This document shows positions 1 through 64,000 of a DNA stretch of 64,000 nt, piece by piece. The stretch is taken from positions 1,763 to 65,762 of the forward strand of contig CANQTY010000003.1 of NCBI GenBank assembly GCA_947626895.1, written 5' to 3'. The stretch's first letter is position 1; the number at the start of each line of letters is the position of its first letter. The position numbers were made by a program, and so were the translations under genes. Below the pieces are notes generated by a model. That model ran no database searches and had not been told where the DNA came from. It worked only from the letters and a program-made list of their open reading frames with translations. The DNA comes from an uncultured Bacilli bacterium (GTDB taxonomy: Bacteria; Bacillota_I; Bacilli_A; RFN20; CAG-449).

Positions 1-1157
1 CAAGTGAAGAATGTAAATATTTAAATGAAGTAATTGGTAAAGATTTTTTAATGGAACATACGGGAAATATTGCTCTTGTTGGATTTACTGCACCAAAGCT
101 TTTATATTTAAAAAATAAAGAAAAGGAAAACTTTGCTAAAATACATAAAATCATGCTTCCTAAAGACTATTTAATCTATCGTTTGACAGGTAAATTTGTT
201 AGTGATGTTAGCGATGCATCTGGCACATTACTATTTGACGTTAAAAATCGGAAATGGTCTAAAGAAATGCTAGATATAGTTGGTATTAGTCAAAAACAAC
301 TTCCATATGTTCTTGAAAGTTGTGATTATGTTTCTACGCCTTTAAATAGCGTATCTAGCTCACTTCATTTATCTCCATCTTTAAAAGTCTTTGTTGGAGG
401 AGGAGATCAAGCGATGAATGCTTTAGGAACAGGGACGATTGATGCTCATCACCTATCCATTTCTTTAGGAACATCTGGGGTTTTATTTTTCCCATTAAAA
501 AGTTTTCCTAAGGTAAATAAAGGAAATCTTCATCTATTTTGTGATGGAAATAAAAACTATCATCAAATGGCAGTTACTTTATCTTGTGCTTTATCTTTTA
601 AATGGTGGATTGAAGATATCTTACATTCAAAAAATTATGATGAAATCTTTACTAATGCTTTAAATACACCGAAAAATGAGCTCATCTTTTTACCTTATTT
701 ATCAGGAGAAAGAAGTCCTCTTTACGAGCCTAGAATTCGCGGTCTTTTTTATGGGTTAGATAGTAATACATCTTCTTTAGATATGACTCGTGCTGTTTTA
801 GAAGGAGTAGCATTTTCTTTAAAAGATTGCTTAAATAAAGCCAAGATTAATATTAAGTCATATCATGTCCGTATTGTAGGTGGAGGAAGTAAATCAACTT
901 CATTTATCTCTTTATTAAGTAATGTTTTAGGAGTGAATATTTATACTATTAATACCTCAGAAGGAGGTGCTTTTGGTGCAGGTCTTCTTTCTTTAGTGGG
1001 TCTTCATTATTTTAATTCTATAGAAGATGCAACGAAACAATGTATTCGTGATGAAAAAGAATATCTTTATGATGAAAAAGAATATGAATATTATGAAAAT
1101 AAATTTAAAAAGTATCGAAAATATCAAAAAATGTGTTTAAAATCAATCACGGAGTAA
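1..1157 (+). CDS. FGGY-family carbohydrate kinase (xylulokinase-like), 5'-truncated at window edge
   Basis: The frame is open from nt 3. The translation has FGGY C-terminal-domain motifs (GGGDQAMNALGTG, LSISLGTSGVLF, YLSGERSP, VLEGVAFSL, IVGGGSKS). Confidence 0.7.
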   Translation, partial: SEECKYLNEVIGKDFLMEHTGNIALVGFTAPKLLYLKNKEKENFAKIHKIMLPKDYLIYRLTGKFVSDVSDASGTLLFDVKNRKWSKEMLDIVGISQKQLPYVLESCDYVSTPLNSVSSSLHLSPSLKVFVGGGDQAMNALGTGTIDAHHLSISLGTSGVLFFPLKSFPKVNKGNLHLFCDGNKNYHQMAVTLSCALSFKWWIEDILHSKNYDEIFTNALNTPKNELIFLPYLSGERSPLYEPRIRGLFYGLDSNTSSLDMTRAVLEGVAFSLKDCLNKAKINIKSYHVRIVGGGSKSTSFISLLSNVLGVNIYTINTSEGGAFGAGLLSLVGLHYFNSIEDATKQCIRDEKEYLYDEKEYEYYENKFKKYRKYQKMCLKSITE

Positions 1158-1159
1158 AC

Positions 1160-1690
1160 ATGCGTATACAAATTATTGGTCATTCAGGAAGTGGTAAATC
1201 AACTTTAGCTAAAGAAATTGCTAATGAATTTTCTTTACCTATTTTATATTTAGACACGGTTAAATATTATGGCGATTTTAAAGAACGTTCTAAAGATGAA
1301 CAAGTTCAAATTGTTTCTTCTTTTTTAAATGAACATCAAGATTGGGTGATTGATGGAAGTTATCTATCTTTATGTAAGGAAAGATTTTCTTTATGCGATG
1401 TCATTATTTATTTAAATTATAATCGCTTTTATTGTTATAGAATGTGTAAAAAAAGAATCAAATCTGGAAAAAGAAGAGAATCTTTTCCTTGCCCAGATCG
1501 TTTAGATAAAGAATTTAAACAATGGATTTTATTTAAAGGAAGAACAAGAAAAAGGAAAAAGCAATTAATGGATACATTTAATCACGCGAATGGGAAACAC
1601 TACTATTTTAAAAATCGTAGAAAATTAGAAAAGAGTAGAGAAGAACTATTTCATTTTATCAAAGGATTAAACCGCTATGAAAAAGAATGA
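1160..1690 (+). CDS. P-loop NTPase (topology-modulation/adenylate-kinase-like AAA ATPase)
   Basis: Walker A motif GHSGSGKST follows the start. A GGAG ribosome-binding site (RBS) sits at 1150. ATG 1160 is preferred over the ORF-track start at 1133. Confidence 0.55.
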   Translation: MRIQIIGHSGSGKSTLAKEIANEFSLPILYLDTVKYYGDFKERSKDEQVQIVSSFLNEHQDWVIDGSYLSLCKERFSLCDVIIYLNYNRFYCYRMCKKRIKSGKRRESFPCPDRLDKEFKQWILFKGRTRKRKKQLMDTFNHANGKHYYFKNRRKLEKSREELFHFIKGLNRYEKE

Positions 1691-2210
1691 TATTGATGAA
1701 GAGCAAGTGTTTTTTGAAATGGTAGAATTAGGGAGTGATATTCTTTTTTCTATTCCCTATCAAAAGCTCCATAGTTATACTAAACATGGAAAAACCTCAA
1801 CATTTACTCATGTAGTGATGGTTTCTTTTTTAAGTCTTCTTCGTGCAGAACGTAAAAATAAAAAAATCGATAAAAAAAGTTTAGTTCGTGGCGCATTACT
1901 TCATGATTTTTATCTATATGATTGGCATGATCCATCTCATCCTAAATTACATGGATTTCGTCACGCTAGAATCGCCTTTAAAAAGGCAAAAGAATACTAT
2001 GAAATTAATGATATTGAAGCGCAAATCATTAAACGTCATATGTTTCCCTTAACTCCCTTGATGCCTTTAAAAAAAGAAGCACTCATTGTCTGCTTACAAG
2101 ATAAAAAGTGCTCTTTAAAAGAGACAAGAAAGGCTCATCCTTATGAAAAATATGAGTCTTTACTAGATAAATTAAAAATAATGATTGAAGAAAAACTTAA
2201 GCAAAAATAG
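1677..2210 (+). CDS. HD-domain phosphohydrolase family protein
   Basis: Motifs H..H and ALLHDF are typical of small HD hydrolases. Confidence 0.5.
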   Translation: MKKNDIDEEQVFFEMVELGSDILFSIPYQKLHSYTKHGKTSTFTHVVMVSFLSLLRAERKNKKIDKKSLVRGALLHDFYLYDWHDPSHPKLHGFRHARIAFKKAKEYYEINDIEAQIIKRHMFPLTPLMPLKKEALIVCLQDKKCSLKETRKAHPYEKYESLLDKLKIMIEEKLKQK

Positions 2211-3102
2211 ATTCCTCAAGTCCTGGTATATCAATAAATGGATTGCGATTATTTTGGTATTTATATACTTCATTATTGCGCTTAATTTCTTTTTCGGAAA
2301 CTGGGTCATTTTTTGACCATTTTAAGAAAAGATTTTTAGCATATGTCGTTAACGTGCTAATAGTTCCATCTTTTTCAAATACAACTTTTGCTTCTGATGT
2401 TTGAGTAATGTTTTCTTTTTCATAACATGTAACAAAATAGAAATAACTTCTAGCAAAATCGCCCTTATATTCATCAATTGGTTCAAATACTGTTCCAGTA
2501 TATCCTGAAAATGTACATGAACCTAATTTGCTACCGTTGTTAAATTTTTTAGGTCCGTTAGTTTCACCATATGGATAATTACCTCGTTCATTATTAACAT
2601 ATTTGTCCGTAGGATAAAGATGAAATAAATCAGAATACATGGGGGAAGATTCAGCCTTTTTTCCTCCAAACCAAGAATTTGGGATGGAGTGTTCACGATT
2701 ATAATATTCTCCTTCTTTTGTACCACCTGTACCAGGATCTTTATCTACATCAAATTCGAAATCTGCTAAACTATACATATCGTAAACTTTACCATCTTCT
2801 CTAACATCGGTTGTTTTAAATGCATTCAATAAAGCACTATAGCCAATGTTTTTATGCTTTACTAAGAGTGTAGAAAGTTGTGTTTTTAATTCTTTTCCAG
2901 TTTTACTAAATTGAATACTTTCATAATATTTAGCCACATTTTCATCAATTCCACTGATGGGTGATTCGCTATTTTCCTGTGAATTACTATCTACAATTGT
3001 ATTTTCACTAGAATTATTTACTGAATTATCAGGTGTTTTATTATTTGAACACCCCATCAATAGTAAAAATAAGGCACTTAATACGATAATCTTCTTTTTC
3101 AT
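2197..3102 (-). CDS. Extracellular endonuclease I family nuclease, lipoprotein
   Basis: Signal peptide with lipobox LLMGCS. Endonuclease_1-like motifs NREHSIPNSW, DLFHLYP and RNPFIDIPG are present. An AAGGAG RBS is present. The start overlaps the upstream gene's stop as ATGA. Confidence 0.6.
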   Translation of the reverse strand: MKKKIIVLSALFLLLMGCSNNKTPDNSVNNSSENTIVDSNSQENSESPISGIDENVAKYYESIQFSKTGKELKTQLSTLLVKHKNIGYSALLNAFKTTDVREDGKVYDMYSLADFEFDVDKDPGTGGTKEGEYYNREHSIPNSWFGGKKAESSPMYSDLFHLYPTDKYVNNERGNYPYGETNGPKKFNNGSKLGSCTFSGYTGTVFEPIDEYKGDFARSYFYFVTCYEKENITQTSEAKVVFEKDGTISTLTTYAKNLFLKWSKNDPVSEKEIKRNNEVYKYQNNRNPFIDIPGLEESIFA

Positions 3103-4205
3103 TTTGCTTCACTCCTTTGCTTATATTTCTTTTTAGATTTAATCCAACAGGTTCTACATCTTTTAAGAATTCTTTTTAATAATGCTTTATCAGATTTTTT
3201 AAGTTTTTTATAACGTTTCCATGCTCCACGGGCAAATTTAATTGGATTTTTCATAATCCAATCCATGGTGACATTTTCTTCAATTCCTAATACATGGAAT
3301 AAAGTATCAGAGAAACGAATTAAAGTTTCTTTATCTGTTTTTGCAAGGATATCTTTTAAGGTAATATCTAAGATTTCTGCACGCGAGGTCATTTGTTTAA
3401 CAAGTTGGAATTTTCCTTCTTTAGAAATTTTCCAAAAGAAAGGACTATGTTGAATAATACTAATTCCTTTACATTTAACAATGGCATTCGCATCACTATG
3501 ATTTAAAAGAACTCCAACAACATCATCACGAGGAACAGATTTATGGGTCTTACTTTGAATATTTTTAAATAATGGGGATTCAAAAATACTTTGATAAAAT
3601 CCAGGACCATCATGGTTATAAATCTTTATAATTCGATCTTGTAAATCTCCAGCAGTATAAGCAGCATAATAAGCTAAATTACCACCTTTAGAATGACCAC
3701 CTAAATAGATAGGTAAATTATTTAATTTTGCTACTTCACTTAAATAATGATCTGCTTCTTCTTGAGCGGGAATTTCATTAAATATAGCTAAATTAAAGTC
3801 TTCTTTCCATCCTAATAAAGTCGTATCCGTTCCTCGATAAGCGACATACATAAAAGAAGGGAAGATAAAGGAAACCGCGGCAAATTGTTGGACTTTAGAA
3901 ACAATCATGTGGTCTCTAAAATAGCCAATTTTCATATCTTTATATCGACTAGATTTAGCTAAAGCTTTTAATAATTTGCGATTTCTTTTTTCATCTAAAG
4001 TATCTTTACTTAAAGATGCAATATTTTCTTCTTTAAATAATTCATAAAATCCAATGGGAGTTTTTTTATCAATTAGATGACCAACATGAGAATCAAGATT
4101 TAAATAGGATATTTGACATAAAATCAAACTATCCACCTCATTAAAAGGAAATTCTTCAAGGGATTTCTTTCCAAAATGGTTCACATAATAAATAATGGAT
4201 TTCAT
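3099..4205 (-). CDS. DUF2974/Mbeg1-like alpha/beta hydrolase (lipase-like)
   Basis: Nucleophile elbow GGHSKGGNLA and overall Mbeg1-like layout. Appears translationally coupled to the downstream nuclease gene. Confidence 0.55.
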   Translation of the reverse strand: MKSIIYYVNHFGKKSLEEFPFNEVDSLILCQISYLNLDSHVGHLIDKKTPIGFYELFKEENIASLSKDTLDEKRNRKLLKALAKSSRYKDMKIGYFRDHMIVSKVQQFAAVSFIFPSFMYVAYRGTDTTLLGWKEDFNLAIFNEIPAQEEADHYLSEVAKLNNLPIYLGGHSKGGNLAYYAAYTAGDLQDRIIKIYNHDGPGFYQSIFESPLFKNIQSKTHKSVPRDDVVGVLLNHSDANAIVKCKGISIIQHSPFFWKISKEGKFQLVKQMTSRAEILDITLKDILAKTDKETLIRFSDTLFHVLGIEENVTMDWIMKNPIKFARGAWKRYKKLKKSDKALLKRILKRCRTCWIKSKKKYKQRSEAK

Positions 4206-4373
4206 AATTACCTCGTAAAATTATTTTATCATAGATTTGTAGATTTGGGAATAATTAAAAAATCCCTAAAATCGGCTTATAATCTTTCTTGCTTTCATCT
4301 TATTAATAGGTTTATTTATTTACTTTTTAAAAAAAATTTGCTACCCTAAGAAAGTAACAAAAAGAGGAAATGT

Positions 4374-5324
4374 ATGAAAGAACATAAAGCCATTAAAATT
4401 ATTAGTCGTATCTTATTAATTATTCCCTTAGCGTTAAGTGGAATCTTTGTATTACTTTTTGGCTCATTAAATGCCATGAAATATGTCTATTACAATAGTT
4501 ATTATCGTGTAAGACAAGAATTATGTTTAAATCCAGGTTTAAATGATGGATTTATTCCTCAAGGAATCACTTATGATGAAGAAAATGATTGTATCTTAAC
4601 TTCAGGATATATGAATGATAAAAGTGCTTCAAGAATCTATGTTACTGATTTTAATAATAATTCTCATTATGTTGAATTAACTAGAGATGATAAAAAGTTT
4701 ACTGGTCATATAGGAGGTATTGCCTCAACTGGTGATACTTTATACATCGCTAATGGTAGCAAAGTTCATGTTATAGATATCAACTATATATCTAATTCAA
4801 GTCCTAAAAGGAAAGTAGATATTGGAGATGGTTATGATGTAAATAACGCGGCATCTTTTATTTTTTGTGATGATACCGATGTCTATGTCGGAGAATTCCA
4901 TAATGGAAAAGAATACCAAACAGATCATCCATATAAAACAAAAGAAGGTATGCATTATGCAATTATTACTGCCTATGCTAAAGATGATTTAACAAAACCT
5001 TTAAGGGTGTATTCAATTCGAGATAAGGTTCAAGGATTCTGCATTTTAAATAATTATATGATTTTATCAACATCTTATGGTTTAGCAGATTCTGTATTTT
5101 ATGCTTATAATAAAAATGAAATCACAAAATCTGAATATACTTTAGATGGCGCGCCTGTATATTTTCTAGAAGATTATTATGGTTATATTAAAGCTCCAGC
5201 AATGATGGAAGATTTAGATGTATATGATGATCGAGTAATTACTCTTACAGAAAGTGCTTGCGATAAATATATCTTTGGTAAATTCTTCTTCTCAGATAAA
5301 ATTGTCGCTCTTGATATCGGTTAA
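4374..5324 (+). CDS. Hypothetical N-terminally membrane-anchored protein
   Basis: N-terminal transmembrane (TM) helix ILLIIPLALSGIFVLLFG followed by a 290-aa domain I do not recognise. Confidence 0.45.
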   Translation: MKEHKAIKIISRILLIIPLALSGIFVLLFGSLNAMKYVYYNSYYRVRQELCLNPGLNDGFIPQGITYDEENDCILTSGYMNDKSASRIYVTDFNNNSHYVELTRDDKKFTGHIGGIASTGDTLYIANGSKVHVIDINYISNSSPKRKVDIGDGYDVNNAASFIFCDDTDVYVGEFHNGKEYQTDHPYKTKEGMHYAIITAYAKDDLTKPLRVYSIRDKVQGFCILNNYMILSTSYGLADSVFYAYNKNEITKSEYTLDGAPVYFLEDYYGYIKAPAMMEDLDVYDDRVITLTESACDKYIFGKFFFSDKIVALDIG

Positions 5325-5631
5325 AAATCTCAAATATATAAAACGTATCAAAAAACATTTTTTTGATAAATAAAATTATCTTTCATTTTCTTTTATTCTA
5401 AATATAAAAAAAAGTCAAAAAAACATAGAAAATGTCAATTAAGAAAGATTTGTTAAATCATTTAAAAAAACTAATTTTTTTAATACGAAACTATCAATTC
5501 TACTATCCGTAGAGAAAAAAATCGATTTGTAGAGACATTCTAAAATAAATGGAATATGACTTATTGAAATTTATGTTTTTACGTGCTAAATTGAAATTGC
5601 TTTTTAAGAATTTATTTTTTAAGGAGGAGCT

Positions 5632-6480
5632 ATGGAAACAAAGATTTTGGTAGATACTGCCGCGGATTTAAGCGAAGAAGAATATAGACAATATGGTTTT
5701 ATCAAGTTTAACTTACCTGTTTTATTTGATGGTGAAGAATATTCTGATATGTCTAATGAAGAATTTTGGCATCGTCTTGAAGAAGGTCAAGTTCCTAAAA
5801 CCTCTCAAGCTTCACCAGAATTATTTCGGGAAGAATTTGAAAAAGCTAAAGAAAATAATTATGCCTTGCTTTGCATTTTGATTTCCTCGAATTTTTCAGG
5901 AACTTACCAAAGTGCTCTAAGAATAAAAGAAGAAGTTGGATACGAACATATTTATATCGTCGATTCTTTATGTGCCTCAGTAGCGGAAAAGACCTTAGCG
6001 CTTAAAGCTTTAGAATATGTTCAACTTGGTTTAGATCCTAAAGATATCGTTCCAAAATTAGATGAATTTAAGCATCATATCCGTCTATTTGCCTGCTTAG
6101 ATACCTTAAAATATCTTGCCCTTGGAGGAAGAATTTCTGTTACTCTTGCAACACTTGGTAATCTCTTAAAACTTCGTCCTATTTTTACTTTTACTGATGA
6201 TGGAAAAATTAAAATTTTAGGAAAAGCCATTGGTCTAAATATGGCTTTTGGAAAAATGATGAATTTAATTAAAAATGAAAAGATTGATAATCAATATCCG
6301 ATTTATCCAATCTATGCAGATAAAGATATAAATATAAGAAAATTTGTAGAAAAAATGGGAAAAGAAGGATATTCTATTGAAGAGAAGAATATCATGGGCA
6401 TTGGTTCTACAATTGGCACTCATATGGGTCCTGGAGGTTTTGGAATCGTCTATGTTCTTCAAAATCCAAAGGATGAGTGA
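5632..6480 (+). CDS. DegV family fatty-acid-binding protein
   Basis: Hallmark SNFSGTYQSA and overall DegV/EDD fold pattern. RBS AAGGAGG is upstream. Confidence 0.85.
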   Translation: METKILVDTAADLSEEEYRQYGFIKFNLPVLFDGEEYSDMSNEEFWHRLEEGQVPKTSQASPELFREEFEKAKENNYALLCILISSNFSGTYQSALRIKEEVGYEHIYIVDSLCASVAEKTLALKALEYVQLGLDPKDIVPKLDEFKHHIRLFACLDTLKYLALGGRISVTLATLGNLLKLRPIFTFTDDGKIKILGKAIGLNMAFGKMMNLIKNEKIDNQYPIYPIYADKDINIRKFVEKMGKEGYSIEEKNIMGIGSTIGTHMGPGGFGIVYVLQNPKDE

Positions 6481-6485
6481 AAGGT

Positions 6486-7196
6486 ATGTTAAAGGCAATA
6501 TTTTTTGATTTAGATGGAACATTATTACCCCTGAATGAAGAGGAATTTACAAAATATTATTTTTCTTTATTAACAAAAAAAGCTAAACCCTATGGTTATG
6601 ATAGTGAGAAACTAATTGATACCATTTGGAAAGGCACTTATTTGATGTATCAAAATGATGGTAAAAAGACGAACGAAGAAGTCTTTTGGGATTATTTTGC
6701 TTCTGTATTCGGCAAAGAATCTTTAAATGATAAAGTCATTTTTGATGATTTTTATGTCAATGAATTTAAAGGTGCAAAAGCGTGCTGTAAAGAGAATCCT
6801 TTAGCAAAAAAAATCGTCTCTTTCTGTTATGAAAATCATCTTCTTCCATTTTTAACTACAAATCCAATTTTCCCTCGCGCGGGGCAAAGCACGAGAATGT
6901 CATTTTTAGGCTTAAAAGAAGAAGATTTTAAATATGTTTCGTATTATGAAAATTCATCTTATTGTAAACCAAATCCTATGTATTTTTTGGATATTTTAAA
7001 TAAATTTAATCTAAAACCAGAAGAAGTTATCGTCTTTGGAAATAATACTTATGAAGATGGAGAATGTGCCTTAAAGGCCAATATTAAATGTTATTTAGTC
7101 AAAGGATTTATTATTTATTCCCCGAAGGCAAAAAATACTTTTGAAGAAATCACAATGGAAGAAATCATTCCTACAATTTTAAAACATTTAGGATAA
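6486..7196 (+). CDS. HAD-superfamily hydrolase
   Basis: N-terminal FFDLDGTL motif. The ATG at 6486 is preferred over the GTG at 6477, which overlaps the degV stop. Confidence 0.7.
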   Translation: MLKAIFFDLDGTLLPLNEEEFTKYYFSLLTKKAKPYGYDSEKLIDTIWKGTYLMYQNDGKKTNEEVFWDYFASVFGKESLNDKVIFDDFYVNEFKGAKACCKENPLAKKIVSFCYENHLLPFLTTNPIFPRAGQSTRMSFLGLKEEDFKYVSYYENSSYCKPNPMYFLDILNKFNLKPEEVIVFGNNTYEDGECALKANIKCYLVKGFIIYSPKAKNTFEEITMEEIIPTILKHLG

Positions 7197-7201
7197 ACAA
7201 A

Positions 7202-7969
7202 ATGAAACAAGTTGCTTTAATTACTGGGGCATCATCAGGAATTGGAAAAGATCTTGCAAAAATTTTAGCTTCAAATCAATATGATTTAATTTTAACAGGA
7301 AGAAATAAAGATGCTCTTCTTTCACTAAAAGAAGAATTAAAAGAGCATGTTTTAGCTATTTTTATTCACGATTTAAGTAAAGAAGAAGAATGTCATAAAC
7401 TCTTTATTGAAACAAAGCCTTATGAAATCACCTGTTTAATTAATAATGCAGGATTTGGAGTTTTTGGGGAATTTATTTCCACGTCGATGGATAAAGAAAT
7501 CAATATGATTAAAACCAATATCATTGCTCCCCAAATACTAACAAAACTTTTCTTAAAAGATTTTGATGAAAGAAAAATTGCAGGTAGTATTGTAAATGTT
7601 TGTTCAGTAGCTGCCTTTTATGCAGGGCCCTTAATGGCAGGATATTACGCTTCAAAAAGTTATCTATATCGTTTAACCTTAGCGCTTCAAGTTGAAGAAA
7701 AGAAAAGAAAATCGAAAATCCATCTGATGGCAGTATGTCCAGGACCAGTTAAAACTAGTTTTCAAGAAACCGCGAATGTCCATTTTGTAAGTCATGCAGT
7801 TTCTAGTGAATATATTGCTAAAAAAATCTATCAAGGATTAAAAAAGAAAAAGAAAATCGTTATTCCTACTTTCTTAATGAAATGTGGTAAATTCTTTTCT
7901 CACTTTGTCTCTGATAAAATGATTGCAAAAATTGCCTATAACTTTCAAAAGAAAAAAGATTCAAAATAA
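7202..7969 (+). CDS. Short-chain dehydrogenase/reductase (SDR) oxidoreductase
   Basis: TGASSGIG Rossmann motif, NNAG and YxxxK catalytic motifs. Confidence 0.85.
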   Translation: MKQVALITGASSGIGKDLAKILASNQYDLILTGRNKDALLSLKEELKEHVLAIFIHDLSKEEECHKLFIETKPYEITCLINNAGFGVFGEFISTSMDKEINMIKTNIIAPQILTKLFLKDFDERKIAGSIVNVCSVAAFYAGPLMAGYYASKSYLYRLTLALQVEEKKRKSKIHLMAVCPGPVKTSFQETANVHFVSHAVSSEYIAKKIYQGLKKKKKIVIPTFLMKCGKFFSHFVSDKMIAKIAYNFQKKKDSK

Positions 7970-8044
7970 ATTTTTGTCTTTTTTTGTCGAAAAATGTCGA
8001 TAAATAAAGCGTTTTAAAATTGATTAAAAATGAAAATAATAAAT

Positions 8045-8071
8045 TTAGCACTCTAATGTTGACATTGCTAA
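8045..8071 (+). promoter_or_regulatory. Degenerate CIRCE (HrcA operator) overlapping the groES promoter
   Basis: TTAGCACTC-N9-CATTGCTAA versus consensus TTAGCACTC-N9-GAGTGCTAA (7/9 in the second arm). It overlaps the -35 TTGACA (8059-8064). The -10 TACAAT is at 8081-8086. Confidence 0.55.
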
Positions 8072-8111
8072 AAAAAGGACTACAATGGTAAATGTTCAAA
8101 GGAGGTTTATT

Positions 8112-10027
<1,916 letters not shown>

Positions 10028-10037
10028 TAAAAGTTAC

Positions 10038-10067
10038 AAAGCAATGTGATGAACATTGCTTTTTTTA
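10038..10067 (+). terminator. Rho-independent terminator after groEL
   Basis: Stem AAAGCAATG/CATTGCTTT followed by a T6 run. Confidence 0.6.
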
Positions 10068-10103
10068 AGCAAAATAAATTAAAATAATAAAGAGGTGAAG
10101 AAT

Positions 10104-10937
10104 ATGAAAATAGGTGTTCGATTACATGATTTTGGTAAATCAAATCCAGTTGATTTAGCTAAAAAAGCTAAAGATATGGGCTTTGATGGAGTTCAATTAG
10201 TGATTAATAAAGCTTTTGAAAATCAATCAGGGATGGCTCACACAATGGATGATGAATTATTAACATCTTTTGCTAAACCATTTTTTGATCAAAATCTCGA
10301 TGTAGCGCTTTTAGGATCTTATTTTAACCCTGTTCATAGCGACAAGAAAAAGGTTAACGATTTTGTTTTAAAATTTAAAGATCATCTTCGTTTTGCCCAT
10401 ATTTTTAATTGCCCATTTGTAGGAACAGAGACAGGTTCATTTAATGATGATTCATGGACATATAATCCCTTAAATCGCACAGAAGACGCATATAATGAAG
10501 TAAAAACAATCTTTAGTGATATCTTAAAAGTGGCTTTTCAAAATAAGACCTATATGGCGGTAGAAGGTGCCTATGGACATTGCATGTATTGTCCTAAGCA
10601 ATTAAGAAGATTATACGATGATATTAATAATGGATATTTAAAGATTATTGTCGATGTATATAATTATTTATCTATCGATAATTATCAAAATCATGTTGAT
10701 ATTTTAAAAGAATGCTTAGAGCTATTTCCAAATGAAATTGTGATTTTTCACTTAAAAGATTTTATTGTTGAACAAGGAAAACTCGTGCAAGTAGGCCTAG
10801 GAAAAGGTATAATGAGATGGGACATCATGTTACCTTTAATGGAGAAATCATGTCCACATGCTTACCTTATTTTTGAAGGAGTTAAAAAAGAGGATATGGC
10901 TTCCTCATTAGAATACGTTCATTCGATATTAAAATAG
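10104..10937 (+). CDS. Sugar-phosphate isomerase/epimerase (xylose-isomerase-like TIM barrel)
   Basis: IGVRLHDFG...GFDGVQL N-terminus is typical of AP-endonuclease 2 / TIM-barrel family. AGAGG RBS. ATG 10104 is preferred over GTG 10095. Confidence 0.55.
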   Translation: MKIGVRLHDFGKSNPVDLAKKAKDMGFDGVQLVINKAFENQSGMAHTMDDELLTSFAKPFFDQNLDVALLGSYFNPVHSDKKKVNDFVLKFKDHLRFAHIFNCPFVGTETGSFNDDSWTYNPLNRTEDAYNEVKTIFSDILKVAFQNKTYMAVEGAYGHCMYCPKQLRRLYDDINNGYLKIIVDVYNYLSIDNYQNHVDILKECLELFPNEIVIFHLKDFIVEQGKLVQVGLGKGIMRWDIMLPLMEKSCPHAYLIFEGVKKEDMASSLEYVHSILK

Positions 10938-10948
10938 GAGAATTTATT

Positions 10949-11284
10949 ATGTCAAAGAAGAAGATTATTGGTATTTCTTTACTAGCAGTCGCTGCTATAA
11001 TTGTTTTAGTTGTCGCAATTCTAAGATGGTGTGATGTAAGAATTTTTTATGATTTAATTAATAGACTTGAAGATTTGATGGTCGCATTTTTTATCACATT
11101 ACCCATTACCATTTTTTTCATCGTCGCTGGAATTATTTTGCTTGTGAAAGGTAGTAAAAAAGATGTACCTCAAAATAATCATGTGGTAAATGATAATACC
11201 CCAAAAAAGATATGTCCATCTTGTAATACCCCAAATGAAATGCAAGCTCAATACTGCAAAAAATGTGGAAATAAATTAAATTAA
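10949..11284 (+). CDS. Small membrane protein with C-terminal zinc-ribbon
   Basis: Two TM helices, then CPSCNTP...CKKCGNKL (CxxC-x13-CxxC). Confidence 0.5.
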   Translation: MSKKKIIGISLLAVAAIIVLVVAILRWCDVRIFYDLINRLEDLMVAFFITLPITIFFIVAGIILLVKGSKKDVPQNNHVVNDNTPKKICPSCNTPNEMQAQYCKKCGNKLN

Positions 11285-11307
11285 GAAAGATCAATTAAAG
11301 TTAAAAA

Positions 11308-12678
11308 ATGAATAAACAGACAAGAAAGTACATTTTATATATTTCGATTTTGCTTATCTTTTCAGGAATAGCAATGTATTTTGTCTTGAAAGATGATGCT
11401 TTAGAAATTTGGAAAACAATTACATCATCAGATTATCGTTTTATTTTAATCGGATGTGGTTTATTTCTTGTCTCTTTAATTCTAAATGGTCTATTTCTTG
11501 TCTCATTAACACGATTTTATAATCGAAATTTTAAATTAAGACAAGGAATTGCTAATCATATGATTGGTCAATTCTTTTCAGGAATTACTCCTTCTTCTTC
11601 AGGAGGTCAATTTGTCCAAGCCTATACTTTTACAAAACAAGGTGTTGGAGTTTCTCAAGCGGCCTCGATTTTATTCATGGCATTTATCATTCGTCAAACC
11701 GTCGCCGTCCTTTTTAGCGCTATTACATTTCCTTTAAGATTTGCCCAAATGATGGGAATTACTCAAACGATTAATATCTTAGGCATTGATTTTAATTTAA
11801 TTATGCTTTCGGCCTTGGGATTTGTGATTAATGTGTTTATATTACTTGGTCTTTTCTTTTTAGCCTTTTTTAAACCATTGCATCATTTTGTAGTGCATAA
11901 TGTCATTGGCTTTTTAAAAAAGATTCATGTTTATTCTGAAGAAAAAGCACAAAGAAAAATTCAAGAAATCGATACCAAAGTGGCTACATTTCGTATTGAA
12001 TTAAAACGTTTATTAACAAACTGGAAGATTTTATTACTAAGCATTTTAATCGCCTTTTTAGACGTAATTGTTTATAATTCTTATCCGTATGTGATGGGAA
12101 TGGCTGTTCATGCAGAAGTAACAGGATCTTATCTTGATGCTTTATGTATGTCGAACTTTTTAAGCTTAATTACGATGATGATTCCTATTCCAGGCGCGGC
12201 AGGCGGCGCAGAGCTTGTCTTCCAATTTATGTTTTCTAACTTCATGGGAGGTTCCCCTCAATACGTGAATTCTATCAATTTATTATGGAGATTCTTCACT
12301 TTCTACTTAGGGGTATTTCTTGGTGCATTAGTTTTTATCTTCTATCGAGGATCACCAAAGAAAGAAGCTATGGCAATCGACAGAAAAGCTTTCTTAGATG
12401 TCGAAGTTTTATCTTTAACTCAAGAACTTCATTTTGAAATGAATCAATCCGATTTAATTGAAAAAGAAGTTCCACAGGATAATAAAACAAAAGGAAAGAG
12501 GAGTCGTAAAAAATATCGACCTAGTGTCATGGATGATGAAGAAAGTGTCGAAGAACACTTTGCGCATTTAAAGCAAGAACTACAACCCCAATTTGATTCA
12601 AATGAAGAAATTTTATTAAAAGAAGATGAGATTAAAGAAGAAAATCTTGAAAATAATGAAGATAAAAAGGAGTCTTAA
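11308..12678 (+). CDS. UPF0104 / lysylphosphatidylglycerol-synthase-TM-like (flippase-like) membrane protein
   Basis: About 8 TM segments. Family resemblance and conserved pairing with a downstream GT4 glycosyltransferase. Confidence 0.6.
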   Translation: MNKQTRKYILYISILLIFSGIAMYFVLKDDALEIWKTITSSDYRFILIGCGLFLVSLILNGLFLVSLTRFYNRNFKLRQGIANHMIGQFFSGITPSSSGGQFVQAYTFTKQGVGVSQAASILFMAFIIRQTVAVLFSAITFPLRFAQMMGITQTINILGIDFNLIMLSALGFVINVFILLGLFFLAFFKPLHHFVVHNVIGFLKKIHVYSEEKAQRKIQEIDTKVATFRIELKRLLTNWKILLLSILIAFLDVIVYNSYPYVMGMAVHAEVTGSYLDALCMSNFLSLITMMIPIPGAAGGAELVFQFMFSNFMGGSPQYVNSINLLWRFFTFYLGVFLGALVFIFYRGSPKKEAMAIDRKAFLDVEVLSLTQELHFEMNQSDLIEKEVPQDNKTKGKRSRKKYRPSVMDDEESVEEHFAHLKQELQPQFDSNEEILLKEDEIKEENLENNEDKKES

Positions 12679-12679
12679 T

Positions 12680-13855
12680 ATGATGAAGATTGGTTTATTT
12701 GTCGATGCTTATGTTCCAGAAATCAATGGTGTAGTGACCTCTACAAAGACTCTTTTTGATGCCTTTAGAGCTCACGGATATGATATTTACGTCATTACTA
12801 CCAATCCTTTTGATAAAACTTTAATGATTAAAGATAATGTGATTCGTATTCCTGGAATTGAATTAAAAAAACTCTATGGTTATCGTGCTTGTTGGATTTA
12901 TAATCGCAAGGCTGTTAATATCATTAAAAGCTTACATTTAGATGTCATTCATGTTCAAACCGAGGGAACCATCGGTATTTTTGCCCGAATTTTAGCTAAA
13001 CAATTTAATATTCCTATCGTCTATACTTATCATACGATGTATATAGATTATACTTATTATGTAACGAAAGGAATACTTGATCCGTTAGCCAAATCTCTTG
13101 TGAAAAGATTATCAAAAGTTTTAGCAAATGCTTCAACAGAATTTATTACTACTTCGGAAAAAACCAAAAAAGCATTACGTTCTTATGGAATTCAAAAATA
13201 TATCCATGTGATTCCAAATGGTATTGATATGGCGCAATATGATAAATCTCCTTTTAAAGAAGAAGATTTTATAGAATACCGCAAAGAACACGGATATGAA
13301 GATACTTTTTTACTTCTTTCCGTGGGAAGAATTGCAAAAGAAAAATCTCTTGATGTCTGTTTAAAAGAATATGCCGAGTTTTTAAAAGATAAACCTACAA
13401 AAAAGACGAAGTTTTTAATCGTGGGAGATGGGCCCGCAAAAGAGGAATTAGAAAATTTATGTGTGCAATTAGGCATATTAGATCATGTAGAATTTGTCGG
13501 CAAAGTTAGCCATGAAATGACTTCATTTTATTATAATTTATGTGACTTATATATTTCTGCATCGACTTCAGAAACTCAAGGGTTAACTTTTATTGAAGCA
13601 ATGGCATCTTCACTTTTAGTCATCTGCCAATATGATGATAATTTAAATGATGTAGTTATTGATGGAAAAACAGGATTTTTCTTCTATTCAGAAAAAGAAT
13701 GCCATAATTTATTGAAAAGAGTGATTGAAATGAGTCCTGAAGAAAAGGCAAGAATTGCTAAAAATGGGCATGATCATGTACAAAAATATTCTGTTGATAT
13801 CTTCTATGAATCAGTAAAGGAGGTGTATCATCGTGCCATCCGTTCGCGTTGGTAG
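12680..13855 (+). CDS. GT4 glycosyltransferase (likely diacylglycerol glucosyltransferase)
   Basis: N-terminal IGLFVDAYVPEINGV and C-terminal E-x7-E GT4 signature region. AAGGAG RBS. Confidence 0.8.
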   Translation: MMKIGLFVDAYVPEINGVVTSTKTLFDAFRAHGYDIYVITTNPFDKTLMIKDNVIRIPGIELKKLYGYRACWIYNRKAVNIIKSLHLDVIHVQTEGTIGIFARILAKQFNIPIVYTYHTMYIDYTYYVTKGILDPLAKSLVKRLSKVLANASTEFITTSEKTKKALRSYGIQKYIHVIPNGIDMAQYDKSPFKEEDFIEYRKEHGYEDTFLLLSVGRIAKEKSLDVCLKEYAEFLKDKPTKKTKFLIVGDGPAKEELENLCVQLGILDHVEFVGKVSHEMTSFYYNLCDLYISASTSETQGLTFIEAMASSLLVICQYDDNLNDVVIDGKTGFFFYSEKECHNLLKRVIEMSPEEKARIAKNGHDHVQKYSVDIFYESVKEVYHRAIRSRW

Positions 13856-14603
13856 AATTAAAAAAATTGAACATAAAAAGAAAGATATTATCATTTCCTT
13901 TGTTCATTTTGAACCTTTAAAAATTCATGAAGATACGTATATTGAATTCTATTTATATGAAGGAAAAGAAATCGATGAGAAAGAATATCGACAAATTGTA
14001 GCGCAAGAAGCGATATATAACGCAATGCAATATGCTAAAAAGATCTTAGCAAAAAAGATGTATACAGAATATGAAATGCGCCTTCGACTACAAAAAAAAG
14101 ATATCAAATATCATGAAATCAATAAAATCAACACTTCTTTAAAAGAGATGGGATTAATTAATGATGAAGAATATGCCTTAAATTATATTGAATCGAGAAA
14201 TAAAAAGAATATTGGTAATAATAAAATCAAACAAGAATTGAAAATCAAGGGGATTGATATTGATAAGTTTCATATAGATTTATCTAGTAATGAAGAAACT
14301 AAAGCTTATCAAAAAGGGCTTCTTGCATGGAATAAAAGAAAAAATTTATCTCATGAAAAACAAAAAGAAGGAGCTATTCAAGAACTGATTCGCAATGGAT
14401 ATTCTTTTGATTTAGCTCTTGATACGATTAAAAAAATCGCATCAAATGAAGAAAATGATGATGAAGAAGAGAAACTTTTAAATGAGTATGTTAAAATCAA
14501 AACAGTTACTTTAGATGAAGGAAAAATCTATAAAAAACTTAGAAATAAAGGATTTAAACATGAAGATATTGTTAAGATGATGAAAGGAGAAAAAAATGAT
14601 TAA
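13833..14603 (+). CDS. recX: Regulatory protein RecX
   Basis: Firmicute RecX pattern: I.KIE..KK... N-terminus, YA..L....MYTE.E.R..L and LIND..YA..Y three-repeat architecture. Confidence 0.6.
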   Translation: MPSVRVGRIKKIEHKKKDIIISFVHFEPLKIHEDTYIEFYLYEGKEIDEKEYRQIVAQEAIYNAMQYAKKILAKKMYTEYEMRLRLQKKDIKYHEINKINTSLKEMGLINDEEYALNYIESRNKKNIGNNKIKQELKIKGIDIDKFHIDLSSNEETKAYQKGLLAWNKRKNLSHEKQKEGAIQELIRNGYSFDLALDTIKKIASNEENDDEEEKLLNEYVKIKTVTLDEGKIYKKLRNKGFKHEDIVKMMKGEKND

Positions 14604-15531
14604 ATATATTAACAAATGGGTTGTCGGAGATAAGATTGATAATGATCTTTTAATCAATACGGCGACAAGAAATACCGCAAATAATGGAATCCCCTATTTA
14701 ACTTTAATTTTACAAGATAAATCTTCCGTTATTGAAGCAAAAAAATGGGAAATTAATGAGAATGATTTAGCGATTGCTGTCCCAGGAACTGTCGTACACT
14801 TTATCGGGGATGTAATTGATTATCGTGGTTCTATTCAACTTCGTATCACCTCGATGCAATCCGTCATACAATCCACGGTAGATTATACGCGTTTCTGCCT
14901 AGAATCCCCAATTCCAACCGAAGAATTAGAAAGAAAATTAAAAAATTATATCGCTGAAATTCAAAATGAAGATTGTAAAGAAATTATTCGTCGTGTTATG
15001 GAAAGACATTATAATGATTTTATTATTTTTCCCGCAGCGGTAAAAAATCACCATGAATACGCTTCAGGATTATTAAGCCATACAGTAGAAATGTTAGATT
15101 TAGCATCTGCAATTCAAAATATCCATAAAGAAATTGATCGTGATTTATTATTAACAGGCGTGATTCTTCATGATGTTGGAAAAACCATTGAATTTAATGG
15201 ACCTATCGCTACTAGATATACTACTGAAGGAAGGTTACTCGGTCATATTTCTATCATGGCCGCGGAAATAAAAGAAATCGCTGATCAAGCAAATATCCAT
15301 TCAGATATTCCTTTATATCTTGAGCATATGATTCTTTCTCATCATGGAGAGCAAGAATTTGGTTCCCCTGTTTGCCCTATGACTCTCGAAGCCTTTGTTT
15401 TGCACTTTGTCGATGACTTTGATGCCAAAATTACAATGATTAATAAAGCTCTTCAATGCACAAAAGAAGGGGAATTTTCCCAACGTTTAATCGCTTTAAA
15501 TAATATCGCTTTTTATAAAATGAAAAAATAG
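14596..15531 (+). CDS. yhaM: 3'-5' exoribonuclease YhaM (OB-fold + HD domain)
   Basis: N-terminal OB fold (NNGIPYLTLILQDKSSVIEAKKW) followed by an HD domain (HTVEM..., ILHDVGK). Confidence 0.8.
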   Translation: MIKYINKWVVGDKIDNDLLINTATRNTANNGIPYLTLILQDKSSVIEAKKWEINENDLAIAVPGTVVHFIGDVIDYRGSIQLRITSMQSVIQSTVDYTRFCLESPIPTEELERKLKNYIAEIQNEDCKEIIRRVMERHYNDFIIFPAAVKNHHEYASGLLSHTVEMLDLASAIQNIHKEIDRDLLLTGVILHDVGKTIEFNGPIATRYTTEGRLLGHISIMAAEIKEIADQANIHSDIPLYLEHMILSHHGEQEFGSPVCPMTLEAFVLHFVDDFDAKITMINKALQCTKEGEFSQRLIALNNIAFYKMKK

Positions 15532-15552
15532 ATTTAAATGATGCATTTTGTT

Positions 15553-16752
15553 TTAATAGTTTTCTTTTAATAAGAAATCAGCAATATACATAATTTCAAT
15601 TCCATTTTCATTTCCTTTAGAAAGAACATCATTAGTCACTACATACTTATGATAATGATTTTTAATTTCCATTAGATTAGCTATTTCTCGATTTGAAGTT
15701 TCAGGTATTTCTTTACATACTTGAACATATATTTTTTCATTTCTTCTAATTCCTATAAAATCTATTTCTTTATCATAATATTTACCAATATAGACTTCAT
15801 ATCCCCTTCTTTTAAGTTCGAGAAAAACAATATTTTCAAGCATTGAAGAAATCATAGATGTTTCAAAACATAATTTAGAATATTTAAGGGAGATATCGGA
15901 TAAATAATATTTTTCTTGAGTTTTTAAAATAGATTTTCCTTGAATATCATAACGGTTACATGGATAGATTATAAAAGCATCTGTTAACCATTTAAGATAA
16001 TTATAAATCGTTTCAGAAGATAAGTTTCTTTTTTCATTTTTTAAAAATTTGACGATTGCATTTGCTGAAAATGTTTTACCTACATTTTCAATAACATATT
16101 TTACAACACGATCAAATAAATCTTTATTTCTAATTTTATGTCGCTTTGATATATCTCTTGTAATCACCGTTGAATAAATACCATCGACAATTTGATAACA
16201 TGTATCAGTATCAAAATTACTGATACCAATTAAGGGGAATCCTCCAAATTGTAAATATTCATCAAACATATTTTTTAAGTTTTCATTTTCTTTGTTTTTA
16301 AATAATAAATATTCTTTGAAAGATAATGTATATATGGGAATTGAAACATAACGACCAGATAAATATGTGGATATTTCACTAGCCATCAGTTTTGAATTAG
16401 AACCTGTTACATAAATATCAACATTATAATTTTCTAAAAGATCATTAATCACTTTTTCAAATCCTTCAATTTCTTGTAATTCATCTAAAAATAAATAATA
16501 TTTATGGTCATCTAAAAAACAGTTAATTAAATCTTCATACATTTCTATATTGGACATATTATCATATTGCATTTTAGAATAGCTTCTAGTAATGATATAT
16601 TTTTCATCGATATGTTGGTTATTAATTAGTTCATTTTCAATCATTTTTAAAATGGTAGATTTTCCTGATCTTCTGACACCAGATAATATTTTTACTAAAG
16701 GAACATCTATAAATTTTTTAATTTCATTCATATAGTCAGGTCTAAGAATCAT
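15553..16752 (-). CDS. AAA_14/DUF4143 family ATPase (paralog 1)
   Basis: Walker A GVRRSGKST, YVTGSNS and a C-terminal DUF4143 region. GGAGG RBS supports the start at 16752. Confidence 0.75.
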   Translation of the reverse strand: MILRPDYMNEIKKFIDVPLVKILSGVRRSGKSTILKMIENELINNQHIDEKYIITRSYSKMQYDNMSNIEMYEDLINCFLDDHKYYLFLDELQEIEGFEKVINDLLENYNVDIYVTGSNSKLMASEISTYLSGRYVSIPIYTLSFKEYLLFKNKENENLKNMFDEYLQFGGFPLIGISNFDTDTCYQIVDGIYSTVITRDISKRHKIRNKDLFDRVVKYVIENVGKTFSANAIVKFLKNEKRNLSSETIYNYLKWLTDAFIIYPCNRYDIQGKSILKTQEKYYLSDISLKYSKLCFETSMISSMLENIVFLELKRRGYEVYIGKYYDKEIDFIGIRRNEKIYVQVCKEIPETSNREIANLMEIKNHYHKYVVTNDVLSKGNENGIEIMYIADFLLKENY

Positions 16753-16897
16753 ATAAAAAGCCTCCATCTATAAATATGATGCCAAAAAACTTTCATAAAT
16801 ACAATACTTTTTACTTCTATATCGAAAAAAGTCCTTAAATATATAAAGTTTTTTCGCTTTAATAAAAAATTCAAATTATTTCTCTACAAAAGAACCA

Positions 16898-16935
16898 TAA
16901 GAAAAACTACTAGGGTATTGAACTAGTAGTTTTCT
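16898..16935 (-). terminator. Rho-independent terminator downstream of HIT gene
   Basis: 11-bp stem AAAACTACTAG/CTAGTAGTTTT, loop 9, T-run on the minus strand. Confidence 0.55.
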
Positions 16936-16953
16936 CTAAAGGAATATATTTGA

Positions 16954-17391
16954 TTACTTGCGGTTTTCTAAATTAATAGATATGTCGTTTGCAATCTTGG
17001 GAAGATTGAGCTTTCCAATTTCACGAGGAATAAAATCAATACGGATAGAATCCTCATTTGAATAACGGGGAATCACATGGACATGAAAATGCATGATGGT
17101 TTGACCTGCAATTTCATTTGTATTGACTAAAATATTTACCCCTTTTGCACCTAAACCTGCGACTAAGGCCTGAGCGATTTTTTGTGCTGCTGCAAAGACC
17201 TTACCAACTAAATCTTTAGGAACATATAAGAAATTATCAAAATGTTCTTTGGGAATTACTAAAGTGTGTCCAATGGTGGTTTGAGAGATATCTAAAAACG
17301 CTAAAACATCTTCGTCTTCATACACTTTGGTGCAAGGAATTTCTCCCTTTACAATTTTGCAAAATAAACAATTATCAACGCTACGTATCAT
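16954..17391 (-). CDS. HIT-family (histidine triad) hydrolase
   Basis: CLFCKI... N-terminus and the HFHVHVIPR histidine triad. Confidence 0.85.
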   Translation of the reverse strand: MIRSVDNCLFCKIVKGEIPCTKVYEDEDVLAFLDISQTTIGHTLVIPKEHFDNFLYVPKDLVGKVFAAAQKIAQALVAGLGAKGVNILVNTNEIAGQTIMHFHVHVIPRYSNEDSIRIDFIPREIGKLNLPKIANDISINLENRK

Positions 17392-17404
17392 AGTTTACCT
17401 CTTT

Positions 17405-17436
17405 CGTATAAAAAGAGATTGCAAGAAGCAATCTCC
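17405..17436 (-). terminator. Rho-independent terminator after lipoprotein gene
   Basis: GAGATTGC/GCAATCTC 8-bp stem, followed on the minus strand by TTTTTATAC. Confidence 0.5.
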
Positions 17437-17445
17437 TATTCATTT

Positions 17446-19146
17446 TTATTCGTCTTCCTCAAAGATATCAGGATATGTGGTTTCTAAATAGCTATAGAAA
17501 TCATCATCGTGATAGGCGATATTATATTCTTTGAAGTAATGAATTAAGGCATCTTGTTGATAGGAACTATTTTCACCAAGAATCTTTGCAATTTCAATGG
17601 CTTTTGCTTTTTTCGCAGTATCTGTTCCATCTTGATCTCCTCCACTGAGGTCTGCAGTAGAATAATCGTATTGATCTACTAAGACGACAAAGTAACGCGA
17701 GGAATCTGCATCATAATGATATAGATTTGCAGCTTGAGAAATACAAGAAGCAGTATCCGTACAAACTAAGTTCTTAGTTGTTTCTTCCCCTTCATCATCA
17801 CTTGTAGAACCTGGATTGATTTTCTTTTCAGGCATCAAGAAGGTGGTTTTACCAACGGTGACTAAGTTATTAGCAACATTCATAGAGAAGAGTCTGCTAC
17901 GAATGGAAGATGGCAAATTAGTTAACCCATTCTTTTCAACGAAGAAATCGTCTTCGACTAAATCATCAATTAAGATTTCTCTTTTTGCAAGTGTAACACC
18001 CCAGTCTACTGGATAAGCATAACTACCTGTATATTTTGAAAGAGTATCGGTAATGGTAGCATTATCTAAATCAAGACCTTCTTTTAAAGTATAGGAATCA
18101 TTTCCTTCTAAATCGGTTGATTTTGTGGCAATCTTATCTAAATCCTCATCGATTGCGGTAGCACGTGTATAAAGTTTTTCGCCAGAAATATTGGTTTTAG
18201 TTCCTTCTTTTGTTCCATCAATAAAATCTTTTTCTTTGATGGCTTGAGGATCTTCATCATCTTCCCAAACGCCTTTCCAAATATTAGCAATGGAATCAAC
18301 AGAGAAGTTATAATGTCCATCGCTATCGGCTGTACCTGGGAAATAAGTAGCAGCATCATTTGCTCCACTTGTTTCAGCATATAAGAAGCCACCAATATAG
18401 TTATTAATTGTACGGATAGCAGCGGTTTTATCTTTAATGGAAGAATTATCAAGTTCGACAATTCTTACATTTCTTGCCGCGGCACGTCCTAAGACTTTAT
18501 ATTTATTTTGATATAAATATTTTGCAGTTAATAATCTTTTATAAATTACAGGAGCGACGACTTTATAACGGTAATCTTTATAACGTTCTCTACCATTTTC
18601 TGGGAATAATTCATCAAATGTTAAATCTGGAACGAGTAATAAATCTTCACCAAAGTTTTCGTTTAAGGCTTCATTATCGTGGTCTAATACGGTATATAAA
18701 GCATCTCTTTGTTCACGAGCAAATTTTTCTTCTTGGAAATAGGAATTTTTTGTATAACCTCCTCCATAGACAAGATCGACCATATAATCATCCATTAATT
18801 TTTGGAATTCTTCTTCTGAATCATCTCCTAAAAATTTAACAGAATTTAAGGAAGGATAACTTAACTTATCTAAATCGGCTTTTTCTGGGTCACTAGAAGA
18901 AACACCAATTTCACGTTTTGCTATTTGGCTAACGAGATGATCAACAATCGTGGAGTTAGAAGAACCAGCATCCACTAAGGCATCATAGAGATCTGTAAAT
19001 TCATTATTATAGATTTCTTCAACACCAGAATTACCACTTACATCAACAAGTGGATCACTAACATAATTTGGTTTTGCTTCTATTTCTGTGGAACATCCAA
19101 CTAATAGAGCTGCAGCTAAGACTGCAAGTAAATTTCTCTTTTTCAT
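17446..19146 (-). CDS. Lipoprotein, function unknown
   Basis: Signal peptide plus lipobox LLVGCS. Acidic 540-aa mature domain. Confidence 0.6.
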   Translation of the reverse strand: MKKRNLLAVLAAALLVGCSTEIEAKPNYVSDPLVDVSGNSGVEEIYNNEFTDLYDALVDAGSSNSTIVDHLVSQIAKREIGVSSSDPEKADLDKLSYPSLNSVKFLGDDSEEEFQKLMDDYMVDLVYGGGYTKNSYFQEEKFAREQRDALYTVLDHDNEALNENFGEDLLLVPDLTFDELFPENGRERYKDYRYKVVAPVIYKRLLTAKYLYQNKYKVLGRAAARNVRIVELDNSSIKDKTAAIRTINNYIGGFLYAETSGANDAATYFPGTADSDGHYNFSVDSIANIWKGVWEDDEDPQAIKEKDFIDGTKEGTKTNISGEKLYTRATAIDEDLDKIATKSTDLEGNDSYTLKEGLDLDNATITDTLSKYTGSYAYPVDWGVTLAKREILIDDLVEDDFFVEKNGLTNLPSSIRSRLFSMNVANNLVTVGKTTFLMPEKKINPGSTSDDEGEETTKNLVCTDTASCISQAANLYHYDADSSRYFVVLVDQYDYSTADLSGGDQDGTDTAKKAKAIEIAKILGENSSYQQDALIHYFKEYNIAYHDDDFYSYLETTYPDIFEEDE

Positions 19147-19158
19147 CTATGTTACCTC

Positions 19159-20928
19159 CTATTTAGCATCCTGATAATTGGCATCAAATTTCAATTCCTT
19201 AATATTATTTAGCGCAATCTTTGTTCCTTCAAATTCTTTTTGAGTGATAAGTTTACGTAAATAAGCTTCCCAACTATCTTCATAATTATCTTTTCTAGAT
19301 AAAGCACTTTGTGCACGAGTAGAAGAGATATAAGTATTGATACTATTTGCAATTCGATCATCTAATTTAACGGTATATCCTTGATTCTTTAAATCGTCTT
19401 GGATTTTTTCATAGAATCTAAAGCGAATGTTCGAATCATAAGATTTAATCGCGGATTCGATTTCACCAGCACGATCAGAATAATCACCACGTTGTGAATC
19501 GATGAAGGTTACATAACGTTTATCTTTCGAAATATCAGCATTGGTTCTTGGAACATTGATAGAATAATATTTTAATTCTTGTTCAACAGAATATGTATAT
19601 CCTTCTTTACCAAGATTTTCTTCATTGACGAGAGGAGAATTTTCAATCAAAATGAAGTGAATACCTTGATAACCAGAATCACCACTTCCTGTTCCAGCTC
19701 TAGTAACTAAAATTGGTCTACCATTTTCATCACATAAGATGTCATCTTTTTTCTCATTAGATTGAGAAAGATTATCAAAATGTTTGAAGTTTTCATTATT
19801 AACGACAGATTCTGCTTCACCACGAACGATGAAACTTAAACCATGATTATTGAAATAGTAATTAAATAAGATATTTCTTGGATAATAAGTTTCTTTACCA
19901 TCTTTTACATTGGCACCATCAATATCTTTGGTTGTTTCTGCATATTGTAATAATTGATCTGCGACAGAATATGGAATGTATTTTACACAGCTATCCATAA
20001 CATCTTTAGCATTTACAGAATTCGTATCATTATCAGAAACTCTTACTTTTTCAGGAATTCCAAGTGTTGCTGCGCCATCCGTAACGTTTCCATTATGGTA
20101 GGCATCAAATTGGAAGACACCAAACTTAAATTCATCGACATAACCTGTAGTTCTACCCATGATTTCATTTAAAGAACCAAAGGAGCTAACAGAACCATCA
20201 TCAGAATAAGATTGAGCAACTTGACCATAAGTAATGGATGGACTTGCTAAGTCTTTAATGGTGTTGGCTAATTTCTTTGCTTCATCCGCGGAAATGGTTT
20301 GAGCAGCGGGTAAGAATGAATCACCAGATGAGCTAACCTTTACTAAGATATGGCGAATATGATATGGATTTTCATTTTTAATAAATTCTTTAGAAAGATA
20401 ATATTGAGAAAATTGATTTTCATTTTCAGAAGCAGTAATAGAATCAGTCATCGTTCCTTCAAAGATTTGATTTTCATAATAGTCATCTTCAAATTTAGAC
20501 TTTTGCAAATTCAATTCTTTAATTTTAGATAAGTCTGATAAATCATCTGCATTATTACTTTCTAATAATTTTGAAAGCTCTTCATTGTATGTAGTGCCAT
20601 TGGTGGATGCATTATCATTTGCATCTTGTTGAATTTCCGCGACTTGAGTAGCTACTTCATTGGAAATTTCTTGAGTAATAGGTACTCCCTTGCGGATTAA
20701 AACATTGTATACGGCATCAAACGCTGCGGAAGCACCTGAAGTTGTAGATAGGTATTTTCCGAATAAATCATTTGCTGTATATGTTTCTTTAGAACCGTCA
20801 TTTTCAATACTGACGATAACTTGCTCTCCATCGATTTCTAAAGCTGTGGTGTTTTGTGAACAACCCGCAAGAGAAACTAGCGACATAAGCGCTGCACAAG
20901 AGAGAGCAACATAATGTTTTTTGTTCAT
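19159..20928 (-). CDS. Lipoprotein, possible PrsA/parvulin-like domain
   Basis: Lipobox SLAGCS. The internal segment NPYHIRHILVK resembles the start of a PpiC PPIase domain (weak). Confidence 0.55.
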   Translation of the reverse strand: MNKKHYVALSCAALMSLVSLAGCSQNTTALEIDGEQVIVSIENDGSKETYTANDLFGKYLSTTSGASAAFDAVYNVLIRKGVPITQEISNEVATQVAEIQQDANDNASTNGTTYNEELSKLLESNNADDLSDLSKIKELNLQKSKFEDDYYENQIFEGTMTDSITASENENQFSQYYLSKEFIKNENPYHIRHILVKVSSSGDSFLPAAQTISADEAKKLANTIKDLASPSITYGQVAQSYSDDGSVSSFGSLNEIMGRTTGYVDEFKFGVFQFDAYHNGNVTDGAATLGIPEKVRVSDNDTNSVNAKDVMDSCVKYIPYSVADQLLQYAETTKDIDGANVKDGKETYYPRNILFNYYFNNHGLSFIVRGEAESVVNNENFKHFDNLSQSNEKKDDILCDENGRPILVTRAGTGSGDSGYQGIHFILIENSPLVNEENLGKEGYTYSVEQELKYYSINVPRTNADISKDKRYVTFIDSQRGDYSDRAGEIESAIKSYDSNIRFRFYEKIQDDLKNQGYTVKLDDRIANSINTYISSTRAQSALSRKDNYEDSWEAYLRKLITQKEFEGTKIALNNIKELKFDANYQDAK

Positions 20929-21167
20929 AAAGAATTCCTCCTCTAACTAAAAAATATAGCACGATTATTTTAACTTATTAGAATACGTATTTTCAAGAAA
21001 AAAATCGCTTTAATTAAATTCTATTTAATTATTAATACACACGCGCGCGAAATAGGCGTTTTTTGGGCACCCTTTTGGGCGGATTTATCTATTTTTTCAT
21101 CATTTTAGGTTCCAAAAAAAAGAAACAACATAGTATATCGTGAAAACAAAGGAGGTCAATAAACTAT

Positions 21168-21290
21168 ATGAATCCTATGTCTAATAGCTGTGGTAATTCA
21201 TCTTGTGGATGTGGAAATAGCTTTTTTGCCTATATACTCATTTTGTTTATCCTAATTGCTATCATCGGTTGTTATTGTCAATGTTATTAA
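21168..21290 (+). CDS. Tiny Cys/Gly-rich TM peptide (tiny_TM_bacill / YjcZ-like), 40 aa
   Basis: MNPMSNSCGNSSCGCGNSFFAYILILFILIAIIGCYCQCY. GGAGG RBS 7 nt upstream. Absent from the ORF track because it is under 60 aa. Confidence 0.6.
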   Translation: MNPMSNSCGNSSCGCGNSFFAYILILFILIAIIGCYCQCY

Positions 21291-21306
21291 AAGGAGGTGC
21301 ATCTAG

Positions 21307-21408
21307 ATGAATACGAACTCTACATTTGCGATTATTCTCGTCTTATTTATCCTTCTGGTCATCGTCGGTTGCGGCGGATGGTTCGGAAATTGTGGCTGCG
21401 GCTGCTAA
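21307..21408 (+). CDS. Tiny Cys/Gly-rich TM peptide (tiny_TM_bacill / YjcZ-like), 33 aa
   Basis: MNTNSTFAIILVLFILLVIVGCGGWFGNCGCGC closely matches the family core FALIVVLFILLIIVG. GGAGG RBS. Confidence 0.65.
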   Translation: MNTNSTFAIILVLFILLVIVGCGGWFGNCGCGC

Positions 21409-21423
21409 TAAAGGGTTTTAGGG

Positions 21424-21450
21424 GCAAAGATCATCTTTGCTCTTTTTGTT
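21424..21450 (+). terminator. Rho-independent terminator after tiny peptide pair
   Basis: GCAAAG/CTTTGC stem followed by TCTTTTTGTTT. Confidence 0.5.
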
Positions 21451-21541
21451 TCATGAAGTTTCACGAATTCAAAAAACTTATTGATTGAAATTGTACTCAC
21501 TTTAAATTTAGAGTAGAATAATAAGGCTTGAGGTGACTTTT

Positions 21542-22375
21542 ATGAAGACATTAACGATTAATAATTTGCATGTTGCAGTCGAAGGAAAAGAGATTTTAAA
21601 AGGTGTGAATTTAACACTTCATGCTGGAGAATCTATCGCTTTACTAGGACCGAATGGTCATGGTAAATCTACTTTATTATCTGTCATCATGGGTCATCCT
21701 AAATATCAAATCACCGAAGGAACAATTCTTTTAGATGGAGAAAATGTTTCTAAAATGAAAGTCGATGAACGTTCTAAAAAAGGCTTATTCTTAGCTATGC
21801 AATATCCTAGTGAAGTCCCAGGTGTTGTAAATATTGACTTTTTAAAAGCAGCGATGAATGCACATAGAGATACTCCCATTAAATTATTTGAATTCTATAA
21901 AGAGATGGAAAATGCTTCAAAAAAGATGTCGATTCCGATGGATATGGCAACACGTTATTTAAACGAAGGTTTTTCAGGTGGAGAAAAGAAAAGAAACGAG
22001 ATTCTACAGATGTTATTGTTAAAACCATCTTTAGCAATGTTAGATGAGATTGACTCTGGTCTAGATGTCGATGCTTTAGGGATGGTTAGTGAAGCAATTA
22101 AAGAAATGCAAGATGAAAGTCGAGCCTTTTTAGTCGTCTCTCATTATGCTAGACTTTATCATTTAATTCACCCCACTCGCGCGGTGGTTATGATTAATGG
22201 AAAGATCGTTTTAGATGGAGATCCATCTTTAATTGAACGAATTGACCATGAGGGTTATGAATGGATTCAAGAAGAATTAGGTATTCAAATTAAAAAAGAT
22301 GAAGTGAATATGAATTCGACCTCTATTGGGACATGCGCAATAAAAGAATCATTAAATAAAGAAGGTAAAAAATGA
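21542..22375 (+). CDS. sufC: Fe-S cluster assembly ATPase SufC
   Basis: Walker A GPNGHGKST, ABC signature FSGGEKKR. GAGGTGA RBS. Confidence 0.9.
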   Translation: MKTLTINNLHVAVEGKEILKGVNLTLHAGESIALLGPNGHGKSTLLSVIMGHPKYQITEGTILLDGENVSKMKVDERSKKGLFLAMQYPSEVPGVVNIDFLKAAMNAHRDTPIKLFEFYKEMENASKKMSIPMDMATRYLNEGFSGGEKKRNEILQMLLLKPSLAMLDEIDSGLDVDALGMVSEAIKEMQDESRAFLVVSHYARLYHLIHPTRAVVMINGKIVLDGDPSLIERIDHEGYEWIQEELGIQIKKDEVNMNSTSIGTCAIKESLNKEGKK

Positions 22376-23199
22376 AATCTATTTTAGATGAAAATATTTC
22401 TTTAAAACATGAAAAAGATGAAAACGGTATAAAAATAACTGTTTTATCTTCTTTTGATGAACCTCTTTTTCTTCCTTTAATAAATGAAGATATTACGTTA
22501 ATTTTAAATCCTCATGTATCGCTTAAATTATTAGAAAAGGAAATTTCATCGAATCAAAGAAAATATATCTTAAAAGAGGGAGCAACTTTAAAACATAATT
22601 TTCTTATTTTAAATGCAGAACATGAAGAAAATAGAGAAATAGAAATAGAGAAAAATGCGACTTGGGAAGTCGGATATGGTGATTTTTCTTATTCTTCTTA
22701 TCACTCTATTATGCATTGTTATTTAAAAGGGGAAGGAGCAATGGGTTCTTTTCATTTAGCTTCTTTAGCAAGAAATGATGCGAAAAAAATTTTTGATATT
22801 AATTTTACTCATGAAGTTTCGCTCACGGAAAGTATCATGGAAAATTATGGTGTTATTCGTGATGAAGCATCGTTATCCTTTATTGGAATTGGGCATATTA
22901 AAAGAGGAGCAAAAAAAGCCAAAGCGAAACAAGCTACAAAAATCATGGTTTTTGATAAAAAATGTAATGCTTCCGCAAGTCCTATATTAAAAATTGATGA
23001 AAATGATGTTTTAGCTTCACATGCTGCCGCGGAAGGCAGAATTAATGAAGAACATTTATTCTATTTAATGTCTCGTGGTTTAAAAGAAGAAGAAGCAAAA
23101 AAGATTATCACGTTAGGATATTTAAATCCAATTTTACCTTTTATGTTTGATGATGAGATAAAAAAAGAAGTAGAATCCATCATCTTAGAAAGGATGTAG
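22372..23199 (+). CDS. sufD: Short SufD-like (SufB/SufD family) Fe-S assembly protein
   Basis: C-terminal SufBD domain ([23 protein letters not shown]). Only 275 aa. Confidence 0.7.
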   Translation: MKSILDENISLKHEKDENGIKITVLSSFDEPLFLPLINEDITLILNPHVSLKLLEKEISSNQRKYILKEGATLKHNFLILNAEHEENREIEIEKNATWEVGYGDFSYSSYHSIMHCYLKGEGAMGSFHLASLARNDAKKIFDINFTHEVSLTESIMENYGVIRDEASLSFIGIGHIKRGAKKAKAKQATKIMVFDKKCNASASPILKIDENDVLASHAAAEGRINEEHLFYLMSRGLKEEEAKKIITLGYLNPILPFMFDDEIKKEVESIILERM

Positions 23200-23200
23200 T

Positions 23201-24433
23201 ATGGATATTGATAAGATTCGTGAAGATTTTCCAATGTTAAGAGGCTTAAAAATGCAAGGAAAACCCTTGATTTATTTTGATAATGCTGCGACTTCTTTAA
23301 AACCGAAAAAAGTTTTAGATGCTATTTATGATTATTATGCGTCTTATTGTGCAAATTCTCATCGTGGAGATTATGATATCGCACATCGTGTTGACGTTGA
23401 ATTTGAAGAAACAAGAAAAGTAGTGGCTAATTTTATCAATGCAAAAAGTGAAAATGAAATTGTTTTTACTTCGAATACTTCGATGGGACTTAATATGATT
23501 GCCTATGGTCTTATGAAAGAACTTCATGAAGGAGATGAAATTTTACTTTCTGAAGCAGAACATGCTTCAAATGTATTACCATGGTTTCATGTTGCTCAAG
23601 AAAAAAACGTATCGATAAAATATATTCCTTTAGATAGTAAAGGGCGATTAACTCTTGCTAATTTAAAAAAATCCCTTAATGAGCATACAAAAATTGTCGC
23701 CTTAGCGCATGTAAGTAATGTTTTAGGTTATATTTTAGATGCCTCTTCTTTTGCTAAAGAAATCCATAAATATGGGGCATATTTTGTTCTTGATGGAGCA
23801 CAAAGTGTTCCTCATATGAAAGTTGATGTAAAAGAAATTGATTGTGATTTTTTATGTTTTTCAGGGCATAAGATGCTCGCTCCAACTGGAATAGGAGTTC
23901 TCTATGGAAAATATGAATTGTTAGAAAAGATGGATCCCTTACTTTCAGGCGGGGGAATGAATACTCGTTTTGATATGTGTGGAAATGTTTCTTTACAAGT
24001 TCCTCCTTTAAAATTTGAGGCAGGAACACCAAATATTGAAGGGGTAATTGGCTTAAAAGCCGCGATAGAATATTTAAATGAAATTGGCATGGAAAATATC
24101 GATAAAAGAGAAAGAGAATTAAAAAAATACGCTATCGAAGGATTAAAAAAGCTAGATAATGTCATTTTATATAATGAAGATAGTGAAAGTGGAATTATCA
24201 CTTTTAATATAAAAGATGTCTTTTCTCAAGATGCTGGAAGTTATTTTAATGCCAAAGGTATTTGTGTAAGAACAGGTTTACATTGCGCAAAAATACTCAC
24301 GGATTTTTTAAATACCGATGGTACAGTTCGGGCAAGTCTTGCTTTTTATAATACAAAAGAAGAGATTGACACTTTTATTGAAACTTGTAGAAATGGAGGT
24401 AATTTTTTAGATGCATTTTTCGCTGACGAATGA
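23201..24433 (+). CDS. sufS: Cysteine desulfurase SufS
   Basis: Class-V aminotransferase. PLP-lysine region CFSGHKMLAPTGIGVLY and active-site loop TGLHCA. Confidence 0.9.
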   Translation: MDIDKIREDFPMLRGLKMQGKPLIYFDNAATSLKPKKVLDAIYDYYASYCANSHRGDYDIAHRVDVEFEETRKVVANFINAKSENEIVFTSNTSMGLNMIAYGLMKELHEGDEILLSEAEHASNVLPWFHVAQEKNVSIKYIPLDSKGRLTLANLKKSLNEHTKIVALAHVSNVLGYILDASSFAKEIHKYGAYFVLDGAQSVPHMKVDVKEIDCDFLCFSGHKMLAPTGIGVLYGKYELLEKMDPLLSGGGMNTRFDMCGNVSLQVPPLKFEAGTPNIEGVIGLKAAIEYLNEIGMENIDKRERELKKYAIEGLKKLDNVILYNEDSESGIITFNIKDVFSQDAGSYFNAKGICVRTGLHCAKILTDFLNTDGTVRASLAFYNTKEEIDTFIETCRNGGNFLDAFFADE

Positions 24434-24854
24434 AATGATGAGAGAAATCATCATGGATCATTACACAAATCCAAGAAATAGAAAAGAAACAGATAATCCT
24501 GCTTACCAAACAGTTTTTATGGATTCTACTTCGTGTATTGATAAAATTTATATCCAAGCATTGATTGAAAATGATGTTTTGGTCGATGTGATTTGGCATG
24601 GCGTTGGTTGTGCTATTTCTACTGCATCGACCTCTATAATGAGTGAATTATTAAAAGGAAAAACGGTTAAAGAGGCAAACTATATCTTACAAGAATATTT
24701 AAAAATGATTCATGAAGAAAGTTATGATGCAGATGTACTTGATGAAGCTGTTGTATTTATGAACACCTCTAGACAACCTGCAAGAATTAAATGTGCAACC
24801 ATCGGATGGAATGGCATGGAAGAGATCCTTAAAGGAGATAAAAAACATGGATGA
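24411..24854 (+). CDS. sufU: Fe-S scaffold / sulfur acceptor SufU (NifU-like)
   Basis: [15 protein letters not shown] and C-terminal CAT(I)GW motifs. GGAGG RBS before 24411. Confidence 0.85.
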
Positions 24855-26238
24855 TATGTTGAAAGATAAGGAATACCAATTTGGTTTTAAAAACGAAGAT
24901 GTTTCTATTAAAAAAACCGACAAGGGCATTTCAGAAGACATTATTAAAGAGATTTCTAAACTAAAGGGCGAACCAAGCTGGATGCTTGAATTTCGTCTTC
25001 GTTCTTATCATGAATTTATAAAGCACCATCTTCCTTCTTTTGGGCCTAAAATCGATTTAGATTTTTCTTCTTATACGTATTTTACTCGTCCAAGTGAAAA
25101 AGAAGAAAAAAATTGGGATGATGTACCTGAGACGATAAAAGAAACCTTTAAACGTTTAGGAATTCCTGAAGCGGAACAAAAATATCTTGCTGGAGTTTCT
25201 ACACAATATGAATCCGAAGTTGTTTATCATAATATGCTTAAAGAAGTAGAGGAAAAAGGAGTAATCTTTTTATCTACAGATATGGCACTTAAAACTTGTC
25301 CAGAATTATTTAAAAAATATTTTAATCATATCGTTTCTTATAATGATAATAAATTTGCTGCCCTTAATGGTGCGGTGTGGTCGGGAGGATCATTTATTTA
25401 CGTACCTAAAGGGGTCAAATTAGAAAAACCTTTACAATCTTATTTTAGAATTAACAATGAAAAAAGTGGGCAATTTGAAAGGACTTTAATCATCGTTGAT
25501 GATGGAGCAGAAGTTCATTATGTAGAAGGCTGTACTGCACCGACATATTCTAAAGAATCTTTACATGCCGCGGTAGTGGAAATTTATGTTGGAAAAGGAG
25601 CAAAATGCCGTTATTCTACCATCCAAAATTGGTCTGATAATATCGTAAATTTAGTTACTAAACGTGCCTTAGTAGAGGAAGATGGCTTAATGGAATGGAT
25701 TGATGGAAATATCGGCTCCATGGTCAATATGAAATATCCTTGCTGTGTTTTAAAAGGCAATAGAGCTAAAGGAAATTGTATTTCTATTGCCGTAGCTACA
25801 AAAGGACAAATTCAAGATGCTGGAGCAAAAATGATTCATATTGGGGAAAATACATCTTCTACGATTATTTCTAAATCTGTTGTTAAGCGCGGAGGAATTG
25901 CAAATTATCGTGGCTTAGTTTCTATTGGTCCTAATTCATTTAATAGTAAAGCTCATGTTGAATGTGATACGTTAATTTTAGATGATATTTCTTCTTCAGA
26001 TACAATTCCCACGAATGAAGTACATAATGATTCATCTTATCTAGAACATGAAGCAACGGTATCAAAAATCAACGAAGATCAATTATTCTATTTAATGTCA
26101 CGAGGCTTAAGTGAAAAACAAGCAACTCAAATGATTATTATGGGATTTATTGAACCATTTGCGAAAGAATTACCAATGGAATATGCTGTAGAACTCAATC
26201 AATTAATCAAAATGGATATGGAAGGTAGTGTTGGTTAA
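24847..26238 (+). CDS. sufB: Fe-S cluster assembly protein SufB
   Basis: Full-length SufB with the SufBD core. The start ATG at 24847 overlaps the sufU stop. Confidence 0.9.
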
Positions 26239-26239
26239 A

Positions 26240-28105
26240 GTGGATAAAGAATACGATATCATCGTTGTTGGCGCGGGTCATGCAGGAATGGAAGCTGCCA
26301 TTGCTTCCGCGCATCTAGGGCATAAAACCCTTCTTTTGACCTTGGATAAAAATCATATGGCAGAAATGCCTTGTAATCCTTCCATTGGAGGAAGCGCTAA
26401 GGGGATTGTTGTAAGGGAAATTGACGCTCTTGGAGGCATGATGGGAAAAGCCGCGGATATGGCTACTTTACAAATGAAAATGCTCAATACAGGAAAAGGA
26501 CCTGGGGTTCGTTGTTTAAGAGCTCAAGCGGATAAAATCGGCTATCCTTCTGCAATGAAAAAAATCGCATATGAAACAGAAAATTTAACCATTGAAGAAG
26601 GTATGGTAGATGATATACTTCATGATGAAAAATCCATATATGGAGTAAAAATACAAGATCAAGAAATCCATTCTAAAGCTGTTATTTTAACTACAGGTAC
26701 TTATATGGAGGCACAAGTTTTAGTTGGTCATACCTCTACTTCAAGTGGACCAGATAAGCAAAAACCATCGTTAGGTTTATCAAAAAATCTTGAAAAAATG
26801 GGAATTGAATTATTTAGACTTAAGACAGGTACTCCACCGAGAATTTTAGATAGTTCAATTCATTATGAAAAGTTAGAACCCCAATATGGAACCAAAGGAA
26901 ATTATACTTTTTCTTATGAAAATGACCATGGTGTACCTATAGAGAATCAAGTCGTTTGTTATTTAACATATACGACAGAAAAAACTCATGAAATTATTCG
27001 TTCTCATTTAAAAGAATCCGCGATGTATGGGGGAATGGTACATGGAGTAGGTCCTAGATATTGTCCCTCAATCGAGGATAAAATTGTGCGTTTTGCAGAT
27101 AAACCTCGTCACCAATTATTTTTAGAGCCAGAATCTTTAAAGATGAATTCAATTTATTTACAGGGATTTTCTACTTCCATGCCTACCAATGTTCAAGAAG
27201 AAATGGTGCATTCCTTACCAGGATTAGAAGATGCCATCTTTTTAAAGTATGCTTATGCCATTGAATATGATGCGATTAGACCCTTACAACTTGATGCAAC
27301 ATTAATGGTGAAAAAATGGAATGGCTTATTTTGCGCAGGTCAAATCGTGGGAACTTCAGGTTATGAAGAAGCTGCAGGCCTTGGCTTAATGGCAGGAATT
27401 AATGCTTCTCGATGGATTGAAAATAAAACCCCATTTATTTTAAGAAGAGATGAAGCTTATATTGGAGTAATGATTGATGATTTAGTAAGTAAAGGAACAG
27501 AAGAACCTTATCGTCTGATGTCATCGCGTGCTGAGTATCGTCTTTTAATGCGCCATGATAATGCAGATCGTAGATTAACTCCTTATGGCTATGAAATTGG
27601 TCTCATTTCGGAAAAACGGTATCAAAAATTTAAAGAAAAAGAAGAAAATATTATACGTTTAAAAGATGCATTAGAGCATTATTATTTTGGAGAAAATAAA
27701 GCTTTAGATGAATTCTTAATAAAGACAACTTCCATTGGACTTAAGATATCTTCTTCTGCTTCAAGCTTATTAAAAAGACCAGGTGTTTATTTAAAAGAAA
27801 TTATGTCTTATTTAGATATTGATTTTTCTTCTTTAGATGAAAATGCTTTATTTCAATTAGAAACAGAAATTAAATATGAAGGATATATTGCTAAAGAAAT
27901 TCAAGAGGCAGAACGTCTTAAAAAGATGGAAGAAATTTCTTTACCTAGTGATTTAGATTATCTTCATATGAATGGATTAGCACTTGAGGCTAGGCAAAAA
28001 CTAGCGAAAGTAAATCCTCATTCTTTAGGACAAGCTTCTCGAATTCCAGGAGTAAATCCCGCGGATATTGCTGTGCTTTTGATGCATGTAAAAAGAGGTA
28101 AATGA
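26240..28105 (+). CDS. mnmG: tRNA U34 carboxymethylaminomethyl modification enzyme MnmG (GidA)
   Basis: (M)DKEYDIIVVGAGHAG FAD motif and full-length homology. A GTG start at 26240 or 26228. Confidence 0.95.
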   Translation: MDKEYDIIVVGAGHAGMEAAIASAHLGHKTLLLTLDKNHMAEMPCNPSIGGSAKGIVVREIDALGGMMGKAADMATLQMKMLNTGKGPGVRCLRAQADKIGYPSAMKKIAYETENLTIEEGMVDDILHDEKSIYGVKIQDQEIHSKAVILTTGTYMEAQVLVGHTSTSSGPDKQKPSLGLSKNLEKMGIELFRLKTGTPPRILDSSIHYEKLEPQYGTKGNYTFSYENDHGVPIENQVVCYLTYTTEKTHEIIRSHLKESAMYGGMVHGVGPRYCPSIEDKIVRFADKPRHQLFLEPESLKMNSIYLQGFSTSMPTNVQEEMVHSLPGLEDAIFLKYAYAIEYDAIRPLQLDATLMVKKWNGLFCAGQIVGTSGYEEAAGLGLMAGINASRWIENKTPFILRRDEAYIGVMIDDLVSKGTEEPYRLMSSRAEYRLLMRHDNADRRLTPYGYEIGLISEKRYQKFKEKEENIIRLKDALEHYYFGENKALDEFLIKTTSIGLKISSSASSLLKRPGVYLKEIMSYLDIDFSSLDENALFQLETEIKYEGYIAKEIQEAERLKKMEEISLPSDLDYLHMNGLALEARQKLAKVNPHSLGQASRIPGVNPADIAVLLMHVKRGK

Positions 28106-28809
28106 TGTTATTAATTGAGCTTTTTTCTTCTTTAAAAAATGAAGGAATCATTTTAAATGATACCCAAAGACTTCAAGTGATGAAGTATCTTTCTTTACTT
28201 GAAGAAAAAAATAAAGTCATGGATTTAACGGCGAATGATACACGTGAAGAAATGGTAGAAAAAAATTTTTATGATTCCTTTATGAGTGCAAAATTAATTC
28301 CAAATAATACATTATTTTTATTAGATTTAGGTAGTGGAGCAGGTTTTCCTGGAATATTATATGCTATTTTATATCCTAAAATTCATATTGTTCTTCTTGA
28401 ACCGATGAGAAAAAGAAGCTTATTTTTACAAGAATGTATTGATTCTTTAGGACTTATCAATTGTGAAGTGGTTTCAATGCGCGCAGAAGATTATGTTAAA
28501 CTACATCGGGAATCTTTTGATGTCGTTTCAGCACGCGCGGTAGCGAAATTATCGATTCTTTTAGAATTAGCTCTTCCCTTATTAAAAGTTCAAGGAAAAT
28601 TAATCGCTTTAAAAGGACCGCGTCTTTATGAAGAAGAAAAAGAAGCACAAAATGCGATGAATTTATTACATGTAAATAAAATAAAAGAAGAAAAATTTAT
28701 CTTACCAACAAATAAAGAAGTACGTATTAATGCTTTATATTTAAAAAACAAAAAAACCGAAGAAAAATATCCTCGTTTATTTGCTCAAATTAAAAAGAAA
28801 CCTTTATAA
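28102..28809 (+). CDS. rsmG: 16S rRNA m7G527 methyltransferase RsmG
   Basis: SAM motif LDLGSGAGFPG. Position immediately after mnmG. Confidence 0.85.
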   Translation: MMLLIELFSSLKNEGIILNDTQRLQVMKYLSLLEEKNKVMDLTANDTREEMVEKNFYDSFMSAKLIPNNTLFLLDLGSGAGFPGILYAILYPKIHIVLLEPMRKRSLFLQECIDSLGLINCEVVSMRAEDYVKLHRESFDVVSARAVAKLSILLELALPLLKVQGKLIALKGPRLYEEEKEAQNAMNLLHVNKIKEEKFILPTNKEVRINALYLKNKKTEEKYPRLFAQIKKKPL

Positions 28810-28822
28810 GGGGGAAAGTAGT

Positions 28823-29599
28823 ATGGGAAGAATTATTGCAGTATCAAATCATAAAGGTGGGGTAGGAAAAACAACTTCGGCAATTTCCTTATCCGCGGCC
28901 TTTGTAAATTATGGTAAACGAGTTTTACTTGTCGATATGGATCCCCAAGGAAATTGTGCTGGAGGATTAGGACTTGATACAACCTTATTTCCATATACTC
29001 TTGTCGATGCCTTAGCGCATACTTGTGCGATTGAAGAAGCAATTCATAAAACTTCTTTTAAAGATTTAGATATATTACCTAGCAATGTCAATTTAGCAAT
29101 TGTTGAAACAAAAATTCATGATGGAGAACCTTTTAAAATCTTAAAAAATTTATTAGATAAAGTTCTTGATCAATATGATTTTATTTTAATTGATACACCC
29201 CCTTCTTTTGGCTTTTTATCAATTAGTTCTCTTGTCGCCGCTGATGAAGTATTAATTCCTGTGCAATGTGAATATTTCGCCCTAGAGGGGGTTGCACAAA
29301 TTTTAGGAACTATTTCTAATGTTCAACAGATGTATAATGAAAAACTATCGATTTTAGGCTTTGTTATGACAATGTATGATGCTAGATTAAAGCTATCTAC
29401 AGAAGTCACCATGGAAGTAAGAGGACTATTTAAAGAAAAGACCTTTGTCACTCAAATACCCAAAAATAATTCAATTGTCGAAGCACAAAAAGAAGGAATA
29501 CCTGTAACTTTTTATCGACCAACTTCGACGGGTTCACTCGCCTATTTATCTTTAGCAAGGGAGATTTTAGCTTATGAAGCAGAAAATGCACTTAAGTGA
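28823..29599 (+). CDS. parA: Chromosome partitioning ATPase ParA/Soj
   Basis: Deviant Walker A NHKGGVGKTT and the full ParA fold. Confidence 0.9.
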   Translation: MGRIIAVSNHKGGVGKTTSAISLSAAFVNYGKRVLLVDMDPQGNCAGGLGLDTTLFPYTLVDALAHTCAIEEAIHKTSFKDLDILPSNVNLAIVETKIHDGEPFKILKNLLDKVLDQYDFILIDTPPSFGFLSISSLVAADEVLIPVQCEYFALEGVAQILGTISNVQQMYNEKLSILGFVMTMYDARLKLSTEVTMEVRGLFKEKTFVTQIPKNNSIVEAQKEGIPVTFYRPTSTGSLAYLSLAREILAYEAENALK

Positions 29600-30398
29600 A
29601 TGGATTGATAAATATCGTAATACAAATCTATTAAAAGAATTAGAAAATAGAATGCGTCAAGAATATTCCATTGATGTTCCTATTGAACAAGTGGAAATGA
29701 ATCCTTTATGTTCTAAATATTTCTTTAGAAAAAAACAGATTTCACCTTTAGAAATTCAAATGAATGAAAAAGAAGTAATGGATCCTCTTTTAGTTAGAAA
29801 AGTAAATAATAAATACCAAGTTTTAACAGGATTTAAAAGATATTATTTAGCGAAAAAGAACCATTTTGCGAATATTCCTGTTATTATTCGGAATGTCTCT
29901 GATGAAATTATGATGTTAATTGTCGCTCAACGATTTCGTACATATAGCGATGAAAATATCTTAAATAAAGCATATGTTTATGAAGCAATTTTACAATATT
30001 ATGAAATTTCAAGAAAAGATTTAGCTAAATTAATGGATTCATCTATTTCTCAAATCACCAATACATTAAGAATTTTAAAATTGAATGACAATGTAAGAAG
30101 AGCTTTAAAAGAAGAATATCTTTCTTATGGACAAGCAAGAATGCTTGTAGGATTATCTAGCGAAAAACAAGATGAATTCTTAAAAACTATCTTAGATCAA
30201 AAGCTATCAGTAAGGGAAGTTGAACATTTAGTTTCTTTATATAAAGGTGGTTCTTCTTCTGATCCACGGGTAGAATCATTTTATAATAAAACAGGCGTGG
30301 CAATTCATCAAATTGGTTCAAAAATCGTCTTTGAATTTGAAAATAAAGAAGAAGCAGCAGAGTATTATCATAAGGTACTAAGCCGCAAAAGAATATAG
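29574..30398 (+). CDS. parB: Divergent ParB/Spo0J-like protein
   Basis: ParB N-terminal domain with GFKRYYLAKK in place of the canonical GERRxRA. HTH region. Position after parA. Confidence 0.6.
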   Translation: MKQKMHLSEWIDKYRNTNLLKELENRMRQEYSIDVPIEQVEMNPLCSKYFFRKKQISPLEIQMNEKEVMDPLLVRKVNNKYQVLTGFKRYYLAKKNHFANIPVIIRNVSDEIMMLIVAQRFRTYSDENILNKAYVYEAILQYYEISRKDLAKLMDSSISQITNTLRILKLNDNVRRALKEEYLSYGQARMLVGLSSEKQDEFLKTILDQKLSVREVEHLVSLYKGGSSSDPRVESFYNKTGVAIHQIGSKIVFEFENKEEAAEYYHKVLSRKRI

Positions 30399-30516
30399 AA
30401 TAGAAGCCTAAATCTTTACATATTTTTTTAGAAACAACTTTACATAATACATGTAGATTTGTTTTAGATTTTAATTATTTTTTTAAATTTATTAATCCAA
30501 GATTAGAAAAAAACTA

Positions 30517-30610
30517 TTTTCGACAAAAGTGTAGAATTCTACATTTTTTAATATTGTTTTTACATCAAGATTATGCTATATTGTATTCGACAAAAGTGTA
30601 GAATTCTACA
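30517..30610 (+). promoter_or_regulatory. Promoter with two copies of a 25-bp operator-like repeat containing the perfect palindrome TGTAGAATTCTACA
   Basis: Palindromes at 30530-30543 and 30597-30610 share the flank TTCGACAAAAG. They bracket a TTGTTT-17-TGcTATATT promoter. The second copy abuts the RBS of the AAA_14 gene. Confidence 0.5.
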
Positions 30611-30625
30611 AAAAAGGAGAAAACG

Positions 30626-31936
30626 ATGATAAAAAGAGAATGGTATTTAAATGAATTAATTAAAAATATGCATAATGGTTTTCCTAAAGTCATCACAGGA
30701 ATTCGTAGATGTGGTAAATCATATCTTTTAAGTAATATTTTTAAGGATTATCTTTTAAGTCAAAAAGTATCGAAAAATAGTATTTTGTTTATTAATTTAG
30801 ATGATATTCAAAATGCGATGTATCGTGATCCTTTAGTCTTAGATGCTTATATAAGAAATTTTGCCAGAAAAAAAACTATGGTCTATGTAATGATTGATGA
30901 GATTCAAAGAGTATTTTCTATAGTGAATCCAATTTTAACTAATGGAAACCATGTTTTAGCAAAAAAAGACGATAGAGAAATCATCTCTTTTGTCGATGTA
31001 ATTTTAGGTTTATCTTTAGAAAAAAACATTGATTTATACGTTACAGGCTCTAATTCAAAGATGTTATCCACGGATATCATCACCGAATTTAGGGATAAGG
31101 CCATAAATATTCATTTAAGTCCTTTATCTTTTTATGAATATTCTCAATATATGGGGAATTCTTCGTTAGATACTTTATATTCCTATATGCAATATGGAGG
31201 AATGCCTTTATGTGTTTTAGAAGAACATGATGAAGATAAACGTTCTTATTTAAAAAGTTTATTTGAATTAACTTATTTTAAAGATATTCTTGAACATCAT
31301 GACTTAAAGAAAAGTGAATCCTTAAATGAATTATGCACTTTTCTAAGTTCCTCGACTGGAGAACTTATTAACTCTAAAAAAATCGCGGATACATATTTAA
31401 GTGTAAAAAAAGAAAAAATAGATAAAAGCACAATTGATGCATATATTCAATATTTCTTAGATGCTTTTATTCTTAATGAAGCAAAAAGATATGATGTAAA
31501 AGGTAGGAAAGAAATCGGTGCGCTTAGAAAGTATTATTTTGTGGATTCTGGATTGAGAAACGCATGGTTAAACTTTGCTTTTAATGACGAAGGACATATT
31601 TTAGAAAATGTGATATATAATGAATTACTTTACCAAGGATATACAGTTAATATTGGAAGTTTTGATTCCATTACAAAAAATAAAGAAGGAAAATCTATTC
31701 GTAAAACAAATGAAATTGATTTCTATGCTCATAAAGAAAATCAAGAATTCTATGTTCAAGTAACCGCGGATTTAAATGAACTACAAGTGTCCTCAAGAGA
31801 GGTAAGAGCATATAAACTATTAAAAGATTCTATTCCTAAAATCATCGTAGTTAATAAACCAATTCATCATTATAAAGATGAACATGGATTTATTGTTATG
31901 AGTGCCATAGAATTTATGCTTAATTATATTGCGTAA
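30626..31936 (+). CDS. AAA_14/DUF4143 family ATPase (paralog 2)
   Basis: Walker A GIRRCGKSY, YVTGSNS and a C-terminal DUF4143. AAGGAG RBS. Confidence 0.75.
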   Translation: MIKREWYLNELIKNMHNGFPKVITGIRRCGKSYLLSNIFKDYLLSQKVSKNSILFINLDDIQNAMYRDPLVLDAYIRNFARKKTMVYVMIDEIQRVFSIVNPILTNGNHVLAKKDDREIISFVDVILGLSLEKNIDLYVTGSNSKMLSTDIITEFRDKAINIHLSPLSFYEYSQYMGNSSLDTLYSYMQYGGMPLCVLEEHDEDKRSYLKSLFELTYFKDILEHHDLKKSESLNELCTFLSSSTGELINSKKIADTYLSVKKEKIDKSTIDAYIQYFLDAFILNEAKRYDVKGRKEIGALRKYYFVDSGLRNAWLNFAFNDEGHILENVIYNELLYQGYTVNIGSFDSITKNKEGKSIRKTNEIDFYAHKENQEFYVQVTADLNELQVSSREVRAYKLLKDSIPKIIVVNKPIHHYKDEHGFIVMSAIEFMLNYIA

Positions 31937-32114
31937 TATTTAATTTAAATAGAAAAAGCATAAAAATGGTTAAATTTTAAAAAATGCCTAAATTTAGGCT
32001 CCGTTATTTTGCATTTATTTTTCATTTATCCTGCATTTATTATGCATTTTCTTTGAAAAAATATTTTGATATTAAAACGATTTAAAGTATGGTAAAATAT
32101 TTTTAAGGAAAGAA

Positions 32115-33059
32115 ATGAGGGATATTATGAAAAAAAGAAACATTCATTTTCATAACAATCTAACTAAGATAATGATCTTATTATCTTCTTTTTGTCTTGT
32201 TTCCTGTGGTTCACGCTTTTTAGATAAACAAGAAGTTGGTGAACATCATTATATTGAATATATTGATCAAGAAATTAATAAAACTTCTTTTGATAAATAT
32301 TTATCCACGCATCAACAAGAATATCCCTTTTATGAACAATTAAAAGTGAATGCCCCAGATGTATTAAATAATGTTAAAGTCATCGATTCTTCAACACACT
32401 TTGATGATAATGGAGATTTTTTAATGTTTCGCTTTTCTTCCTTAGGGAATGGGGGATTCGATAGTGAAACATTCCTATGCTTTCAAGGGGATTATTATCA
32501 TCTAGGGGGTGCCTTCGGGGGTTTTGGTGTCACGGAATTTATTCGTGTTCAAGGAAATCAAGGACATTATTTATATTTTATTTCCTCTTCAGGAAGTGGA
32601 ATCCATTATACCTCTATTGGGGTATTTGATTTACTAAAAAAAGAAACGTATACATTAGATCTTTCTTTAAAAATCAATGAAGATTATACCTTTATTTATA
32701 ATGATGAAAATCATTCTATCGACTTATATAAAGCCAATATTGTGCATTATGTAGATGAAGAAAATTATGATTTACATATCGTTACAAAACTTGATTTAGT
32801 TAAAGACCATATTGAAAGACTAGATAAAGTACAAAATGCTTCTAATTTTGAAAAGAATTCTGATGGGATATATTATGGAACAAATCATTCTTTAATTCAA
32901 AAAGACTATAAAGAACCAACATGTCAAGAAGATGGTTATGTAATCATAGGTTGTACAGAATGTGATGATTTAGATCAAAAGACCATTCTTCCTAAAGTCG
33001 ATCATCAATATGGAGATGATGATCTTTGTATTTGGTGTCATACACCAAAAGCAAAATAA
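32115..33059 (+). CDS. Lipoprotein with C-terminal Cys cluster, function unknown
   Basis: Lipobox LVSCGS. C-terminus has CxxC...CxxC (CTECDD...CIWCH). Confidence 0.5.
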   Translation: MRDIMKKRNIHFHNNLTKIMILLSSFCLVSCGSRFLDKQEVGEHHYIEYIDQEINKTSFDKYLSTHQQEYPFYEQLKVNAPDVLNNVKVIDSSTHFDDNGDFLMFRFSSLGNGGFDSETFLCFQGDYYHLGGAFGGFGVTEFIRVQGNQGHYLYFISSSGSGIHYTSIGVFDLLKKETYTLDLSLKINEDYTFIYNDENHSIDLYKANIVHYVDEENYDLHIVTKLDLVKDHIERLDKVQNASNFEKNSDGIYYGTNHSLIQKDYKEPTCQEDGYVIIGCTECDDLDQKTILPKVDHQYGDDDLCIWCHTPKAK

Positions 33060-33116
33060 GCTACACTAAAATAAATTAGTAAACAACCAATAAATGCGTA
33101 TTTTTAGGAGGTAATC

Positions 33117-34520
33117 ATGAAAAAAGTCAAAGTATTAATTAAAGATAAACATCTTTTAGAATTACAAGAAGATGCCTTAAAAGGAGATTTAATCGACTTA
33201 ACTGAAGTCATGGAAGTCGATGAATCTTTTTTAAATGACTTAATTGAAAAAGGAAAAGATAAAGTTTATGAAGCCAAATTAAAACAAGTTCAAGATCAAT
33301 ATGCTAATCAAATAGAATCTTTAAAAAAAGATCAAACTCTTGCTTTAGTATCTAAAGAACAAGAAATTGAAAAGAAATATCTAGCTAAAATTCAAGACTT
33401 AGAAAATGAAAGTAAAATTTTAAAAGCTACGAAAGCTAGTGAATTAGAAATGATAAAATCAGAAAAAGACGCTAAACTTGAGAAAGTACAATTAGAAAAT
33501 CAAGCAAAATATCAAAAATTAGAACAAGAATTTAACTATTTAAAGGATCAAATGAATGTGCAATTACAAAACAAACAATACGAAGTAGAAAATGTATATA
33601 AAGATAAAATTGCTTCATTAGAGCAAAAAATTCATGACTATGAAAAAGATCAAGAAATCTTAAAGTTAGAATTTGAAAATGAAAAAGAAAAGGCTTTATC
33701 TTCCCAAAAAGAAGAACTAAATCAACAAATTAAAGAAAAAGAAGATATGATTAATCAACTTCAAAGAGCTAAAGCTACTTTAAATGTGAAACAAACTGGC
33801 GAAGATTTAGAGTCTTGGTGTAATAATGAAGTCTTAGGGTATATGCAAAACGGCTTATTTAATTGTACTTGGATAAAAGATAATAAAGTCATTAAAGATG
33901 AAGATGAAATGAAGGGTTCTAAAGCAGATTATATCTTTAATATATACGCAAGTGAGGAACATAAAGATGATGAATTATTAGCCTCTATTTGTATGGATAT
34001 GAAAGATGAAAATCCAGATTCTGTCAATAAAAAAAGCAATGCTGATTATTATAAACAATTAGATAAGAATCGTATGAAAAAGAATTGTAAATATGCTTTA
34101 TTAGTAAGTAATTTAGAAATGGATAAACCCAATGTTTTACCCATCTTTAAAGTAAGAGAATATAACGATATGTATGTTGTTCGTCCTGCTTATTTAATGG
34201 TCTTTTTAAATATCCTAGCGTCCCTTACAACAAGATTTGCTTCTCTTTTACTAAGTCAAGAAGTAGAGATGTTAGAGCTAAAAGAAAAAGAAGCCCTCAT
34301 TGAAGAATTTAATGCCATTAAAAATACATATTTAGATAAACCTTTAGATACTTTAGCAAAAGATATTGAAGAAATTAGAAAAAGTTCAAAATCGATTCGC
34401 GATGCTAGTCAAAAAATTGATGAACAATGCGATAAGATTAATCTAAAATATATTAAGATTATTGAAGATAAAATTTCTCGTTTTGAGCTAAGTTTAGGAA
34501 AAATTCAAAAGAAATTATAG
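33117..34520 (+). CDS. Coiled-coil protein, DUF2130-like
   Basis: About 250 aa of K/E/Q-rich heptad coiled-coil, then a conserved C-terminal domain (QTGEDLESWC...). Confidence 0.45.
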   Translation: MKKVKVLIKDKHLLELQEDALKGDLIDLTEVMEVDESFLNDLIEKGKDKVYEAKLKQVQDQYANQIESLKKDQTLALVSKEQEIEKKYLAKIQDLENESKILKATKASELEMIKSEKDAKLEKVQLENQAKYQKLEQEFNYLKDQMNVQLQNKQYEVENVYKDKIASLEQKIHDYEKDQEILKLEFENEKEKALSSQKEELNQQIKEKEDMINQLQRAKATLNVKQTGEDLESWCNNEVLGYMQNGLFNCTWIKDNKVIKDEDEMKGSKADYIFNIYASEEHKDDELLASICMDMKDENPDSVNKKSNADYYKQLDKNRMKKNCKYALLVSNLEMDKPNVLPIFKVREYNDMYVVRPAYLMVFLNILASLTTRFASLLLSQEVEMLELKEKEALIEEFNAIKNTYLDKPLDTLAKDIEEIRKSSKSIRDASQKIDEQCDKINLKYIKIIEDKISRFELSLGKIQKKL

Positions 34521-34530
34521 GAAAATAGTT

Positions 34531-35307
34531 ATGCGAAATATACATTTAGAATCCACCCATAATACAAGAGATTTAGGAAGTTTAATCACTCGTGATGGGT
34601 TTCATATAAAAAAGAAAAAACTTCTCCGTTCAGGTTCATTAATGAAACTAACAGAAAAAGATATAGCCACTTTAAAAAGATATCATTTAGAAATAGTAAT
34701 CGATTTTCGTAGTGAAAGAGAATTTGAAAAAAAGGCTGATTTAAGAATAGAAGGTGTATATTATCTTAATTTACCTGCTTTACCTAAAAAAGAACAGGTA
34801 AATGTGAAAGACCAACGAAGTGATTCTAATTTGCTTGAATTAGTAAATAAAGATACGGGTGGTTTTAATATGTTAATGGACACCTATAAAAAACTTGTTA
34901 TCTCTCCAGAAGGAATCAAAGCCTATCAAGATTTTTTTAGAATTTTAGAAGCAGACTTTGATGGTTCGCTTTTATTTCATTGTTCTCAAGGGAAAGATCG
35001 AACAGGGCTAGGAGCTTTCTTTTTAGAGTATGCTCTTGGAGTATCAAAAGAAGATTGCATTAAAGATTATCTATTTACAAATAAAGCGATGAAATTAAAA
35101 ATAGAAGAATTATCTCCTGTAGTATTAAAAGAATCGGATGGAGATTATAGTTTATTACCAATTTTAAAAGATGTCTTTATGGCAAAAGAAGAATATTTAA
35201 ATCATGCTTTAAAAACCATCGAGGAACACTTTACTAGTCTTGATAATTATTTAATCAATATTCTTCGTGTAGATATAGATAAATTAAAAGAAATTTATTT
35301 AGAGTAG
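34531..35307 (+). CDS. Protein-tyrosine phosphatase (Tyr_phosphatase_3 type)
   Basis: CX5R P-loop HCSQGKDRTG. Confidence 0.75.
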   Translation: MRNIHLESTHNTRDLGSLITRDGFHIKKKKLLRSGSLMKLTEKDIATLKRYHLEIVIDFRSEREFEKKADLRIEGVYYLNLPALPKKEQVNVKDQRSDSNLLELVNKDTGGFNMLMDTYKKLVISPEGIKAYQDFFRILEADFDGSLLFHCSQGKDRTGLGAFFLEYALGVSKEDCIKDYLFTNKAMKLKIEELSPVVLKESDGDYSLLPILKDVFMAKEEYLNHALKTIEEHFTSLDNYLINILRVDIDKLKEIYLE

Positions 35308-35374
35308 AAAAAAATCATTTTTTAACCTTTTCAGTTACAAAAGTTTATTTTTAAATGAAACAATTTTTTAGTTA

Positions 35375-35423
35375 AGTGCCAAAAAGTGTATTTTTTGTGA
35401 AAAGTTATGTGCCAAAAAGTGTT
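35375..35423 (+). promoter_or_regulatory. Two direct repeats GTGCCAAAAAGTGT upstream of AAA_14 paralog 3
   Basis: Copies at 35377-35390 and 35410-35423. The core CAAAA(A)GTGT is shared with the repeats upstream of paralog 2. Confidence 0.4.
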
Positions 35424-35476
35424 AAATTTTTGATTTTTACATAATGACATGGTATTATAATGACAAGGAGATACTT

Positions 35477-36772
35477 ATGGAACGCAAAATTTATCATCAA
35501 TTACTTTCATGGAAAAACGCAAAAGATAGAAAACCCTTAATTTTACAAGGAGCAAGACAAGTAGGGAAAACTTATATTGTAAATTTATTTGGTGGTAAAG
35601 AATATGCAAATGTGGCTTATTGTAACTTTGAAAGAGAAAAAGGACTTGCGGACTTTTTTTCTGATTTAATACCCCAAAACATAATAAAAAAGATTTCCTT
35701 TTACAAAAGGAAAGAGATTTTACCTGAACATACACTAATTATTTTTGACGAAATTCAAGCGTGTCCTAAAGCATTAACTTCACTTAAATATTTTTGTGAA
35801 GAAGCAAATCAATATCATGTGATTGCTATGGGTTCTCTTTTAGGTGTATCCGTTTATCGTGAGCAATATTCTTTTCCTGTAGGAAAAGTTCAATTCATGA
35901 ATTTGTATCCAATGGATTTTGAAGAATTTCTAATGGCCACGAATAATCAATTTTTGATTGATGAAATCAAAGAAAGCTATGCATCTAACAAACCACTTGC
36001 ATTACCATTTCATGAACAAGCGCTAGAACTATATAAAGAATATTTATATGTTGGAGGTATGCCTATGGTCGTGGAAGAGTATTTAAAAAATAAAAATTAT
36101 GAGCTTATCAAAATTTCGCAACAATCTATTTTGGATGCTTATTTTGATGATATGGGAAAATATAATAAATCTAGTGAAATTCCTAAAACGAAACGTGTAT
36201 ATAAAAATATCAGCACTCAACTTGCCAAAGAAAATAAAAAGTTTAAGTATGCTTTAATTAAAAGTGGGGGAAGAGCTAGTGAATTTGAAGATGCAATTCA
36301 ATGGCTTTGTCTAGCTGGAATAGCAAATCAACTTTATAAATTAGAGCAGATTAAAATTCCCCTGAATGCTTATAAGTCTTTAACCGATTTTAAGTTTTAT
36401 ATGAATGATGTTGGACTTTGTTCTGCTAGTCAAAATCTTTTAATTGATGACATTGTTTATGAAAATTCTGATTATTTTGATTTTAAAGGTGGATTAACAG
36501 AAAATTATGTAAATAATCAAATGATTGTCAATGGATTAAAGTGTTATTATTGGACCAGTGGCAATCAAGCAGAAATTGATTTCATAACAAGAATTGGTAA
36601 AGATATTATCCCCATTGAAGTAAAATCTAGTGACAATACTCGTTCAAGAAGCCTTTCCATTTATATGGAAAAATATAAGCCTACTTATGCTATACGTATT
36701 TCAACCAAAAATTTTGGTTTTGAAAAGAATATAAAATCTATACCTTTATACGCTACATTTTGCATTAAGTGA
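35477..36772 (+). CDS. AAA_14/DUF4143 family ATPase (paralog 3)
   Basis: Walker A GARQVGKTY and a C-terminal DUF4143 (AEIDFITRIGKDIIPIEVKS). AAGGAG RBS before ATG 35477. Confidence 0.75.
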   Translation: MERKIYHQLLSWKNAKDRKPLILQGARQVGKTYIVNLFGGKEYANVAYCNFEREKGLADFFSDLIPQNIIKKISFYKRKEILPEHTLIIFDEIQACPKALTSLKYFCEEANQYHVIAMGSLLGVSVYREQYSFPVGKVQFMNLYPMDFEEFLMATNNQFLIDEIKESYASNKPLALPFHEQALELYKEYLYVGGMPMVVEEYLKNKNYELIKISQQSILDAYFDDMGKYNKSSEIPKTKRVYKNISTQLAKENKKFKYALIKSGGRASEFEDAIQWLCLAGIANQLYKLEQIKIPLNAYKSLTDFKFYMNDVGLCSASQNLLIDDIVYENSDYFDFKGGLTENYVNNQMIVNGLKCYYWTSGNQAEIDFITRIGKDIIPIEVKSSDNTRSRSLSIYMEKYKPTYAIRISTKNFGFEKNIKSIPLYATFCIK

Positions 36773-36881
36773 TTTTTGAACTAAGTAAAAAAACGTTAAT
36801 GATTAATTTAAATGTGGCAAATGTTAATAAAAATAGGAACTTTTTTTACACTCATACATAATATGCCATTGAAAAGTAACT

Positions 36882-38198
36882 TTATAAATGAATTTCCCAA
36901 TGCCCTCCTTTTTTAGGACCAACATGACGAATTATATCTGTAGATTTCAATACTCTTTCAATCGTTGCTTTTGATTTGCCAATTATTTTTGCCATCTCAA
37001 CTTTAGAAATTCTTGGATCTTCCCTTATTAATTCAATGAGAGCTTTAATAATTTCATTATATCCATAATTTTTTAGCATCGTTTTTGTCTCTTCTTTTTC
37101 CTCTAAATCAAATCCATTTTTATCAAATGGAATAGTTACAGTGATAGAATCTTGAGAAAATTTATATGCTTTTTTCCCATATTCCCTTACGACAAGAGGG
37201 ACACCATGGCCTGAACTTTCCACGATATTACACTTTAAAAAGATATCCATAAGTTCAGGATTCACGGGTTTACTTTCTCCTTCTAAAAAGGCTTTTTTAG
37301 TTAATTTTTTAGGAATCCCTCCTTGAGAAATAATTTCAATTCGATCATCAAATATACTTACCATCGGAGGTGTTCCTTCTATCCACTTATTATGAACACA
37401 AGCATTAATCCATGCCTCTTTAAAGGCCTCATAACTAAATAACTTCTTTTCTTTTCGTGGAGATACACTTAAATCCACATAAGTATCATTAATTGCATCA
37501 CAATAATTTAATACTTTTTCTAGTGCGACTAAAAGGCAAGTAAATCCATATTCATTTCTTTTATAGAAGTGAGATTTATCTTTTCCTTTAAATATCGCTA
37601 TTTTAATAGAAGTATTATTTTCATCCGCGAGAAGTTCTGCCATTTTATTAAATTTACCATTTACTAAAAGATGAAAGTTTTTATAAAAATTCGTTTCATT
37701 AATGTGAATTCCCTTGCTAGATAAATACCCTTTAAATTTTTCAAAAGTTAAGTCATCTCTATGACTTTCTTGCATGATTAACTTAGGTTCTTGAATTTCT
37801 AAAGTAGCAATATATCTTTCCATTATTTCTTCATTATCTAAACATCTAGAAGTTGTTCCTATACGAACAAAACATCCCGTTTTACTTAACCCATTCGAGG
37901 TAAGATAATAAAGTTTATCCCCCTTTTTTACTTCAACTTTAACAATGTTTTTATCTTCATGAACAAAAGAACTAAGATGAACAAATTCTTTACAAGAAGG
38001 AGAAATTAAATCTACAAGCACATTGGAAATTGAGCGCAAAACTTTATCAATACTAGAAATACCAACGATAGTTCCATCATCTTTAACTCCAATATAAATA
38101 ATACCTCCATCGGTATTTAAAAAAGCGACAACTTCTTTAGCAAAAGAATCATTTAATTTTTCCTTTAATTCGACACTTTCAGTTTCAAAAAATTCCAT
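36882..38198 (-). CDS. AlbA_2 (Schlafen-like) DNA-binding domain protein with C-terminal wHTH, putative regulator/defense protein
   Basis: N-terminus E.E.VELKE....AKEVVAFLNTDGGIIYIGVKDDGTIVG matches the AlbA_2/'AAA_4' divergent domain. C-terminal HTH (IAKIIGKSKATIERVL). Confidence 0.65.
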   Translation of the reverse strand: MEFFETESVELKEKLNDSFAKEVVAFLNTDGGIIYIGVKDDGTIVGISSIDKVLRSISNVLVDLISPSCKEFVHLSSFVHEDKNIVKVEVKKGDKLYYLTSNGLSKTGCFVRIGTTSRCLDNEEIMERYIATLEIQEPKLIMQESHRDDLTFEKFKGYLSSKGIHINETNFYKNFHLLVNGKFNKMAELLADENNTSIKIAIFKGKDKSHFYKRNEYGFTCLLVALEKVLNYCDAINDTYVDLSVSPRKEKKLFSYEAFKEAWINACVHNKWIEGTPPMVSIFDDRIEIISQGGIPKKLTKKAFLEGESKPVNPELMDIFLKCNIVESSGHGVPLVVREYGKKAYKFSQDSITVTIPFDKNGFDLEEKEETKTMLKNYGYNEIIKALIELIREDPRISKVEMAKIIGKSKATIERVLKSTDIIRHVGPKKGGHWEIHL

Positions 38199-38445
38199 TT
38201 AAATCTCTCCTTATTCAAGATGTATTCTTACTATACACTTCTTGTTTCTTTTTAACATCTTTTTAGCCTCATAAATTGATGCTAAAAAATAATGTGGTTA
38301 TTTAATTAAAAATGCCATATATAAAGGAATAGTATTGATACCATTTGTAGTTTCTACATTGGTATTTGCTAGTTTAAAGTTACTACAAACATCATATTTT
38401 GCTTTATTTGTTAATACTTCTTTTAAAGATTTAGCATTACCATTT

Positions 38446-39260
38446 CTAAGGTTGTACTTCAATAACTGTTAATTCATTTTGATATTTCGTAACAAAGTCA
38501 ATTTCTAATCCACTTTGCTTATGAAAATAATATAAAAGCTTACCTAATTTATGAAATGCATCTGCGATGATGTTTTCATAGATTGCACCTTTATAAATTT
38601 TTAAATCTCCATTTAAAATATGAAAAGCAGTATCTTCTTCAAGAAGTGCCATAAATAAACCTGTATCATTTACATAAATTTTAAATACATCTAAATCTTT
38701 ATATGCATCTTTTTATAGGGAGTTTCAATAATTATTTGCACTTTTTTCAAGCGACCTTTAATATTGTATTGCACTTTTTTATAGTGAGTTTAATAGTTCA
38801 TATACCAATTTTGTATCTTTTTAGATAATAAATAATCTTTAATTTCTTTATTAATTCACTTAAACACTTTATATTCATCTACTAAAAACAGAATCATATA
38901 TAATGGAAAATTCTTTATTTTTGGATTAGTCCAATTGACATTATCCAAAGATAAAATAATTCCATAATCTAGATTTTCTGTTTCAAGAATTTTTTTAAGC
39001 TTGTAGCTTTAATCTTTGTTTGGGATTTAACTTCATTAGACGTAGATTGATATGTTGTTAATTGCATTAAAATGGTTTTAATATCTAAATTTCCTGAAAA
39101 TATAGCTCTAGCATTAACATCAAATTCAAAATTAATGGAATAAACTATGAATAATTATTTTCTACAAATTCTTCAACTAAATAAGTTTTCCCTACTTGTT
39201 TAGTACCATATAAAATAAGTACTTAATTAATTAAAAGTGCCTACATTTAGGGATATTTTA
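38446..39260 (-). pseudogene. Decayed AAA_14/DUF4143 ATPase paralog
   Basis: Minus-strand reading gives ...GTKQVGKTYLVEEF (P-loop, near 39200), then multiple stops/frameshifts, then an intact C-terminal fragment ...GLEIDFVTKYQNELTVIEVQP (ORF 38446-38652). Confidence 0.55.
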
Positions 39261-39284
39261 ATTGTTATAGAAATTATTAAGAAA

Positions 39285-39331
39285 TATTTTAAAGTATACC
39301 AAAAAAGTAACTAAAAAGTAGACTTTAAAAG
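39285..39331. repeat. 44-bp direct repeat, copy 1 (TTTTAAAGTATACCaAAAAAGTAACTAAAAAGTAGACTTTAAAA)
   Basis: Copy 2 at 41305-41351 is about 95% identical. The two copies flank the Abi_2 gene region. Confidence 0.6.
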
Positions 39332-39846
39332 TTTTATATACTTGAAATTAAGCAAAATCGTCTAAAATTAGGGATATTTTAATAGTTCTAGAAATTTTAA
39401 ATAAATATTTTAAAGTCTACTGAAAAGAACTTTATACTATGATTATTACAACTTAATTATTTAAAAAAGTCTGAATTTAAGATATTTAAACAGTTGCAAA
39501 AACAATTAAAAATATTTTATCTTTTTATCTGGGGGTTAAATAAATAGATTTGGATGCTATTTTTAATAAAAAAAGTCTAAATTAGCTCTAAATAAAAAAA
39601 TCAAGGCGCGATCACATTTAGTAAAGCCCTTCTACAAAAAACAGAAAACTGTTTTTTGTTTTCAGCTTTAATTTAGCATAATAGGAAAAATGATGTCGAA
39701 TATAATGGTACTAGAATTTGTTTTTGCTCCTTGAATTGATATTTAGTTCATTCCTCATTAATTCCATGAAGAAAATTTATAACAACAAAAAGAGTCCCAG
39801 GGACTCTTAAGAAAAACACTCGGGGCGCCGTCGTAACTGCCCCCCT

Positions 39847-39870
39847 AAAAAAAACAGATATCTGTTTTTT
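39847..39870 (-). terminator. Palindromic (bidirectional) terminator after Abi_2 gene
   Basis: AAAAAACAGAT|ATCTGTTTTTT is a perfect palindrome with a T-run. Two more hairpins follow (GGGGC...GCCCC and AAGAGTCCC|AGGGACTCTT). Confidence 0.55.
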
Positions 39871-39914
39871 ACTTCCATCTTTAATTTAGCACAAGCAAAA
39901 ATCACTGTCAATAG

Positions 39915-40949
39915 TTAGCCCTCAAATTCTTTGAAATATTTTTTTATGATTTTCTCAAAATAGCAATAAGTCGATTTTAAAAGTCCGTTATGAATATAAT
40001 AGTTCCTGCAGAGGATAACTCTTCCAAAAAATAATTCATTGACAGCTTTTTTGATTTCTTGCTTTATATATTCATTTTCAACAAAGATATCAAATAAATA
40101 TAAAACGAAAGTAATTCTTCGGATTGTTGGGTTACTTAATTTATTATTTCTATTTTCTCTACCTATTCCACAATTACTTAAATAATCGATAATCATGGTA
40201 TCATTTAAATTACACGATTTTCTTTTTCTTAACGTGGATAATATATTCTTTCCATGAGCTATTTCATTCCTAAGCTTTTTCAATTCTTTTAGAAAATATA
40301 GATATTTTCTTTGTTCATCTAATTGATATTTAGAAGTAATGTAATCAAAGAATTTTATTTTTTCTCCAAAACTAAGAATTTGAAGAAGATCTTTGGCAGG
40401 AATATTTTGTATTTTTTGACTAATATCAACATTGTATTTATCTAAGATTTTACGTACATTTTCATCATCTTTCATTCTTTGAATACTTTGATGAATTTGC
40501 ATTTTATATTTTTTATCGTTTTCATTTTGAGTATTATGAATTTGATTTTGATCATAATAGTCCTCGTCCATAAAGCCATTGACGACATTAATCCCATCAC
40601 CTTCACCAATTTGTTCAATTTCATTTAGAATTAATGATACTAATCCATGCTCAATTTCAATAATCATTTCAAATAGTAGACTTTTTACCATACTATCAAT
40701 GACATACATATCTTTTAAATATGCAAAATCTAGTTGAGCAAATATTCCTTTTAAATCTCCACGAGGATAAACATTAAATACATTCATATATGAAGTAATA
40801 AAAGAGTAGTTTTTGTGCTTTTCAAGGCATAGTTTTGCCTCAGATTCGTTACAGAGCTCGAACCTTATTCCTTTTTCTTTAAGCAGTGCAATTTCTTCAT
40901 CAACTTTGGATGTAATTGGAATTGCATTTATGGTCATAGTTTTAGACAT
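39915..40949 (-). CDS. Abi_2 family (AbiD/AbiF-like) abortive-infection protein
   Basis: N-terminus ...IALLKEKGIRFELCNESEAKLCLEKHKNYSFITSY matches the Abi_2 N-terminal pattern. A later LRNEIAHG motif is present. Confidence 0.7.
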   Translation of the reverse strand: MSKTMTINAIPITSKVDEEIALLKEKGIRFELCNESEAKLCLEKHKNYSFITSYMNVFNVYPRGDLKGIFAQLDFAYLKDMYVIDSMVKSLLFEMIIEIEHGLVSLILNEIEQIGEGDGINVVNGFMDEDYYDQNQIHNTQNENDKKYKMQIHQSIQRMKDDENVRKILDKYNVDISQKIQNIPAKDLLQILSFGEKIKFFDYITSKYQLDEQRKYLYFLKELKKLRNEIAHGKNILSTLRKRKSCNLNDTMIIDYLSNCGIGRENRNNKLSNPTIRRITFVLYLFDIFVENEYIKQEIKKAVNELFFGRVILCRNYYIHNGLLKSTYCYFEKIIKKYFKEFEG

Positions 40950-41304
40950 GATTAAATCTCCTTTCTCTAGGTTTTATTTATTTAAAACTGTCTTCATATA
41001 TAAATATCCACAACTCATAAAAAAAATAAGCAAAAAAATTTTTAAAAATTTACAATAGTTCTTTGCATAGTATTGTTTTTACAAAAGCAATAATTGAATT
41101 TAGAGCACAACAACTGCAATAAATTCCTTTCTTTGCGTTAATATTGCTTTATTTATTCCAACGAATTAAGAAAATCCATTAAAAAAAATAACACAAGGTA
41201 TACCTTGCACGTAATAACAATAATTTCTTTAAAATAGCCCATTTTTTATAAAAAAATTGCAAAAAATGAAGTTTAAAAACAACACTGTGCAAAAAATTAT
41301 CAGT

Positions 41305-41351
41305 ATTTTAAAGTATACCGAAAAAGTAACTAAAAAGTAGACTTTAAAATT
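41305..41351. repeat. 44-bp direct repeat, copy 2
   Basis: See copy 1 at 39285-39331. Confidence 0.6.
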
Positions 41352-41612
41352 ATGTATAAAATATTAAATAAAAAGAATAACTTTAAATTAAAAAGCCTCC
41401 ACAGAATGTTCTATGAAGGAAAAATTTACAACCCAGCCATTTATAATTCGCGTGCTGGTCAGCGAAACACTTGACATCCCAGCTTCTTGTAAACCGCATG
41501 CTGGTCAGCGGGAATCTAGCCACTTGTAAACCGCATACTAGTTCGCGGTCATTATTATCTTGGCAAATTTATAGTCTAAAAGTCAATAAAATGCCCTTTA
41601 ACTTTTTGTGCT

Positions 41613-42206
41613 TTAAATCAATTCACTTTCTTCTTTTGGAGTAAGAATATATAAATCAGGATCAAGAAATCCTTGCTTAGCATCAAATAGTCTTATTTGA
41701 TTATCTTTAGGTAAATAAAATTTTTCTGTACGACTATTATATATTCGATAAGCAGGAAGTTCTTTAATGACAAAGACAGTTTGTTCTTTTCCAATATAAG
41801 TTAATTTAAGTAAATAATTATAGATGTCCTCTAAGGGGAGATTATAATTTAGCGCTACAACACCTTCTAAATCTTCAAGATGAAATCGAATTGAAGTAAC
41901 TTCCTCTATATAATAGTAACCGATTTCTTCCATTAAGGCTTGTCCCCATCCTCCTTCAATAAAGAAAAATTTATCTTTCATGATATAAGTTAAATATAAT
42001 TTACTATTTTTATTTATTTCATCTTTACATTTCTTTTTCTTATCTAATACTCTTTTATCTACTATATCAAAAAGAGTGACTATATCTAAACCTGCAGGTT
42101 CATAGCAATGAACTTTTTTATACGCAAAAGAAATGAGTTCTTCAATAGTTAATTCATCATCAAATATGATTTGAGGCATATCATATATAGAATATACTTG
42201 ATTCAT
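41613..42206 (-). CDS. Hypothetical protein
   Basis: An AAAGGA RBS supports the ATG at 42206 (MNQVYSIYD...). No domain recognised. Confidence 0.45.
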   Translation of the reverse strand: MNQVYSIYDMPQIIFDDELTIEELISFAYKKVHCYEPAGLDIVTLFDIVDKRVLDKKKKCKDEINKNSKLYLTYIMKDKFFFIEGGWGQALMEEIGYYYIEEVTSIRFHLEDLEGVVALNYNLPLEDIYNYLLKLTYIGKEQTVFVIKELPAYRIYNSRTEKFYLPKDNQIRLFDAKQGFLDPDLYILTPKEESELI

Positions 42207-42306
42207 TTCTTTTTCCTTTCTTTTATTTATCAAAAGCATTCTCTAGAGATTTTTATATTGATGAACTTTAAATAAAAAAGCCTAGAGTTAGGCATCATAT
42301 TTAAAC

Positions 42307-42390
42307 TGGTACCCCTAGTCGGACTTGAACCGACACGGATCTCTCCAAACGATTTTGAGTCGTTCGCGGCTGCCATTACGCCATAGGGGC
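42307..42390 (-). tRNA. tRNA-Leu (anticodon CAA), long variable arm, CCA encoded
   Basis: Minus-strand read GCCCCTATGGCGTAATGGCAGCCGCGAACGACTCAAAATCGTT...GTCGGTTCAAGTCCGACTAGGGGTACCA. Acceptor stem is 7 bp (one G-U pair). Anticodon stem AACGA/TCGTT with loop CTCAAAA. T-arm GTCGG/CCGAC. Confidence 0.85.
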
Positions 42391-42495
42391 AAGTGAGGTT
42401 ATTTTATCAAGCTCTAGATAAAATAACAAGGAAATTTAAAAATTCTCTTTTTTCGTAAGGGTATGCTTGAAAAAGTGGGGCTTTCCCCCACTTTC

Positions 42496-44268
42496 TTAAG
42501 CTTCTTGTTTCGATTTATCTTTGATAAATATCGACTCTTCTTCTTTTGATTTTACTTCTCGTTTAATTAGTTTCTTTTCAATTAATTCAACTGTTCCTTC
42601 ATAGGGTAAATAGTAATCTTTCGATTCAAAACTTTCATCTTTTTCTAAACCATATTTCGTCATCACATCTTCAATTAAATCATTACTATAACGAATACGT
42701 TTATCATTTTTTAATCGATACATACAAGGTGTATCTACATAAGATGTATTATTTGATGCATCCTCGACGCCATATTTAGTATCTTTATAAGAATCAACTT
42801 CTAAAGCTAAATAAATACATAATGTATTACCACGGAAAGATAAGCGAATAACACTATTTCTTCCTACATTAAATGTTTCTCTTTTCCAAGACATTCTTGC
42901 TTTGACATTCTTATAAGAAAGAATCTTATTTTTCACTTCAGTATAGTAATTTTTAACTACATCATCTGCTTGAATTAATCTAGCTTGGAAACTCTTATTA
43001 TATCTTAATGTTCCTGCTTCTTGAGAATCAATCACTTCTGGAATAATGATGACTGGTTTTTCTTCTTTTACTTCCTCGACTACCTCAATTTCAGGTTGAG
43101 CTTCTTTTAAATCTTTAGGTTCCTCTAGAACATCAACTAGAAATTCTTTAACTTCTTCTTTTACAGGTTCTTTTTCTTCTTTAACCTTTTCTTTAGAGAA
43201 TATCGACTCTTCTTCTTTTGATTTTACTTCTCGTTTAATTAGTTTCTTTTCAATTAACTCTACTGTTCCTTCATATGGTAAATAGTAATCTTTTGATTCA
43301 AAACTTTCATCTTTTTCTAAACCATATTTCGTCAGCACATCTTCAATTAAATCATTACTATAACGAATACGTTTATCATTTTTTAGTCGATACATACAGG
43401 GTGTATCTACATAAGATGTATTATTTGATGCATCCTCGACGCCATATTTAGTATCTTTATAAGAATCAACTTCTAAAGCTAAATAAATACATAATGTATT
43501 GCCCCTAAAGGATAAACGAATAACACTATTTCTTCCTACATTAAATGTTTCTCTTTTCCAGGACATTCTTGCTTTTACATTCTTATAAGAAAGAATCTTA
43601 TTTTTCACTTCAGTATAATAATTTTTAACTACATCATCTGCTTGAATTAGTCTAGCTTGGAAACTCTTATTATATCTTAATGTTCCTGCTTCTTGTGAAT
43701 CGATCACTTCTGGAATAATAACTACTGGTTTTTCTTCTTTTATTTCCTCGACTACCTCAATTTCAGGTTGAGCTTCTTTTAAATCTTTGGGTTCCTTAAC
43801 TGGAGTTTCTTCAATAATAGGTTCTTCTATTGCATCATCTTTAACTATAATAACTTCTTCTTTTTCTTCTTTATGAGGATTTGGTTTAACATTAATCTTA
43901 TAGATTTCCTCGAAGGACTTATAGTGAACCTTAACAAAGTGTTCTCCTTCTTCTTCCATATTGGGTATTTCTATTTCAAAACCTTCTTTGATCTTTTCTT
44001 TTTTAGGCTTTAAATTATATTTACATTCCAAAACTAATCCTTCACTAGAAAAGACTTCATTATATTCAAAGACTTTCTTTACTTCTTCTGTATTAATCTT
44101 CATATATAATAGCTTTCTTTCTCTTTTCTTGTTCTTTTTAAAGATTAATATAAGAAGTAATACAATCATTAATAAAGAGATTAATACTTCAAGAGCATAT
44201 AACCAAAATAAGGCTGTATCAATCTCCCATGGAATTTCATATCCAAATACTTTAATTGTTGCTATCAT
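42496..44268 (-). CDS. Membrane protein (N-terminal TM, predicted cytoplasmic body) carrying two near-identical ~224-aa tandem repeats; translationally coupled to the giant gene
   Basis: TM helix LFWLYALEVLISLLMIVLLLILIF followed by KKNKKRERK. Two copies of ...LRYNKSFQARLIQADDVV...RGNTLCIYLALEVDSYKDTKYG...EEESIF. The start ATG overlaps the giant ORF stop as ATGA. Confidence 0.7.
   Translation of the reverse strand: MIATIKVFGYEIPWEIDTALFWLYALEVLISLLMIVLLLILIFKKNKKRERKLLYMKINTEEVKKVFEYNEVFSSEGLVLECKYNLKPKKEKIKEGFEIEIPNMEEEGEHFVKVHYKSFEEIYKINVKPNPHKEEKEEVIIVKDDAIEEPIIEETPVKEPKDLKEAQPEIEVVEEIKEEKPVVIIPEVIDSQEAGTLRYNKSFQARLIQADDVVKNYYTEVKNKILSYKNVKARMSWKRETFNVGRNSVIRLSFRGNTLCIYLALEVDSYKDTKYGVEDASNNTSYVDTPCMYRLKNDKRIRYSNDLIEDVLTKYGLEKDESFESKDYYLPYEGTVELIEKKLIKREVKSKEEESIFSKEKVKEEKEPVKEEVKEFLVDVLEEPKDLKEAQPEIEVVEEVKEEKPVIIIPEVIDSQEAGTLRYNKSFQARLIQADDVVKNYYTEVKNKILSYKNVKARMSWKRETFNVGRNSVIRLSFRGNTLCIYLALEVDSYKDTKYGVEDASNNTSYVDTPCMYRLKNDKRIRYSNDLIEDVMTKYGLEKDESFESKDYYLPYEGTVELIEKKLIKREVKSKEEESIFIKDKSKQEA
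42524..43867. repeat. Near-perfect 672-bp tandem duplication inside CDS 42496-44268
   Basis: ATCGACTCTTC... at 42530 recurs at 43202. About 96% DNA identity over about 670 bp. Confidence 0.8.
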
Positions 44269-47200
44269 TCTTCGTCTCCTCCTTCGTCCTTCCTTCTGAT
44301 GACCATAATTATTAAGATACCTAATAAGATAATTTGTAAACCTAATATTACAATGGGTATGCTTAAATCATTTCCTAAAGAAATACCCCTTCTTTGATAA
44401 TTACATACTTTACATGTATTATTTTCAAAATCATGTTCTTCATGTATTGTACATCCATCCACGACACAATAATGTTCATTTTCATTACTTTCATAACTCG
44501 CTTCATGTTCTTCTATATAGCCACATGTTGTACACAAATGAATATGTTTATTATCTTCTTTTAACCATTCTCCATAAGTATGATTGAGCTTTGTTTCACT
44601 TGCCATACCACATACTTCACAAAGTAAATAGTGTCCATTTTCATCATGACCATATATGGAAGTAAAGATATGTTCACCTTCATTAAATCTTGCTCCACAT
44701 ATATCACATACTTGATAATGTTTATTTCCATCAATGTGATAGATTAAATCTTTACTAGAGTGTGCTTCTTTTTCTTTACTTGCATAACCACATACTTCAC
44801 AGATCTTATAATGATGTGTACTATCATATTTATATGTATCTTTAAAGACATGGGCTTCTTTATCATATTCACCACATTTACTACATACGTGATAATGATA
44901 TGTATCATCAAATTCAAAGGTAATAGAATTATCATGTCCTTCAACAATCGTACAATCTTTTCCTACACATCTATGAGATGCATCATCTACTCTTTCCCAA
45001 TGAATTTCATGAGAATCAGTCGCTTCACATCCATCCACTAGACAAGTTCTTACATGGTGATTACCATCGACTTCCCATAGACTCCATTGATGAGATTCTT
45101 CTAGACCACATACTTCACAAATATGATGTTCATGATCTTTATTTTGCCAAATTGGTGCATGATGAATGATGTATCCACATTCACATTGCCCATAATGTTC
45201 ACCATTTACTGTTGCCCATATAAAGTGATGTTCATCACTAATACTTGTTTCATAATCACACACAGAACATTCTTGATGATGTCCTAATTCTTCATCATTT
45301 ACCCAAATTAGATCATGATTCTCGACAATATTACAACCTGAAACAGTACATTTATGTTTGGCTACCGCTACATCATTTTCCCATTGAGCAATATGTGTAT
45401 CATTATAACCACATGTTGTACAAGTTCTATAGTGTATTCCTGTTTCAGTATTGATTGTCCAACTAGTAAAGCTATCATGTTCAACGTGTGTACTTTCTTT
45501 TCCACATACTTCACATACTTGATAATGTCCATCTTTATCACTTGAATATACATCTTTTGGATAGCTATGTTTTTCAACATCATAATGTGCTCCACATATA
45601 CTACATTCATGATAATGATTTCCTTCTTTATCACTTAACCATGTGCTTGATCCATCATGTCCTTGTTTAATATTACAACCTACATAACTACATACATGAG
45701 TTAAGCCATCGCCAGAATCTACATAATTTTCTTTGTGGCTTTGTCTTGATGCTTCTGTATGACAAATTTCACATTCTCTAGTATGCTCATGGGGCGCTTC
45801 TGGATTTAAATCATCTTGCCATTCACCATAAGTATGCGTTTCATTACTGTATTTTTCTTTACAAGTATTACATTCCTTCCAGTGAGATGTGCCATCAGAA
45901 CTCCAAGTTACTTCATCATGGCTTGCTCTATCTTTTTCATATCCACATGAACATGACCACCAGTGCTCTTCATTATTGAAATGTTTCTCAAATGAATGTG
46001 CTGATTTATTGATAATATCCCCGCAGGTATCACAAATTTCATAATGATTCTCACTATCATAAGTAGATGTATAATTATGGGAGGTTCTACTACCAGCTTT
46101 TTCTGCACCACATAAATCACATACTTCCCAATGATCATGAGTATCATGATCATATTTACCATTAAATACATGCTCTTGATTTTCATTAAATCTAGTTCCA
46201 CAGAATTCACATACTTGATAATGATGCCCATCACCAGCATCTTTCCAACTTGAAGAACTATGAGATCCTATATCAATTCTATGCCCACATTTAACACATG
46301 CATGGAAGTGAATATTTTCCTCGACTTGCCAATCTAATTTATAACTATGCTCTTCTTTTGTAGATTCTATTGCTCTATTACATACATCACATACTTGATA
46401 ATGGAATTCTCCATATTCAATATATTTATTACTAAATTGATGCTCCCCTTTATTAAATTGAGCATGGCAATCATCACATACTTGATAATGATAATTTCCT
46501 GTTTCATCAAGATTATATCCTCGTGAAGAATGATGTGATGTTTCACTACCCGTTTCCTTATGTCCACATTCATCACATACTTTCCAATGTACTTCACCAT
46601 TCTCTTCATACTGATAGGTATTATAGTGATGCTCAGAACGATTGATTTCTTTACCACATGAACATACTTGATGATGTTCTTCACCAGAAATTACATATTC
46701 TGTTGCACTATGTGAACGTAATTGATCTTTATATTGACATACTGTACATTCTTTCCAATGTGTTTCATCATTATATTTCCAAGTATCATCATAAGTATGA
46801 GAACCTCTAGCAAATTCTATACCACATTCTTTACATACTTTATAATGTTGATTTTTTACTAAATCCATAATATAACCATCGGAAGTATGTTCTACTTCTT
46901 CTGTTTTATATCCACATATTGAACATTCTTGATAATGTTTCGTTTGATCTTCTGTTTCTTTCCATTCTAAACTATGTCCAGAAAGTTCTCCTTTATATCC
47001 ACATTCTTTACATACTTTCCAGTGATTTGTTCCATCTTTTGACCATTCTACACCTTCATAATTATGTGCTTTGCTACCATACGTAGCACCACATACTTCA
47101 CATATATGATAGTGATTTTCTTCCGTGGCATAGTAGTTATTTGTTAATCCTGATTCTCCTTTATCTGGAGTATGGTCGTTTCTTTCAAATTCTGCGCCAC

Positions 47201-50200
47201 ATTTATCACATTTTTTATAATGTTGATGAAGTTCATTATCTACTATCCATTCTGAAGATTCATGTTCACTACTTTCACCTTGTTTTTTCATTCCACATAC
47301 ATCACAAACTGGTGAATGTGTACCTTCTCCTGAATTACTTTCATAAATTCCTTTTTCATAAGTATGATTACCTTTATCAAATTCACCACATTTATAACAT
47401 TTATGATAATGATAACTGCCATCTGCACTATTAAACCATGTTGTTAAATCTGCACCTTCATGTGACGCAGTAATTGTACATTGATCACATTTATGCATAC
47501 CATCATCGACTGGTGACCAAGTGGTTTCTTCAATTGAATGTTCTTCATGGAACCCACATATAATACAATCTCTTTCATGCATTGTTCCATCAGCACTTAC
47601 TTTCCATTCGCCAATATGCGCTTCATGATGTGTTACATATCCACAATCTTCACATCTTTGAATATATCCGTCATCATCATGCCCTTCTGGAACAAAATTA
47701 TGTACTCCATAATTATGTTTATATCCACATTTTGTACATTCTTGCCAATGATAAGTTTTATCCGTACTAACCCATTTATCTAACTCATAAGAATGAGTCT
47801 CTCTTGAAGATTCAATAATAAATCCACATATACTACAAACTTGATAATGTTCACTTTCGTTAGATTGCCATCCAACTTTTGGAGTATGTGCTTCTTTATT
47901 AAAGACTGCGCCACAATCTTTACATACTAACCAGTGATTTGTGCCATCATCATAGTATTCTAGTGATCCGTCCCCTTTTGTTTTTGCTTCATGAGAAAGA
48001 ATACCTTTATCTTCTCCACCTTCATCTCTTGTAGATTTTCCACATACATCACAAACTAACCAGTGACCTTTGTCATTGCTTTCATAATGATTACGATGTT
48101 CTTCTGAAGGTGTTCTATATTCACAATCTTCACAAATTTGATAATGCTTATTATTTTCACCATCTTGATAATATGTATCTCCAAAATTATGATTTACACG
48201 TTCAGTTTCATAACCACAATCTTTACATTTATAATAATGACCTAAAGCTTTATCTGATTCTTTAGTATATGGAGTTTCAAAATTATGTCCCTCTGTTGGG
48301 GTTTCATATCCACATACAGAACATCTTTGATGATGTCCTAAAGAAGGATCCTTTTCTTGAATAAATGTATCGCCAAAATTATGTGCTCCATCATTAAATC
48401 TAGCACCACATACATCACAAACCTTATGATGTCCATCTGCACCATCAATAATATATGATTCAGAGCTATGTTCTTCATAGATATTGCAATCTTCATATTG
48501 ACATGTGTGAGTGTTCTTCCCTATATCTTCTTTAAATGAGGCAAAGTGAGAATCTACATAACCACATCCTACTTGAGTACATGTTCTTTCATGTGCTCCA
48601 GTACGTTCATTAATTGTATATCCTTCTGCATCATATGTATGCGCAGATTCATTAAATTTTTGTCCACATTTATCACATAATTGATAATGATTATGTTCAT
48701 CATGCTGCCAAGTCGATGAAGAATGAGATGTTTTTTCATTATCATGACCACATAAAGAACATTTTTGATGATGTCCTTCTAAGCCATCACTTATCCATGT
48801 ATCACCATAGGAATGCTCTCCATAGTTAAATCTAGCACCACAAATTTGACATACTTGATAATGTTGACCTTTTTCTACGTCATCTATCCAAGCACCGTCT
48901 ATACTAGAATGCTCTGTTACATCACTTCTATATCCACAATCAGCACACAAATGATAATGTGTAGTCTTATTATCATCATAATGCCATGGTGTTCCATCAC
49001 CATAATTATGATTTTTTCTAGTGCTTCCATCTACTAAACCACATACTTTACATAATTTATAATGTTCTTCTTCAGTTGTAATATAAGGTTGATCTTCAGA
49101 ATCATGTACACCTTCTTCAATTTTTTGTCCACATACACAAATCTTATAGTGATTTTTTCCATCACTAATCCATACATCTGAAGAGTGTTCTTGTTCTGCA
49201 ACACCTGTTTGTTTTGCACCACAAATATCACACACTAACCAGTGATGATTTTCATCATGATCGTATTTTGAATTAAATTGATGTTTTTGTTGACCATAAT
49301 GTTCTCCACATGTTGCACATTGATAATAATGTCCATTAGGATCATCTGTATGCCATCCATTATTTTCTGTTGTATCTTGTGTATGTGCTGCTCGATCAAA
49401 TTCGGTACCACAAATAGCACATTTATGATAATGTCCACTATCCTTATCATTATACCAACCATGGCCATCTAAAATATGATCTTCAACAAAATCACAACCA
49501 TCTTCCAAACATCTATGTTGATCTGTTGCTTTTTCCCACTTACTAGAATCAGTACCTTCATGTTGTTGTATAGCAGTACAACCCTCAACTATACAACTTC
49601 TTTGATGTCCTTTTTCACCAAATTTTTCCCATGCTCCCCATTTATGTTCTTCAGTTAATGTGCAATCTTGACATTGATGATTCTTTCCGTCATTAGAATC
49701 TTTCCAATTTCCAAGATGAGAATCTACATAACCACATCCTTCAACTTGACAAGTTCTTTCATGTAATCCTGTTTTTTCATTTAATGCCCAGCCTTTAAGT
49801 GCATCATTACTATATGTATGATCTTCTGGTTTGGTCTGTTTTCCACATACTTCACAAACTTGCCAGTGATGATTTTCATCATGTTCATATTTATAAGTAT
49901 GTGATTTACTATTATCATAATTTTCATTACAAAGAGAACAATGATGATAATGTTCCGTATCATTTGATTCCCAAGTATTAGATCCATTATGTCCTTCAGT
50001 AATCGTACATTGACTACACTTATGTGTACTCTCATTTATATAAGTCCAACCATCATCTCCAGGAATAGCGTGTGAATTTGTAGCGGTACAACCTTCTACT
50101 GTACATTCTTGTACATGTTGCCCTTCAACAACTTTCCATTCTCCCCATTTGTGTTCTTCTACAATATTACAACCCGATTCATCAGTACATTTATGTTTAC

Positions 50201-53200
50201 CACTACCTTCATCATTAGTCCATGATGGCGTATGTTCAATTCTATATCCACATTGCTCACATTGCCCAACATGCTTACCATCTATAGTGTTCCATTTGAA
50301 ATTATGTGTTTCACTTCTATTTGTTGTATAGTTACATCCCTCAACTGAACATTTTTGATAATGTCCACTTTCTTCTTCATTCACCCAAATCAAATCATGA
50401 TTTTGCTTAATATCACAATCTGAAACGGTACACTTATGTTGATTATTTTCAGAATCATTTTCCCATTTAGCAATATGTGCATCATTATAATTACATGTTG
50501 TACATGTTCTATAGTGTAATCCAGTTTCAGTATTTGTTGTCCAACTAGTAAAGCTACCATGCTCAACGTGTTCTGTTTCTTTTCCACATACTTCACATAC
50601 TTGCCAGTGTCCATCTTTATCACTTGAATACACATCTTTTTGATAGCTATGGTCTCCAACATCATAATTTGATTTACATACTGAACAATAGTGATAATGA
50701 TTGTCTTTATCATCCGTATGCCATCCATTATTTTCTGTTGTATCTTGTGTATGTCCCTCTTTTGCAAATTCGGCACCACAAATATCACATTTTTTATAAT
50801 GTTGATTATGTTCACCATCTACAAGCCATGTCTCTGAGTGATGCTCTTCAACAAAATCACAACCATCAATTGTACATTCATGCTTGCCATCATTTATTTT
50901 CCAATTACTTGTACCATCATGTTGTTGTGTTGCAGTACATCCCTCAACTGAACAACTTCTTTGATGTCCTTTTTCACCAAATTTTTCCCATGCTCCCCAT
51001 TTATGTTCTTCAGTTAATGTGCAATCTTGACATTGATGATTCTTTCCGTCATTAGAATCTTTCCAATTTCCAGGATGTGATGCTGTTCTATATTCACAAC
51101 CCTCTACTGTACAGGTTCCTACATGTTCACCATCTACAACTTGCCATTTAATGACATGCTTATTTTCATCTGTTTTATCCTTTGTTGCATCACAGAAAAC
51201 ACATTTATGATAATGATACTCATCATCATAACGCCATGTTTCTTCCCATACATGCGGGGATTCTAATTTACATGTTTCACAAATATGTTTTCCATTTTTA
51301 TTATCATTCCAAACTGGATCATGTCCTTCATCTTGATATCCACATTCACATGTCCCTATATGTCTTCCATTTACTTCTGCATAGGTTAAATTATGATTTT
51401 CAGTTCTTCCACTTCGATGTCCACATACTGAACATTCTTCATGGTGATTTTCATTATCTTTATCATCCACCCAATGATATGAATGTCCCTCTTGTAATAC
51501 ACAATCTTTACATTGATGATGCTCATCATCTCCCTCTAATTCTCCCAAATTTGGTAGATGTGATTCACTATATCCACATGTTGAACAGGTCCTTTCATGT
51601 TTTTCAGTTTCTACATTATAATTCCAACCTTCATTTTCTGTTCCTTTATATGAATGTTCTTCATGTGTACTTTCTTTTCCACATACTTCACAGACTTGCC
51701 AATGTTCTTCTTTATTACTTGAATATACATCTTTTTTATAGCTATGTGCTGCTTCATCTAAACGTTCATGACATACACTACATTCATGATAGTGATTTGT
51801 GCCATCATCTTTCCAATCACTACTAGGTTCATGCGCTCCTTTAATTGTACATTCTGAGACATCACAATGGTGTCCTTGTTCTAATCCTGTTCCATCAGAT
51901 ACCCAATGAGGATTATGTCCTTCCGTTTGTTGATAACTACAATCTTCACAAGTTCCTACATGTTTTCCATCTATTTCATGCCAGATTGTGAATTTATGAG
52001 ATGCATGTGTTTTTTCTTCATATTCACATATAGAACATTTTTGGTGATGTCCAGTTTCGTCACTAACCCATATGTCAAATGTATGTTCTTCAGGTTCCTT
52101 TCCAATACATAAAGTACACCAGTGTCTATCTGCATCACTTCCCCAACTAGCGAAATGACTATCTACATAACCACATTTAGTACATGTTCTAGAGTGATTT
52201 TCCCATGCAACACCAGTATAATCATGTACTTGCATTTTTGCTATCGTGGACTGACAAACAGTACAGAACTTATAATGTCCATCTGCACTTTGTAAGTATG
52301 ATTCGCTATGTCCATCTACATTAATTTTTTCACCACATGCATCACATATTTTCCAGTGATTAGTTTCATCATGTTCGTAAGAACGTGTTGAACTATGTCC
52401 TTCATGAGCTCCTTCTGCTCCACAAAGATCACAGATTCTCCAGTGTTCTTCACCTTTATATCCATATTTATTTAATTCATAAGTATGTTCTCCAACATTA
52501 AATTGTTGTTTACATGTATCACAAACTTGATGATGGTTGTCACCTTCAACATACCAACCTGTATCATCAGGAGTATGAAGTACATGTTCGCTTTCTTGAC
52601 CACATTCACATACTTGCCAGTGTGCTAAATTATTAAATTGATACTCACCTTCTTTAAAGGTATGCTTAGTAAATTCAAATTCCGCATTACAATAATCACA
52701 AACTTTATGATGTCCTACTCCGTGTTCCACATCATCTGATGAATTTGTAACTAAATGACTAGAAGTATGGACTCCATTTATATCACATTCAGCATATTGA
52801 CATGTATGTGTACCTTTACCTACATCTTCTTTAAATGAACCAAAGTGAGAATCTACATAACCACATCCTTGTTCAGTACATGTTCTCTTATGTATTCCTC
52901 CATCATCAGTGAATTTTCCATCACCAAAATTATGTGATATTTTCTCACTATCTGCATGACACACACTACATTCTTGATAATGCCCTTCAGACCCTGCGGA
53001 TATCCAAGATGAACCCCAATTATGTTCAGAATTTTCAAATTTGACTCCACATACTTTACATATTTTATAATGTTCACTATCACTAATATGCCATTGTCCT
53101 TCACCTAAATCAGAAATATGATCCTCGTGTAAAGATTCATAACCACATGTACAAGAACGATAATGTTGATTTCCAACAACTGTATACCCGTTATGTTCAC

Positions 53201-56200
53201 CAGTAAATGTATGTCTAGCTTGATCTTTTATAAAGCCACAAATAGAACATTGATGATAGTGATATGTGTCATTATAATACCAGTTATTAGGATTGCCTTC
53301 ACGACTAAAATCGTGTGCCTCTGCAGTACTAGTTACAACACCACAATATTTACACACTTGATAATGATATGTTCCATCTTGGGTATATTTTTTCTCAAAA
53401 AAATCATGTGGAGTTATGTCAAAACGTTGACCACAATCATCACAAACCTTATAGTGACCAACATCTTTACCACCATCAATATATGTACCAGAACTATGAT
53501 GAGCAGTTTTATGATCGCCATCTTTATTTTCATAACCACATTCGTCACAAATTAACCAGTGAGAATCAATATCATAACCATAATGATCTGTGTAGCTTGA
53601 TGTATGCTTGTCATATTCTGTGCCACAAATAGTACATTGATGATAATGCACTAATTTACCATCTTCTTCCTTTTGTAACCATGTATCATATCCATCATGC
53701 CCTTGTTTTATATTACAATTTGGATCAGTACAAACATGAGATTTAGGATCTTGTTCAGATGGTTCAAAATGCTCTGTATGACTTTGTTTTGCGTCATCTA
53801 GTTTACATATCACACATTCTCTTGTGTGAGTGTGTGTTTCTGATGGATTATAATCATCTACCCATTCTCCATAAGTATGTGTTGCTTCGTTTAAATGAGT
53901 AGCATGACATGTAGCACAATTTTGCCAATGCTTTGAATTATTTTCATTTCCATTTGTTTCCCATGACAAATTATCATGTGCAACTTTTTCACCAGAAAGT
54001 CCACAACCATCACAAATCAACCAGTGATTTGTTTCGTCATAATTATATTGCCCTTTAGAATAATCATGTTTTCCATTTTCAAATTTTGCTCCACAAACAT
54101 CACATAATTTATAATGATTTGTTCCATCACTTAACCATGTATCTGTTGTACTACTATGTTCTTCTTCATCTAAATGCGCATGACATACATTACATTCATG
54201 ATAATGATTTTTTCCATCATCTTTCCAATCACTACTAGGCTCATGATTTCCTTCAATCGTACAATTTGGAACATTACAATGGTGACTTTGTCCTAATCCT
54301 GTTCCATCAGATACCCAATCTGGAGTATGTCCTTCCGTTTGTTGATAATTACAAATTTTACAAGTACCAACATGTTTTCCATCTATTTCATGCCAAATTG
54401 TAAATTCATGATCTTCAGGAGCTCCAGTTGTGTATGTACATCCCTCAACAGAACATTTTTGATAATGTCCGTCTTCATTACTAACCCATACTAATGTATG
54501 TTTATCAGTTGCATCACATATATCACATTTATGATTTTCGTTATCTCCTGCATCTACCCAATGTGGATCATGACTATCTACATATCCACAATCATTACAT
54601 GTTCTAGAATGATTTTTCCATGCTACATCAGTATAATCATGTTCTACTCTTCCGTATTCATTTTTACATGTAGCACAAATATGATAATGATCCTTATCAT
54701 CGCTATGCCAACCATTATTTTCTTCTATATCTGGAGTGTGTTCCCCTATATCATATTCGCCACATTTAGTACATAAATGATAGTGTTTTAGTGTTCCATC
54801 ATAATCTTTCTCTAACCAAGTATCATAGCCATCATGACCTTCGGTAATAGTACAAGTGCCATTTGCACCATTACATTTATGTGTACTATTATCTACTTTT
54901 TCCCAACCTACTCCGTTTATTTCATGGCTTTCATATTCTTCACAAACAAGACAAGTTCTTTCGTGGCGTAACTTATCTTCACTTATATGCCATTCACCAA
55001 TATGTTCTTTGTGCTCAACAGTATATCCACAGTCTTCACATGTTTGAATGTAGGTACCATTTTCTTGTTTTTCCCATGATGTAAAATTATGCGGTCCCAT
55101 ATTGTGGAACTTATATCCACAATCTATGCATTCTTGCCAGTGATTTGTTTCATCGGCAGTCCATCCTGCATTTTTAGCTGTGCCTTTATTTTCAGTGCCA
55201 TAATTATGAGGGGATACACCAAATGTAACATGACATACTGAGCAAATATACCAGTGATTAGTATCATCTCCAACATCTAACGTTTCTTCAGTTTTTGTAT
55301 GGCTTTCAACAAATCCACATCCTGGATAGTTACATTTATGATGTTCTCCATCACCAGAATCAACTAGTTTCCATGGATCTCCAATGGTATGTTCAGCATT
55401 AAATCCACATACTGAACATGTCGCAGTATGCTTATTTCCTTCATATGTCCAATCAATAACATGATTGGCAACATCCACTTTTTCTCCACATACTGAACAT
55501 TTATAATAATGTCCTGTTTCATCTGCATAATATCCATTATTATAAGATCCTTTTTGATCTAAGTGATCGTGATCCTCTACTATAGAACAGTCATCTTGCC
55601 CATCCTCTGATCCAGCACATTTATGCTGCGAACTATTAAATTTTTGAAAATTTGGTGTATGGCTTTGTCTATAATGTCCACTACCACCTGCTTGTATACA
55701 TGTACATTCTCTATAATGAATACCACTATCTATATCGTTATGCCATTCAGAATATGAATGAGAATCAAAAAAGCCACAACCATCTACATCACATTGATGT
55801 CGTGTTTCATCAAGATATTTAAATCCTCCTTCTGCGTGTCTACTTACAGCACCACATGTACATGCACCACGATGAGACTTATTACCATCATCTACTATTA
55901 CTTCCCATCCAGAAAAACTATGAGAAGTAATATTAAGATTTGCACCACAAATAGTACATACATTATAGTGATGTTCAGTATCATAAGACCATTCAGTTTC
56001 ATCATAATCATGATTTGCAGCAGGAATTCCACAACCCAACTCAGTGCACTGATGTTTTTCACTATTATCTATAGCATCCCATATGGGTGCATGTTCTTTA
56101 TGATAAGTACAACTACCACATGTTCCTTGATGATCACCACTAGATAAAGTATTCCATGCCAAAGAATGCGTTTCTTTAGTTGACTCTTGTTTTTCATGAC

Positions 56201-59200
56201 ATGATGAACATAAGTGATAATGATATTCAATATCACCCTCTACATATTCAAAATTTTCACCCCAATGATGTGCTTCAAATAAATTACAATCATCTACTGC
56301 ACATTGATGATATTGTTCATTATATGTTTCGTATTTTTTCGTAGATGCAAATGGCTCATGAGATTTATCATAATATCCACAGCCGTTATTATCACATATA
56401 TGGCGATGCTGTCCCTCAACTAATTCCCATTTATTATTATTAAATATATGAGGAGTAGTTTCAGTTTTATATTGACAATTAGAGTTTTGACATTGTTGAT
56501 AATGCCCAGTCGTTCCATCACTTATCCATGTATCACCATATGTATGATTCTCTTTTGAATTTTCATCTATATAGGAACAATCTAAACAATATCTCCAATG
56601 TTGAGTTGGATCATCTGTTTTATATTGATATTGATGTAATCCATTAGAGCTCTTTGCTCCACATTCTGGATTTGTGCATTTTTTATAATGTTCATCAGTG
56701 GTTGTTGTCCAATTGTCTTCCCAAGTATGTGCTTGGTTAATAGCCTCATAATTACATGTTCCACATCTTTGATAATGATTATCATCATCAAACGACCAAT
56801 TAAAAGAGTGATTTTGGTAATTCCAATTACCTTTACAAATATCACATATTTGATAATGCTGATTATCATATGTTGGCTCTGGACTATCATAATGCCATGA
56901 TGAATCAACACTAGATTCATGCTTCATATGTGTAGAATCATATCCACATTCTGTACATACTTGCCAATGCTCATTTTCATTATGAGAATACGTATTCGGT
57001 TCATATGTATGCCCTAGTGATTTCTCAAATGTGGCACCACAATCTTTACATATTTTATAATGATAGCCACCGCTTCCCTCAGTCGGATACGAATAATAAC
57101 CATTGTGATCATCTTTATTTGGAGTATGGGCTTCAGTACCGTAATGATAGGCACATCCATCACAAATATAATAATGCGTGAGACCTCCCTCTTCATAAGA
57201 TAATTCCTTTTCAGCATTGCTATGCTGATTTTTTATATCGCATGTTACATAAGTACATTGATGTTGCTCTTCATTTAAATAGGACCAGCCAGAATTATTT
57301 GTTTTTTTATCTGGGTTATGTATTGTGCTTTCCTCTACTGCACCGCATGAGCACTTATGTTCATGATTTCCGTTTTCTCCATTCACTATCCAATCAACAT
57401 ATGAATGAACATGCGCACTTTTATAGCCACATTTAGTACAAGTGCCATCTGAACCCCAAATATGATTTTCGATGTATGAACTTGTTTTATTTTCGTATCC
57501 ACATGTATCACATATGGCCCAGTGTTGTGCTTCATCATACCCAAATCCTTCTTTGTTGTTAGCGCTCCACTTATTATATGTGTGCGAAGCTTGAGAACTT
57601 TGTCGATTGCAATATTTACATTTTCCTCTATGATTAATTTCAGTTCTTGTGTACTCAAATACGTGTTTTTCTTCAAACACATTACCACCACAAATATCAC
57701 ATACTACTGTGTGATTTTCTTCTGAAGTATGCTCACCTGTTTTGTGCTGTAATGTAGTATGCTTTTCTCTATAAGTTCCATTACAAATCGCACAAGTAGT
57801 ACGATGCTCTTTATCGTCGACTCTATCATATTTTGTAGGTGTTGAGTGATTTTCAACAATATCACAAAATTTGCAACGATGATGTTGCGTATCGCAATTC
57901 TCTTCTTTTACACTACCATTATATATTGGTTCCCATGATGCTGTAGTATTATCAACTGAATGCGATTCCTCTAATGTACACTCCACATCACCTTCTACAT
58001 AACCACAATCTTTCCTATGTGTTGTTCCATCTACATACCACCCGTTTTCTGTTATTCCAAGATGATTTTTTTCCCAACCATAATCTTTAGCATGAGTTTT
58101 TGACTCATCTATATATCCACATGTAGTACATTTGTATATATGATTATTTCCTTCTAAAAACCATTCAAAGACATGTTCTTCAGGTGAACTATTAATACGA
58201 GCGGAACAATATTGACATTGTTGATAGTGTCCCGACGAATCATCATACGTATAATCAGAACCAGGTGTATGCTCTGAAGATACCCATCCACAAACCGAAC
58301 AACTATGAGTTCCTAAACCAGTATCTACAAACTTACTATTGTTAGTACAATGGTTTTCATAATCACAATCTAAACATTTTTGATAATGATCGTTTTCATC
58401 TCCACTCCATTCATCCCCAAAATTATGCCCTTGTGCACCATATTCATCTCCGCAAAATTCACAAACATACCAATGATAATCAGCGTTAGTATCACTAGAT
58501 GAATCAGCGTGACTCCATACATCCGAAGATGATGTATGCGGAATTGATAAAGTACAGGTACCATCTGCGCCAGTACATTTATGCCCTTCGTTTTCGCTTA
58601 TATTATCCTTATCAAGTGATTCACTTCCAGATGAACTAGGTTCATGTGTATCGTGGTAATGACAAACGATACATTCTCTATAATGATTACCATATGAATC
58701 ACTTTGCCATGTCCCATCAAATTGGTGTTCAACAGCTCCATATTTATCTCCACATACATCACAAACTAACCAATGCTTGTCTTTATCACTTTCGTTTCCA
58801 TTTCCACTTGATGAATCATAGTATTGCCAATTATGTTCTGAATCACTAGTGCTATGAGCATTTTGAATACCACATTCATTATTGCCATCGCCTTTACATT
58901 GATGACCATTATTACCTTCAATTGAGTCACTATCTAAAGAATTCCACATATCGGAACCACTGACAGAATGTGTTTGGCGACAATCACAAGCTTTACATTT
59001 TCTTTCATGCATTGTTCCATCAGCAATTTCTTCCCATTTATCATAATCGTGTGCAGTTGCACTATATTTAGCGCCACAATCATCACAAACCTTATAATGA
59101 TAATCACTATTTGATTCCCATTTATCATCTGTTGAGTGATGTGTAATTGTCGTAATATTACAATCTCCCACGTCGCAACTATGTCCATCGTCATTTGTTT

Positions 59201-59924
59201 GAAAATCAAATGCATCCTTTGGCATCCAATTAGGTTCATGAAAATCGATTATAGCATAACAATCATTACAACTTTTAATGTGTAGCACACTTTGTGTAGA
59301 TCCATCACTAACTACATTACCACTGGCATCGAGAGCTTCCCAAAGAGAACTACTATGAGAACAAGGAAAATAAGAGTTCACGTTGGCTTTTGTCACTTTG
59401 CATTCCCAGCAATACTCCCCTTCTCCTCCTTCATAGGAAAAATTATGTTCGCCATAGGTTTCACTTACTCCCATATGACAATCTTCACATTCTTTCCAAT
59501 GGTGCGTTTGATTATATTTCCATCCAGTATCAGCATCAGAATTATACTTGTGAGGTGAACCATTAGGACAAAAATTAGAAAATACAATTCCATCTTTTAT
59601 TTCAAGACCTATATCACTAGATAAGCTCGTTAATTCTATCCCATTATCATTATTTATATTATCTATATTATATTCTTGATTTTCTTGTGATGATTTTTGT
59701 TCTAATCTTATTTGTTCTGCATGTACATGATCATGTTCTTCTTCATGTTCATGATCATGCTCCTCTTCTTCTGTATGTTGATGAGTTAATTCATGTTTTT
59801 GTTGTACTACATCACTTGCAGGGTATTGGGGTGCAATGAAAAAGAATAATAAAGCAAGTAATACATGCGAAGTACATGTAAGTATCTTTTTAATCAATTT
59901 TTTGAACTCAAAAAAACTTTTCAT
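44265..59924 (-). CDS. Giant (5219 aa) secreted, C-terminally membrane-anchored protein made of ~150 tandem Cys/His mini-modules (H-[YW]-x2-C-x2-C-[GH]-x6-9-H-x-[FYW]) with a His/Glu/Asp-rich N-terminal tract
   Basis: A 15.66-kb uninterrupted ORF in an AT-rich genome. N-terminal signal peptide KKLIKKILTCTSHVLLALLFFFIAPQYPAS. HDHEHEEEHDHVH tract. C-terminal TM LSIPIVILGLQIILLGILIIMVI plus RRKDEGGDEE tail. Composition is dominated by H, C, D, G, Y, W, E, T, N. Confidence 0.85.
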   Translation of the reverse strand: MKSFFEFKKLIKKILTCTSHVLLALLFFFIAPQYPASDVVQQKHELTHQHTEEEEHDHEHEEEHDHVHAEQIRLEQKSSQENQEYNIDNINNDNGIELTSLSSDIGLEIKDGIVFSNFCPNGSPHKYNSDADTGWKYNQTHHWKECEDCHMGVSETYGEHNFSYEGGEGEYCWECKVTKANVNSYFPCSHSSSLWEALDASGNVVSDGSTQSVLHIKSCNDCYAIIDFHEPNWMPKDAFDFQTNDDGHSCDVGDCNITTITHHSTDDKWESNSDYHYKVCDDCGAKYSATAHDYDKWEEIADGTMHERKCKACDCRQTHSVSGSDMWNSLDSDSIEGNNGHQCKGDGNNECGIQNAHSTSDSEHNWQYYDSSSGNGNESDKDKHWLVCDVCGDKYGAVEHQFDGTWQSDSYGNHYRECIVCHYHDTHEPSSSGSESLDKDNISENEGHKCTGADGTCTLSIPHTSSSDVWSHADSSSDTNADYHWYVCEFCGDEYGAQGHNFGDEWSGDENDHYQKCLDCDYENHCTNNSKFVDTGLGTHSCSVCGWVSSEHTPGSDYTYDDSSGHYQQCQYCSARINSSPEEHVFEWFLEGNNHIYKCTTCGYIDESKTHAKDYGWEKNHLGITENGWYVDGTTHRKDCGYVEGDVECTLEESHSVDNTTASWEPIYNGSVKEENCDTQHHRCKFCDIVENHSTPTKYDRVDDKEHRTTCAICNGTYREKHTTLQHKTGEHTSEENHTVVCDICGGNVFEEKHVFEYTRTEINHRGKCKYCNRQSSQASHTYNKWSANNKEGFGYDEAQHWAICDTCGYENKTSSYIENHIWGSDGTCTKCGYKSAHVHSYVDWIVNGENGNHEHKCSCGAVEESTIHNPDKKTNNSGWSYLNEEQHQCTYVTCDIKNQHSNAEKELSYEEGGLTHYYICDGCAYHYGTEAHTPNKDDHNGYYSYPTEGSGGYHYKICKDCGATFEKSLGHTYEPNTYSHNENEHWQVCTECGYDSTHMKHESSVDSSWHYDSPEPTYDNQHYQICDICKGNWNYQNHSFNWSFDDDNHYQRCGTCNYEAINQAHTWEDNWTTTTDEHYKKCTNPECGAKSSNGLHQYQYKTDDPTQHWRYCLDCSYIDENSKENHTYGDTWISDGTTGHYQQCQNSNCQYKTETTPHIFNNNKWELVEGQHRHICDNNGCGYYDKSHEPFASTKKYETYNEQYHQCAVDDCNLFEAHHWGENFEYVEGDIEYHYHLCSSCHEKQESTKETHSLAWNTLSSGDHQGTCGSCTYHKEHAPIWDAIDNSEKHQCTELGCGIPAANHDYDETEWSYDTEHHYNVCTICGANLNITSHSFSGWEVIVDDGNKSHRGACTCGAVSRHAEGGFKYLDETRHQCDVDGCGFFDSHSYSEWHNDIDSGIHYRECTCIQAGGSGHYRQSHTPNFQKFNSSQHKCAGSEDGQDDCSIVEDHDHLDQKGSYNNGYYADETGHYYKCSVCGEKVDVANHVIDWTYEGNKHTATCSVCGFNAEHTIGDPWKLVDSGDGEHHKCNYPGCGFVESHTKTEETLDVGDDTNHWYICSVCHVTFGVSPHNYGTENKGTAKNAGWTADETNHWQECIDCGYKFHNMGPHNFTSWEKQENGTYIQTCEDCGYTVEHKEHIGEWHISEDKLRHERTCLVCEEYESHEINGVGWEKVDNSTHKCNGANGTCTITEGHDGYDTWLEKDYDGTLKHYHLCTKCGEYDIGEHTPDIEENNGWHSDDKDHYHICATCKNEYGRVEHDYTDVAWKNHSRTCNDCGYVDSHDPHWVDAGDNENHKCDICDATDKHTLVWVSNEDGHYQKCSVEGCTYTTGAPEDHEFTIWHEIDGKHVGTCKICNYQQTEGHTPDWVSDGTGLGQSHHCNVPNCTIEGNHEPSSDWKDDGKNHYHECNVCHAHLDEEEHSSTTDTWLSDGTNHYKLCDVCGAKFENGKHDYSKGQYNYDETNHWLICDGCGLSGEKVAHDNLSWETNGNENNSKHWQNCATCHATHLNEATHTYGEWVDDYNPSETHTHTRECVICKLDDAKQSHTEHFEPSEQDPKSHVCTDPNCNIKQGHDGYDTWLQKEEDGKLVHYHQCTICGTEYDKHTSSYTDHYGYDIDSHWLICDECGYENKDGDHKTAHHSSGTYIDGGKDVGHYKVCDDCGQRFDITPHDFFEKKYTQDGTYHYQVCKYCGVVTSTAEAHDFSREGNPNNWYYNDTYHYHQCSICGFIKDQARHTFTGEHNGYTVVGNQHYRSCTCGYESLHEDHISDLGEGQWHISDSEHYKICKVCGVKFENSEHNWGSSWISAGSEGHYQECSVCHADSEKISHNFGDGKFTDDGGIHKRTCTEQGCGYVDSHFGSFKEDVGKGTHTCQYAECDINGVHTSSHLVTNSSDDVEHGVGHHKVCDYCNAEFEFTKHTFKEGEYQFNNLAHWQVCECGQESEHVLHTPDDTGWYVEGDNHHQVCDTCKQQFNVGEHTYELNKYGYKGEEHWRICDLCGAEGAHEGHSSTRSYEHDETNHWKICDACGEKINVDGHSESYLQSADGHYKFCTVCQSTIAKMQVHDYTGVAWENHSRTCTKCGYVDSHFASWGSDADRHWCTLCIGKEPEEHTFDIWVSDETGHHQKCSICEYEEKTHASHKFTIWHEIDGKHVGTCEDCSYQQTEGHNPHWVSDGTGLEQGHHCDVSECTIKGAHEPSSDWKDDGTNHYHECSVCHERLDEAAHSYKKDVYSSNKEEHWQVCEVCGKESTHEEHSYKGTENEGWNYNVETEKHERTCSTCGYSESHLPNLGELEGDDEHHQCKDCVLQEGHSYHWVDDKDNENHHEECSVCGHRSGRTENHNLTYAEVNGRHIGTCECGYQDEGHDPVWNDNKNGKHICETCKLESPHVWEETWRYDDEYHYHKCVFCDATKDKTDENKHVIKWQVVDGEHVGTCTVEGCEYRTASHPGNWKDSNDGKNHQCQDCTLTEEHKWGAWEKFGEKGHQRSCSVEGCTATQQHDGTSNWKINDGKHECTIDGCDFVEEHHSETWLVDGEHNQHYKKCDICGAEFAKEGHTQDTTENNGWHTDDKDNHYHYCSVCKSNYDVGDHSYQKDVYSSDKDGHWQVCEVCGKETEHVEHGSFTSWTTNTETGLHYRTCTTCNYNDAHIAKWENDSENNQHKCTVSDCDIKQNHDLIWVNEEESGHYQKCSVEGCNYTTNRSETHNFKWNTIDGKHVGQCEQCGYRIEHTPSWTNDEGSGKHKCTDESGCNIVEEHKWGEWKVVEGQHVQECTVEGCTATNSHAIPGDDGWTYINESTHKCSQCTITEGHNGSNTWESNDTEHYHHCSLCNENYDNSKSHTYKYEHDENHHWQVCEVCGKQTKPEDHTYSNDALKGWALNEKTGLHERTCQVEGCGYVDSHLGNWKDSNDGKNHQCQDCTLTEEHKWGAWEKFGEKGHQRSCIVEGCTAIQQHEGTDSSKWEKATDQHRCLEDGCDFVEDHILDGHGWYNDKDSGHYHKCAICGTEFDRAAHTQDTTENNGWHTDDPNGHYYQCATCGEHYGQQKHQFNSKYDHDENHHWLVCDICGAKQTGVAEQEHSSDVWISDGKNHYKICVCGQKIEEGVHDSEDQPYITTEEEHYKLCKVCGLVDGSTRKNHNYGDGTPWHYDDNKTTHYHLCADCGYRSDVTEHSSIDGAWIDDVEKGQHYQVCQICGARFNYGEHSYGDTWISDGLEGHHQKCSLCGHDNEKTSHSSSTWQHDEHNHYQLCDKCGQKFNESAHTYDAEGYTINERTGAHERTCTQVGCGYVDSHFASFKEDIGKNTHTCQYEDCNIYEEHSSESYIIDGADGHHKVCDVCGARFNDGAHNFGDTFIQEKDPSLGHHQRCSVCGYETPTEGHNFETPYTKESDKALGHYYKCKDCGYETERVNHNFGDTYYQDGENNKHYQICEDCEYRTPSEEHRNHYESNDKGHWLVCDVCGKSTRDEGGEDKGILSHEAKTKGDGSLEYYDDGTNHWLVCKDCGAVFNKEAHTPKVGWQSNESEHYQVCSICGFIIESSRETHSYELDKWVSTDKTYHWQECTKCGYKHNYGVHNFVPEGHDDDGYIQRCEDCGYVTHHEAHIGEWKVSADGTMHERDCIICGFHEEHSIEETTWSPVDDGMHKCDQCTITASHEGADLTTWFNSADGSYHYHKCYKCGEFDKGNHTYEKGIYESNSGEGTHSPVCDVCGMKKQGESSEHESSEWIVDNELHQHYKKCDKCGAEFERNDHTPDKGESGLTNNYYATEENHYHICEVCGATYGSKAHNYEGVEWSKDGTNHWKVCKECGYKGELSGHSLEWKETEDQTKHYQECSICGYKTEEVEHTSDGYIMDLVKNQHYKVCKECGIEFARGSHTYDDTWKYNDETHWKECTVCQYKDQLRSHSATEYVISGEEHHQVCSCGKEINRSEHHYNTYQYEENGEVHWKVCDECGHKETGSETSHHSSRGYNLDETGNYHYQVCDDCHAQFNKGEHQFSNKYIEYGEFHYQVCDVCNRAIESTKEEHSYKLDWQVEENIHFHACVKCGHRIDIGSHSSSSWKDAGDGHHYQVCEFCGTRFNENQEHVFNGKYDHDTHDHWEVCDLCGAEKAGSRTSHNYTSTYDSENHYEICDTCGDIINKSAHSFEKHFNNEEHWWSCSCGYEKDRASHDEVTWSSDGTSHWKECNTCKEKYSNETHTYGEWQDDLNPEAPHEHTRECEICHTEASRQSHKENYVDSGDGLTHVCSYVGCNIKQGHDGSSTWLSDKEGNHYHECSICGAHYDVEKHSYPKDVYSSDKDGHYQVCEVCGKESTHVEHDSFTSWTINTETGIHYRTCTTCGYNDTHIAQWENDVAVAKHKCTVSGCNIVENHDLIWVNDEELGHHQECSVCDYETSISDEHHFIWATVNGEHYGQCECGYIIHHAPIWQNKDHEHHICEVCGLEESHQWSLWEVDGNHHVRTCLVDGCEATDSHEIHWERVDDASHRCVGKDCTIVEGHDNSITFEFDDTYHYHVCSKCGEYDKEAHVFKDTYKYDSTHHYKICEVCGYASKEKEAHSSKDLIYHIDGNKHYQVCDICGARFNEGEHIFTSIYGHDENGHYLLCEVCGMASETKLNHTYGEWLKEDNKHIHLCTTCGYIEEHEASYESNENEHYCVVDGCTIHEEHDFENNTCKVCNYQRRGISLGNDLSIPIVILGLQIILLGILIIMVIRRKDEGGDEE

Positions 59925-59952
59925 GCAAAACCCTTATTCGGTAAAACAATAG

Positions 59953-59962
59953 CCCCCCCCCC
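59953..59962 (-). promoter_or_regulatory. Homopolymeric G10 (C10 on plus strand) tract in the putative promoter spacer of the giant gene
   Basis: Minus-strand read: TTGACT-tttccaacGGGGGGGGGG-cTATTGT...AAGGG-6nt-ATG. The tract lies between a -35-like TTGACT (59971-59976) and a -10-like element. Confidence 0.5.
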
Positions 59963-59991
59963 GTTGGAAAAGTCAATAAATTGATGTGAAA

Positions 59992-60009
59992 TTTGTGCTC
60001 GAGCACAAA
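59992..60009. promoter_or_regulatory. Perfect 18-bp palindrome TTTGTGCTCGAGCACAAA upstream of giant-gene promoter
   Basis: 9+9 perfect inverted repeat, about 15 bp upstream of the -35. No flanking T-run, so it looks like an operator rather than a terminator. Confidence 0.4.
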
Positions 60010-60152
60010 TGCAATTTGACTACATCTATGCATTTTGACCTCATTTTGTCTATTTTTTATCAAATAAAAGGTTTTCTTAAAACTCACCCCATATAGTTAA
60101 AATCCTAGGAGAGTATTCTTTCCTAGGACTCAAACTTGATTTATGCCTTCAA

Positions 60153-60323
60153 TTACTTTTTATATTTCTTATGATAATTTTTAACTAATTGATTTCCCTT
60201 ATTTTGACAACAAGAACATTCTCCAGTAGGGAGATGGTTCTTCTTCTTATATATATATAAAATAAGAAGGGAACTAAAGAAAACAATAATAAAGATAATT
60301 ACTAAGATTGCTAAAGGAGACAT
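60153..60323 (-). CDS. FeoB-associated Cys-rich membrane peptide (56 aa)
   Basis: MSPLAILVIIFIIVFFSSLLILYIYKKKNHLPTGECSCCQNKGNQLVKNYHKKYKK is a TM helix plus Cys cluster. It starts 1 nt after the feoB stop. Absent from the ORF track because it is under 60 aa. Confidence 0.6.
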   Translation of the reverse strand: MSPLAILVIIFIIVFFSSLLILYIYKKKNHLPTGECSCCQNKGNQLVKNYHKKYKK

Positions 60324-60324
60324 A

Positions 60325-62631
60325 TTAATTCTGTAACGCTTTCTTTTGATCTAAATACTTATTGATAAAGTGAATCACTACTCCACATATGATAAATAAA
60401 GGTAAGATGATAAAGATAGTCCACCAGAAAGAAAGCACTAGATAAACAATACAAGAAGTAATATAAGAAGTGACTAACCAGAAGACTATTGTAGAACCTA
60501 GTTTCTTTTTAGGTAACTCTGCTTTCGCGGTCGCTACCGCGGCAAAGCAAGGAATCGTTGTCATATTAAAGGTAATAAAAGAAATTAAACTAGGCCAAGT
60601 AATTCCAGTAGCCTCAATCATTGCCACTGTTTCAATAATACCATCATCACTTGCTTCACTTAAAGCTCTAATTTGATCAATTACTTCTGGAGATATAACA
60701 AGAGTGCCCGCTTCGGCATGAGAGATAATACAAATAGCTAACGTATAAAATGTAGCAATGACATTTTCTTTAGCAATTAATCCTGTGACCGCAGCAACCG
60801 CAAATACCCAACCAAAAGAAGCAAGCTGTACACCAAATCCTAAAGGAGTAAATATAGGTTGAATAAATTTACCTAAAGAAGCTAAAATCGATTCATCCAT
60901 AGCGCCATCTACATAGCTCCAATTCCAAGCAAAATTCGATAAGAACCAAATCACAATCGTCGAAGCTAAAATAATTGTAAAGGCCTTTTTAATAAAGTGT
61001 TTTAATTTATCCCATAGATGGACCATCAAGGCTTTTCCTTGAGGTATATGATACGAAGGTAGCTCCATAATGAAAGGAGGTACATCTCCTTTCATCGAGG
61101 TATTACGCATAATAATTACCGAAATAATTGCTGTAAGCATTCCAATAATATACATAGCAAAAGTAATGAAATCTGCATTCCCTATATGGAAATGTTCTAC
61201 AATTCCCCCGGCTATCGCGGTTAATATTGGTAACTTAGCTCCACAGCTAAAGAAAGGAATCACACGAATCGTTGCAGTTCTTTCTTTATCATCTGCAAGA
61301 GTTCTCGTGTTGATCATTGCAGGTACACTACAACCAAAGCCCATGATCATTGGCATAAAAGCTCTACCAGATAAACCAAAACGACGGAAGATACGATCTA
61401 ATATAAAAGCCACACGAGCCATATATCCAGAATCTTCTAAAATAGAAAAGAATAAGAATAAAAGGAGTATCTGGGGTAAAAAAGATAATACAGCGAATAA
61501 GCCTCCTAAAACACCATCGACAATAAAACTAGATACCCATGCTTCTGCATTCCATAAAGTAAGTAAATCACTTACTCCATCAGAAATTAATGTCGTAATA
61601 CTTTCTAATAGATTAAATAAAATCACTCCTGGAGAATTAATCCCTCCACTAGTCCATAATAATCCTTCGAAAGGAGAATCAGCAAAACTTGGAGGAACAT
61701 CACTAAATAAGAAACCTAAAAAGAATAAGTTTTCTGAAAAAGTAAGATGAAAGACAACTAATAAGATGATTAAGAAGATAGGAATACCTAACCACTTATT
61801 AGTCAATACTTTATCAATTTTATCTGAACGCGTAAGCTTCTCTTTACTTGTTTCTTTTTTAGATAATGCTGGAGAAAAGTTTTTAGCGATATATTGATAA
61901 CGTCTATCGGCAATAATCGCTTCAAAATCCCCTCCAAAGGTATCATCTTTAAAAGTAGCTTTAAAGTCCTCTACAATCGGTAATAAATCTGGGTGATCTT
62001 GAATTTCTAATTCATCTTTTTCCACAAGTTTTATCGCATGAAATAAAGGATGATCAATATTTTTCCCTTTAAAAGCAATCTCTACATCTTGAATCAAATG
62101 TTTTAAAGCAGAATCCATTAAAACAGTCTTACCTTTTCTAGAAATGAGTGAAGCTTCATAAGCTTTATTCATCAATTCATCTAGATGTTCTTCTTTTAAA
62201 GCACTAATCTCTACGACAGGAACACCAATCTTTTTTTCTAAAGCTGAAACATCAATACTATTTCCATTTTTCTTTACCACATCCATCATATTTAAAGCGA
62301 TAACAATAGGAACATCAATTTCTAATAATTGGGTGGTTAAATATAAATTTCTTTCTAAATTAGTCGCATCGACAATATTAATTACACAACTAGGTTTTTC
62401 TTCAAGAATATAGTTTCGAGAAATCACCTCTTCAGGAGTATAAGGAGATAAAGAATAAATTCCTGGTAAATCAATAATTTCTAAAGGCTCTTTTAATTTT
62501 TTATAAACTCCTTCTTTTTTATCTACTGTAACTCCTGGCCAATTGCCCACGTGGGCAGTTGACCCAGTAAGGGAATTAAATAAAGTGGTCTTACCACAAT
62601 TGGGATTACCCGCTAAAGCAAAACGTTTCAT
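60325..62631 (-). CDS. feoB: Ferrous iron transporter FeoB
   Basis: N-terminal G-protein domain (GNPNCGKTTLFN, DLPG) plus a polytopic membrane domain. 768 aa. Confidence 0.95.
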   Translation of the reverse strand: MKRFALAGNPNCGKTTLFNSLTGSTAHVGNWPGVTVDKKEGVYKKLKEPLEIIDLPGIYSLSPYTPEEVISRNYILEEKPSCVINIVDATNLERNLYLTTQLLEIDVPIVIALNMMDVVKKNGNSIDVSALEKKIGVPVVEISALKEEHLDELMNKAYEASLISRKGKTVLMDSALKHLIQDVEIAFKGKNIDHPLFHAIKLVEKDELEIQDHPDLLPIVEDFKATFKDDTFGGDFEAIIADRRYQYIAKNFSPALSKKETSKEKLTRSDKIDKVLTNKWLGIPIFLIILLVVFHLTFSENLFFLGFLFSDVPPSFADSPFEGLLWTSGGINSPGVILFNLLESITTLISDGVSDLLTLWNAEAWVSSFIVDGVLGGLFAVLSFLPQILLLFLFFSILEDSGYMARVAFILDRIFRRFGLSGRAFMPMIMGFGCSVPAMINTRTLADDKERTATIRVIPFFSCGAKLPILTAIAGGIVEHFHIGNADFITFAMYIIGMLTAIISVIIMRNTSMKGDVPPFIMELPSYHIPQGKALMVHLWDKLKHFIKKAFTIILASTIVIWFLSNFAWNWSYVDGAMDESILASLGKFIQPIFTPLGFGVQLASFGWVFAVAAVTGLIAKENVIATFYTLAICIISHAEAGTLVISPEVIDQIRALSEASDDGIIETVAMIEATGITWPSLISFITFNMTTIPCFAAVATAKAELPKKKLGSTIVFWLVTSYITSCIVYLVLSFWWTIFIILPLFIICGVVIHFINKYLDQKKALQN

Positions 62632-62632
62632 A

Positions 62633-62872
62633 TTAGTTTATACCCTCTTCTTCCATAATCACTAACTTTGCTTCATCTTTTCTTAAAGTTAGTTCATATC
62701 CCCTTAAGGTGATTTCAAGTGGATCCCCTAAGGGAGCTTTTTTACGAAGATAAATCTCCGCACCAGGAGTAATTCCCATATCGAATAATCTACGACGAAT
62801 TCTCCCTTCTCCTTCAATGCTTTTAATACGACCAGTCTCGCCGACATTGAATTCATCTAACTTACGTAACAT
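62633..62872 (-). CDS. feoA: FeoA family protein
   Basis: SH3-like FeoA domain (G..G.I..I......RRLLDMGI.PG). Confidence 0.85.
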   Translation of the reverse strand: MLRKLDEFNVGETGRIKSIEGEGRIRRRLFDMGITPGAEIYLRKKAPLGDPLEITLRGYELTLRKDEAKLVIMEEEGIN

Positions 62873-62889
62873 CGTCTTATCCTCCCTTT

Positions 62890-63102
62890 CTACGCAACAA
62901 AAATTTTCGTAGCGATGTTTCGATCAAGAGCAAGTCTACCCTCTTTTACAATACAAATAACATTTCCCCCACTGATAGATAAAATCGTAATTTTAGAGTT
63001 TACGGTAATCCCTAAACTCTCTAAATACTTTTTTATCTTTTCATCGGTTAAAATCTTGAGAACTTTTAATTCTTGATTTAATGGGGCAACAATTAAGGGC
63101 AT
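62890..63102 (-). CDS. feoA: FeoA family protein (second copy)
   Basis: FeoA-like 70-aa protein. The AAGGAG RBS favours the ATG at 63102 over the TTG at 63117. Confidence 0.65.
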   Translation of the reverse strand: MPLIVAPLNQELKVLKILTDEKIKKYLESLGITVNSKITILSISGGNVICIVKEGRLALDRNIATKIFVA

Positions 63103-63126
63103 AACTTTCTCCTTCAAATGTTAGTC

Positions 63127-63193
63127 AAAACTAACTAACCAAATGTATTCTACTCTTGCAAATTGCTAGTGTCAAGAATTTTTAGTTAGTTTT
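63127..63193 (-). promoter_or_regulatory. feo operon promoter (TTGACA-17-TAGAAT) flanked by 12-bp inverted repeats AAAACTAACTAA / TTAGTTAGTTTT
   Basis: -35 at 63175-63170 and -10 at 63152-63147 on the minus strand. Inverted-repeat arms at 63127-63138 and 63182-63193. Confidence 0.45.
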
Positions 63194-63507
63194 AACTAAT
63201 TTTATTTTTATGTTATAAAATGGCTAATTTTAGGCATTTTATAATGCTTTTCTTTATTATATTTTTTAAAAATATTTTTAAAAATTAAGTTAAGCTAGAT
63301 CTTTTTATTTAATCAATTTATTAAATCTTTTTGTTTTACAAAAAAATTTTTTCAAATTTTTTGACAAATTTTCTTTTGAATTCTCTATCTATATATATGA
63401 GAGACCTATAAAGTAAGAACTTATGAATAAGTTCATGGTTACTTCTTTATAGGTTTTTTGTTTTAATCATTTATTTTGCAGTGTAGCAAGGAAAGGAGCA
63501 AATAGCC

Positions 63508-64000
63508 ATGAGTATTAAAACACAAACTATACCTCAAGAAGTACAAGAAGTAATTGATGATCTTAAAAAGAAAGGGGTTAAGTTCATCAAATGTAGTGAA
63601 GAAGAAGCTATTCAATATCTCCAAGTAAGAGATAATAGTGAACTTATTCCACTTTATGTTAGTAACTTTGATAAGGATGATAGTGATACAACATCTAATG
63701 AATTAATTGATGTTGATTTTGCTTATCTAATCGATTTATATGAAATTGATGACGAAGTTAAGACAGTGGTATTTCGAATGATTAATCAAATCGAGCGATT
63801 CTTAAGAGCAAGGGTTAAACAAACTTTTAATCAGTTAGATGAAAGTTTTGGAATCAAAATCTCAAACGAATTTCTATCTCTTGATTATGATGGTGAGCAA
63901 GAGAATGACACTTCAGATACAAGTGAAGAACCAAAAAGGAGAATCCATCAAAATATCATCAGCAGGAAAAACGATAAGAATGTTAAGGTTATTCTTTCGA
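63508..64000 (+). CDS. Abi_2 family abortive-infection protein, 3'-truncated by window end
   Basis: N-terminus IPQEVQEVIDDLKKKGVKF...EEEAIQYLQ parallels the Abi_2 N-terminus of CDS 39915-40949. GGAG RBS. Confidence 0.6.
   Translation, partial: MSIKTQTIPQEVQEVIDDLKKKGVKFIKCSEEEAIQYLQVRDNSELIPLYVSNFDKDDSDTTSNELIDVDFAYLIDLYEIDDEVKTVVFRMINQIERFLRARVKQTFNQLDESFGIKISNEFLSLDYDGEQENDTSDTSEEPKRRIHQNIISRKNDKNVKVILS

What the first reader, a model, noticed from the sequence alone, without database searches (positions are those of the whole stretch)
44265..59924. 15.7-kb gene for a 5219-aa surface protein built of ~150 zinc-finger-like Cys2His2 mini-modules
The translation is an almost uninterrupted array of ~28-34-aa units. 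Examples are NHYKLCDVCGAKFENGKHDY, GHYQKCSVEGCTYTTGAPEDHEF and KHVGTCKICNYQQTEGHTPDW. The unit is H-[YW]-x2-C-x2(-4)-C-[GH]-x6-9-H-x-aromatic. That gives two Cys plus two to three His per module, which is the ligand set of a tetrahedral Zn site. Leu, Ile, Lys and Met are nearly absent, so the modules are unlikely to have a hydrophobic core and are plausibly metal-stabilised. The protein has a Sec signal peptide, a His/Glu tract (HDHEHEEEHDHVH) and a single C-terminal TM anchor with a short charged tail, so the whole array would be displayed outside the cell. I do not recognise this architecture as a described family. Candidate roles are a metal (Zn/Fe) sponge or scavenger, an adhesin, or a phase-variable surface antigen.
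Basis: seen in the sequence. Interest (0 to 1): 0.92.

Follow-up and report, generated by a model that had tools for sequence, protein, structure and literature searches.

The report
Giant zinc-stapled bacterial surface rod protein
A gut bacterium encodes a 5,219-residue surface protein made almost entirely of about 170 tiny beta-sheet modules that are probably clipped end to end by zinc ions into a half-micrometre rod; the module was first noticed in 2025 in an IgA protease, and this is by far the longest array found.

Summary
Window 44265-59924 (-) is one intact 5,219-aa ORF with 346 Cys forming 170 Cys pairs, spaced 29.7 aa on average. Nearly all pairs are flanked by His: [W/Y]-x2-D-x3-H-[Y/W]-x2-C-x2(4)-C-G-x5/8-H. 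The DNA repeats are diverged (60-95% identity), so this is not a collapsed-repeat artefact.

The module has no Pfam or NCBIfam model, but it is not wholly undescribed. A module profile hits the C-terminal part of the Thomasclavelia ramosa IgA protease sequence (PDB 9qa6). Two 2025 papers call these regions ZBD1/ZBD2 or CTD2/CTD4: predicted three-stranded sheets linked by His2Cys2 zinc sites, rod-like by SAXS, with no solved homologue.

An exhaustive profile search finds 3,864 representative proteins with the module, fused to extracellular domains. This protein has about twice as many modules as any other listed.

Best reading: a Sec-exported, C-terminally membrane-anchored, very acidic fibril in which each zinc joins two His of one module to the CxxC of the next.

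The feoAB neighbourhood is not conserved, so the metal-sponge idea is unsupported. A G10 tract in the promoter spacer suggests phase variation. A translationally coupled downstream gene recurs next to other giant surface proteins.

Zinc binding and function remain untested.

The parts
44265..59924 (-). Gene for the 5,219-aa module-array protein (the stop codon is 44265-44267)
   Evidence: ORF list and translation. It is identical to protein P0001 in the public collection, a singleton cluster seen on one 73-kb NCBI contig.
59814..59924 (-). N-terminal Sec-type signal-like segment (aa 1-37): a Lys-rich n-region, the hydrophobic core HVLLALLFFFIA, then PQYPAS/D
   Evidence: Read from the sequence. 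Cleavage was not tested because no signal-peptide predictor was available.
59721..59795 (-). His/Glu-rich tract HELTHQHTEEEEHDHEHEEEHDHVH (aa 44-68) at the membrane-distal end
   Evidence: It gives only a weak, composition-driven match to the His-rich loop of the RcnA Ni/Co transporter (E 3e-4, far below cut-off). Similar tracts of at least 5 His in 15 aa occur near the N-terminus of only 4 of the 150 best homologues.
44403..59489 (-). Array of 170 His/Cys modules (aa 146-5174), ending in a bare CKVC knuckle at aa 5171-5174
   Evidence: hmmsearch with the module profile reports 135 matched stretches and 1,697 bits.
48612..49088 (-). Five-module segment (aa 3613-3771) used for structure prediction
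44298..44366 (-). C-terminal transmembrane helix LSIPIVILGLQIILLGILIIMVI (aa 5187-5209), followed by the charged tail RRKDEGGDEE (44268-44297). There is no LPXTG-type motif.
59946..59976 (-). Putative promoter: TTGACT (59976-59971), a 19-nt spacer containing G10 (59962-59953), and TATTGT (59951-59946). The RBS AAGGG is at 59935-59931.
   Evidence: This is the only G or C run of 7 or more in the 64-kb window. About 0.001 G10/C10 runs are expected by base composition. Runs of 9 or more occur 6 times in 1.55 Mb of related loci. The tool's own promoter scan did not call this site because it only allows spacers of 16-18 nt.
42496..44268 (-). Translationally coupled downstream gene (590 aa; ATGA overlap): an N-terminal TM helix followed by two copies of a conserved domain of about 190 aa
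   Evidence: A homologue (39-47% identity, E 1e-71) lies 18 nt downstream of the distant array protein P0002 (L081). Other homologues lie directly downstream of 1,891-4,746-aa surface proteins of other repeat types.
60103..60128 (-). Hairpin TCCTAGGAAAGAATACTCTCCTAGGA followed by TTTTAA, lying between the feoAAB/small-protein operon and the giant gene
   Evidence: This is my reading of the sequence. The tool's terminator scan did not list this hairpin.

Best explanation
The gene encodes a secreted protein that is anchored in the membrane by its C-terminus. Its whole ectodomain is a chain of about 170 small three-stranded beta-sheet modules. Each module contributes two histidines at one end, one 4 (or 2) residues before its CxxC and one 9 (or 6) residues after it. 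It also contributes a CxxC 'knuckle' at the other end. A tetrahedral zinc ion most likely joins the two histidines of module i to the CxxC of module i+1. The zinc ions therefore act as staples that lock core-less sheets end to end into a stiff, extended and highly acidic rod. Scaling from the published 110-A, 129-residue model gives a length of about 0.4-0.6 micrometres.

The rod would stand on the cell surface as a fibril. Possible roles are spacer, shield or adhesive brush, with a His/Glu-rich tip. The same module serves as a stalk between functional domains in thousands of other Firmicutes-type surface proteins.

Expression is probably switched on and off by slippage of a G10 tract that sets the spacing of the promoter hexamers. 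A translationally coupled membrane protein encoded downstream is probably part of the same system, with an unknown role.

Shown: the gene, the module pattern, homology to the IgA-protease modules, the breadth of the family, the predicted all-beta fold, and the sequence statistics. Inferred: zinc as the metal, the inter-module ligand assignment, the rod length, the surface-fibril role, and phase variation.
For: - Gene and pattern.
- Real gene, not an artefact: DNA repeat copies are only 60-95% identical and the longest pair (300 nt) is 79% identical. Anchored CxxC-module windows average 22% aa identity, with an adjacent-pair maximum of 52%.
- Homology to the T. ramosa IgA protease: a profile of 116 modules hits 9qa6_A at E 5e-7. 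Two full modules align, EWKSDDTNHWHECTVAGCGVIIESTKSAHTA and EWKSNADNHWHECNCGDKKDEAAHSF.
- Literature on those regions. They are predicted three-stranded antiparallel sheets with 2His+2Cys sites at subdomain interfaces, no disulfides, and about 110 A for 129 residues (PMC12237041). SAXS of isolated CTD2 fits a fully extended rod, there is no hydrophobic core, and zinc is judged purely structural (PMC12415215).
- Our AlphaFold2 model of five modules has pLDDT 85.4 and is all-beta, with the CxxC at the turn between strands 2 and 3 where strands are assigned.
- Inter-module staple model. In 150 family members, 89% of interior knuckles (2,778 of 3,105) are followed by a His 4-13 residues on. Only 26% of array-terminal knuckles (57 of 223) are (Fisher p 4e-99). 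The giant itself ends in CKVC with no flanking His. Within the giant, the upstream and downstream His positions co-vary: H at -2 goes with H at +6/+7 in 29 of 30 modules, and H at -4 goes with H at +8 or more in 89 of 125 (p 2e-12). This is as expected if the two His sit side by side at the far end of one hairpin.
- Stalk role. There are 3,864 representative proteins at E<=1e-3. Partner domains in 40 homologues are extracellular: LRR_5, dockerin, cohesin, CHAP, papain-like protease, choline-binding, CBM. Sources name homologues SLH-domain, LCP-family or hypothetical proteins.
- Phase variation.
- Coupled partner gene.
Against: - No metal content, structure or expression data exist for this protein, nor experimentally for any member of the family. 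The IgA-protease crystal and cryo-EM models stop at residue 876, before these domains.
- I could not read model coordinates, so the ligand assignment rests on topology and sequence statistics, not on measured distances.
- No head or ligand-binding domain was found at the tip, so 'stalk' leaves open what the protein presents.
- With G10 the promoter spacer is 19 nt, which is sub-optimal. The -10-like hexamer is weak (TATTGT), and the site was not called by the tool's own promoter scan.
- G-tract length variation could not be tested. The gene is a singleton in every collection searched.
- Extracellular Cys could be oxidised where oxygen is present.
Confidence: 0.6

Rival explanations
1. Extracellular metal sponge, store or scavenger. 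The 170 His2Cys2 sites plus the His/Glu tip would capture Zn (or Fe) for the cell, functionally tied to the adjacent feoAAB iron-uptake operon.
For: There are 170 potential sites, a His/Glu-rich N-terminal tract and net charge -541. feoA-feoA-feoB and a Cys-rich small membrane protein lie immediately upstream on the same strand. The PNAS authors leave open that zinc availability could regulate such domains.
Against: None of 80 feoB loci from related genomes has a module array nearby. The closest relative (FeoB 84% identical) shares only feoA-feoA-feoB and the small protein with this window. A hairpin with a T-run and a separate promoter-like site separate the genes. Fully coordinated Cys2His2 sites holding a fold together are structural and poorly exchangeable (established zinc-finger chemistry; also argued in PMC12415215). 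The same modules occur as spacers in enzymes, cohesin/dockerin and LRR proteins.
Confidence: 0.08
2. The modules themselves are the functional unit: a multivalent adhesin or lectin-like binder (for example for mucin, dietary glycans or other cells), not merely a spacer.
For: There is no separate head domain. Conserved surface-exposed aromatic residues (W at -11, Y/W at -3) and the extreme multivalency are typical of carbohydrate-binding surfaces. Homologues carry adhesion-type partners such as BspA-type LRR_5.
Against: In the IgA protease the homologous domains are dispensable for substrate cleavage and behave as a rod. The conserved aromatics may simply pack against the zinc site. No ligand is known.
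Confidence: 0.17
3. Cys-rich repeats stabilised by disulfide bonds, like EGF-type modules, rather than by metal.
For: The location is extracellular, and each module has two Cys.
Against: The two Cys of a module are only 2-4 residues apart in a knuckle, and two His are conserved as strongly as the Cys. The organism's relatives are gut anaerobes. In the IgA protease no disulfides were seen, and reducing agent was needed for monodispersity.
Confidence: 0.04
4. Assembly artefact or decaying pseudogene of collapsed or expanded repeats in a metagenome-assembled genome.
For: It is a singleton, seen on one contig only. No relatives were found in two metagenome scans.
Against: The repeats are too diverged to mis-assemble. 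The frame is open for 5,219 codons, with the ligand pattern intact in 164-169 of 170 modules. The gene has ordinary signal, anchor, RBS and a coupled downstream gene.
Confidence: 0.02

Closest known systems
ZBD1/ZBD2 (also called CTD2/CTD4, or beta3, beta4, beta6) of the Thomasclavelia ramosa M64 IgA protease (UniProt Q9AES2; PDB sequence 9qa6; PMC12237041, PMC12415215, PMC12402451)
   Same: It has the same sequence module, W-x2-D-x3-H-W-x-x-C-x(1-4)-C-G-x7-8-H. It has the same predicted three-stranded sheet per unit and the same 2His+2Cys sites at the junctions. There is no hydrophobic core. It is rod-like in solution. It has no solved structural homologue. It is a surface-anchored protein of a low-GC gut Firmicute.
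   Different: The protease has 3+2 units serving as spacers behind a catalytic head, and it has an SPQTG sortase motif. Here there are 170 units with no recognisable head, a TM anchor without a sortase motif, an extra short module type (H-x-C...H at +6) and a His/Glu tip. Zinc binding is not experimentally shown in either protein.
Periscope Proteins (SasG/Aap G5-E, Rib, SHIRT, YDG, MBG_2 arrays; PMC8201768, PMC9704523)
   Same: They are tandem small beta domains with N and C termini at opposite ends, forming a rod that projects from the cell surface. The partner gene found here also sits behind YDG/MBG_2 giants.
   Different: Periscope repeats are near-identical at the DNA level, and their number varies between strains. 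Here the repeats are diverged (anchored CxxC-module windows average 22% aa identity; DNA 60-95%), no strain variation is observable, and no N-terminal ligand-binding domain was found. The rigidity is proposed to come from a metal staple rather than from interdomain packing.
Calcium-rigidified giant RTX adhesins (for example the Marinomonas ice-binding adhesin; PMC7493085)
   Same: They use the same physical principle: metal ions coordinated between tandem beta repeats stiffen and extend a protein of about half a micrometre from the cell surface.
   Different: RTX adhesins use Ca2+ bound by acidic residues between roughly 100-aa Ig-like sandwiches, are exported by type I secretion and occur in Gram-negative hosts. 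There is no sequence or fold relation to the modules here.
Classical C2H2 zinc fingers and zinc ribbons/rubredoxin knuckles
   Same: They share a CxxC(G) knuckle and a Cys2His2 tetrahedral ligand set. The weak PDB hits to rubredoxins and ZNF proteins cover only the knuckle.
   Different: The ligand order here is H-C-C-H, the predicted fold is all-beta with no helix, and the ligands are probably shared between neighbouring modules. The proteins are extracellular. There are no Pfam zf matches.

Membership tests
IgA-protease-type zinc-linked beta-sheet module (ZBD/CTD2-CTD4; no Pfam accession) | Sequence similarity to the ZBD modules | tested here: met
   A profile of 116 modules hits 9qa6_A at E 5e-7. 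The two modules have independent E-values of 7e-5 and 1e-3 and align over the full profile.
IgA-protease-type zinc-linked beta-sheet module (ZBD/CTD2-CTD4; no Pfam accession) | Two His plus two Cys per unit at conserved positions | tested here: met
   There are 170 Cys pairs. 164 have a His upstream and 169 have a His downstream. H, C, C and H are the only invariant or near-invariant columns (note that H at -4 was used to select those 116 modules).
IgA-protease-type zinc-linked beta-sheet module (ZBD/CTD2-CTD4; no Pfam accession) | Three-stranded antiparallel sheet per unit, placed end to end | tested here: inconclusive
   The AlphaFold2 secondary structure fits (pLDDT 85.4). I could not inspect coordinates, and the model was built without metal.
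IgA-protease-type zinc-linked beta-sheet module (ZBD/CTD2-CTD4; no Pfam accession) | Zinc actually bound, at junctions between units | not testable with these tools
   Support is indirect only: terminal knuckles lack the downstream His (26% against 89%), and the two His positions co-vary.
Periscope Proteins | Highly similar tandem repeats (high DNA identity) | tested here: not met
   DNA copies are 60-95% identical, and the longest pair (300 nt) is 79% identical. Anchored CxxC-module windows average 22% aa identity, and only 0.1% of pairs reach 70%.
Periscope Proteins | Repeat-number variation between strains | not testable with these tools
   The gene is a singleton. There is no second copy in the protein collection, the species-representative genomes or the JGI metagenomes.
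Periscope Proteins | N-terminal functional domain projected by the stalk | tested here: not met
   Residues 1-145 have no Pfam hit and only sub-threshold, composition-driven NCBIfam hits. They are low-complexity, His/Glu- and Asn/Asp-rich.
Periscope Proteins | Surface anchoring and elongated rod | tested here: inconclusive
   A C-terminal TM helix is present but there is no sortase motif. The rod shape is inferred from the homologous CTD2 SAXS.
Classical C2H2 zinc finger (Pfam zf-C2H2) | C-x2-4-C-x12-H-x3-5-H in a beta-beta-alpha fold | tested here: not met
   The ligand order is H-x3-C-x2-C-x8-H. There are no helices of four or more residues in the model. There is no Pfam match at E<=1.
Rubredoxin / zinc ribbon | Two CxxC knuckles giving a Cys4 site | tested here: not met
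   Each module has one knuckle plus two His. The PDB hits to rubredoxins cover only profile positions 12-26 at E>=0.003.
Feo-linked iron/metal acquisition system | Conserved gene neighbourhood with feoAB | tested here: not met
   0 of 80 related feoB loci carry a module array. The closest relative shares only the feo genes.

The most novel reading that the evidence does not exclude
The array is a zinc-gated mechanical element. The fibril would be a stiff half-micrometre rod only while about 170 zinc ions are bound, and would collapse or be degraded when the host withholds zinc (for example through calprotectin). The cell's surface architecture, and a zinc pool comparable in size to a whole cell's quota, would then respond directly to ambient zinc. 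The His/Glu tip would act as the loading antenna, and the conserved downstream membrane protein would be a dedicated assembly or anchoring factor for giant surface fibrils.
Probability: 0.12. Interest if true: 0.85.

Novelty: new variant of a known kind. Interest (0 to 1): 0.62.

Why it matters
If each junction really holds a zinc ion, this would be a single polypeptide with about 170 structural zinc sites. To my knowledge the largest zinc-finger proteins have a few dozen. It would also be a clear case of a building principle so far only guessed at from five modules of one IgA protease: core-less beta sheets stapled into long extracellular rods by His2Cys2 zinc.

The profile search shows the module in thousands of uncharacterised surface proteins of gut and rumen Firmicutes, yet it has no Pfam or NCBIfam model. 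A family definition and one solved structure would therefore annotate a large block of 'hypothetical' surface proteins.

It also connects surface architecture of gut commensals to zinc availability and host nutritional immunity. In addition, it points to a recurrent partner gene for giant surface proteins.

Tried and rejected
- Pfam and NCBIfam on the whole protein in two halves gave nothing relevant.
- The word-indexed protein search with aa 401-5219 found only the protein itself and one distant protein, P0002. It is much less sensitive than the exhaustive profile search.
- The look-up of the contig encoding P0001 found nothing on record, so the source organism is inferred only from FeoB relatives.
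- The first multi-module alignment used overlapping windows. It came out staggered and useless (A2), so I replaced it with 27 non-overlapping five-module windows (A3).
- Aligning 36 long homologues failed internally. A set of 40 shorter ones worked.
- feoAB synteny was tested and rejected.
- A regular 450-aa super-repeat was rejected.
- The His-rich N-terminal tract is not a general family feature. It occurs in only 4 of 150 homologues.
- A search for the same promoter with a variable G tract found nothing in JGI metagenomes, and neither did a search for close relatives of the first 600 aa.
- Literature searches for other descriptions of the module found only the three 2025 IgA-protease papers.
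Full report
OBSERVATION. Window 44265-59924 (minus strand) is a single ORF of 5,219 codons. Its product has 346 Cys. Of these, 340 fall into 170 pairs with 1-9 residues between them (x2 in 122, x4 in 31, x1 in 10). The pairs run from aa 146 to aa 5174 with a start-to-start spacing of 29.7 aa on average (median 29, range 18-47).

Position-specific counts anchored on the Cys pairs give this module: [W/Y] at -11, D at -8, H at -4 (130 of 165 in the first count), [Y/W] at -3, C-x2-C, G at +1, and H at +6 or +9. 164 of 170 pairs have a His within five residues upstream. 169 of 170 have a His before the next module.

Compared with 37 other ORFs of the window, His, Cys and Trp are 4.2-, 5.8- and 5.1-fold enriched. 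Leu, Met and Ile are at 0.26x, 0.10x and 0.45x. Lys is only mildly reduced (6.0%, 0.64x), so 'Lys nearly absent' is wrong. The net charge is -541. The signal-like N-terminus, the His/Glu tract (aa 44-68) and the C-terminal TM helix with a charged tail are present. There is no sortase motif.

NOT AN ARTEFACT. At the DNA level the repeat copies are 60-95% identical. The longest repeated pair is 300 nt at 79%, and only one 170-nt block reaches 95%. Ungapped windows anchored on the 123 CxxC modules average 22% amino-acid identity, and adjacent windows never exceed 52%. Such diverged repeats do not collapse in assembly, and a 15.7-kb open frame in 34% GC DNA cannot be accidental. There is no regular 450-aa super-repeat, only segmental duplications at offsets of 805 and 1,694 aa (55-60% identity) and one short block at 453 aa.

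WHAT THE MODULE IS. Pfam and NCBIfam have no model for it. This holds for the giant and for 40 homologues scanned individually. A profile of 116 modules searched against all PDB chain sequences gives one significant hit, 9qa6_A 'IgA protease' (E 5e-7), with two complete modules aligned. All other hits (rubredoxins, ZNF proteins) cover only the CxxCG knuckle.

9qa6 belongs to the Thomasclavelia ramosa M64 IgA protease. Three 2025 papers treat these regions:
- PLoS Pathogens (PMC12237041) names them ZBD1 and ZBD2. It describes AlphaFold3 models of three (or two) subdomains, each a three-stranded antiparallel sheet. [quoted passage not shown] The length is about 110 A for 129 residues. [quoted passage not shown]
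- PNAS (PMC12415215) names them CTD2 and CTD4. It shows by SAXS that isolated CTD2 is a fully extended rod, notes the lack of a hydrophobic core, judges the zinc to be purely structural, and proposes 'an uncharacterized periscope domain fold'.
- EMBO J (PMC12402451) lists them as beta-sheet domains without further analysis.

The experimental structures stop at residue 876, before these domains. The module is therefore known, but only as a prediction in one enzyme.

WHICH LIGANDS SHARE A ZINC (inference). In an up-down-up sheet the CxxC turn lies at one end, and both His (before strand 2 and after strand 3) lie at the other end. The two His are therefore too far from their own knuckle but next to the knuckle of the following module. 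Three sequence tests agree with this:
(a) The published subdomain II runs from His935 to His968, which maps onto 'terminal His of one module to terminal His of the next' in our alignment.
(b) Across the 150 best family members, 89% of interior knuckles (2,778 of 3,105) are followed by a His 4-13 residues on, but only 26% of array-terminal knuckles (57 of 223) are (p 4e-99). Arrays typically end in a bare CxxC cap, as the giant does (CKVC at 5171, the only knuckle lacking both His).
(c) In the giant the two His positions co-vary. H at -2 goes with H at +6/+7 in 29 of 30 modules, and H at -4 goes with H at +8 or more in 89 of 125 (p 2e-12). This is expected if they face each other on one hairpin.

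I could not read coordinates, so this remains an inference.

BREADTH OF THE FAMILY. An exhaustive hmmsearch of 1.84 billion representative proteins finds 3,864 at E<=1e-3, 1,159 at E<=1e-10 and 129 at E<=1e-30. The giant scores 1,697 bits with 135 matched stretches. The next-best score has 38 stretches, and the next-largest arrays have 71 (6,446 aa), 52 and 44. By Cys-pair counting the figures are 163 against 93, 71 and 66.

The homologues are signal-peptide proteins with TM, sortase-like, SLH or choline-binding anchors. Their partner domains are extracellular: BspA-type LRR_5 (6 of 40), dockerin (6), cohesin (4), CHAP, papain-like protease, CBM_X2, lectin-like and beta-helix. Sources call them hypothetical, LCP-family or SLH-domain proteins from Clostridia MAGs. 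The module is thus a general extracellular stalk element. The giant itself is a singleton, with one sequence on one contig and no close relative in JGI metagenomes.

CONTEXT. The window is chromosomal, carrying GroEL, the Suf system, MnmG and RsmG. FeoB relatives place the organism among uncultured gut 'Bacilli'. The best match is a rabbit-gut MAG at 84% FeoB identity. The next matches, at 65-71%, are labelled Coprobacillus sp. CAG:826, Erysipelotrichaceae, Anaeroplasmataceae or Mollicutes.

Upstream on the same strand lie feoA, feoA, feoB and a 56-aa Cys-rich membrane protein. These are followed by a hairpin with a T-run and a gap of about 230 nt. None of 80 related feoB loci has a module array nearby. 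The closest relative shares only the feo genes with this window. The feo link is therefore coincidental.

The gap holds TTGACT, a 19-nt spacer containing G10, then TATTGT. AAGGG lies 6 nt before the ATG. This is the only G/C run of 7 or more in 64 kb. About 0.001 such runs are expected. A homopolymer in a promoter spacer is a classical slipped-strand phase-variation switch (established knowledge). The tool's own promoter scan did not list the site because it only allows 16-18-nt spacers.

Downstream, overlapping the stop by ATGA, is a 590-aa ORF with an N-terminal TM helix and two copies of a conserved domain of about 190 aa. A homologue (39-47% identity, E 1e-71) sits 18 nt behind the distant 4,301-aa array protein P0002 in an unrelated, GC-richer contig. 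Other homologues sit 2-4 nt behind, or overlap, giant TM-anchored surface proteins of 3,085, 4,746 and 1,891 aa that carry YDG/MBG_2 or unassigned repeats and no zinc modules. Three further homologues have no giant neighbour.

MECHANISM AND RIVALS. The best-supported reading is a Sec-exported, C-terminally membrane-anchored, polyanionic fibril of about 170 zinc-stapled sheets. Scaling from the published 110 A per 129 residues (or per three subdomains) gives about 0.4-0.6 micrometres. It probably acts as a surface spacer, shield or adhesive brush and is probably phase-variable.

The rivals fare as follows:
- The metal-sponge rival lacks conserved feo linkage and conflicts with the structural nature of such sites.
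- A multivalent-binder role for the modules cannot be excluded, because no head domain was found.
- Disulfide stabilisation conflicts with the conserved His and with the IgA-protease data.
- An artefact is excluded by repeat divergence.

COMPARISON AND NOVELTY. The protein is a member of the same module family as the IgA-protease ZBD/CTD2-CTD4. Sequence, ligand set and predicted fold all fit, and metal binding is untested. It works like a Periscope Protein stalk and like Ca-rigidified RTX adhesins (PMC8201768, PMC7493085). It fails the periscope criteria of near-identical repeats and an N-terminal functional domain. It is not a classical C2H2 finger or a zinc ribbon.

I rate it a new variant of a known (barely characterised) kind. 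It has the same module at 30-fold larger scale, without a head, with an additional short module type, a His/Glu tip, a TM anchor, a candidate phase switch and a conserved partner gene.

LIMITS. There is no experimental evidence for metal, fold, localisation or expression. I had no access to model coordinates. The source organism is identified only approximately. The partner-gene association rests on eight contexts.

Noticed in passing
[not shown]
   Followed up: partly
window 59953-59962: A G10 tract (C10 on the + strand) lies in the 19-nt spacer between TTGACT and TATTGT, 29 nt upstream of the giant gene's ATG. It is the only G/C homopolymer of 7 or more in the window and is a candidate slipped-strand phase-variation switch.
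   Followed up: partly
L083 805-813 (also L084): A 9-nt G/C homopolymer lies 64 nt inside the 5' coding region of the 3,085-aa YDG/MBG_2 surface-protein gene that precedes a partner-family gene. This may be a translational phase-variation site in another giant surface protein.
   Followed up: no
window 59994-60007: A perfect 14-bp palindrome, TGTGCTCGAGCACA, lies just upstream of the putative -35 of the giant gene. It may be an operator for an unidentified regulator.
   Followed up: no
window 60153-60323 (-): A 56-aa membrane protein with a CSCCQ motif lies directly after feoB. It is conserved behind feoB in the closest relative (L001 12306-12431) but matches no Pfam or NCBIfam model here.
   Followed up: partly
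window 15553-16767, 30626-31936, 35444-36772, 33117-34520, 36882-38198, 39915-40949: The window carries three paralogous AAA_14/DUF4143 ATPases, a DUF2130 protein, a Schlafen AlbA_2/HATPase_c_4/HTH protein and an Abi_2 protein. The last five cluster at 30-41 kb and look like a defence-type island, which is also the AT-richest part of the window.
   Followed up: no
window 42307-42390 (-): tRNA-Leu(CAA) lies immediately downstream of the giant-plus-partner gene pair. Synteny with the closest relative ends at feoB. The pair may therefore lie in a variable region next to a tRNA gene.
   Followed up: partly
homologues P0003, P0007, P0010 and others (counts): Many family members alternate the canonical H-x3-C-x2-C-x8-H module with a second Cys-rich module. 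This one has no upstream His and a His about 13 residues after the knuckle (for example 'ANCTDxQxCTVCxxxxxxAxGH'). It is rare or absent in the giant, which instead uses a short H-x-C...H(+6) module.
   Followed up: partly
window 17446-19146 and 19159-20928 (-): Two adjacent ORFs of 566 and 589 aa have no Pfam match at E<=1e-5.
   Followed up: no

Follow-up and report, generated by a model that had tools for sequence, protein, structure and literature searches.

We conclude that the 590-aa membrane protein described here is probably, at roughly 60%, a separately encoded cytoplasmic tail module, or 'foot', of the giant surface protein encoded by the adjoining gene. Both genes lie in the window, the 64,000-nt stretch of DNA from an uncultured Bacilli bacterium that was analysed as a whole. 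According to this reading of the sequence, a conserved domain of ~165 aa would serve as the tail module of large surface proteins with a C-terminal transmembrane (TM) anchor in uncultured gut Bacillota. The module would be supplied in cis in some organisms, fused behind the anchor, and in trans in others, the window included, as the product of a downstream gene (Table 1).

Table 1. Features of the two genes and their surroundings, in window coordinates
Feature	Position	Strand	Basis or remark
Giant ORF, 5219 aa, Cys/His-rich, N-terminal signal-like segment	44265..59924	(-)	ORF list
C-terminal TM helix of the giant protein, IPIVILGLQIILLGILIIMVI, mid-membrane Gln, then 10-aa tail RRKDEGGDEE	44298..44360	(-)	
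Shine-Dalgarno GGAGG	44278..44282	(-)	9 nt 5' of the membrane-protein ATG, within the end of the giant ORF
ATGA overlap of giant ORF TGA stop and membrane-protein ATG start	44265..44268	(-)	read from sequence
Gene of the 590-aa membrane protein	42496..44268	(-)	ORF list and sequence; ATG start
N-terminal 22-aa tail MIATIKVFGYEIPWEIDTALFW, acidic, predicted outward-facing	44203..44268	(-)	charge bias
Single TM helix, aa 23-43, LYALEVLISLLMIVLLLILIF, mid-membrane Glu	44140..44202	(-)	hydropathy scan
K/R cluster KKNKKRERK, aa 44-52, predicted to mark the cytoplasmic side	44113..44139	(-)	
Degenerate Big_3-like Ig domain, aa 52-127	43888..44115	(-)	BLASTP to P0002 Big_3 repeats
DNA repeat copy 1, highly similar part of the 672-bp duplication	43186..43802	(-)	
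Conserved alpha/beta domain copy 1, aa 195-361, ~165 aa	43186..43686	(-)	AF2 model and profile
DNA repeat copy 2, highly similar part of the 672-bp duplication	42514..43130	(-)	
Conserved alpha/beta domain copy 2, aa 419-585	42514..43014	(-)	phmmer domain table
Intrinsic-terminator hairpin GUGGGG-GAAAG-CCCCAC and U5	42470..42491	(-)	starts 5 nt past the membrane-protein stop codon
tRNA-Leu	42307-42390		
Abi_2 gene	39915-40949		

The two genes form a predicted translationally coupled pair. The giant ORF ends ...IPIVILGLQIILLGILIIMVIRRKDEGGDEE, its stop codon overlaps the start codon of the next gene, and the ribosome-binding site of the latter lies inside the upstream ORF. The earlier note had proposed that the genes are co-expressed; the ATGA overlap and the Shine-Dalgarno sequence favour this, and the terminator would close the unit. 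Folding of the RNA from 42462-42500 gave the hairpin a dG of -18 kcal/mol (z -4.1), and a consensus terminator scan did not list it. Hairpin and U-run after the stop codon support a two-gene unit of giant and membrane protein ending at this point. Fusion to the giant ORF by read-through or frameshifting was ruled out: the TGA is followed by an in-frame TAG, and a slippery heptamer is absent. An exact-product look-up found the 590-aa protein not on record.

The giant protein contains 123 CxxC motifs, with 6.6% C and 9.2% H. A Pfam search gave no domain for it, and its homologues are weak matches only. Upstream, a G10 tract at 59953..59962 (-) lies 29-38 nt 5' of the ATG of the giant ORF, flanked by a -35-like TTGACT and a -10-like TATTGT. 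This is the sole G8+ run in the window (0.12 expected) and a possible, unproven candidate for a phase-variation switch of the operon.

The genomic context of the family was assessed by a locus scan that started from an alignment of 10 close sequences and covered 79 related loci. A same-strand ORF of at least 969 aa stood upstream, at a gap of 1-132 nt or in slight overlap, in 37 of the 79, against a background of 6 genes of this size among 259 neighbours; the counts are dominated by related MAGs from rabbit gut and lack phylogenetic independence. Most of the 37 ORFs exceed 2600 aa, running off the 10-kb flank. All but two of the 37 end in a TM helix and a short K/R tail, as does the window's giant, while their ectodomains are unrelated to it; the window gene likewise lies directly 3' of a very large same-strand ORF with this ending. 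Related loci shared no conserved third gene downstream, an OmpR-type response regulator being found in 14 only.

The same association occurs within single polypeptides. Among the 144 top family members, 34 are large surface proteins in which the domain is fused on the far side of the TM anchor, with a uL15-like domain often following it. Proteins P0219, P0131 and P0177 combine a signal peptide, a huge ectodomain, one or more TM helices, a K/R stretch, an acidic linker, 2-3 domain copies and a uL15-like end. Adjacency and fusion together back the suggestion of the earlier note that the product could be a cytoplasmic partner or anchor for the giant protein. Matches between the N-terminus of the partner and the TM region of the fused giants were weak and reflected hydrophobic composition only, and we make no claim of homology there.

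Adjacency could also stem from shared regulation or from synteny within one clade. The 590-aa protein would then be an independent membrane protein with a cytoplasmic job of its own, co-transcribed with the giant but not binding it. About half of the 79 loci fit this account, lacking a large upstream ORF and having unrelated housekeeping genes there instead (e.g. tRNA-synthetase-like), so the protein can occur with no giant beside it. Soluble family versions without a TM helix are also found (P0139, P0185, P0077), and the TM Gln is kept in partners without a giant neighbour, so that it may serve self-association. We nevertheless consider an independent protein unlikely, given the excess of large upstream ORFs over background, the conserved TM and K/R ending beneath differing ectodomains, the true fusions behind the anchors of giants and the ATGA coupling in the window.

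If the protein is a tail module supplied in trans, its assembly could follow from the gene order. Giant and partner would be co-transcribed and translationally coupled; the ribosome finishing insertion of the giant's C-terminal TM helix would restart on the partner on the spot, and the partner's TM helix would then insert beside that of the giant. The parallel helices may associate, with the Gln in the giant TM and the Glu in the partner TM, and the giant protein would thereby gain a folded intracellular foot. A mid-membrane polar residue is present in 33 of 38 giant TMs and a Q/E in 25 of 38 partner TMs, the two largely co-occurring. From these residues and the fusion homologues, we infer that the TM helices of giant and partner probably associate. 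As for what the foot binds, one possibility, and our best guess, is docking to something anionic in the cytoplasm, for instance nucleic acid or the ribosome.

The domain belongs to a large family. The 590-aa protein has 177 homologues at E<=1e-3, and a domain profile search returned at least 3586 clusters at E<=1e-3, of which 1774 reached E<=1e-30; individual proteins carry 1-7 copies. Both window copies match the family profile over ~175 residues; this profile was built here, and the match of copy 1, but not that of copy 2, holds by construction. The profile motifs are found full-length (RY-x-[RK]-SF, KN, SWKRE, RG-x-TL, DTP, PYE...L-I-x-x-G-L-I-K), and S17, Y33 and L153 are invariant in the family alignment. 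Pfam and NCBIfam scans of the 590-aa protein returned sub-threshold noise only (PNGase_F-II_N, PhetRS_B1), and a PDB sequence-profile search with the domain gave 0 matches at E<=10, in keeping with the earlier description of the repeat unit as an unknown domain. In homologues the domain has uL15-like domains (PF00828, scoring over the gathering cut-off) and DUF2357 as fusion partners, and many family members have 1-5 Big_3 repeats between TM and domain. These proteins are currently labelled 'hypothetical protein' or else carry the misleading name 'uL15 family ribosomal protein'. Recognition of this large, unannotated family helps to annotate proteins from metagenomes by the thousand.

Structure prediction of one repeat unit yielded a confident AF2 fold (pLDDT 92.5, pTM 0.85) but no assignment to a named domain, Foldseek similarity being remote. 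The top PDB matches were YdhG/DUF1801 and YjbR/Pspto_3016, with probabilities of 0.93-0.98 for the top three, target-normalised TM scores of 0.42-0.57, query-normalised scores of 0.36-0.40 and E values of 0.017-0.04. In a two-copy model each domain exceeded pLDDT 90 and the linker stayed below 50; pseudo-dimer packing of the copies was ruled out by the pTM of 0.43 and the disordered linker. The basic domain core (pI 8.85) and the uL15-like and DUF2357 fusions are hints of nucleic-acid binding. A link to iron, suggested by the YdhG/Fra-like fold, the adjoining FeoB gene and the Cys/His-rich giant, was set aside because the other giants of the family are Cys/His-poor and the fold match is weak.

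YjbR proteins are 'double-wing' predicted DNA binders (PMC7641849, PMC3424535). With such proteins as its best fold matches, the 590-aa protein could instead be a nucleic-acid sensor or defence protein, a double-wing-like reader of DNA or RNA whose gene belongs with the nearby tRNA-Leu and Abi_2 genes in an island, and not with the giant. The DUF2357 fusions and matches to the PADLOC candidate PDC-S18 are compatible with this: aa 429-535 of the 590-aa protein match PDLC04945 (E 1.5e-12), and P0185 matches PDLC04946 (E 2e-13). These matches are confined to the shared domain, which aligns with the C-terminal third of the model (~110 positions, 193-300 of 302), and the first ~190 positions are unmatched. 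PDC-S18 is itself an untested candidate on which, as on giant proteins with uL15/PF00828, a literature search found nothing relevant. No match turned up by tblastn in collections of phages and plasmids, and a terminator and the tRNA stand between the gene and Abi_2. A defence role seems improbable in a family whose dominant context is giant surface proteins, and the window gene, unlike a PDC-S18 defence candidate, sits in a surface-protein operon.

The preferred reading, a foot for the giant, places the domain in the cytoplasm. The earlier note had described an N-terminal TM helix followed by a K/R cluster and had assigned the body of the protein to the cytoplasm; the former was recovered, and the latter agrees with the charge bias of the family. 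Around the TM of the 590-aa protein, 8 K/R fall in the 15 residues after it and 0 in the 15 before. Across 101 single-TM homologues, mean K+R rises from 0.50 ahead of the TM to 3.40 behind it, and the count is higher behind it in 92. The domain lies C-terminal to the TM, on its K/R-rich side, and in the family members examined a TM never follows the domain; two-TM variants carry the K/R on the N side. Fused giants point the same way. Exactly one TM separates ectodomain and domain in 13 of the 34, and 11 of these 13 have a signal-like hydrophobic N-terminal segment; P0177, whose sequence was read, has both the segment and the single TM, and its domain is therefore predicted to be cytoplasmic. 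We conclude that the 590-aa protein is probably bitopic, N-terminus out and C-terminus in, a topology included in the joint estimate given at the outset. Its N-terminal tail bears the motif FG-x-E-x-x-W...ALFW, shared by the N-termini of most homologues.

Between the TM helix and the repeats lies an Ig-like domain that the earlier note had missed. Residues 52-127 align with four Big_3 repeats of P0002 (E 2e-12 to 2e-6, BLASTP), of which the repeat at 625-681 is a Pfam PF07523 match. Pfam gave no PF07523 match in the 590-aa protein even at E<=1, the segment falling short of the Big_3 gathering threshold, and homology to Big_3 would hold transitively only, via the P0002 repeats. An acidic linker follows, then the two domain copies, and the protein terminates 5 residues beyond copy 2. 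Big_3 (PF07523) Ig-like domains are usually extracellular, and a cytoplasmic location is odd for one. That habit, together with the acidic Pro/Glu-rich linkers also known from wall-spanning regions, would suit a reversed topology in which the TM acts as a signal anchor that leaves repeats and Ig-like domain outside the cell, where they would serve the giant as co-adhesin or as a base near the wall. Such an orientation is very improbable in view of the K/R distribution in the protein and its homologues, the K/R placement in two-TM variants, the single-TM giants that put the same domain inside and the ribosomal uL15-type domain at the same end in homologues.

Self-comparison of the gene gave one best offset of 672 nt, or 224 codons, in frame. 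The near-perfect in-frame tandem duplication of this length and ~96% identity described earlier is thus borne out, with 95.8% identity over a 597-nt core and 94.3% over 617 nt (35 mismatches); the encoded copies agree at 200 of 211 aligned residues. In its linker part, which forms a unique junction, the 672-bp unit has diverged to 74%. Tandem Repeats Finder reported no repeat because the 672-bp period exceeds its maximum of 500. Differences in the domain part comprise 21 synonymous and 4 non-synonymous changes. With dS ~0.20, a dN/dS of 0.04 and mismatches spread along the repeat, both copies have therefore long been kept under purifying selection, and the low dN/dS suggests that both are functional.

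These values fit poorly with the earlier proposal of a very recent duplication or ongoing gene conversion. Copy-number variation between strains, also proposed there, fares no better: the sole single-copy version found (P0001/L001) lies on a short-read contig, matches the window at 100% in its flanks and appears to be a collapsed assembly. Across its repeat the diagnostic sites switch three times between the copies, 16 agreeing with copy 1, the next 6 with copy 2, 2 with copy 1 again and 11 with copy 2, a mosaic that indicates short-read repeat collapse rather than one crossover. The idea of a fresh, unstable internal repeat is corrected accordingly, and for a tail module the duplication would simply add a second bead on a flexible string. 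That the duplication is itself an artefact, two strain haplotypes joined head to tail over a true single-copy gene of 366 aa, is hardly credible: a 366-aa, 99%-identical version does exist in that independent short-read assembly, and the window itself appears to come from a metagenome-assembled genome, exact matches to its GroEL and FeoB having turned up on metagenomic contigs only, but the mosaic of the 366-aa version reveals both copy variants in the sample, the linker divergence and unique junction argue for two real copies, two- and three-copy architectures (up to 7) are common in the family, and both copies are intact in frame under a dN/dS of 0.04.

Giant bacterial surface proteins are usually discussed by their ectodomain alone; here the intracellular end of many of them comes into view, as a fused or coupled subunit. 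This hints that the giants are connected to something intracellular (nucleic acid, ribosome or another dock) and are not passive appendages, and it makes giant and partner a testable two-protein membrane complex. A bolder and rather improbable extension is that giants are wired, via paired TMs or by fusion, to a cytoplasmic double-wing-like array, often with a uL15-derived domain, that binds RNA or ribosomes. If true, this would be a dedicated device for outside-inside coupling and a new class of membrane-ribosome or membrane-nucleic-acid tether. The array could, for instance, tether the polysome or mRNA of a 15-kb gene to the membrane so that export proceeds during translation, or could instead report ectodomain engagement to the translation machinery.

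Among known systems, the closest structural matches to the AF2 model are MmcQ/YjbR (PF04237) and YdhG-like DUF1801 (PF08818) proteins (PDB 2fki, 3h9x, 2oc6, 9t2w). The remote similarity covers the first ~120 residues of the domain, modelled as helices packed on an antiparallel sheet in two layers (compare the 'double-wing' or CyaY-frataxin-like fold of those proteins); YjbR proteins are predicted DNA binders, and the core of the domain is basic. Sequence searches of Pfam, NCBIfam and PDB profiles (E<=10) gave no PF04237 or PF08818 match. Unlike these proteins, the domain is ~45 residues longer, with a conserved C-terminal extension (P-Y-E...L-I-x-x-G-L-I-K motif), and occurs in membrane-tethered tandem arrays. 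The Big_3-like segment likewise departs from its relatives: although alignable with the P0002 repeats, it is too degenerate for Pfam, and it is cytoplasmic by predicted topology where Big_3 is normally an extracellular stalk domain.

For uL15 (PF00828), the C-terminal domain of many family members scores 35.6-53.5 bits against a Pfam cut-off of 21.5. It is present in the homologues P0131, P0177 and P0092, and a Pfam search found it absent from the 590-aa window protein. Some members bear the NCBI name 'uL15 family ribosomal protein' because this end passes the Pfam threshold; unlike ribosomal proteins, they are membrane proteins of 400-4700 aa. A literature search found no equivalent two-gene arrangement of giant and tail. 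Giant Gram-positive surface proteins with a C-terminal TM anchor, such as S. aureus Ebh, and the modules that anchor or retain giant adhesins (e.g. LapA-type) offer the nearest parallels, in that a small element at one end keeps a very large ectodomain at the envelope; the module described here would form the intracellular end of an anchor of this kind. The present system shares no homology with either and differs from both in that the anchor would be extended by a folded cytoplasmic module, fused or separate, with a TM helix of its own.

The partner gene, encoding a membrane protein with two copies of an unnamed ~165-aa α/β domain (the conserved domain), and the gene directly upstream, encoding a giant Cys/His-rich protein, look like a two-gene unit, because the giant TGA stop and the partner ATG start share the tetranucleotide ATGA, a GGAGG lies 9 nt 5′ of the partner ATG, still within the 3′ end of the giant ORF, and a hairpin with five U follows the partner stop. 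The stop/start overlap described in the earlier note was thereby confirmed.

Features of the two-gene unit, its surroundings and the partner protein (nucleotide positions in the window; aa, residues of the partner protein)
Feature	Position	Strand	Remarks
SufB	24793-26238		
Abi_2 (abortive-infection-like) gene	39915-40949	-	also weak HEPN_Apea match
208-aa ORF	41613-42239	-	unknown type; with Abi_2 just beyond tRNA-Leu(CAA)
tRNA-Leu(CAA)	42307-42390		beyond hairpin
GC-rich hairpin, then five U	42470-42491	-	dG -18 kcal/mol, z -4.1; directly 3′ of partner stop
Partner ORF	42496-44268	-	590 aa; ATG start
Repeat copy 2	42514-43130	-	DNA self-comparison
Repeat copy 1	43186-43802	-	DNA self-comparison
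Giant ORF	44265-59924	-	5219 aa; TGA stop
G10 homopolymer	59953-59962 (within 59946-59976)	-	29-38 nt upstream of giant ATG
FeoB (ferrous iron transporter)	60325-62631	-	directly upstream of giant gene
Acidic tail	aa 1-22		0 K/R within its last 15 residues
TM helix	aa 23-43		mid-membrane Glu
KKNKKRERK	aa 44-52		
Big_3 Ig-like region	aa 52-127		aligns with Big_3 repeats of homologue P0002, E 2e-12
Acidic linker			Glu/Pro/Lys-rich; after Ig-like region, before domain copies
Conserved domain copy 1	aa 195-361		
Conserved domain copy 2	aa 419-585		

When GTDB species representatives were scanned, 79 loci emerged, the best of them 63% identical. Most belong to Clostridia MAGs from rabbit gut, and the others to Erysipelotrichales and Christensenella. 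The domain gene lies 1–132 nt 3′ of, or slightly overlaps, a same-strand ORF of at least 969 aa in 37 of these 79 loci; most such ORFs exceed 2600 aa and run off the 10-kb flank, and only 6/259 other neighbouring genes are of that size. Nearly all of the upstream proteins (35/37) finish with a TM helix and a short K/R tail, like the window giant (...IPIVILGLQIILLGILIIMVIRRKDEGGDEE), despite unrelated ectodomains: BLASTP gave no match between their ectodomains and the window giant, and their Cys content is 0.1–2.7%, versus 6.6% in the giant. As defined by these sequence comparisons, the conserved unit thus consists of a giant surface protein of any kind that ends in a TM anchor and, after it, a cytoplasmic domain protein with its own TM anchor. 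No conserved third gene was found near the domain gene in the related loci. In 14 of ~72 loci (L003 and 13 others), an OmpR-type response regulator is encoded on the domain-gene strand, no more than 4 kb further downstream; synteny between related MAGs may be all that this placement reflects. At L055, from a Bacilli MAG, the domain gene (6495-7553) is directly preceded by an ORF (5727-6482) that opens, like the domain gene itself, with the N-terminal motif and a TM (IKVFGHEYDWDLDTTM...), a tandem paralogue of only the N-terminal part of the domain gene.

The two parts also occur fused. At least 900 residues stand ahead of the first domain copy in 34 of the best 144 matches, most of these proteins being 1600–4700 aa in length. 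Three fused giants examined in full (P0219, P0131, and P0177) share one order, namely signal peptide, huge ectodomain, one or three TMs, K/R, acidic linker, and two or three domain copies, and usually end in a C-terminal domain above the Pfam uL15 threshold. The ectodomains of these three comprise β-helix, Listeria-Bacteroides repeats, and others. Exactly one TM separates ectodomain from domain in 13/34, which, together with an N-terminal signal peptide (as in P0177), places the domain in the cytoplasm; in the other fused giants a crude predictor called a pair of strongly hydrophobic segments. K/R residues flank the second on both sides, and its length would accommodate a hairpin, so here we infer three TMs. 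The fused proteins are a Rosetta-stone version of the giant–partner unit.

Adjacency and fusion back the earlier proposal of a cytoplasmic partner or anchor for the giant, and we assign a probability of about 0.6 to the partner being a cytoplasmic tail subunit of the giant surface protein, translated separately from it. That it is an independent membrane protein, merely co-transcribed with the giant, is unlikely: ordinary genes upstream in about half of the loci, which make adjacency to a giant non-obligatory, would suit such a protein, and the fusions would not. For a tail subunit, the ribosome completing the giant would just have brought the C-terminal anchor helix to the membrane, and the ATGA overlap and SD would let partner translation start at the same spot. 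The short acidic N-tail and TM of the partner would then insert alongside the giant anchor and parallel to it, N-terminus out and C-terminus in, and the two helices would associate, so that a flexible acidic tether would link the giant to a folded module inside the cell. Anatomy, fold, and the logic of the topology are established, as are the conserved adjacency and the fusions, whereas the physical association and the function of such a foot are our inference. A mid-membrane polar residue, usually Gln, occurs in 33/38 giant anchor helices and Q/E in 25/38 partner helices, largely together. This co-occurrence fits helix–helix pairing and is suggestive only, since the loci are phylogenetically related and TM Gln is also found in partners without a giant neighbour.

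The window is chromosomal (31% GC) and carries GroEL, SufB, and MnmG. Exact matches to its GroEL came from metagenomic contigs alone; this GroEL has relatives at 89–93% identity, the nearest named being Candidatus Onthovivens merdipullorum (Bacilli) at 74%. Partner homologues fall from 99% (same strain) straight to 45%, and the C-terminal 700 aa of the giant have only weak homologues (cohesin/SLH/FN3 proteins, best E 4e-19), so the operon has the appearance of a rapidly evolving accessory locus, with a tRNA gene and an Abi_2 gene beside it. The region beyond tRNA-Leu(CAA) likewise resembles a tRNA-adjacent accessory island, given the Abi_2 gene and the 208-aa ORF there and a partner without close orthologues in relatives. 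This neighbourhood, together with the PADLOC candidate PDC-S18, would favour a defence-type nucleic-acid sensor, which the recurrent ties to giant surface proteins make improbable. Upstream of the giant, the G10 tract lies between a -35-like TTGACT and a -10-like TATTGT (spacer 19 nt). No other G8+ run occurs in the 64-kb window (0.12 expected in all), and the tract resembles a switch for phase variation of the operon by slipped-strand mispairing. Short Cys/His modules make up nearly all of the giant itself (9.2% His), with 123 CxxC motifs at ~30-aa spacing and 86 H-x(1-3)-CxxCG motifs. Its N-terminus is signal-like, a TM lies at its C-terminus, and Pfam found no domain in it; zinc-knuckle-like beads may be strung along it outside the cell. 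An iron/metal theme is conceivable from FeoB, SufB, the Cys/His-rich giant, and a weak YdhG/Fra-like fold match, and is unsupported, the giants in related loci being Cys/His-poor.

Profile searching of 1.84 billion representatives gave 3586 clusters at E<=1e-3 and 1774 at E<=1e-30. Members carry source names such as 'hypothetical protein', 'bacterial Ig-like domain-containing protein', or 'uL15 family ribosomal protein', and all those with named sources come from MAGs of Clostridia, Erysipelotrichales, or Bacilli. A TM precedes the domain in nearly all non-fragment members, and none was seen after it in those examined. Among 101 single-TM homologues, mean K+R in 15 residues is 0.50 before the TM and 3.40 after it. 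K+R is higher after the TM than before it in 92 of the 101, in keeping with the positive-inside placement of the body in the cytoplasm proposed from the window protein; a partner body outside the cell is very improbable. Literature searches found nothing on the family. It is a large, undescribed family tied by gene order and gene fusion to giant surface proteins, of which the partner gene is a clean representative. The uL15 name, due to a uL15-like domain at the C-terminus after the conserved domain, is misleading for membrane proteins of 566–2603 aa (P0207, 2603 aa; P0092, P0103, P0105, and P0107); the uL15-like match is real (35.6–53.5 bits against a cut-off of 21.5 in P0131, P0177, and P0092). 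Soluble relatives without TM (P0139, P0185, and P0077) combine 2–6 domain copies with DUF2357 (PF09823) above the Pfam threshold, a second, non-membrane context.

Self-comparison of the partner gene gave one outstanding offset, 672 nt or 224 codons, in frame, with identity between copies of 94.3% over 617 nt and 95.8% over a 597-nt core, so the near-perfect in-frame duplication had been accurately described. Tandem Repeats Finder did not report it solely because its period limit is 500. The core differs at 21 synonymous and 4 non-synonymous positions (dS 0.20, dN 0.008, dN/dS 0.04), the differences are scattered along the unit (longest identical run ~100 nt), and the linker portion has drifted to 74% identity. 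These values argue against the very recent duplication or ongoing gene conversion suggested earlier, the copies being neither fresh nor continuously homogenised; judged from these substitutions, the duplication is real and of some age, with purifying selection on both copies. The copy-number variation between strains also proposed is unproven. The only single-copy version found, P0001 (366 aa, 590 minus 224), lies on a 2259-bp Logan short-read contig whose flanks are 100% identical to the window, and its repeat is a mosaic in which 16 diagnostic sites of copy 1 are followed by 6 of copy 2, 2 of copy 1, and 11 of copy 2. A repeat collapsed in small-k de Bruijn assembly is expected to give a pattern with three switches, which this looks like; a single recombination event would leave one. 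Since the mosaic carries diagnostic sites of both copies, both variants were present in that independent sample, and a duplication created by artefact, to which the single-copy contig might otherwise point, is hardly credible. Across the family, domain copy number is labile (one in 96, two in 23, and three in 2 of 121 sequences, the window protein and 120 homologues), reaching seven per protein in an exhaustive profile search. P0002 (902 aa) has its own near-identical internal duplication of a Big_3 repeat plus domain (~310 aa), so recent tandem duplication has occurred independently more than once within the family. In itself, the duplication is ordinary protein-repeat evolution.

The conserved domain had no match in Pfam, NCBIfam, or a PDB sequence-profile search, and the partner's Big_3-like region, too degenerate, none in Pfam, where one Big_3 repeat of P0002 matches PF07523. 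An AlphaFold2 model of a single unit, built from a 45-sequence alignment, is an α+β sandwich with a short C-terminal extension (pLDDT 92.5, pTM 0.85). In a two-copy model each domain exceeds pLDDT 90, and since the linker is below 50 and pTM 0.43, the copies are predicted to be beads on a string, without packing. Foldseek against PDB returned nothing at E<=1e-3 for the domain model; the closest matches were YdhG-like/DUF1801 (9t2w, 2oc6) and YjbR-family (2fki, 3h9x) structures, the top three at probability 0.93–0.98 and E 0.017–0.04 and 3h9x weaker (E 0.42, probability 0.47), with TM-scores of 0.42–0.57 normalised to target and only 0.30–0.40 to query. The absence of sequence matches agrees with the unknown domain first described, and its structural similarity to YdhG/YjbR is only remote. 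We rate the domain a divergent double-wing/YdhG-like α/β type employed at the cytoplasmic ends of giant surface proteins that are anchored by a TM. The C-termini of P0004 and P0123 carry a ~60-aa segment (GI[PE]VVGVMFRRRGRKVYWFDPDGK.WEKGE...) that by eye resembles the start of PSP1/RicT-type domains and has no Pfam match. Clues point weakly to an anionic cytoplasmic partner of the foot, such as nucleic acid or the ribosome, namely the basic domain core (pI 8.85), the YjbR-like 'double-wing' resemblance, the uL15-like and DUF2357 fusions, and this PSP1-like-looking tail; such docking is a tentative idea that we hold doubtful.

The phage-defence candidate PDC-S18 had no mention among the papers searched. 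The C-terminal third of one of its PADLOC models (PDLC04945) matches the conserved domain at partner aa 429-535 (E 1.5e-12), and a second (PDLC04946) matches aa 49-196 of the soluble relative P0185 (E 2e-13).

Follow-up and report, generated by a model that had tools for sequence, protein, structure and literature searches.

Introduction

Mononucleotide runs of eight or more G or C residues are intrinsically hypermutable in Neisseria, Haemophilus, Campylobacter and Mycoplasma. In the low-GC genomes of Campylobacter jejuni and Helicobacter, the rare G/C runs of at least eight residues mark phase-variable genes for surface structures, and these tracts are mostly intragenic and act by frameshift. 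In Bordetella pertussis, the fim2 and fim3 promoters carry a poly-C tract and also depend on BvgA bound further upstream, and the length of the tract determines how far the activator site is from the -10 box. Promoters of the sigma-70/SigA type work best with spacers of 17 ± 1 bp.

The closest described systems are those in which a repeat separates the -35 box from the -10 box of a surface-protein gene. In porA of Neisseria meningitidis, a poly-G tract in this position is linked to high expression with 11 G, 2-fold lower expression with 10 G and 13-fold lower expression with 9 G (PMC3639595). Phase variation by a poly-C tract in the promoter spacer is described for the opc gene of the same species in a reference listed in PMC5084427. 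In Mollicutes, insertions and deletions of nucleotides in the spacers of vlp, maa2 and vmm switch the transcription of variable surface proteins ON and OFF (PMC2268961).

The locus presented here lies in a window of 64 kb (64,000 nucleotides, the whole stretch of DNA that was analysed) with a G+C content of ~31%. We estimate, at roughly even odds (about 0.5), that a G10 homopolymer upstream of a giant gene in this window serves as a promoter-spacer slippage switch for a giant surface-protein operon. Like porA and opc, whose tracts measure ~9-13 nt, the locus has a G/C homopolymer between the -35-like and -10-like hexamers of a gene for a predicted surface protein. It differs from them in its host, which is Gram-positive-derived uncultured gut Bacilli, and in its cargo, a 5,219-aa repeat protein with a C-terminal anchor instead of the porin encoded by porA. 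In addition, the G10 tract as assembled predicts OFF or low expression, and switching is here a prediction.

With the Mollicutes switches, our locus would share the repeat in the -35/-10 spacer, and their hosts are phylogenetically the nearest, as the closest relatives of the FeoB protein encoded beside the tract are labelled Mollicutes, Anaeroplasmataceae and Coprobacillus CAG:826-like. The repeat itself is of another kind: poly-A in vlp of Mycoplasma hyorhinis and TA in vmm of M. mycoides (maa2 belongs to M. arthritidis), whereas it consists of G's here. Furthermore, the Mollicutes cargo comprises small lipoproteins of multigene families, in contrast to one orphan giant non-lipoprotein in this case, for which the 64-kb window holds no paralogous family. 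The succession of a palindrome and the G10 tract is reminiscent of fim2/fim3 and suggests a combination of stochastic and conditional control, but a -35 box is recognizable here and the regulator of the palindrome is putative. Unlike the poly-G loci of Campylobacter and Helicobacter, the tract is non-coding and unable to fuse or break the giant ORF.

A rare G10 homopolymer upstream of a giant gene

The tract and the gene that it may control are located as follows:

59953-59962, minus strand: G10 homopolymer GGGGGGGGGG (C10 on the plus strand), candidate slippage-prone element
44265-59924, minus strand: 5,219-aa ORF, predicted regulated gene, with signal peptide, ~170 modules and C-terminal TM anchor

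A preliminary description of this DNA gave the coordinates of the tract exactly, but its distance of 35-45 nt from the start codon was too long, since the A of the ATG (59924) is found 29-38 nt downstream of the ten G's. G10 is the sole G/C run of seven or more residues in the window, and for runs of at least ten, ~0.001 would be expected in the window compared to the one observed. Within the loci of relatives, of which those with less than 36% G+C were used for this count, not a single G/C run of seven or more occurs in 363,485 bases. The tract is thereby a repeat of at least ~8 G/C residues that is over-represented relative to composition, which is one mark of the SSR class. One tract of this type in 64 kb gives no hint of a larger set of contingency loci spread over the genome.

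The ATG of the giant ORF, 28 nt past the tract, is preceded by an in-frame stop with no other start codon in between. G10 is therefore non-coding with regard to the giant ORF and not an intragenic repeat, as the translational SSR class would have it. A 59-aa ORF does span the tract, in a different frame from the giant ORF, and a translational (frameshift) switch was rejected on the basis of hand translations: with G9 as well as with G11, these run into TAA and TGA stops before the giant ORF, so that no fusion of the two ORFs results and the tract is unable to act by frameshift.

An obvious concern is that the tract or its exact length could be an artefact, produced by poly-G calls of two-colour Illumina chemistry or by homopolymer miscalling in a long-read metagenome-assembled genome (MAG). 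The source is indeed a MAG contig (NCBI, 73,226 nt), the length of homopolymers in such consensus sequences is prone to error, and the tract is known from a single assembly. The run is, however, internal to the contig and flanked by a coherent gene start that comprises terminator, hexamers, Shine-Dalgarno sequence, ATG and signal peptide, and with the k-mer sizes in normal use, ten G's are too few for unrelated contigs to be joined through them. As an artefact would also leave the flanking hexamers and the position of the tract unexplained, we regard this explanation as highly improbable.

Geometry of the candidate promoter

Upstream of the giant gene, the following elements were recognized:

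59991-60010, no strand assigned: perfect 20-bp palindrome ATTTGTGCTCGAGCACAAAT, candidate transcription-factor site, 14 nt upstream of the -35
59971-59976, minus strand: -35-like hexamer TTGACT, 5/6 match to TTGACA
59952-59970, minus strand: promoter spacer tttccaac-G10-c of 19 nt, which G8 would shorten to 17 nt and G9 to 18 nt
59946-59951, minus strand: -10-like hexamer TATTGT, 4/6 match with A2 and T6 present, ending 21 nt before the ATG
59931-59935, minus strand: Shine-Dalgarno-like AAGGG, 6 nt before the ATG

On the minus strand, these elements occur in the order

ATTTGTGCTCGAGCACAAAT-ttcacatcaattta-TTGACT-tttccaac-GGGGGGGGGG-c-TATTGT-tttaccgaat-AAGGG-ttttgc-ATG

The sequence thus bears out the placement of the tract between TTGACT and TATTGT that had been proposed before, and of the 18-19 nt suggested for the spacer, the upper value is exact and the lower is not. 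The two hexamers are recognized by consensus match only, with a predicted transcription start site (TSS) at ~59938, and the -10-like hexamer has no TG extension.

When spacers of 16-19 nt are allowed, a single hexamer pair of the 228-nt intergenic region reaches a score of at least 9/12, namely TTGACT-19-TATTGT. A standard promoter scanner gave no report in this 228-nt gap; as it accepts only spacers of 16-18 nt, it misses the pair at the G10 length. In the other genes of the window, the -10 box is located 13-44 nt before the start codon, compared to 21 nt in the giant gene, so that a leader of ~14 nt appears to be normal for this genome. Around ~1.2% of random points in the window fall within suitable -35/-10 flanks (-35-like hexamer with at least 5/6 and -10-like hexamer with at least 4/6 matches including A2 and T6, residual distance plus a tract of 7-11 nt adding up to 17 nt), and such hexamer pairs are found about once per 1.3 kb in this AT-rich DNA. 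An accidental origin of the flanking hexamers is therefore unlikely, though not wildly so. We infer that TTGACT/TATTGT is the active promoter of the giant gene. In its assembled form, the 19-nt spacer looks non-functional, and a tract unrelated to a promoter would look alike.

The upstream feo operon and the leader RNA

Two features upstream of the promoter bear on the origin of the transcript:

63117-60153, minus strand: feoA-feoA-feoB-feoB-associated operon, upstream of the giant gene and on the same strand
60101-60130, minus strand: terminator-like hairpin at the 3' end of the feo operon, with a 10-bp stem and a 10-nt loop, followed by TTTT

In a related strain (Logan accession DRR848763), the stem of this hairpin is kept and three bases of the loop are different. 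This combination of conserved stem and divergent loop suggests that the hairpin is probably the terminator of the feo operon. It would keep transcription that starts further upstream from reaching the giant gene, which argues that the giant gene needs a promoter of its own. The promoter of the feo operon, TTGACA-17-TAGAAT, comes close to the consensus and is placed 29 nt ahead of the feoA start codon. A perfect 22-bp A/T palindrome, TTTTTAAAAATATTTTTAAAAA, occupies 63263-63284, ~100 nt upstream of that promoter, and could be a regulator site or a mere effect of the AT-rich composition.

Tract length could also vary and act by another route, either in the 5' UTR of a transcript that starts further upstream, for instance close to the palindrome, or reads through from feo (via mRNA structure, stability or ribosome access), or by changing the helical phasing between a regulator and RNA polymerase. 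A scanner predicted G:U-rich hairpins over the G run in which CUUUUCC is paired with the G's, the feo terminator has a tail of just four U's, and the distance from the palindrome to the -10 box likewise shifts with tract length. Against a role in the 5' UTR, the leader RNA is no more structured than its shuffled versions (z = 0.11) and matches no Rfam family, the hairpins found by the scanner rest on G:U pairs, and the intergenic region contains no other upstream promoter-like pair. We thus consider these modes of action rather improbable. For the same reasons of folding and lacking Rfam match, an RNA element or leader structure was rejected as an explanation, and an intrinsic terminator on the G run was rejected as well, because its stems depend on G:U pairs, its tail is interrupted and its fold does not exceed that of the shuffles.

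The 20-bp palindrome

The palindrome is separated from TTGACT by the 14 nt ttcacatcaattta. It had been described as a perfect palindrome of 18 bp and as a possible repressor site; it is indeed perfect, but extends over 20 bp that enclose the 18-mer. In Markov-shuffled windows, 0.26 perfect palindromes of at least 20 bp are expected per window, and 0.03 if at least eight of the bases are G or C. The palindrome bears a possible resemblance to LacI/CcpA-type operators, with a central CG and a TGTG...CACA pattern.

Further copies with up to three mismatches are missing from the window apart from one chance-level match, the palindrome has no occurrence in 86 related loci, and no HTH regulator is encoded among the neighbouring genes in the 64 kb of the genome that are covered. 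A recurrent operator for a LacI- or CRP-like dimeric regulator was therefore rejected, given that other copies and a nearby cognate regulator are absent from the visible 64 kb, a stretch that makes for a weak test. The same observations (uniqueness in the window, absence from the 86 loci, no regulator gene nearby) lend no support to the possible repressor site of the preliminary description. The centre of the palindrome lies ~61 nt upstream of the predicted TSS, a position that is compatible with a putative activator at least as well as with a repressor.

Strains and relatives

The sequence of DRR848763 is 97-98% identical to ours over the feo operon and the terminator hairpin and becomes abruptly unrelated from ~60083, that is, ~14 nt past the hairpin and ~120 nt upstream of G10 (contig region 3231-3269); the contig ends 40 nt beyond this breakpoint. 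Palindrome, G10 promoter and gene start are consequently situated inside a strain-variable segment:

59925-60083, minus strand: strain-variable segment that holds the palindrome and the G10 promoter, unrelated in DRR848763

These findings are of relevance for a further explanation, according to which G10 is fixed and does not switch. The tract would then be a rigid G:C block, a protein-binding element or a leftover of recombination, and the gene would be expressed constitutively or under control of the palindrome, from this or another promoter. The abrupt swap of the promoter segment in a strain that is otherwise 97-98% identical speaks in favour of this explanation, as the tract may have come in by recombination. 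Moreover, one tract length is known, from one contig, and the assembled 19-nt spacer is a non-working geometry. Opposed to this, G/C runs of eight or more are generally known to be hypermutable, which would make a stably fixed G10 hard to maintain. That the lineage otherwise avoids such runs altogether argues that G10 is kept by selection, and the chance that a tract lies exactly between two hexamers is ~1%. Weighing both sides, we think that a fixed tract is unlikely, and that a variable promoter spacer is the preferred reading.

The same species is represented in several ENA and Logan assemblies with 98-100% identity and 3-5x coverage. Samples that contain it include the ENA assemblies ERZ27249252, ERZ27249462, ERZ27060228 and ERZ27249467 and the runs ERR10663701, DRR848763 and SRR29273041. 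The respective contigs measure about 1.4-3.3 kb and end before the promoter. One of them, from Logan accession ERR10663701, carries the 3' end (58 codons) of the giant gene, which is hence present in at least one other sample. Look-ups with exact proteins (those of the FeoB-associated ORF, of FeoB and FeoA, and of the spurious ORF across the tract) yielded nothing or contigs of 1.9-3.3 kb lacking the promoter, rather than a second promoter copy. JGI metagenome scans gave no matches, neither with the DNA flanks of the tract and a variable gap nor, at the protein level, with the N-terminal 600 aa of the giant protein.

For synteny, 80 FeoB-anchored genome loci were compared, within a total of 86 related loci. 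The closest FeoB among these (84% identity) belongs to an uncultured Bacilli MAG from rabbit gut, and the next relatives are labelled Bacilli, Mollicutes, Anaeroplasmataceae, Erysipelotrichaceae and Coprobacillus sp. CAG:826, which points to a host among Mollicutes-like uncultured gut Bacilli and, going by these labels, possibly to an order of the RF39/RFN20 type. In the closest MAG, similarity stops at the end of the feo operon, and a gene for a protein related to the giant one is missing from all 86 loci.

The giant protein and its neighbour

The giant gene has a length of 15.7 kb. Its product begins with an N-terminal signal peptide and a His/Glu-rich stretch, continues with ~170 repeat modules of ~30 aa (H-x3-C-x2-C-x7-H) and ends with a C-terminal TM anchor and a basic tail. 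It has no match in Pfam or NCBIfam, forms a singleton 90% cluster in a collection of 15 billion proteins and is found on one NCBI contig of 73,226 nt. Usable homologues number four, all distant (24-27% identity), and upstream of the one whose upstream region was examined, the tract is absent, which is uninformative at this distance. Distant relatives of the repeat module carry SLH, dockerin, cohesin, Big_2, LRR_5, Flg_new and DUF1542 domains.

Signal peptide, TM anchor and the surface domains of the relatives together lead us to predict that the giant protein is a surface protein. Its predicted exposure agrees with the SSR class, in which products are surface-exposed or interact with host or phage. 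The His/Cys modules are probably metal-binding, and they are modelled as beta-hairpins, a confidently predicted fold that has no solved counterpart. Directly behind the signal peptide and in frame, imperfect repeats of 24 nt and 6 nt (CATGTT-type; 59715-59768, minus strand) encode the His/Glu/Asp-rich sequence HTEEEEHDHEHEEEHDHVH, which could also vary in length.

A second gene follows the giant gene directly:

42496-44268, minus strand: 590-aa gene, overlapping the stop codon of the giant gene by ATGA

This gene is probably co-transcribed with the giant gene and would in that case share its promoter. It contains a 672-nt tandem duplication with copies of 94% identity (42502-42801 and 43174-43473). 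The ERR10663701 strain, which is 99% identical, has one repeat copy and a 366-aa product, so that the copy number of the repeat differs between strains.

A candidate promoter-spacer switch

According to the proposed mechanism, G10 would be the variable part of the spacer in a sigma-70/SigA-type promoter that drives an operon of the giant gene and its overlapping neighbour of 590 aa. During replication, single G's would be gained or lost through slipped-strand mispairing, and spacer length would equal 9 plus tract length. Given the optimum of 17 ± 1 bp, G8 (17 bp) is predicted to be optimal and ON, G9 (18 bp) and also G7 would give reduced or intermediate expression, and the assembled consensus G10 (19 bp), like longer tracts, would be low or OFF. 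In this manner, a costly, exposed surface protein could be toggled stochastically and reversibly within the population, with a dimeric regulator probably acting on the 20-bp palindrome to impose conditional control above the stochastic switch. We infer, in line with this scheme, a variable tract length, expression that tracks the spacer and binding of a regulator to the palindrome.

The promoter-spacer switch that the preliminary description put forward agrees with all of the exceptional tract, the sole hexamer pair, the normal distance between -10 box and ATG, the non-coding position and the surface-protein cargo, and may stand as a candidate on these grounds. For a gene of 15.7 kb with a predicted surface-exposed product, such a switch is biologically sensible. 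By its layout, the locus is a plausible candidate member of the porA/opc and vlp/vmm class, and not an established phase-variable locus.

Tentatively, and at odds that we would place below even, the locus might represent the first contingency locus in uncultured, genome-reduced, Mollicutes-like gut Bacilli of the RF39/RFN20 type, in which a poly-G switch and a palindrome-bound regulator toggle an orphan surface fibre beside the feo operon and inside a strain-variable segment. The papers searched provided no link between RF39-type Bacilli and SSR phase variation. If true, never-cultured commensals would vary their surface stochastically, in the manner of pathogens, to counter host immunity or phage. 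Confirmation would extend slippage phase variation, which is documented mainly in cultured pathogens, to a commensal lineage accessible through metagenomes only, and would mark out the giant His/Cys-repeat protein as a structure of the cell surface on which selection by antibody, phage or metal availability fluctuates. Since the mechanism is textbook knowledge, this would add a case and no new concept; the unusual parts of the candidate switch are its host lineage and its cargo protein.

Other features of the window

Between parB and the giant gene, the window contains three paralogous AAA_14/DUF4143 ATPase genes, a Schlafen/AlbA_2 and HATPase_c_4 gene and an Abi_2 gene, which looks like a defence or mobile-element-related set:

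15553-16767 (minus strand), 30626-31936 (plus strand), 35444-36772 (plus strand), 36882-38198 (minus strand) and 39915-40949 (minus strand): AAA_14/DUF4143, Schlafen/AlbA_2 and Abi_2 gene set

Two neighbouring large ORFs of 566 and 589 aa (17446-19146 and 19159-20928, both on the minus strand) have no Pfam match. A perfect 22-bp palindrome, AAAAAACAGATATCTGTTTTTT, comes directly after the Abi_2 gene at 39849-39870 and is probably the terminator of this gene; it is adjoined by a C6 run (39840-39845), the only other C run of at least six residues in the window. The 1.7-kb stretch at 38199-39914 has a G+C content of ~25% and holds no ORF of 100 aa or more, and a 33-nt sequence is repeated in tandem three times within it (38699-38795).
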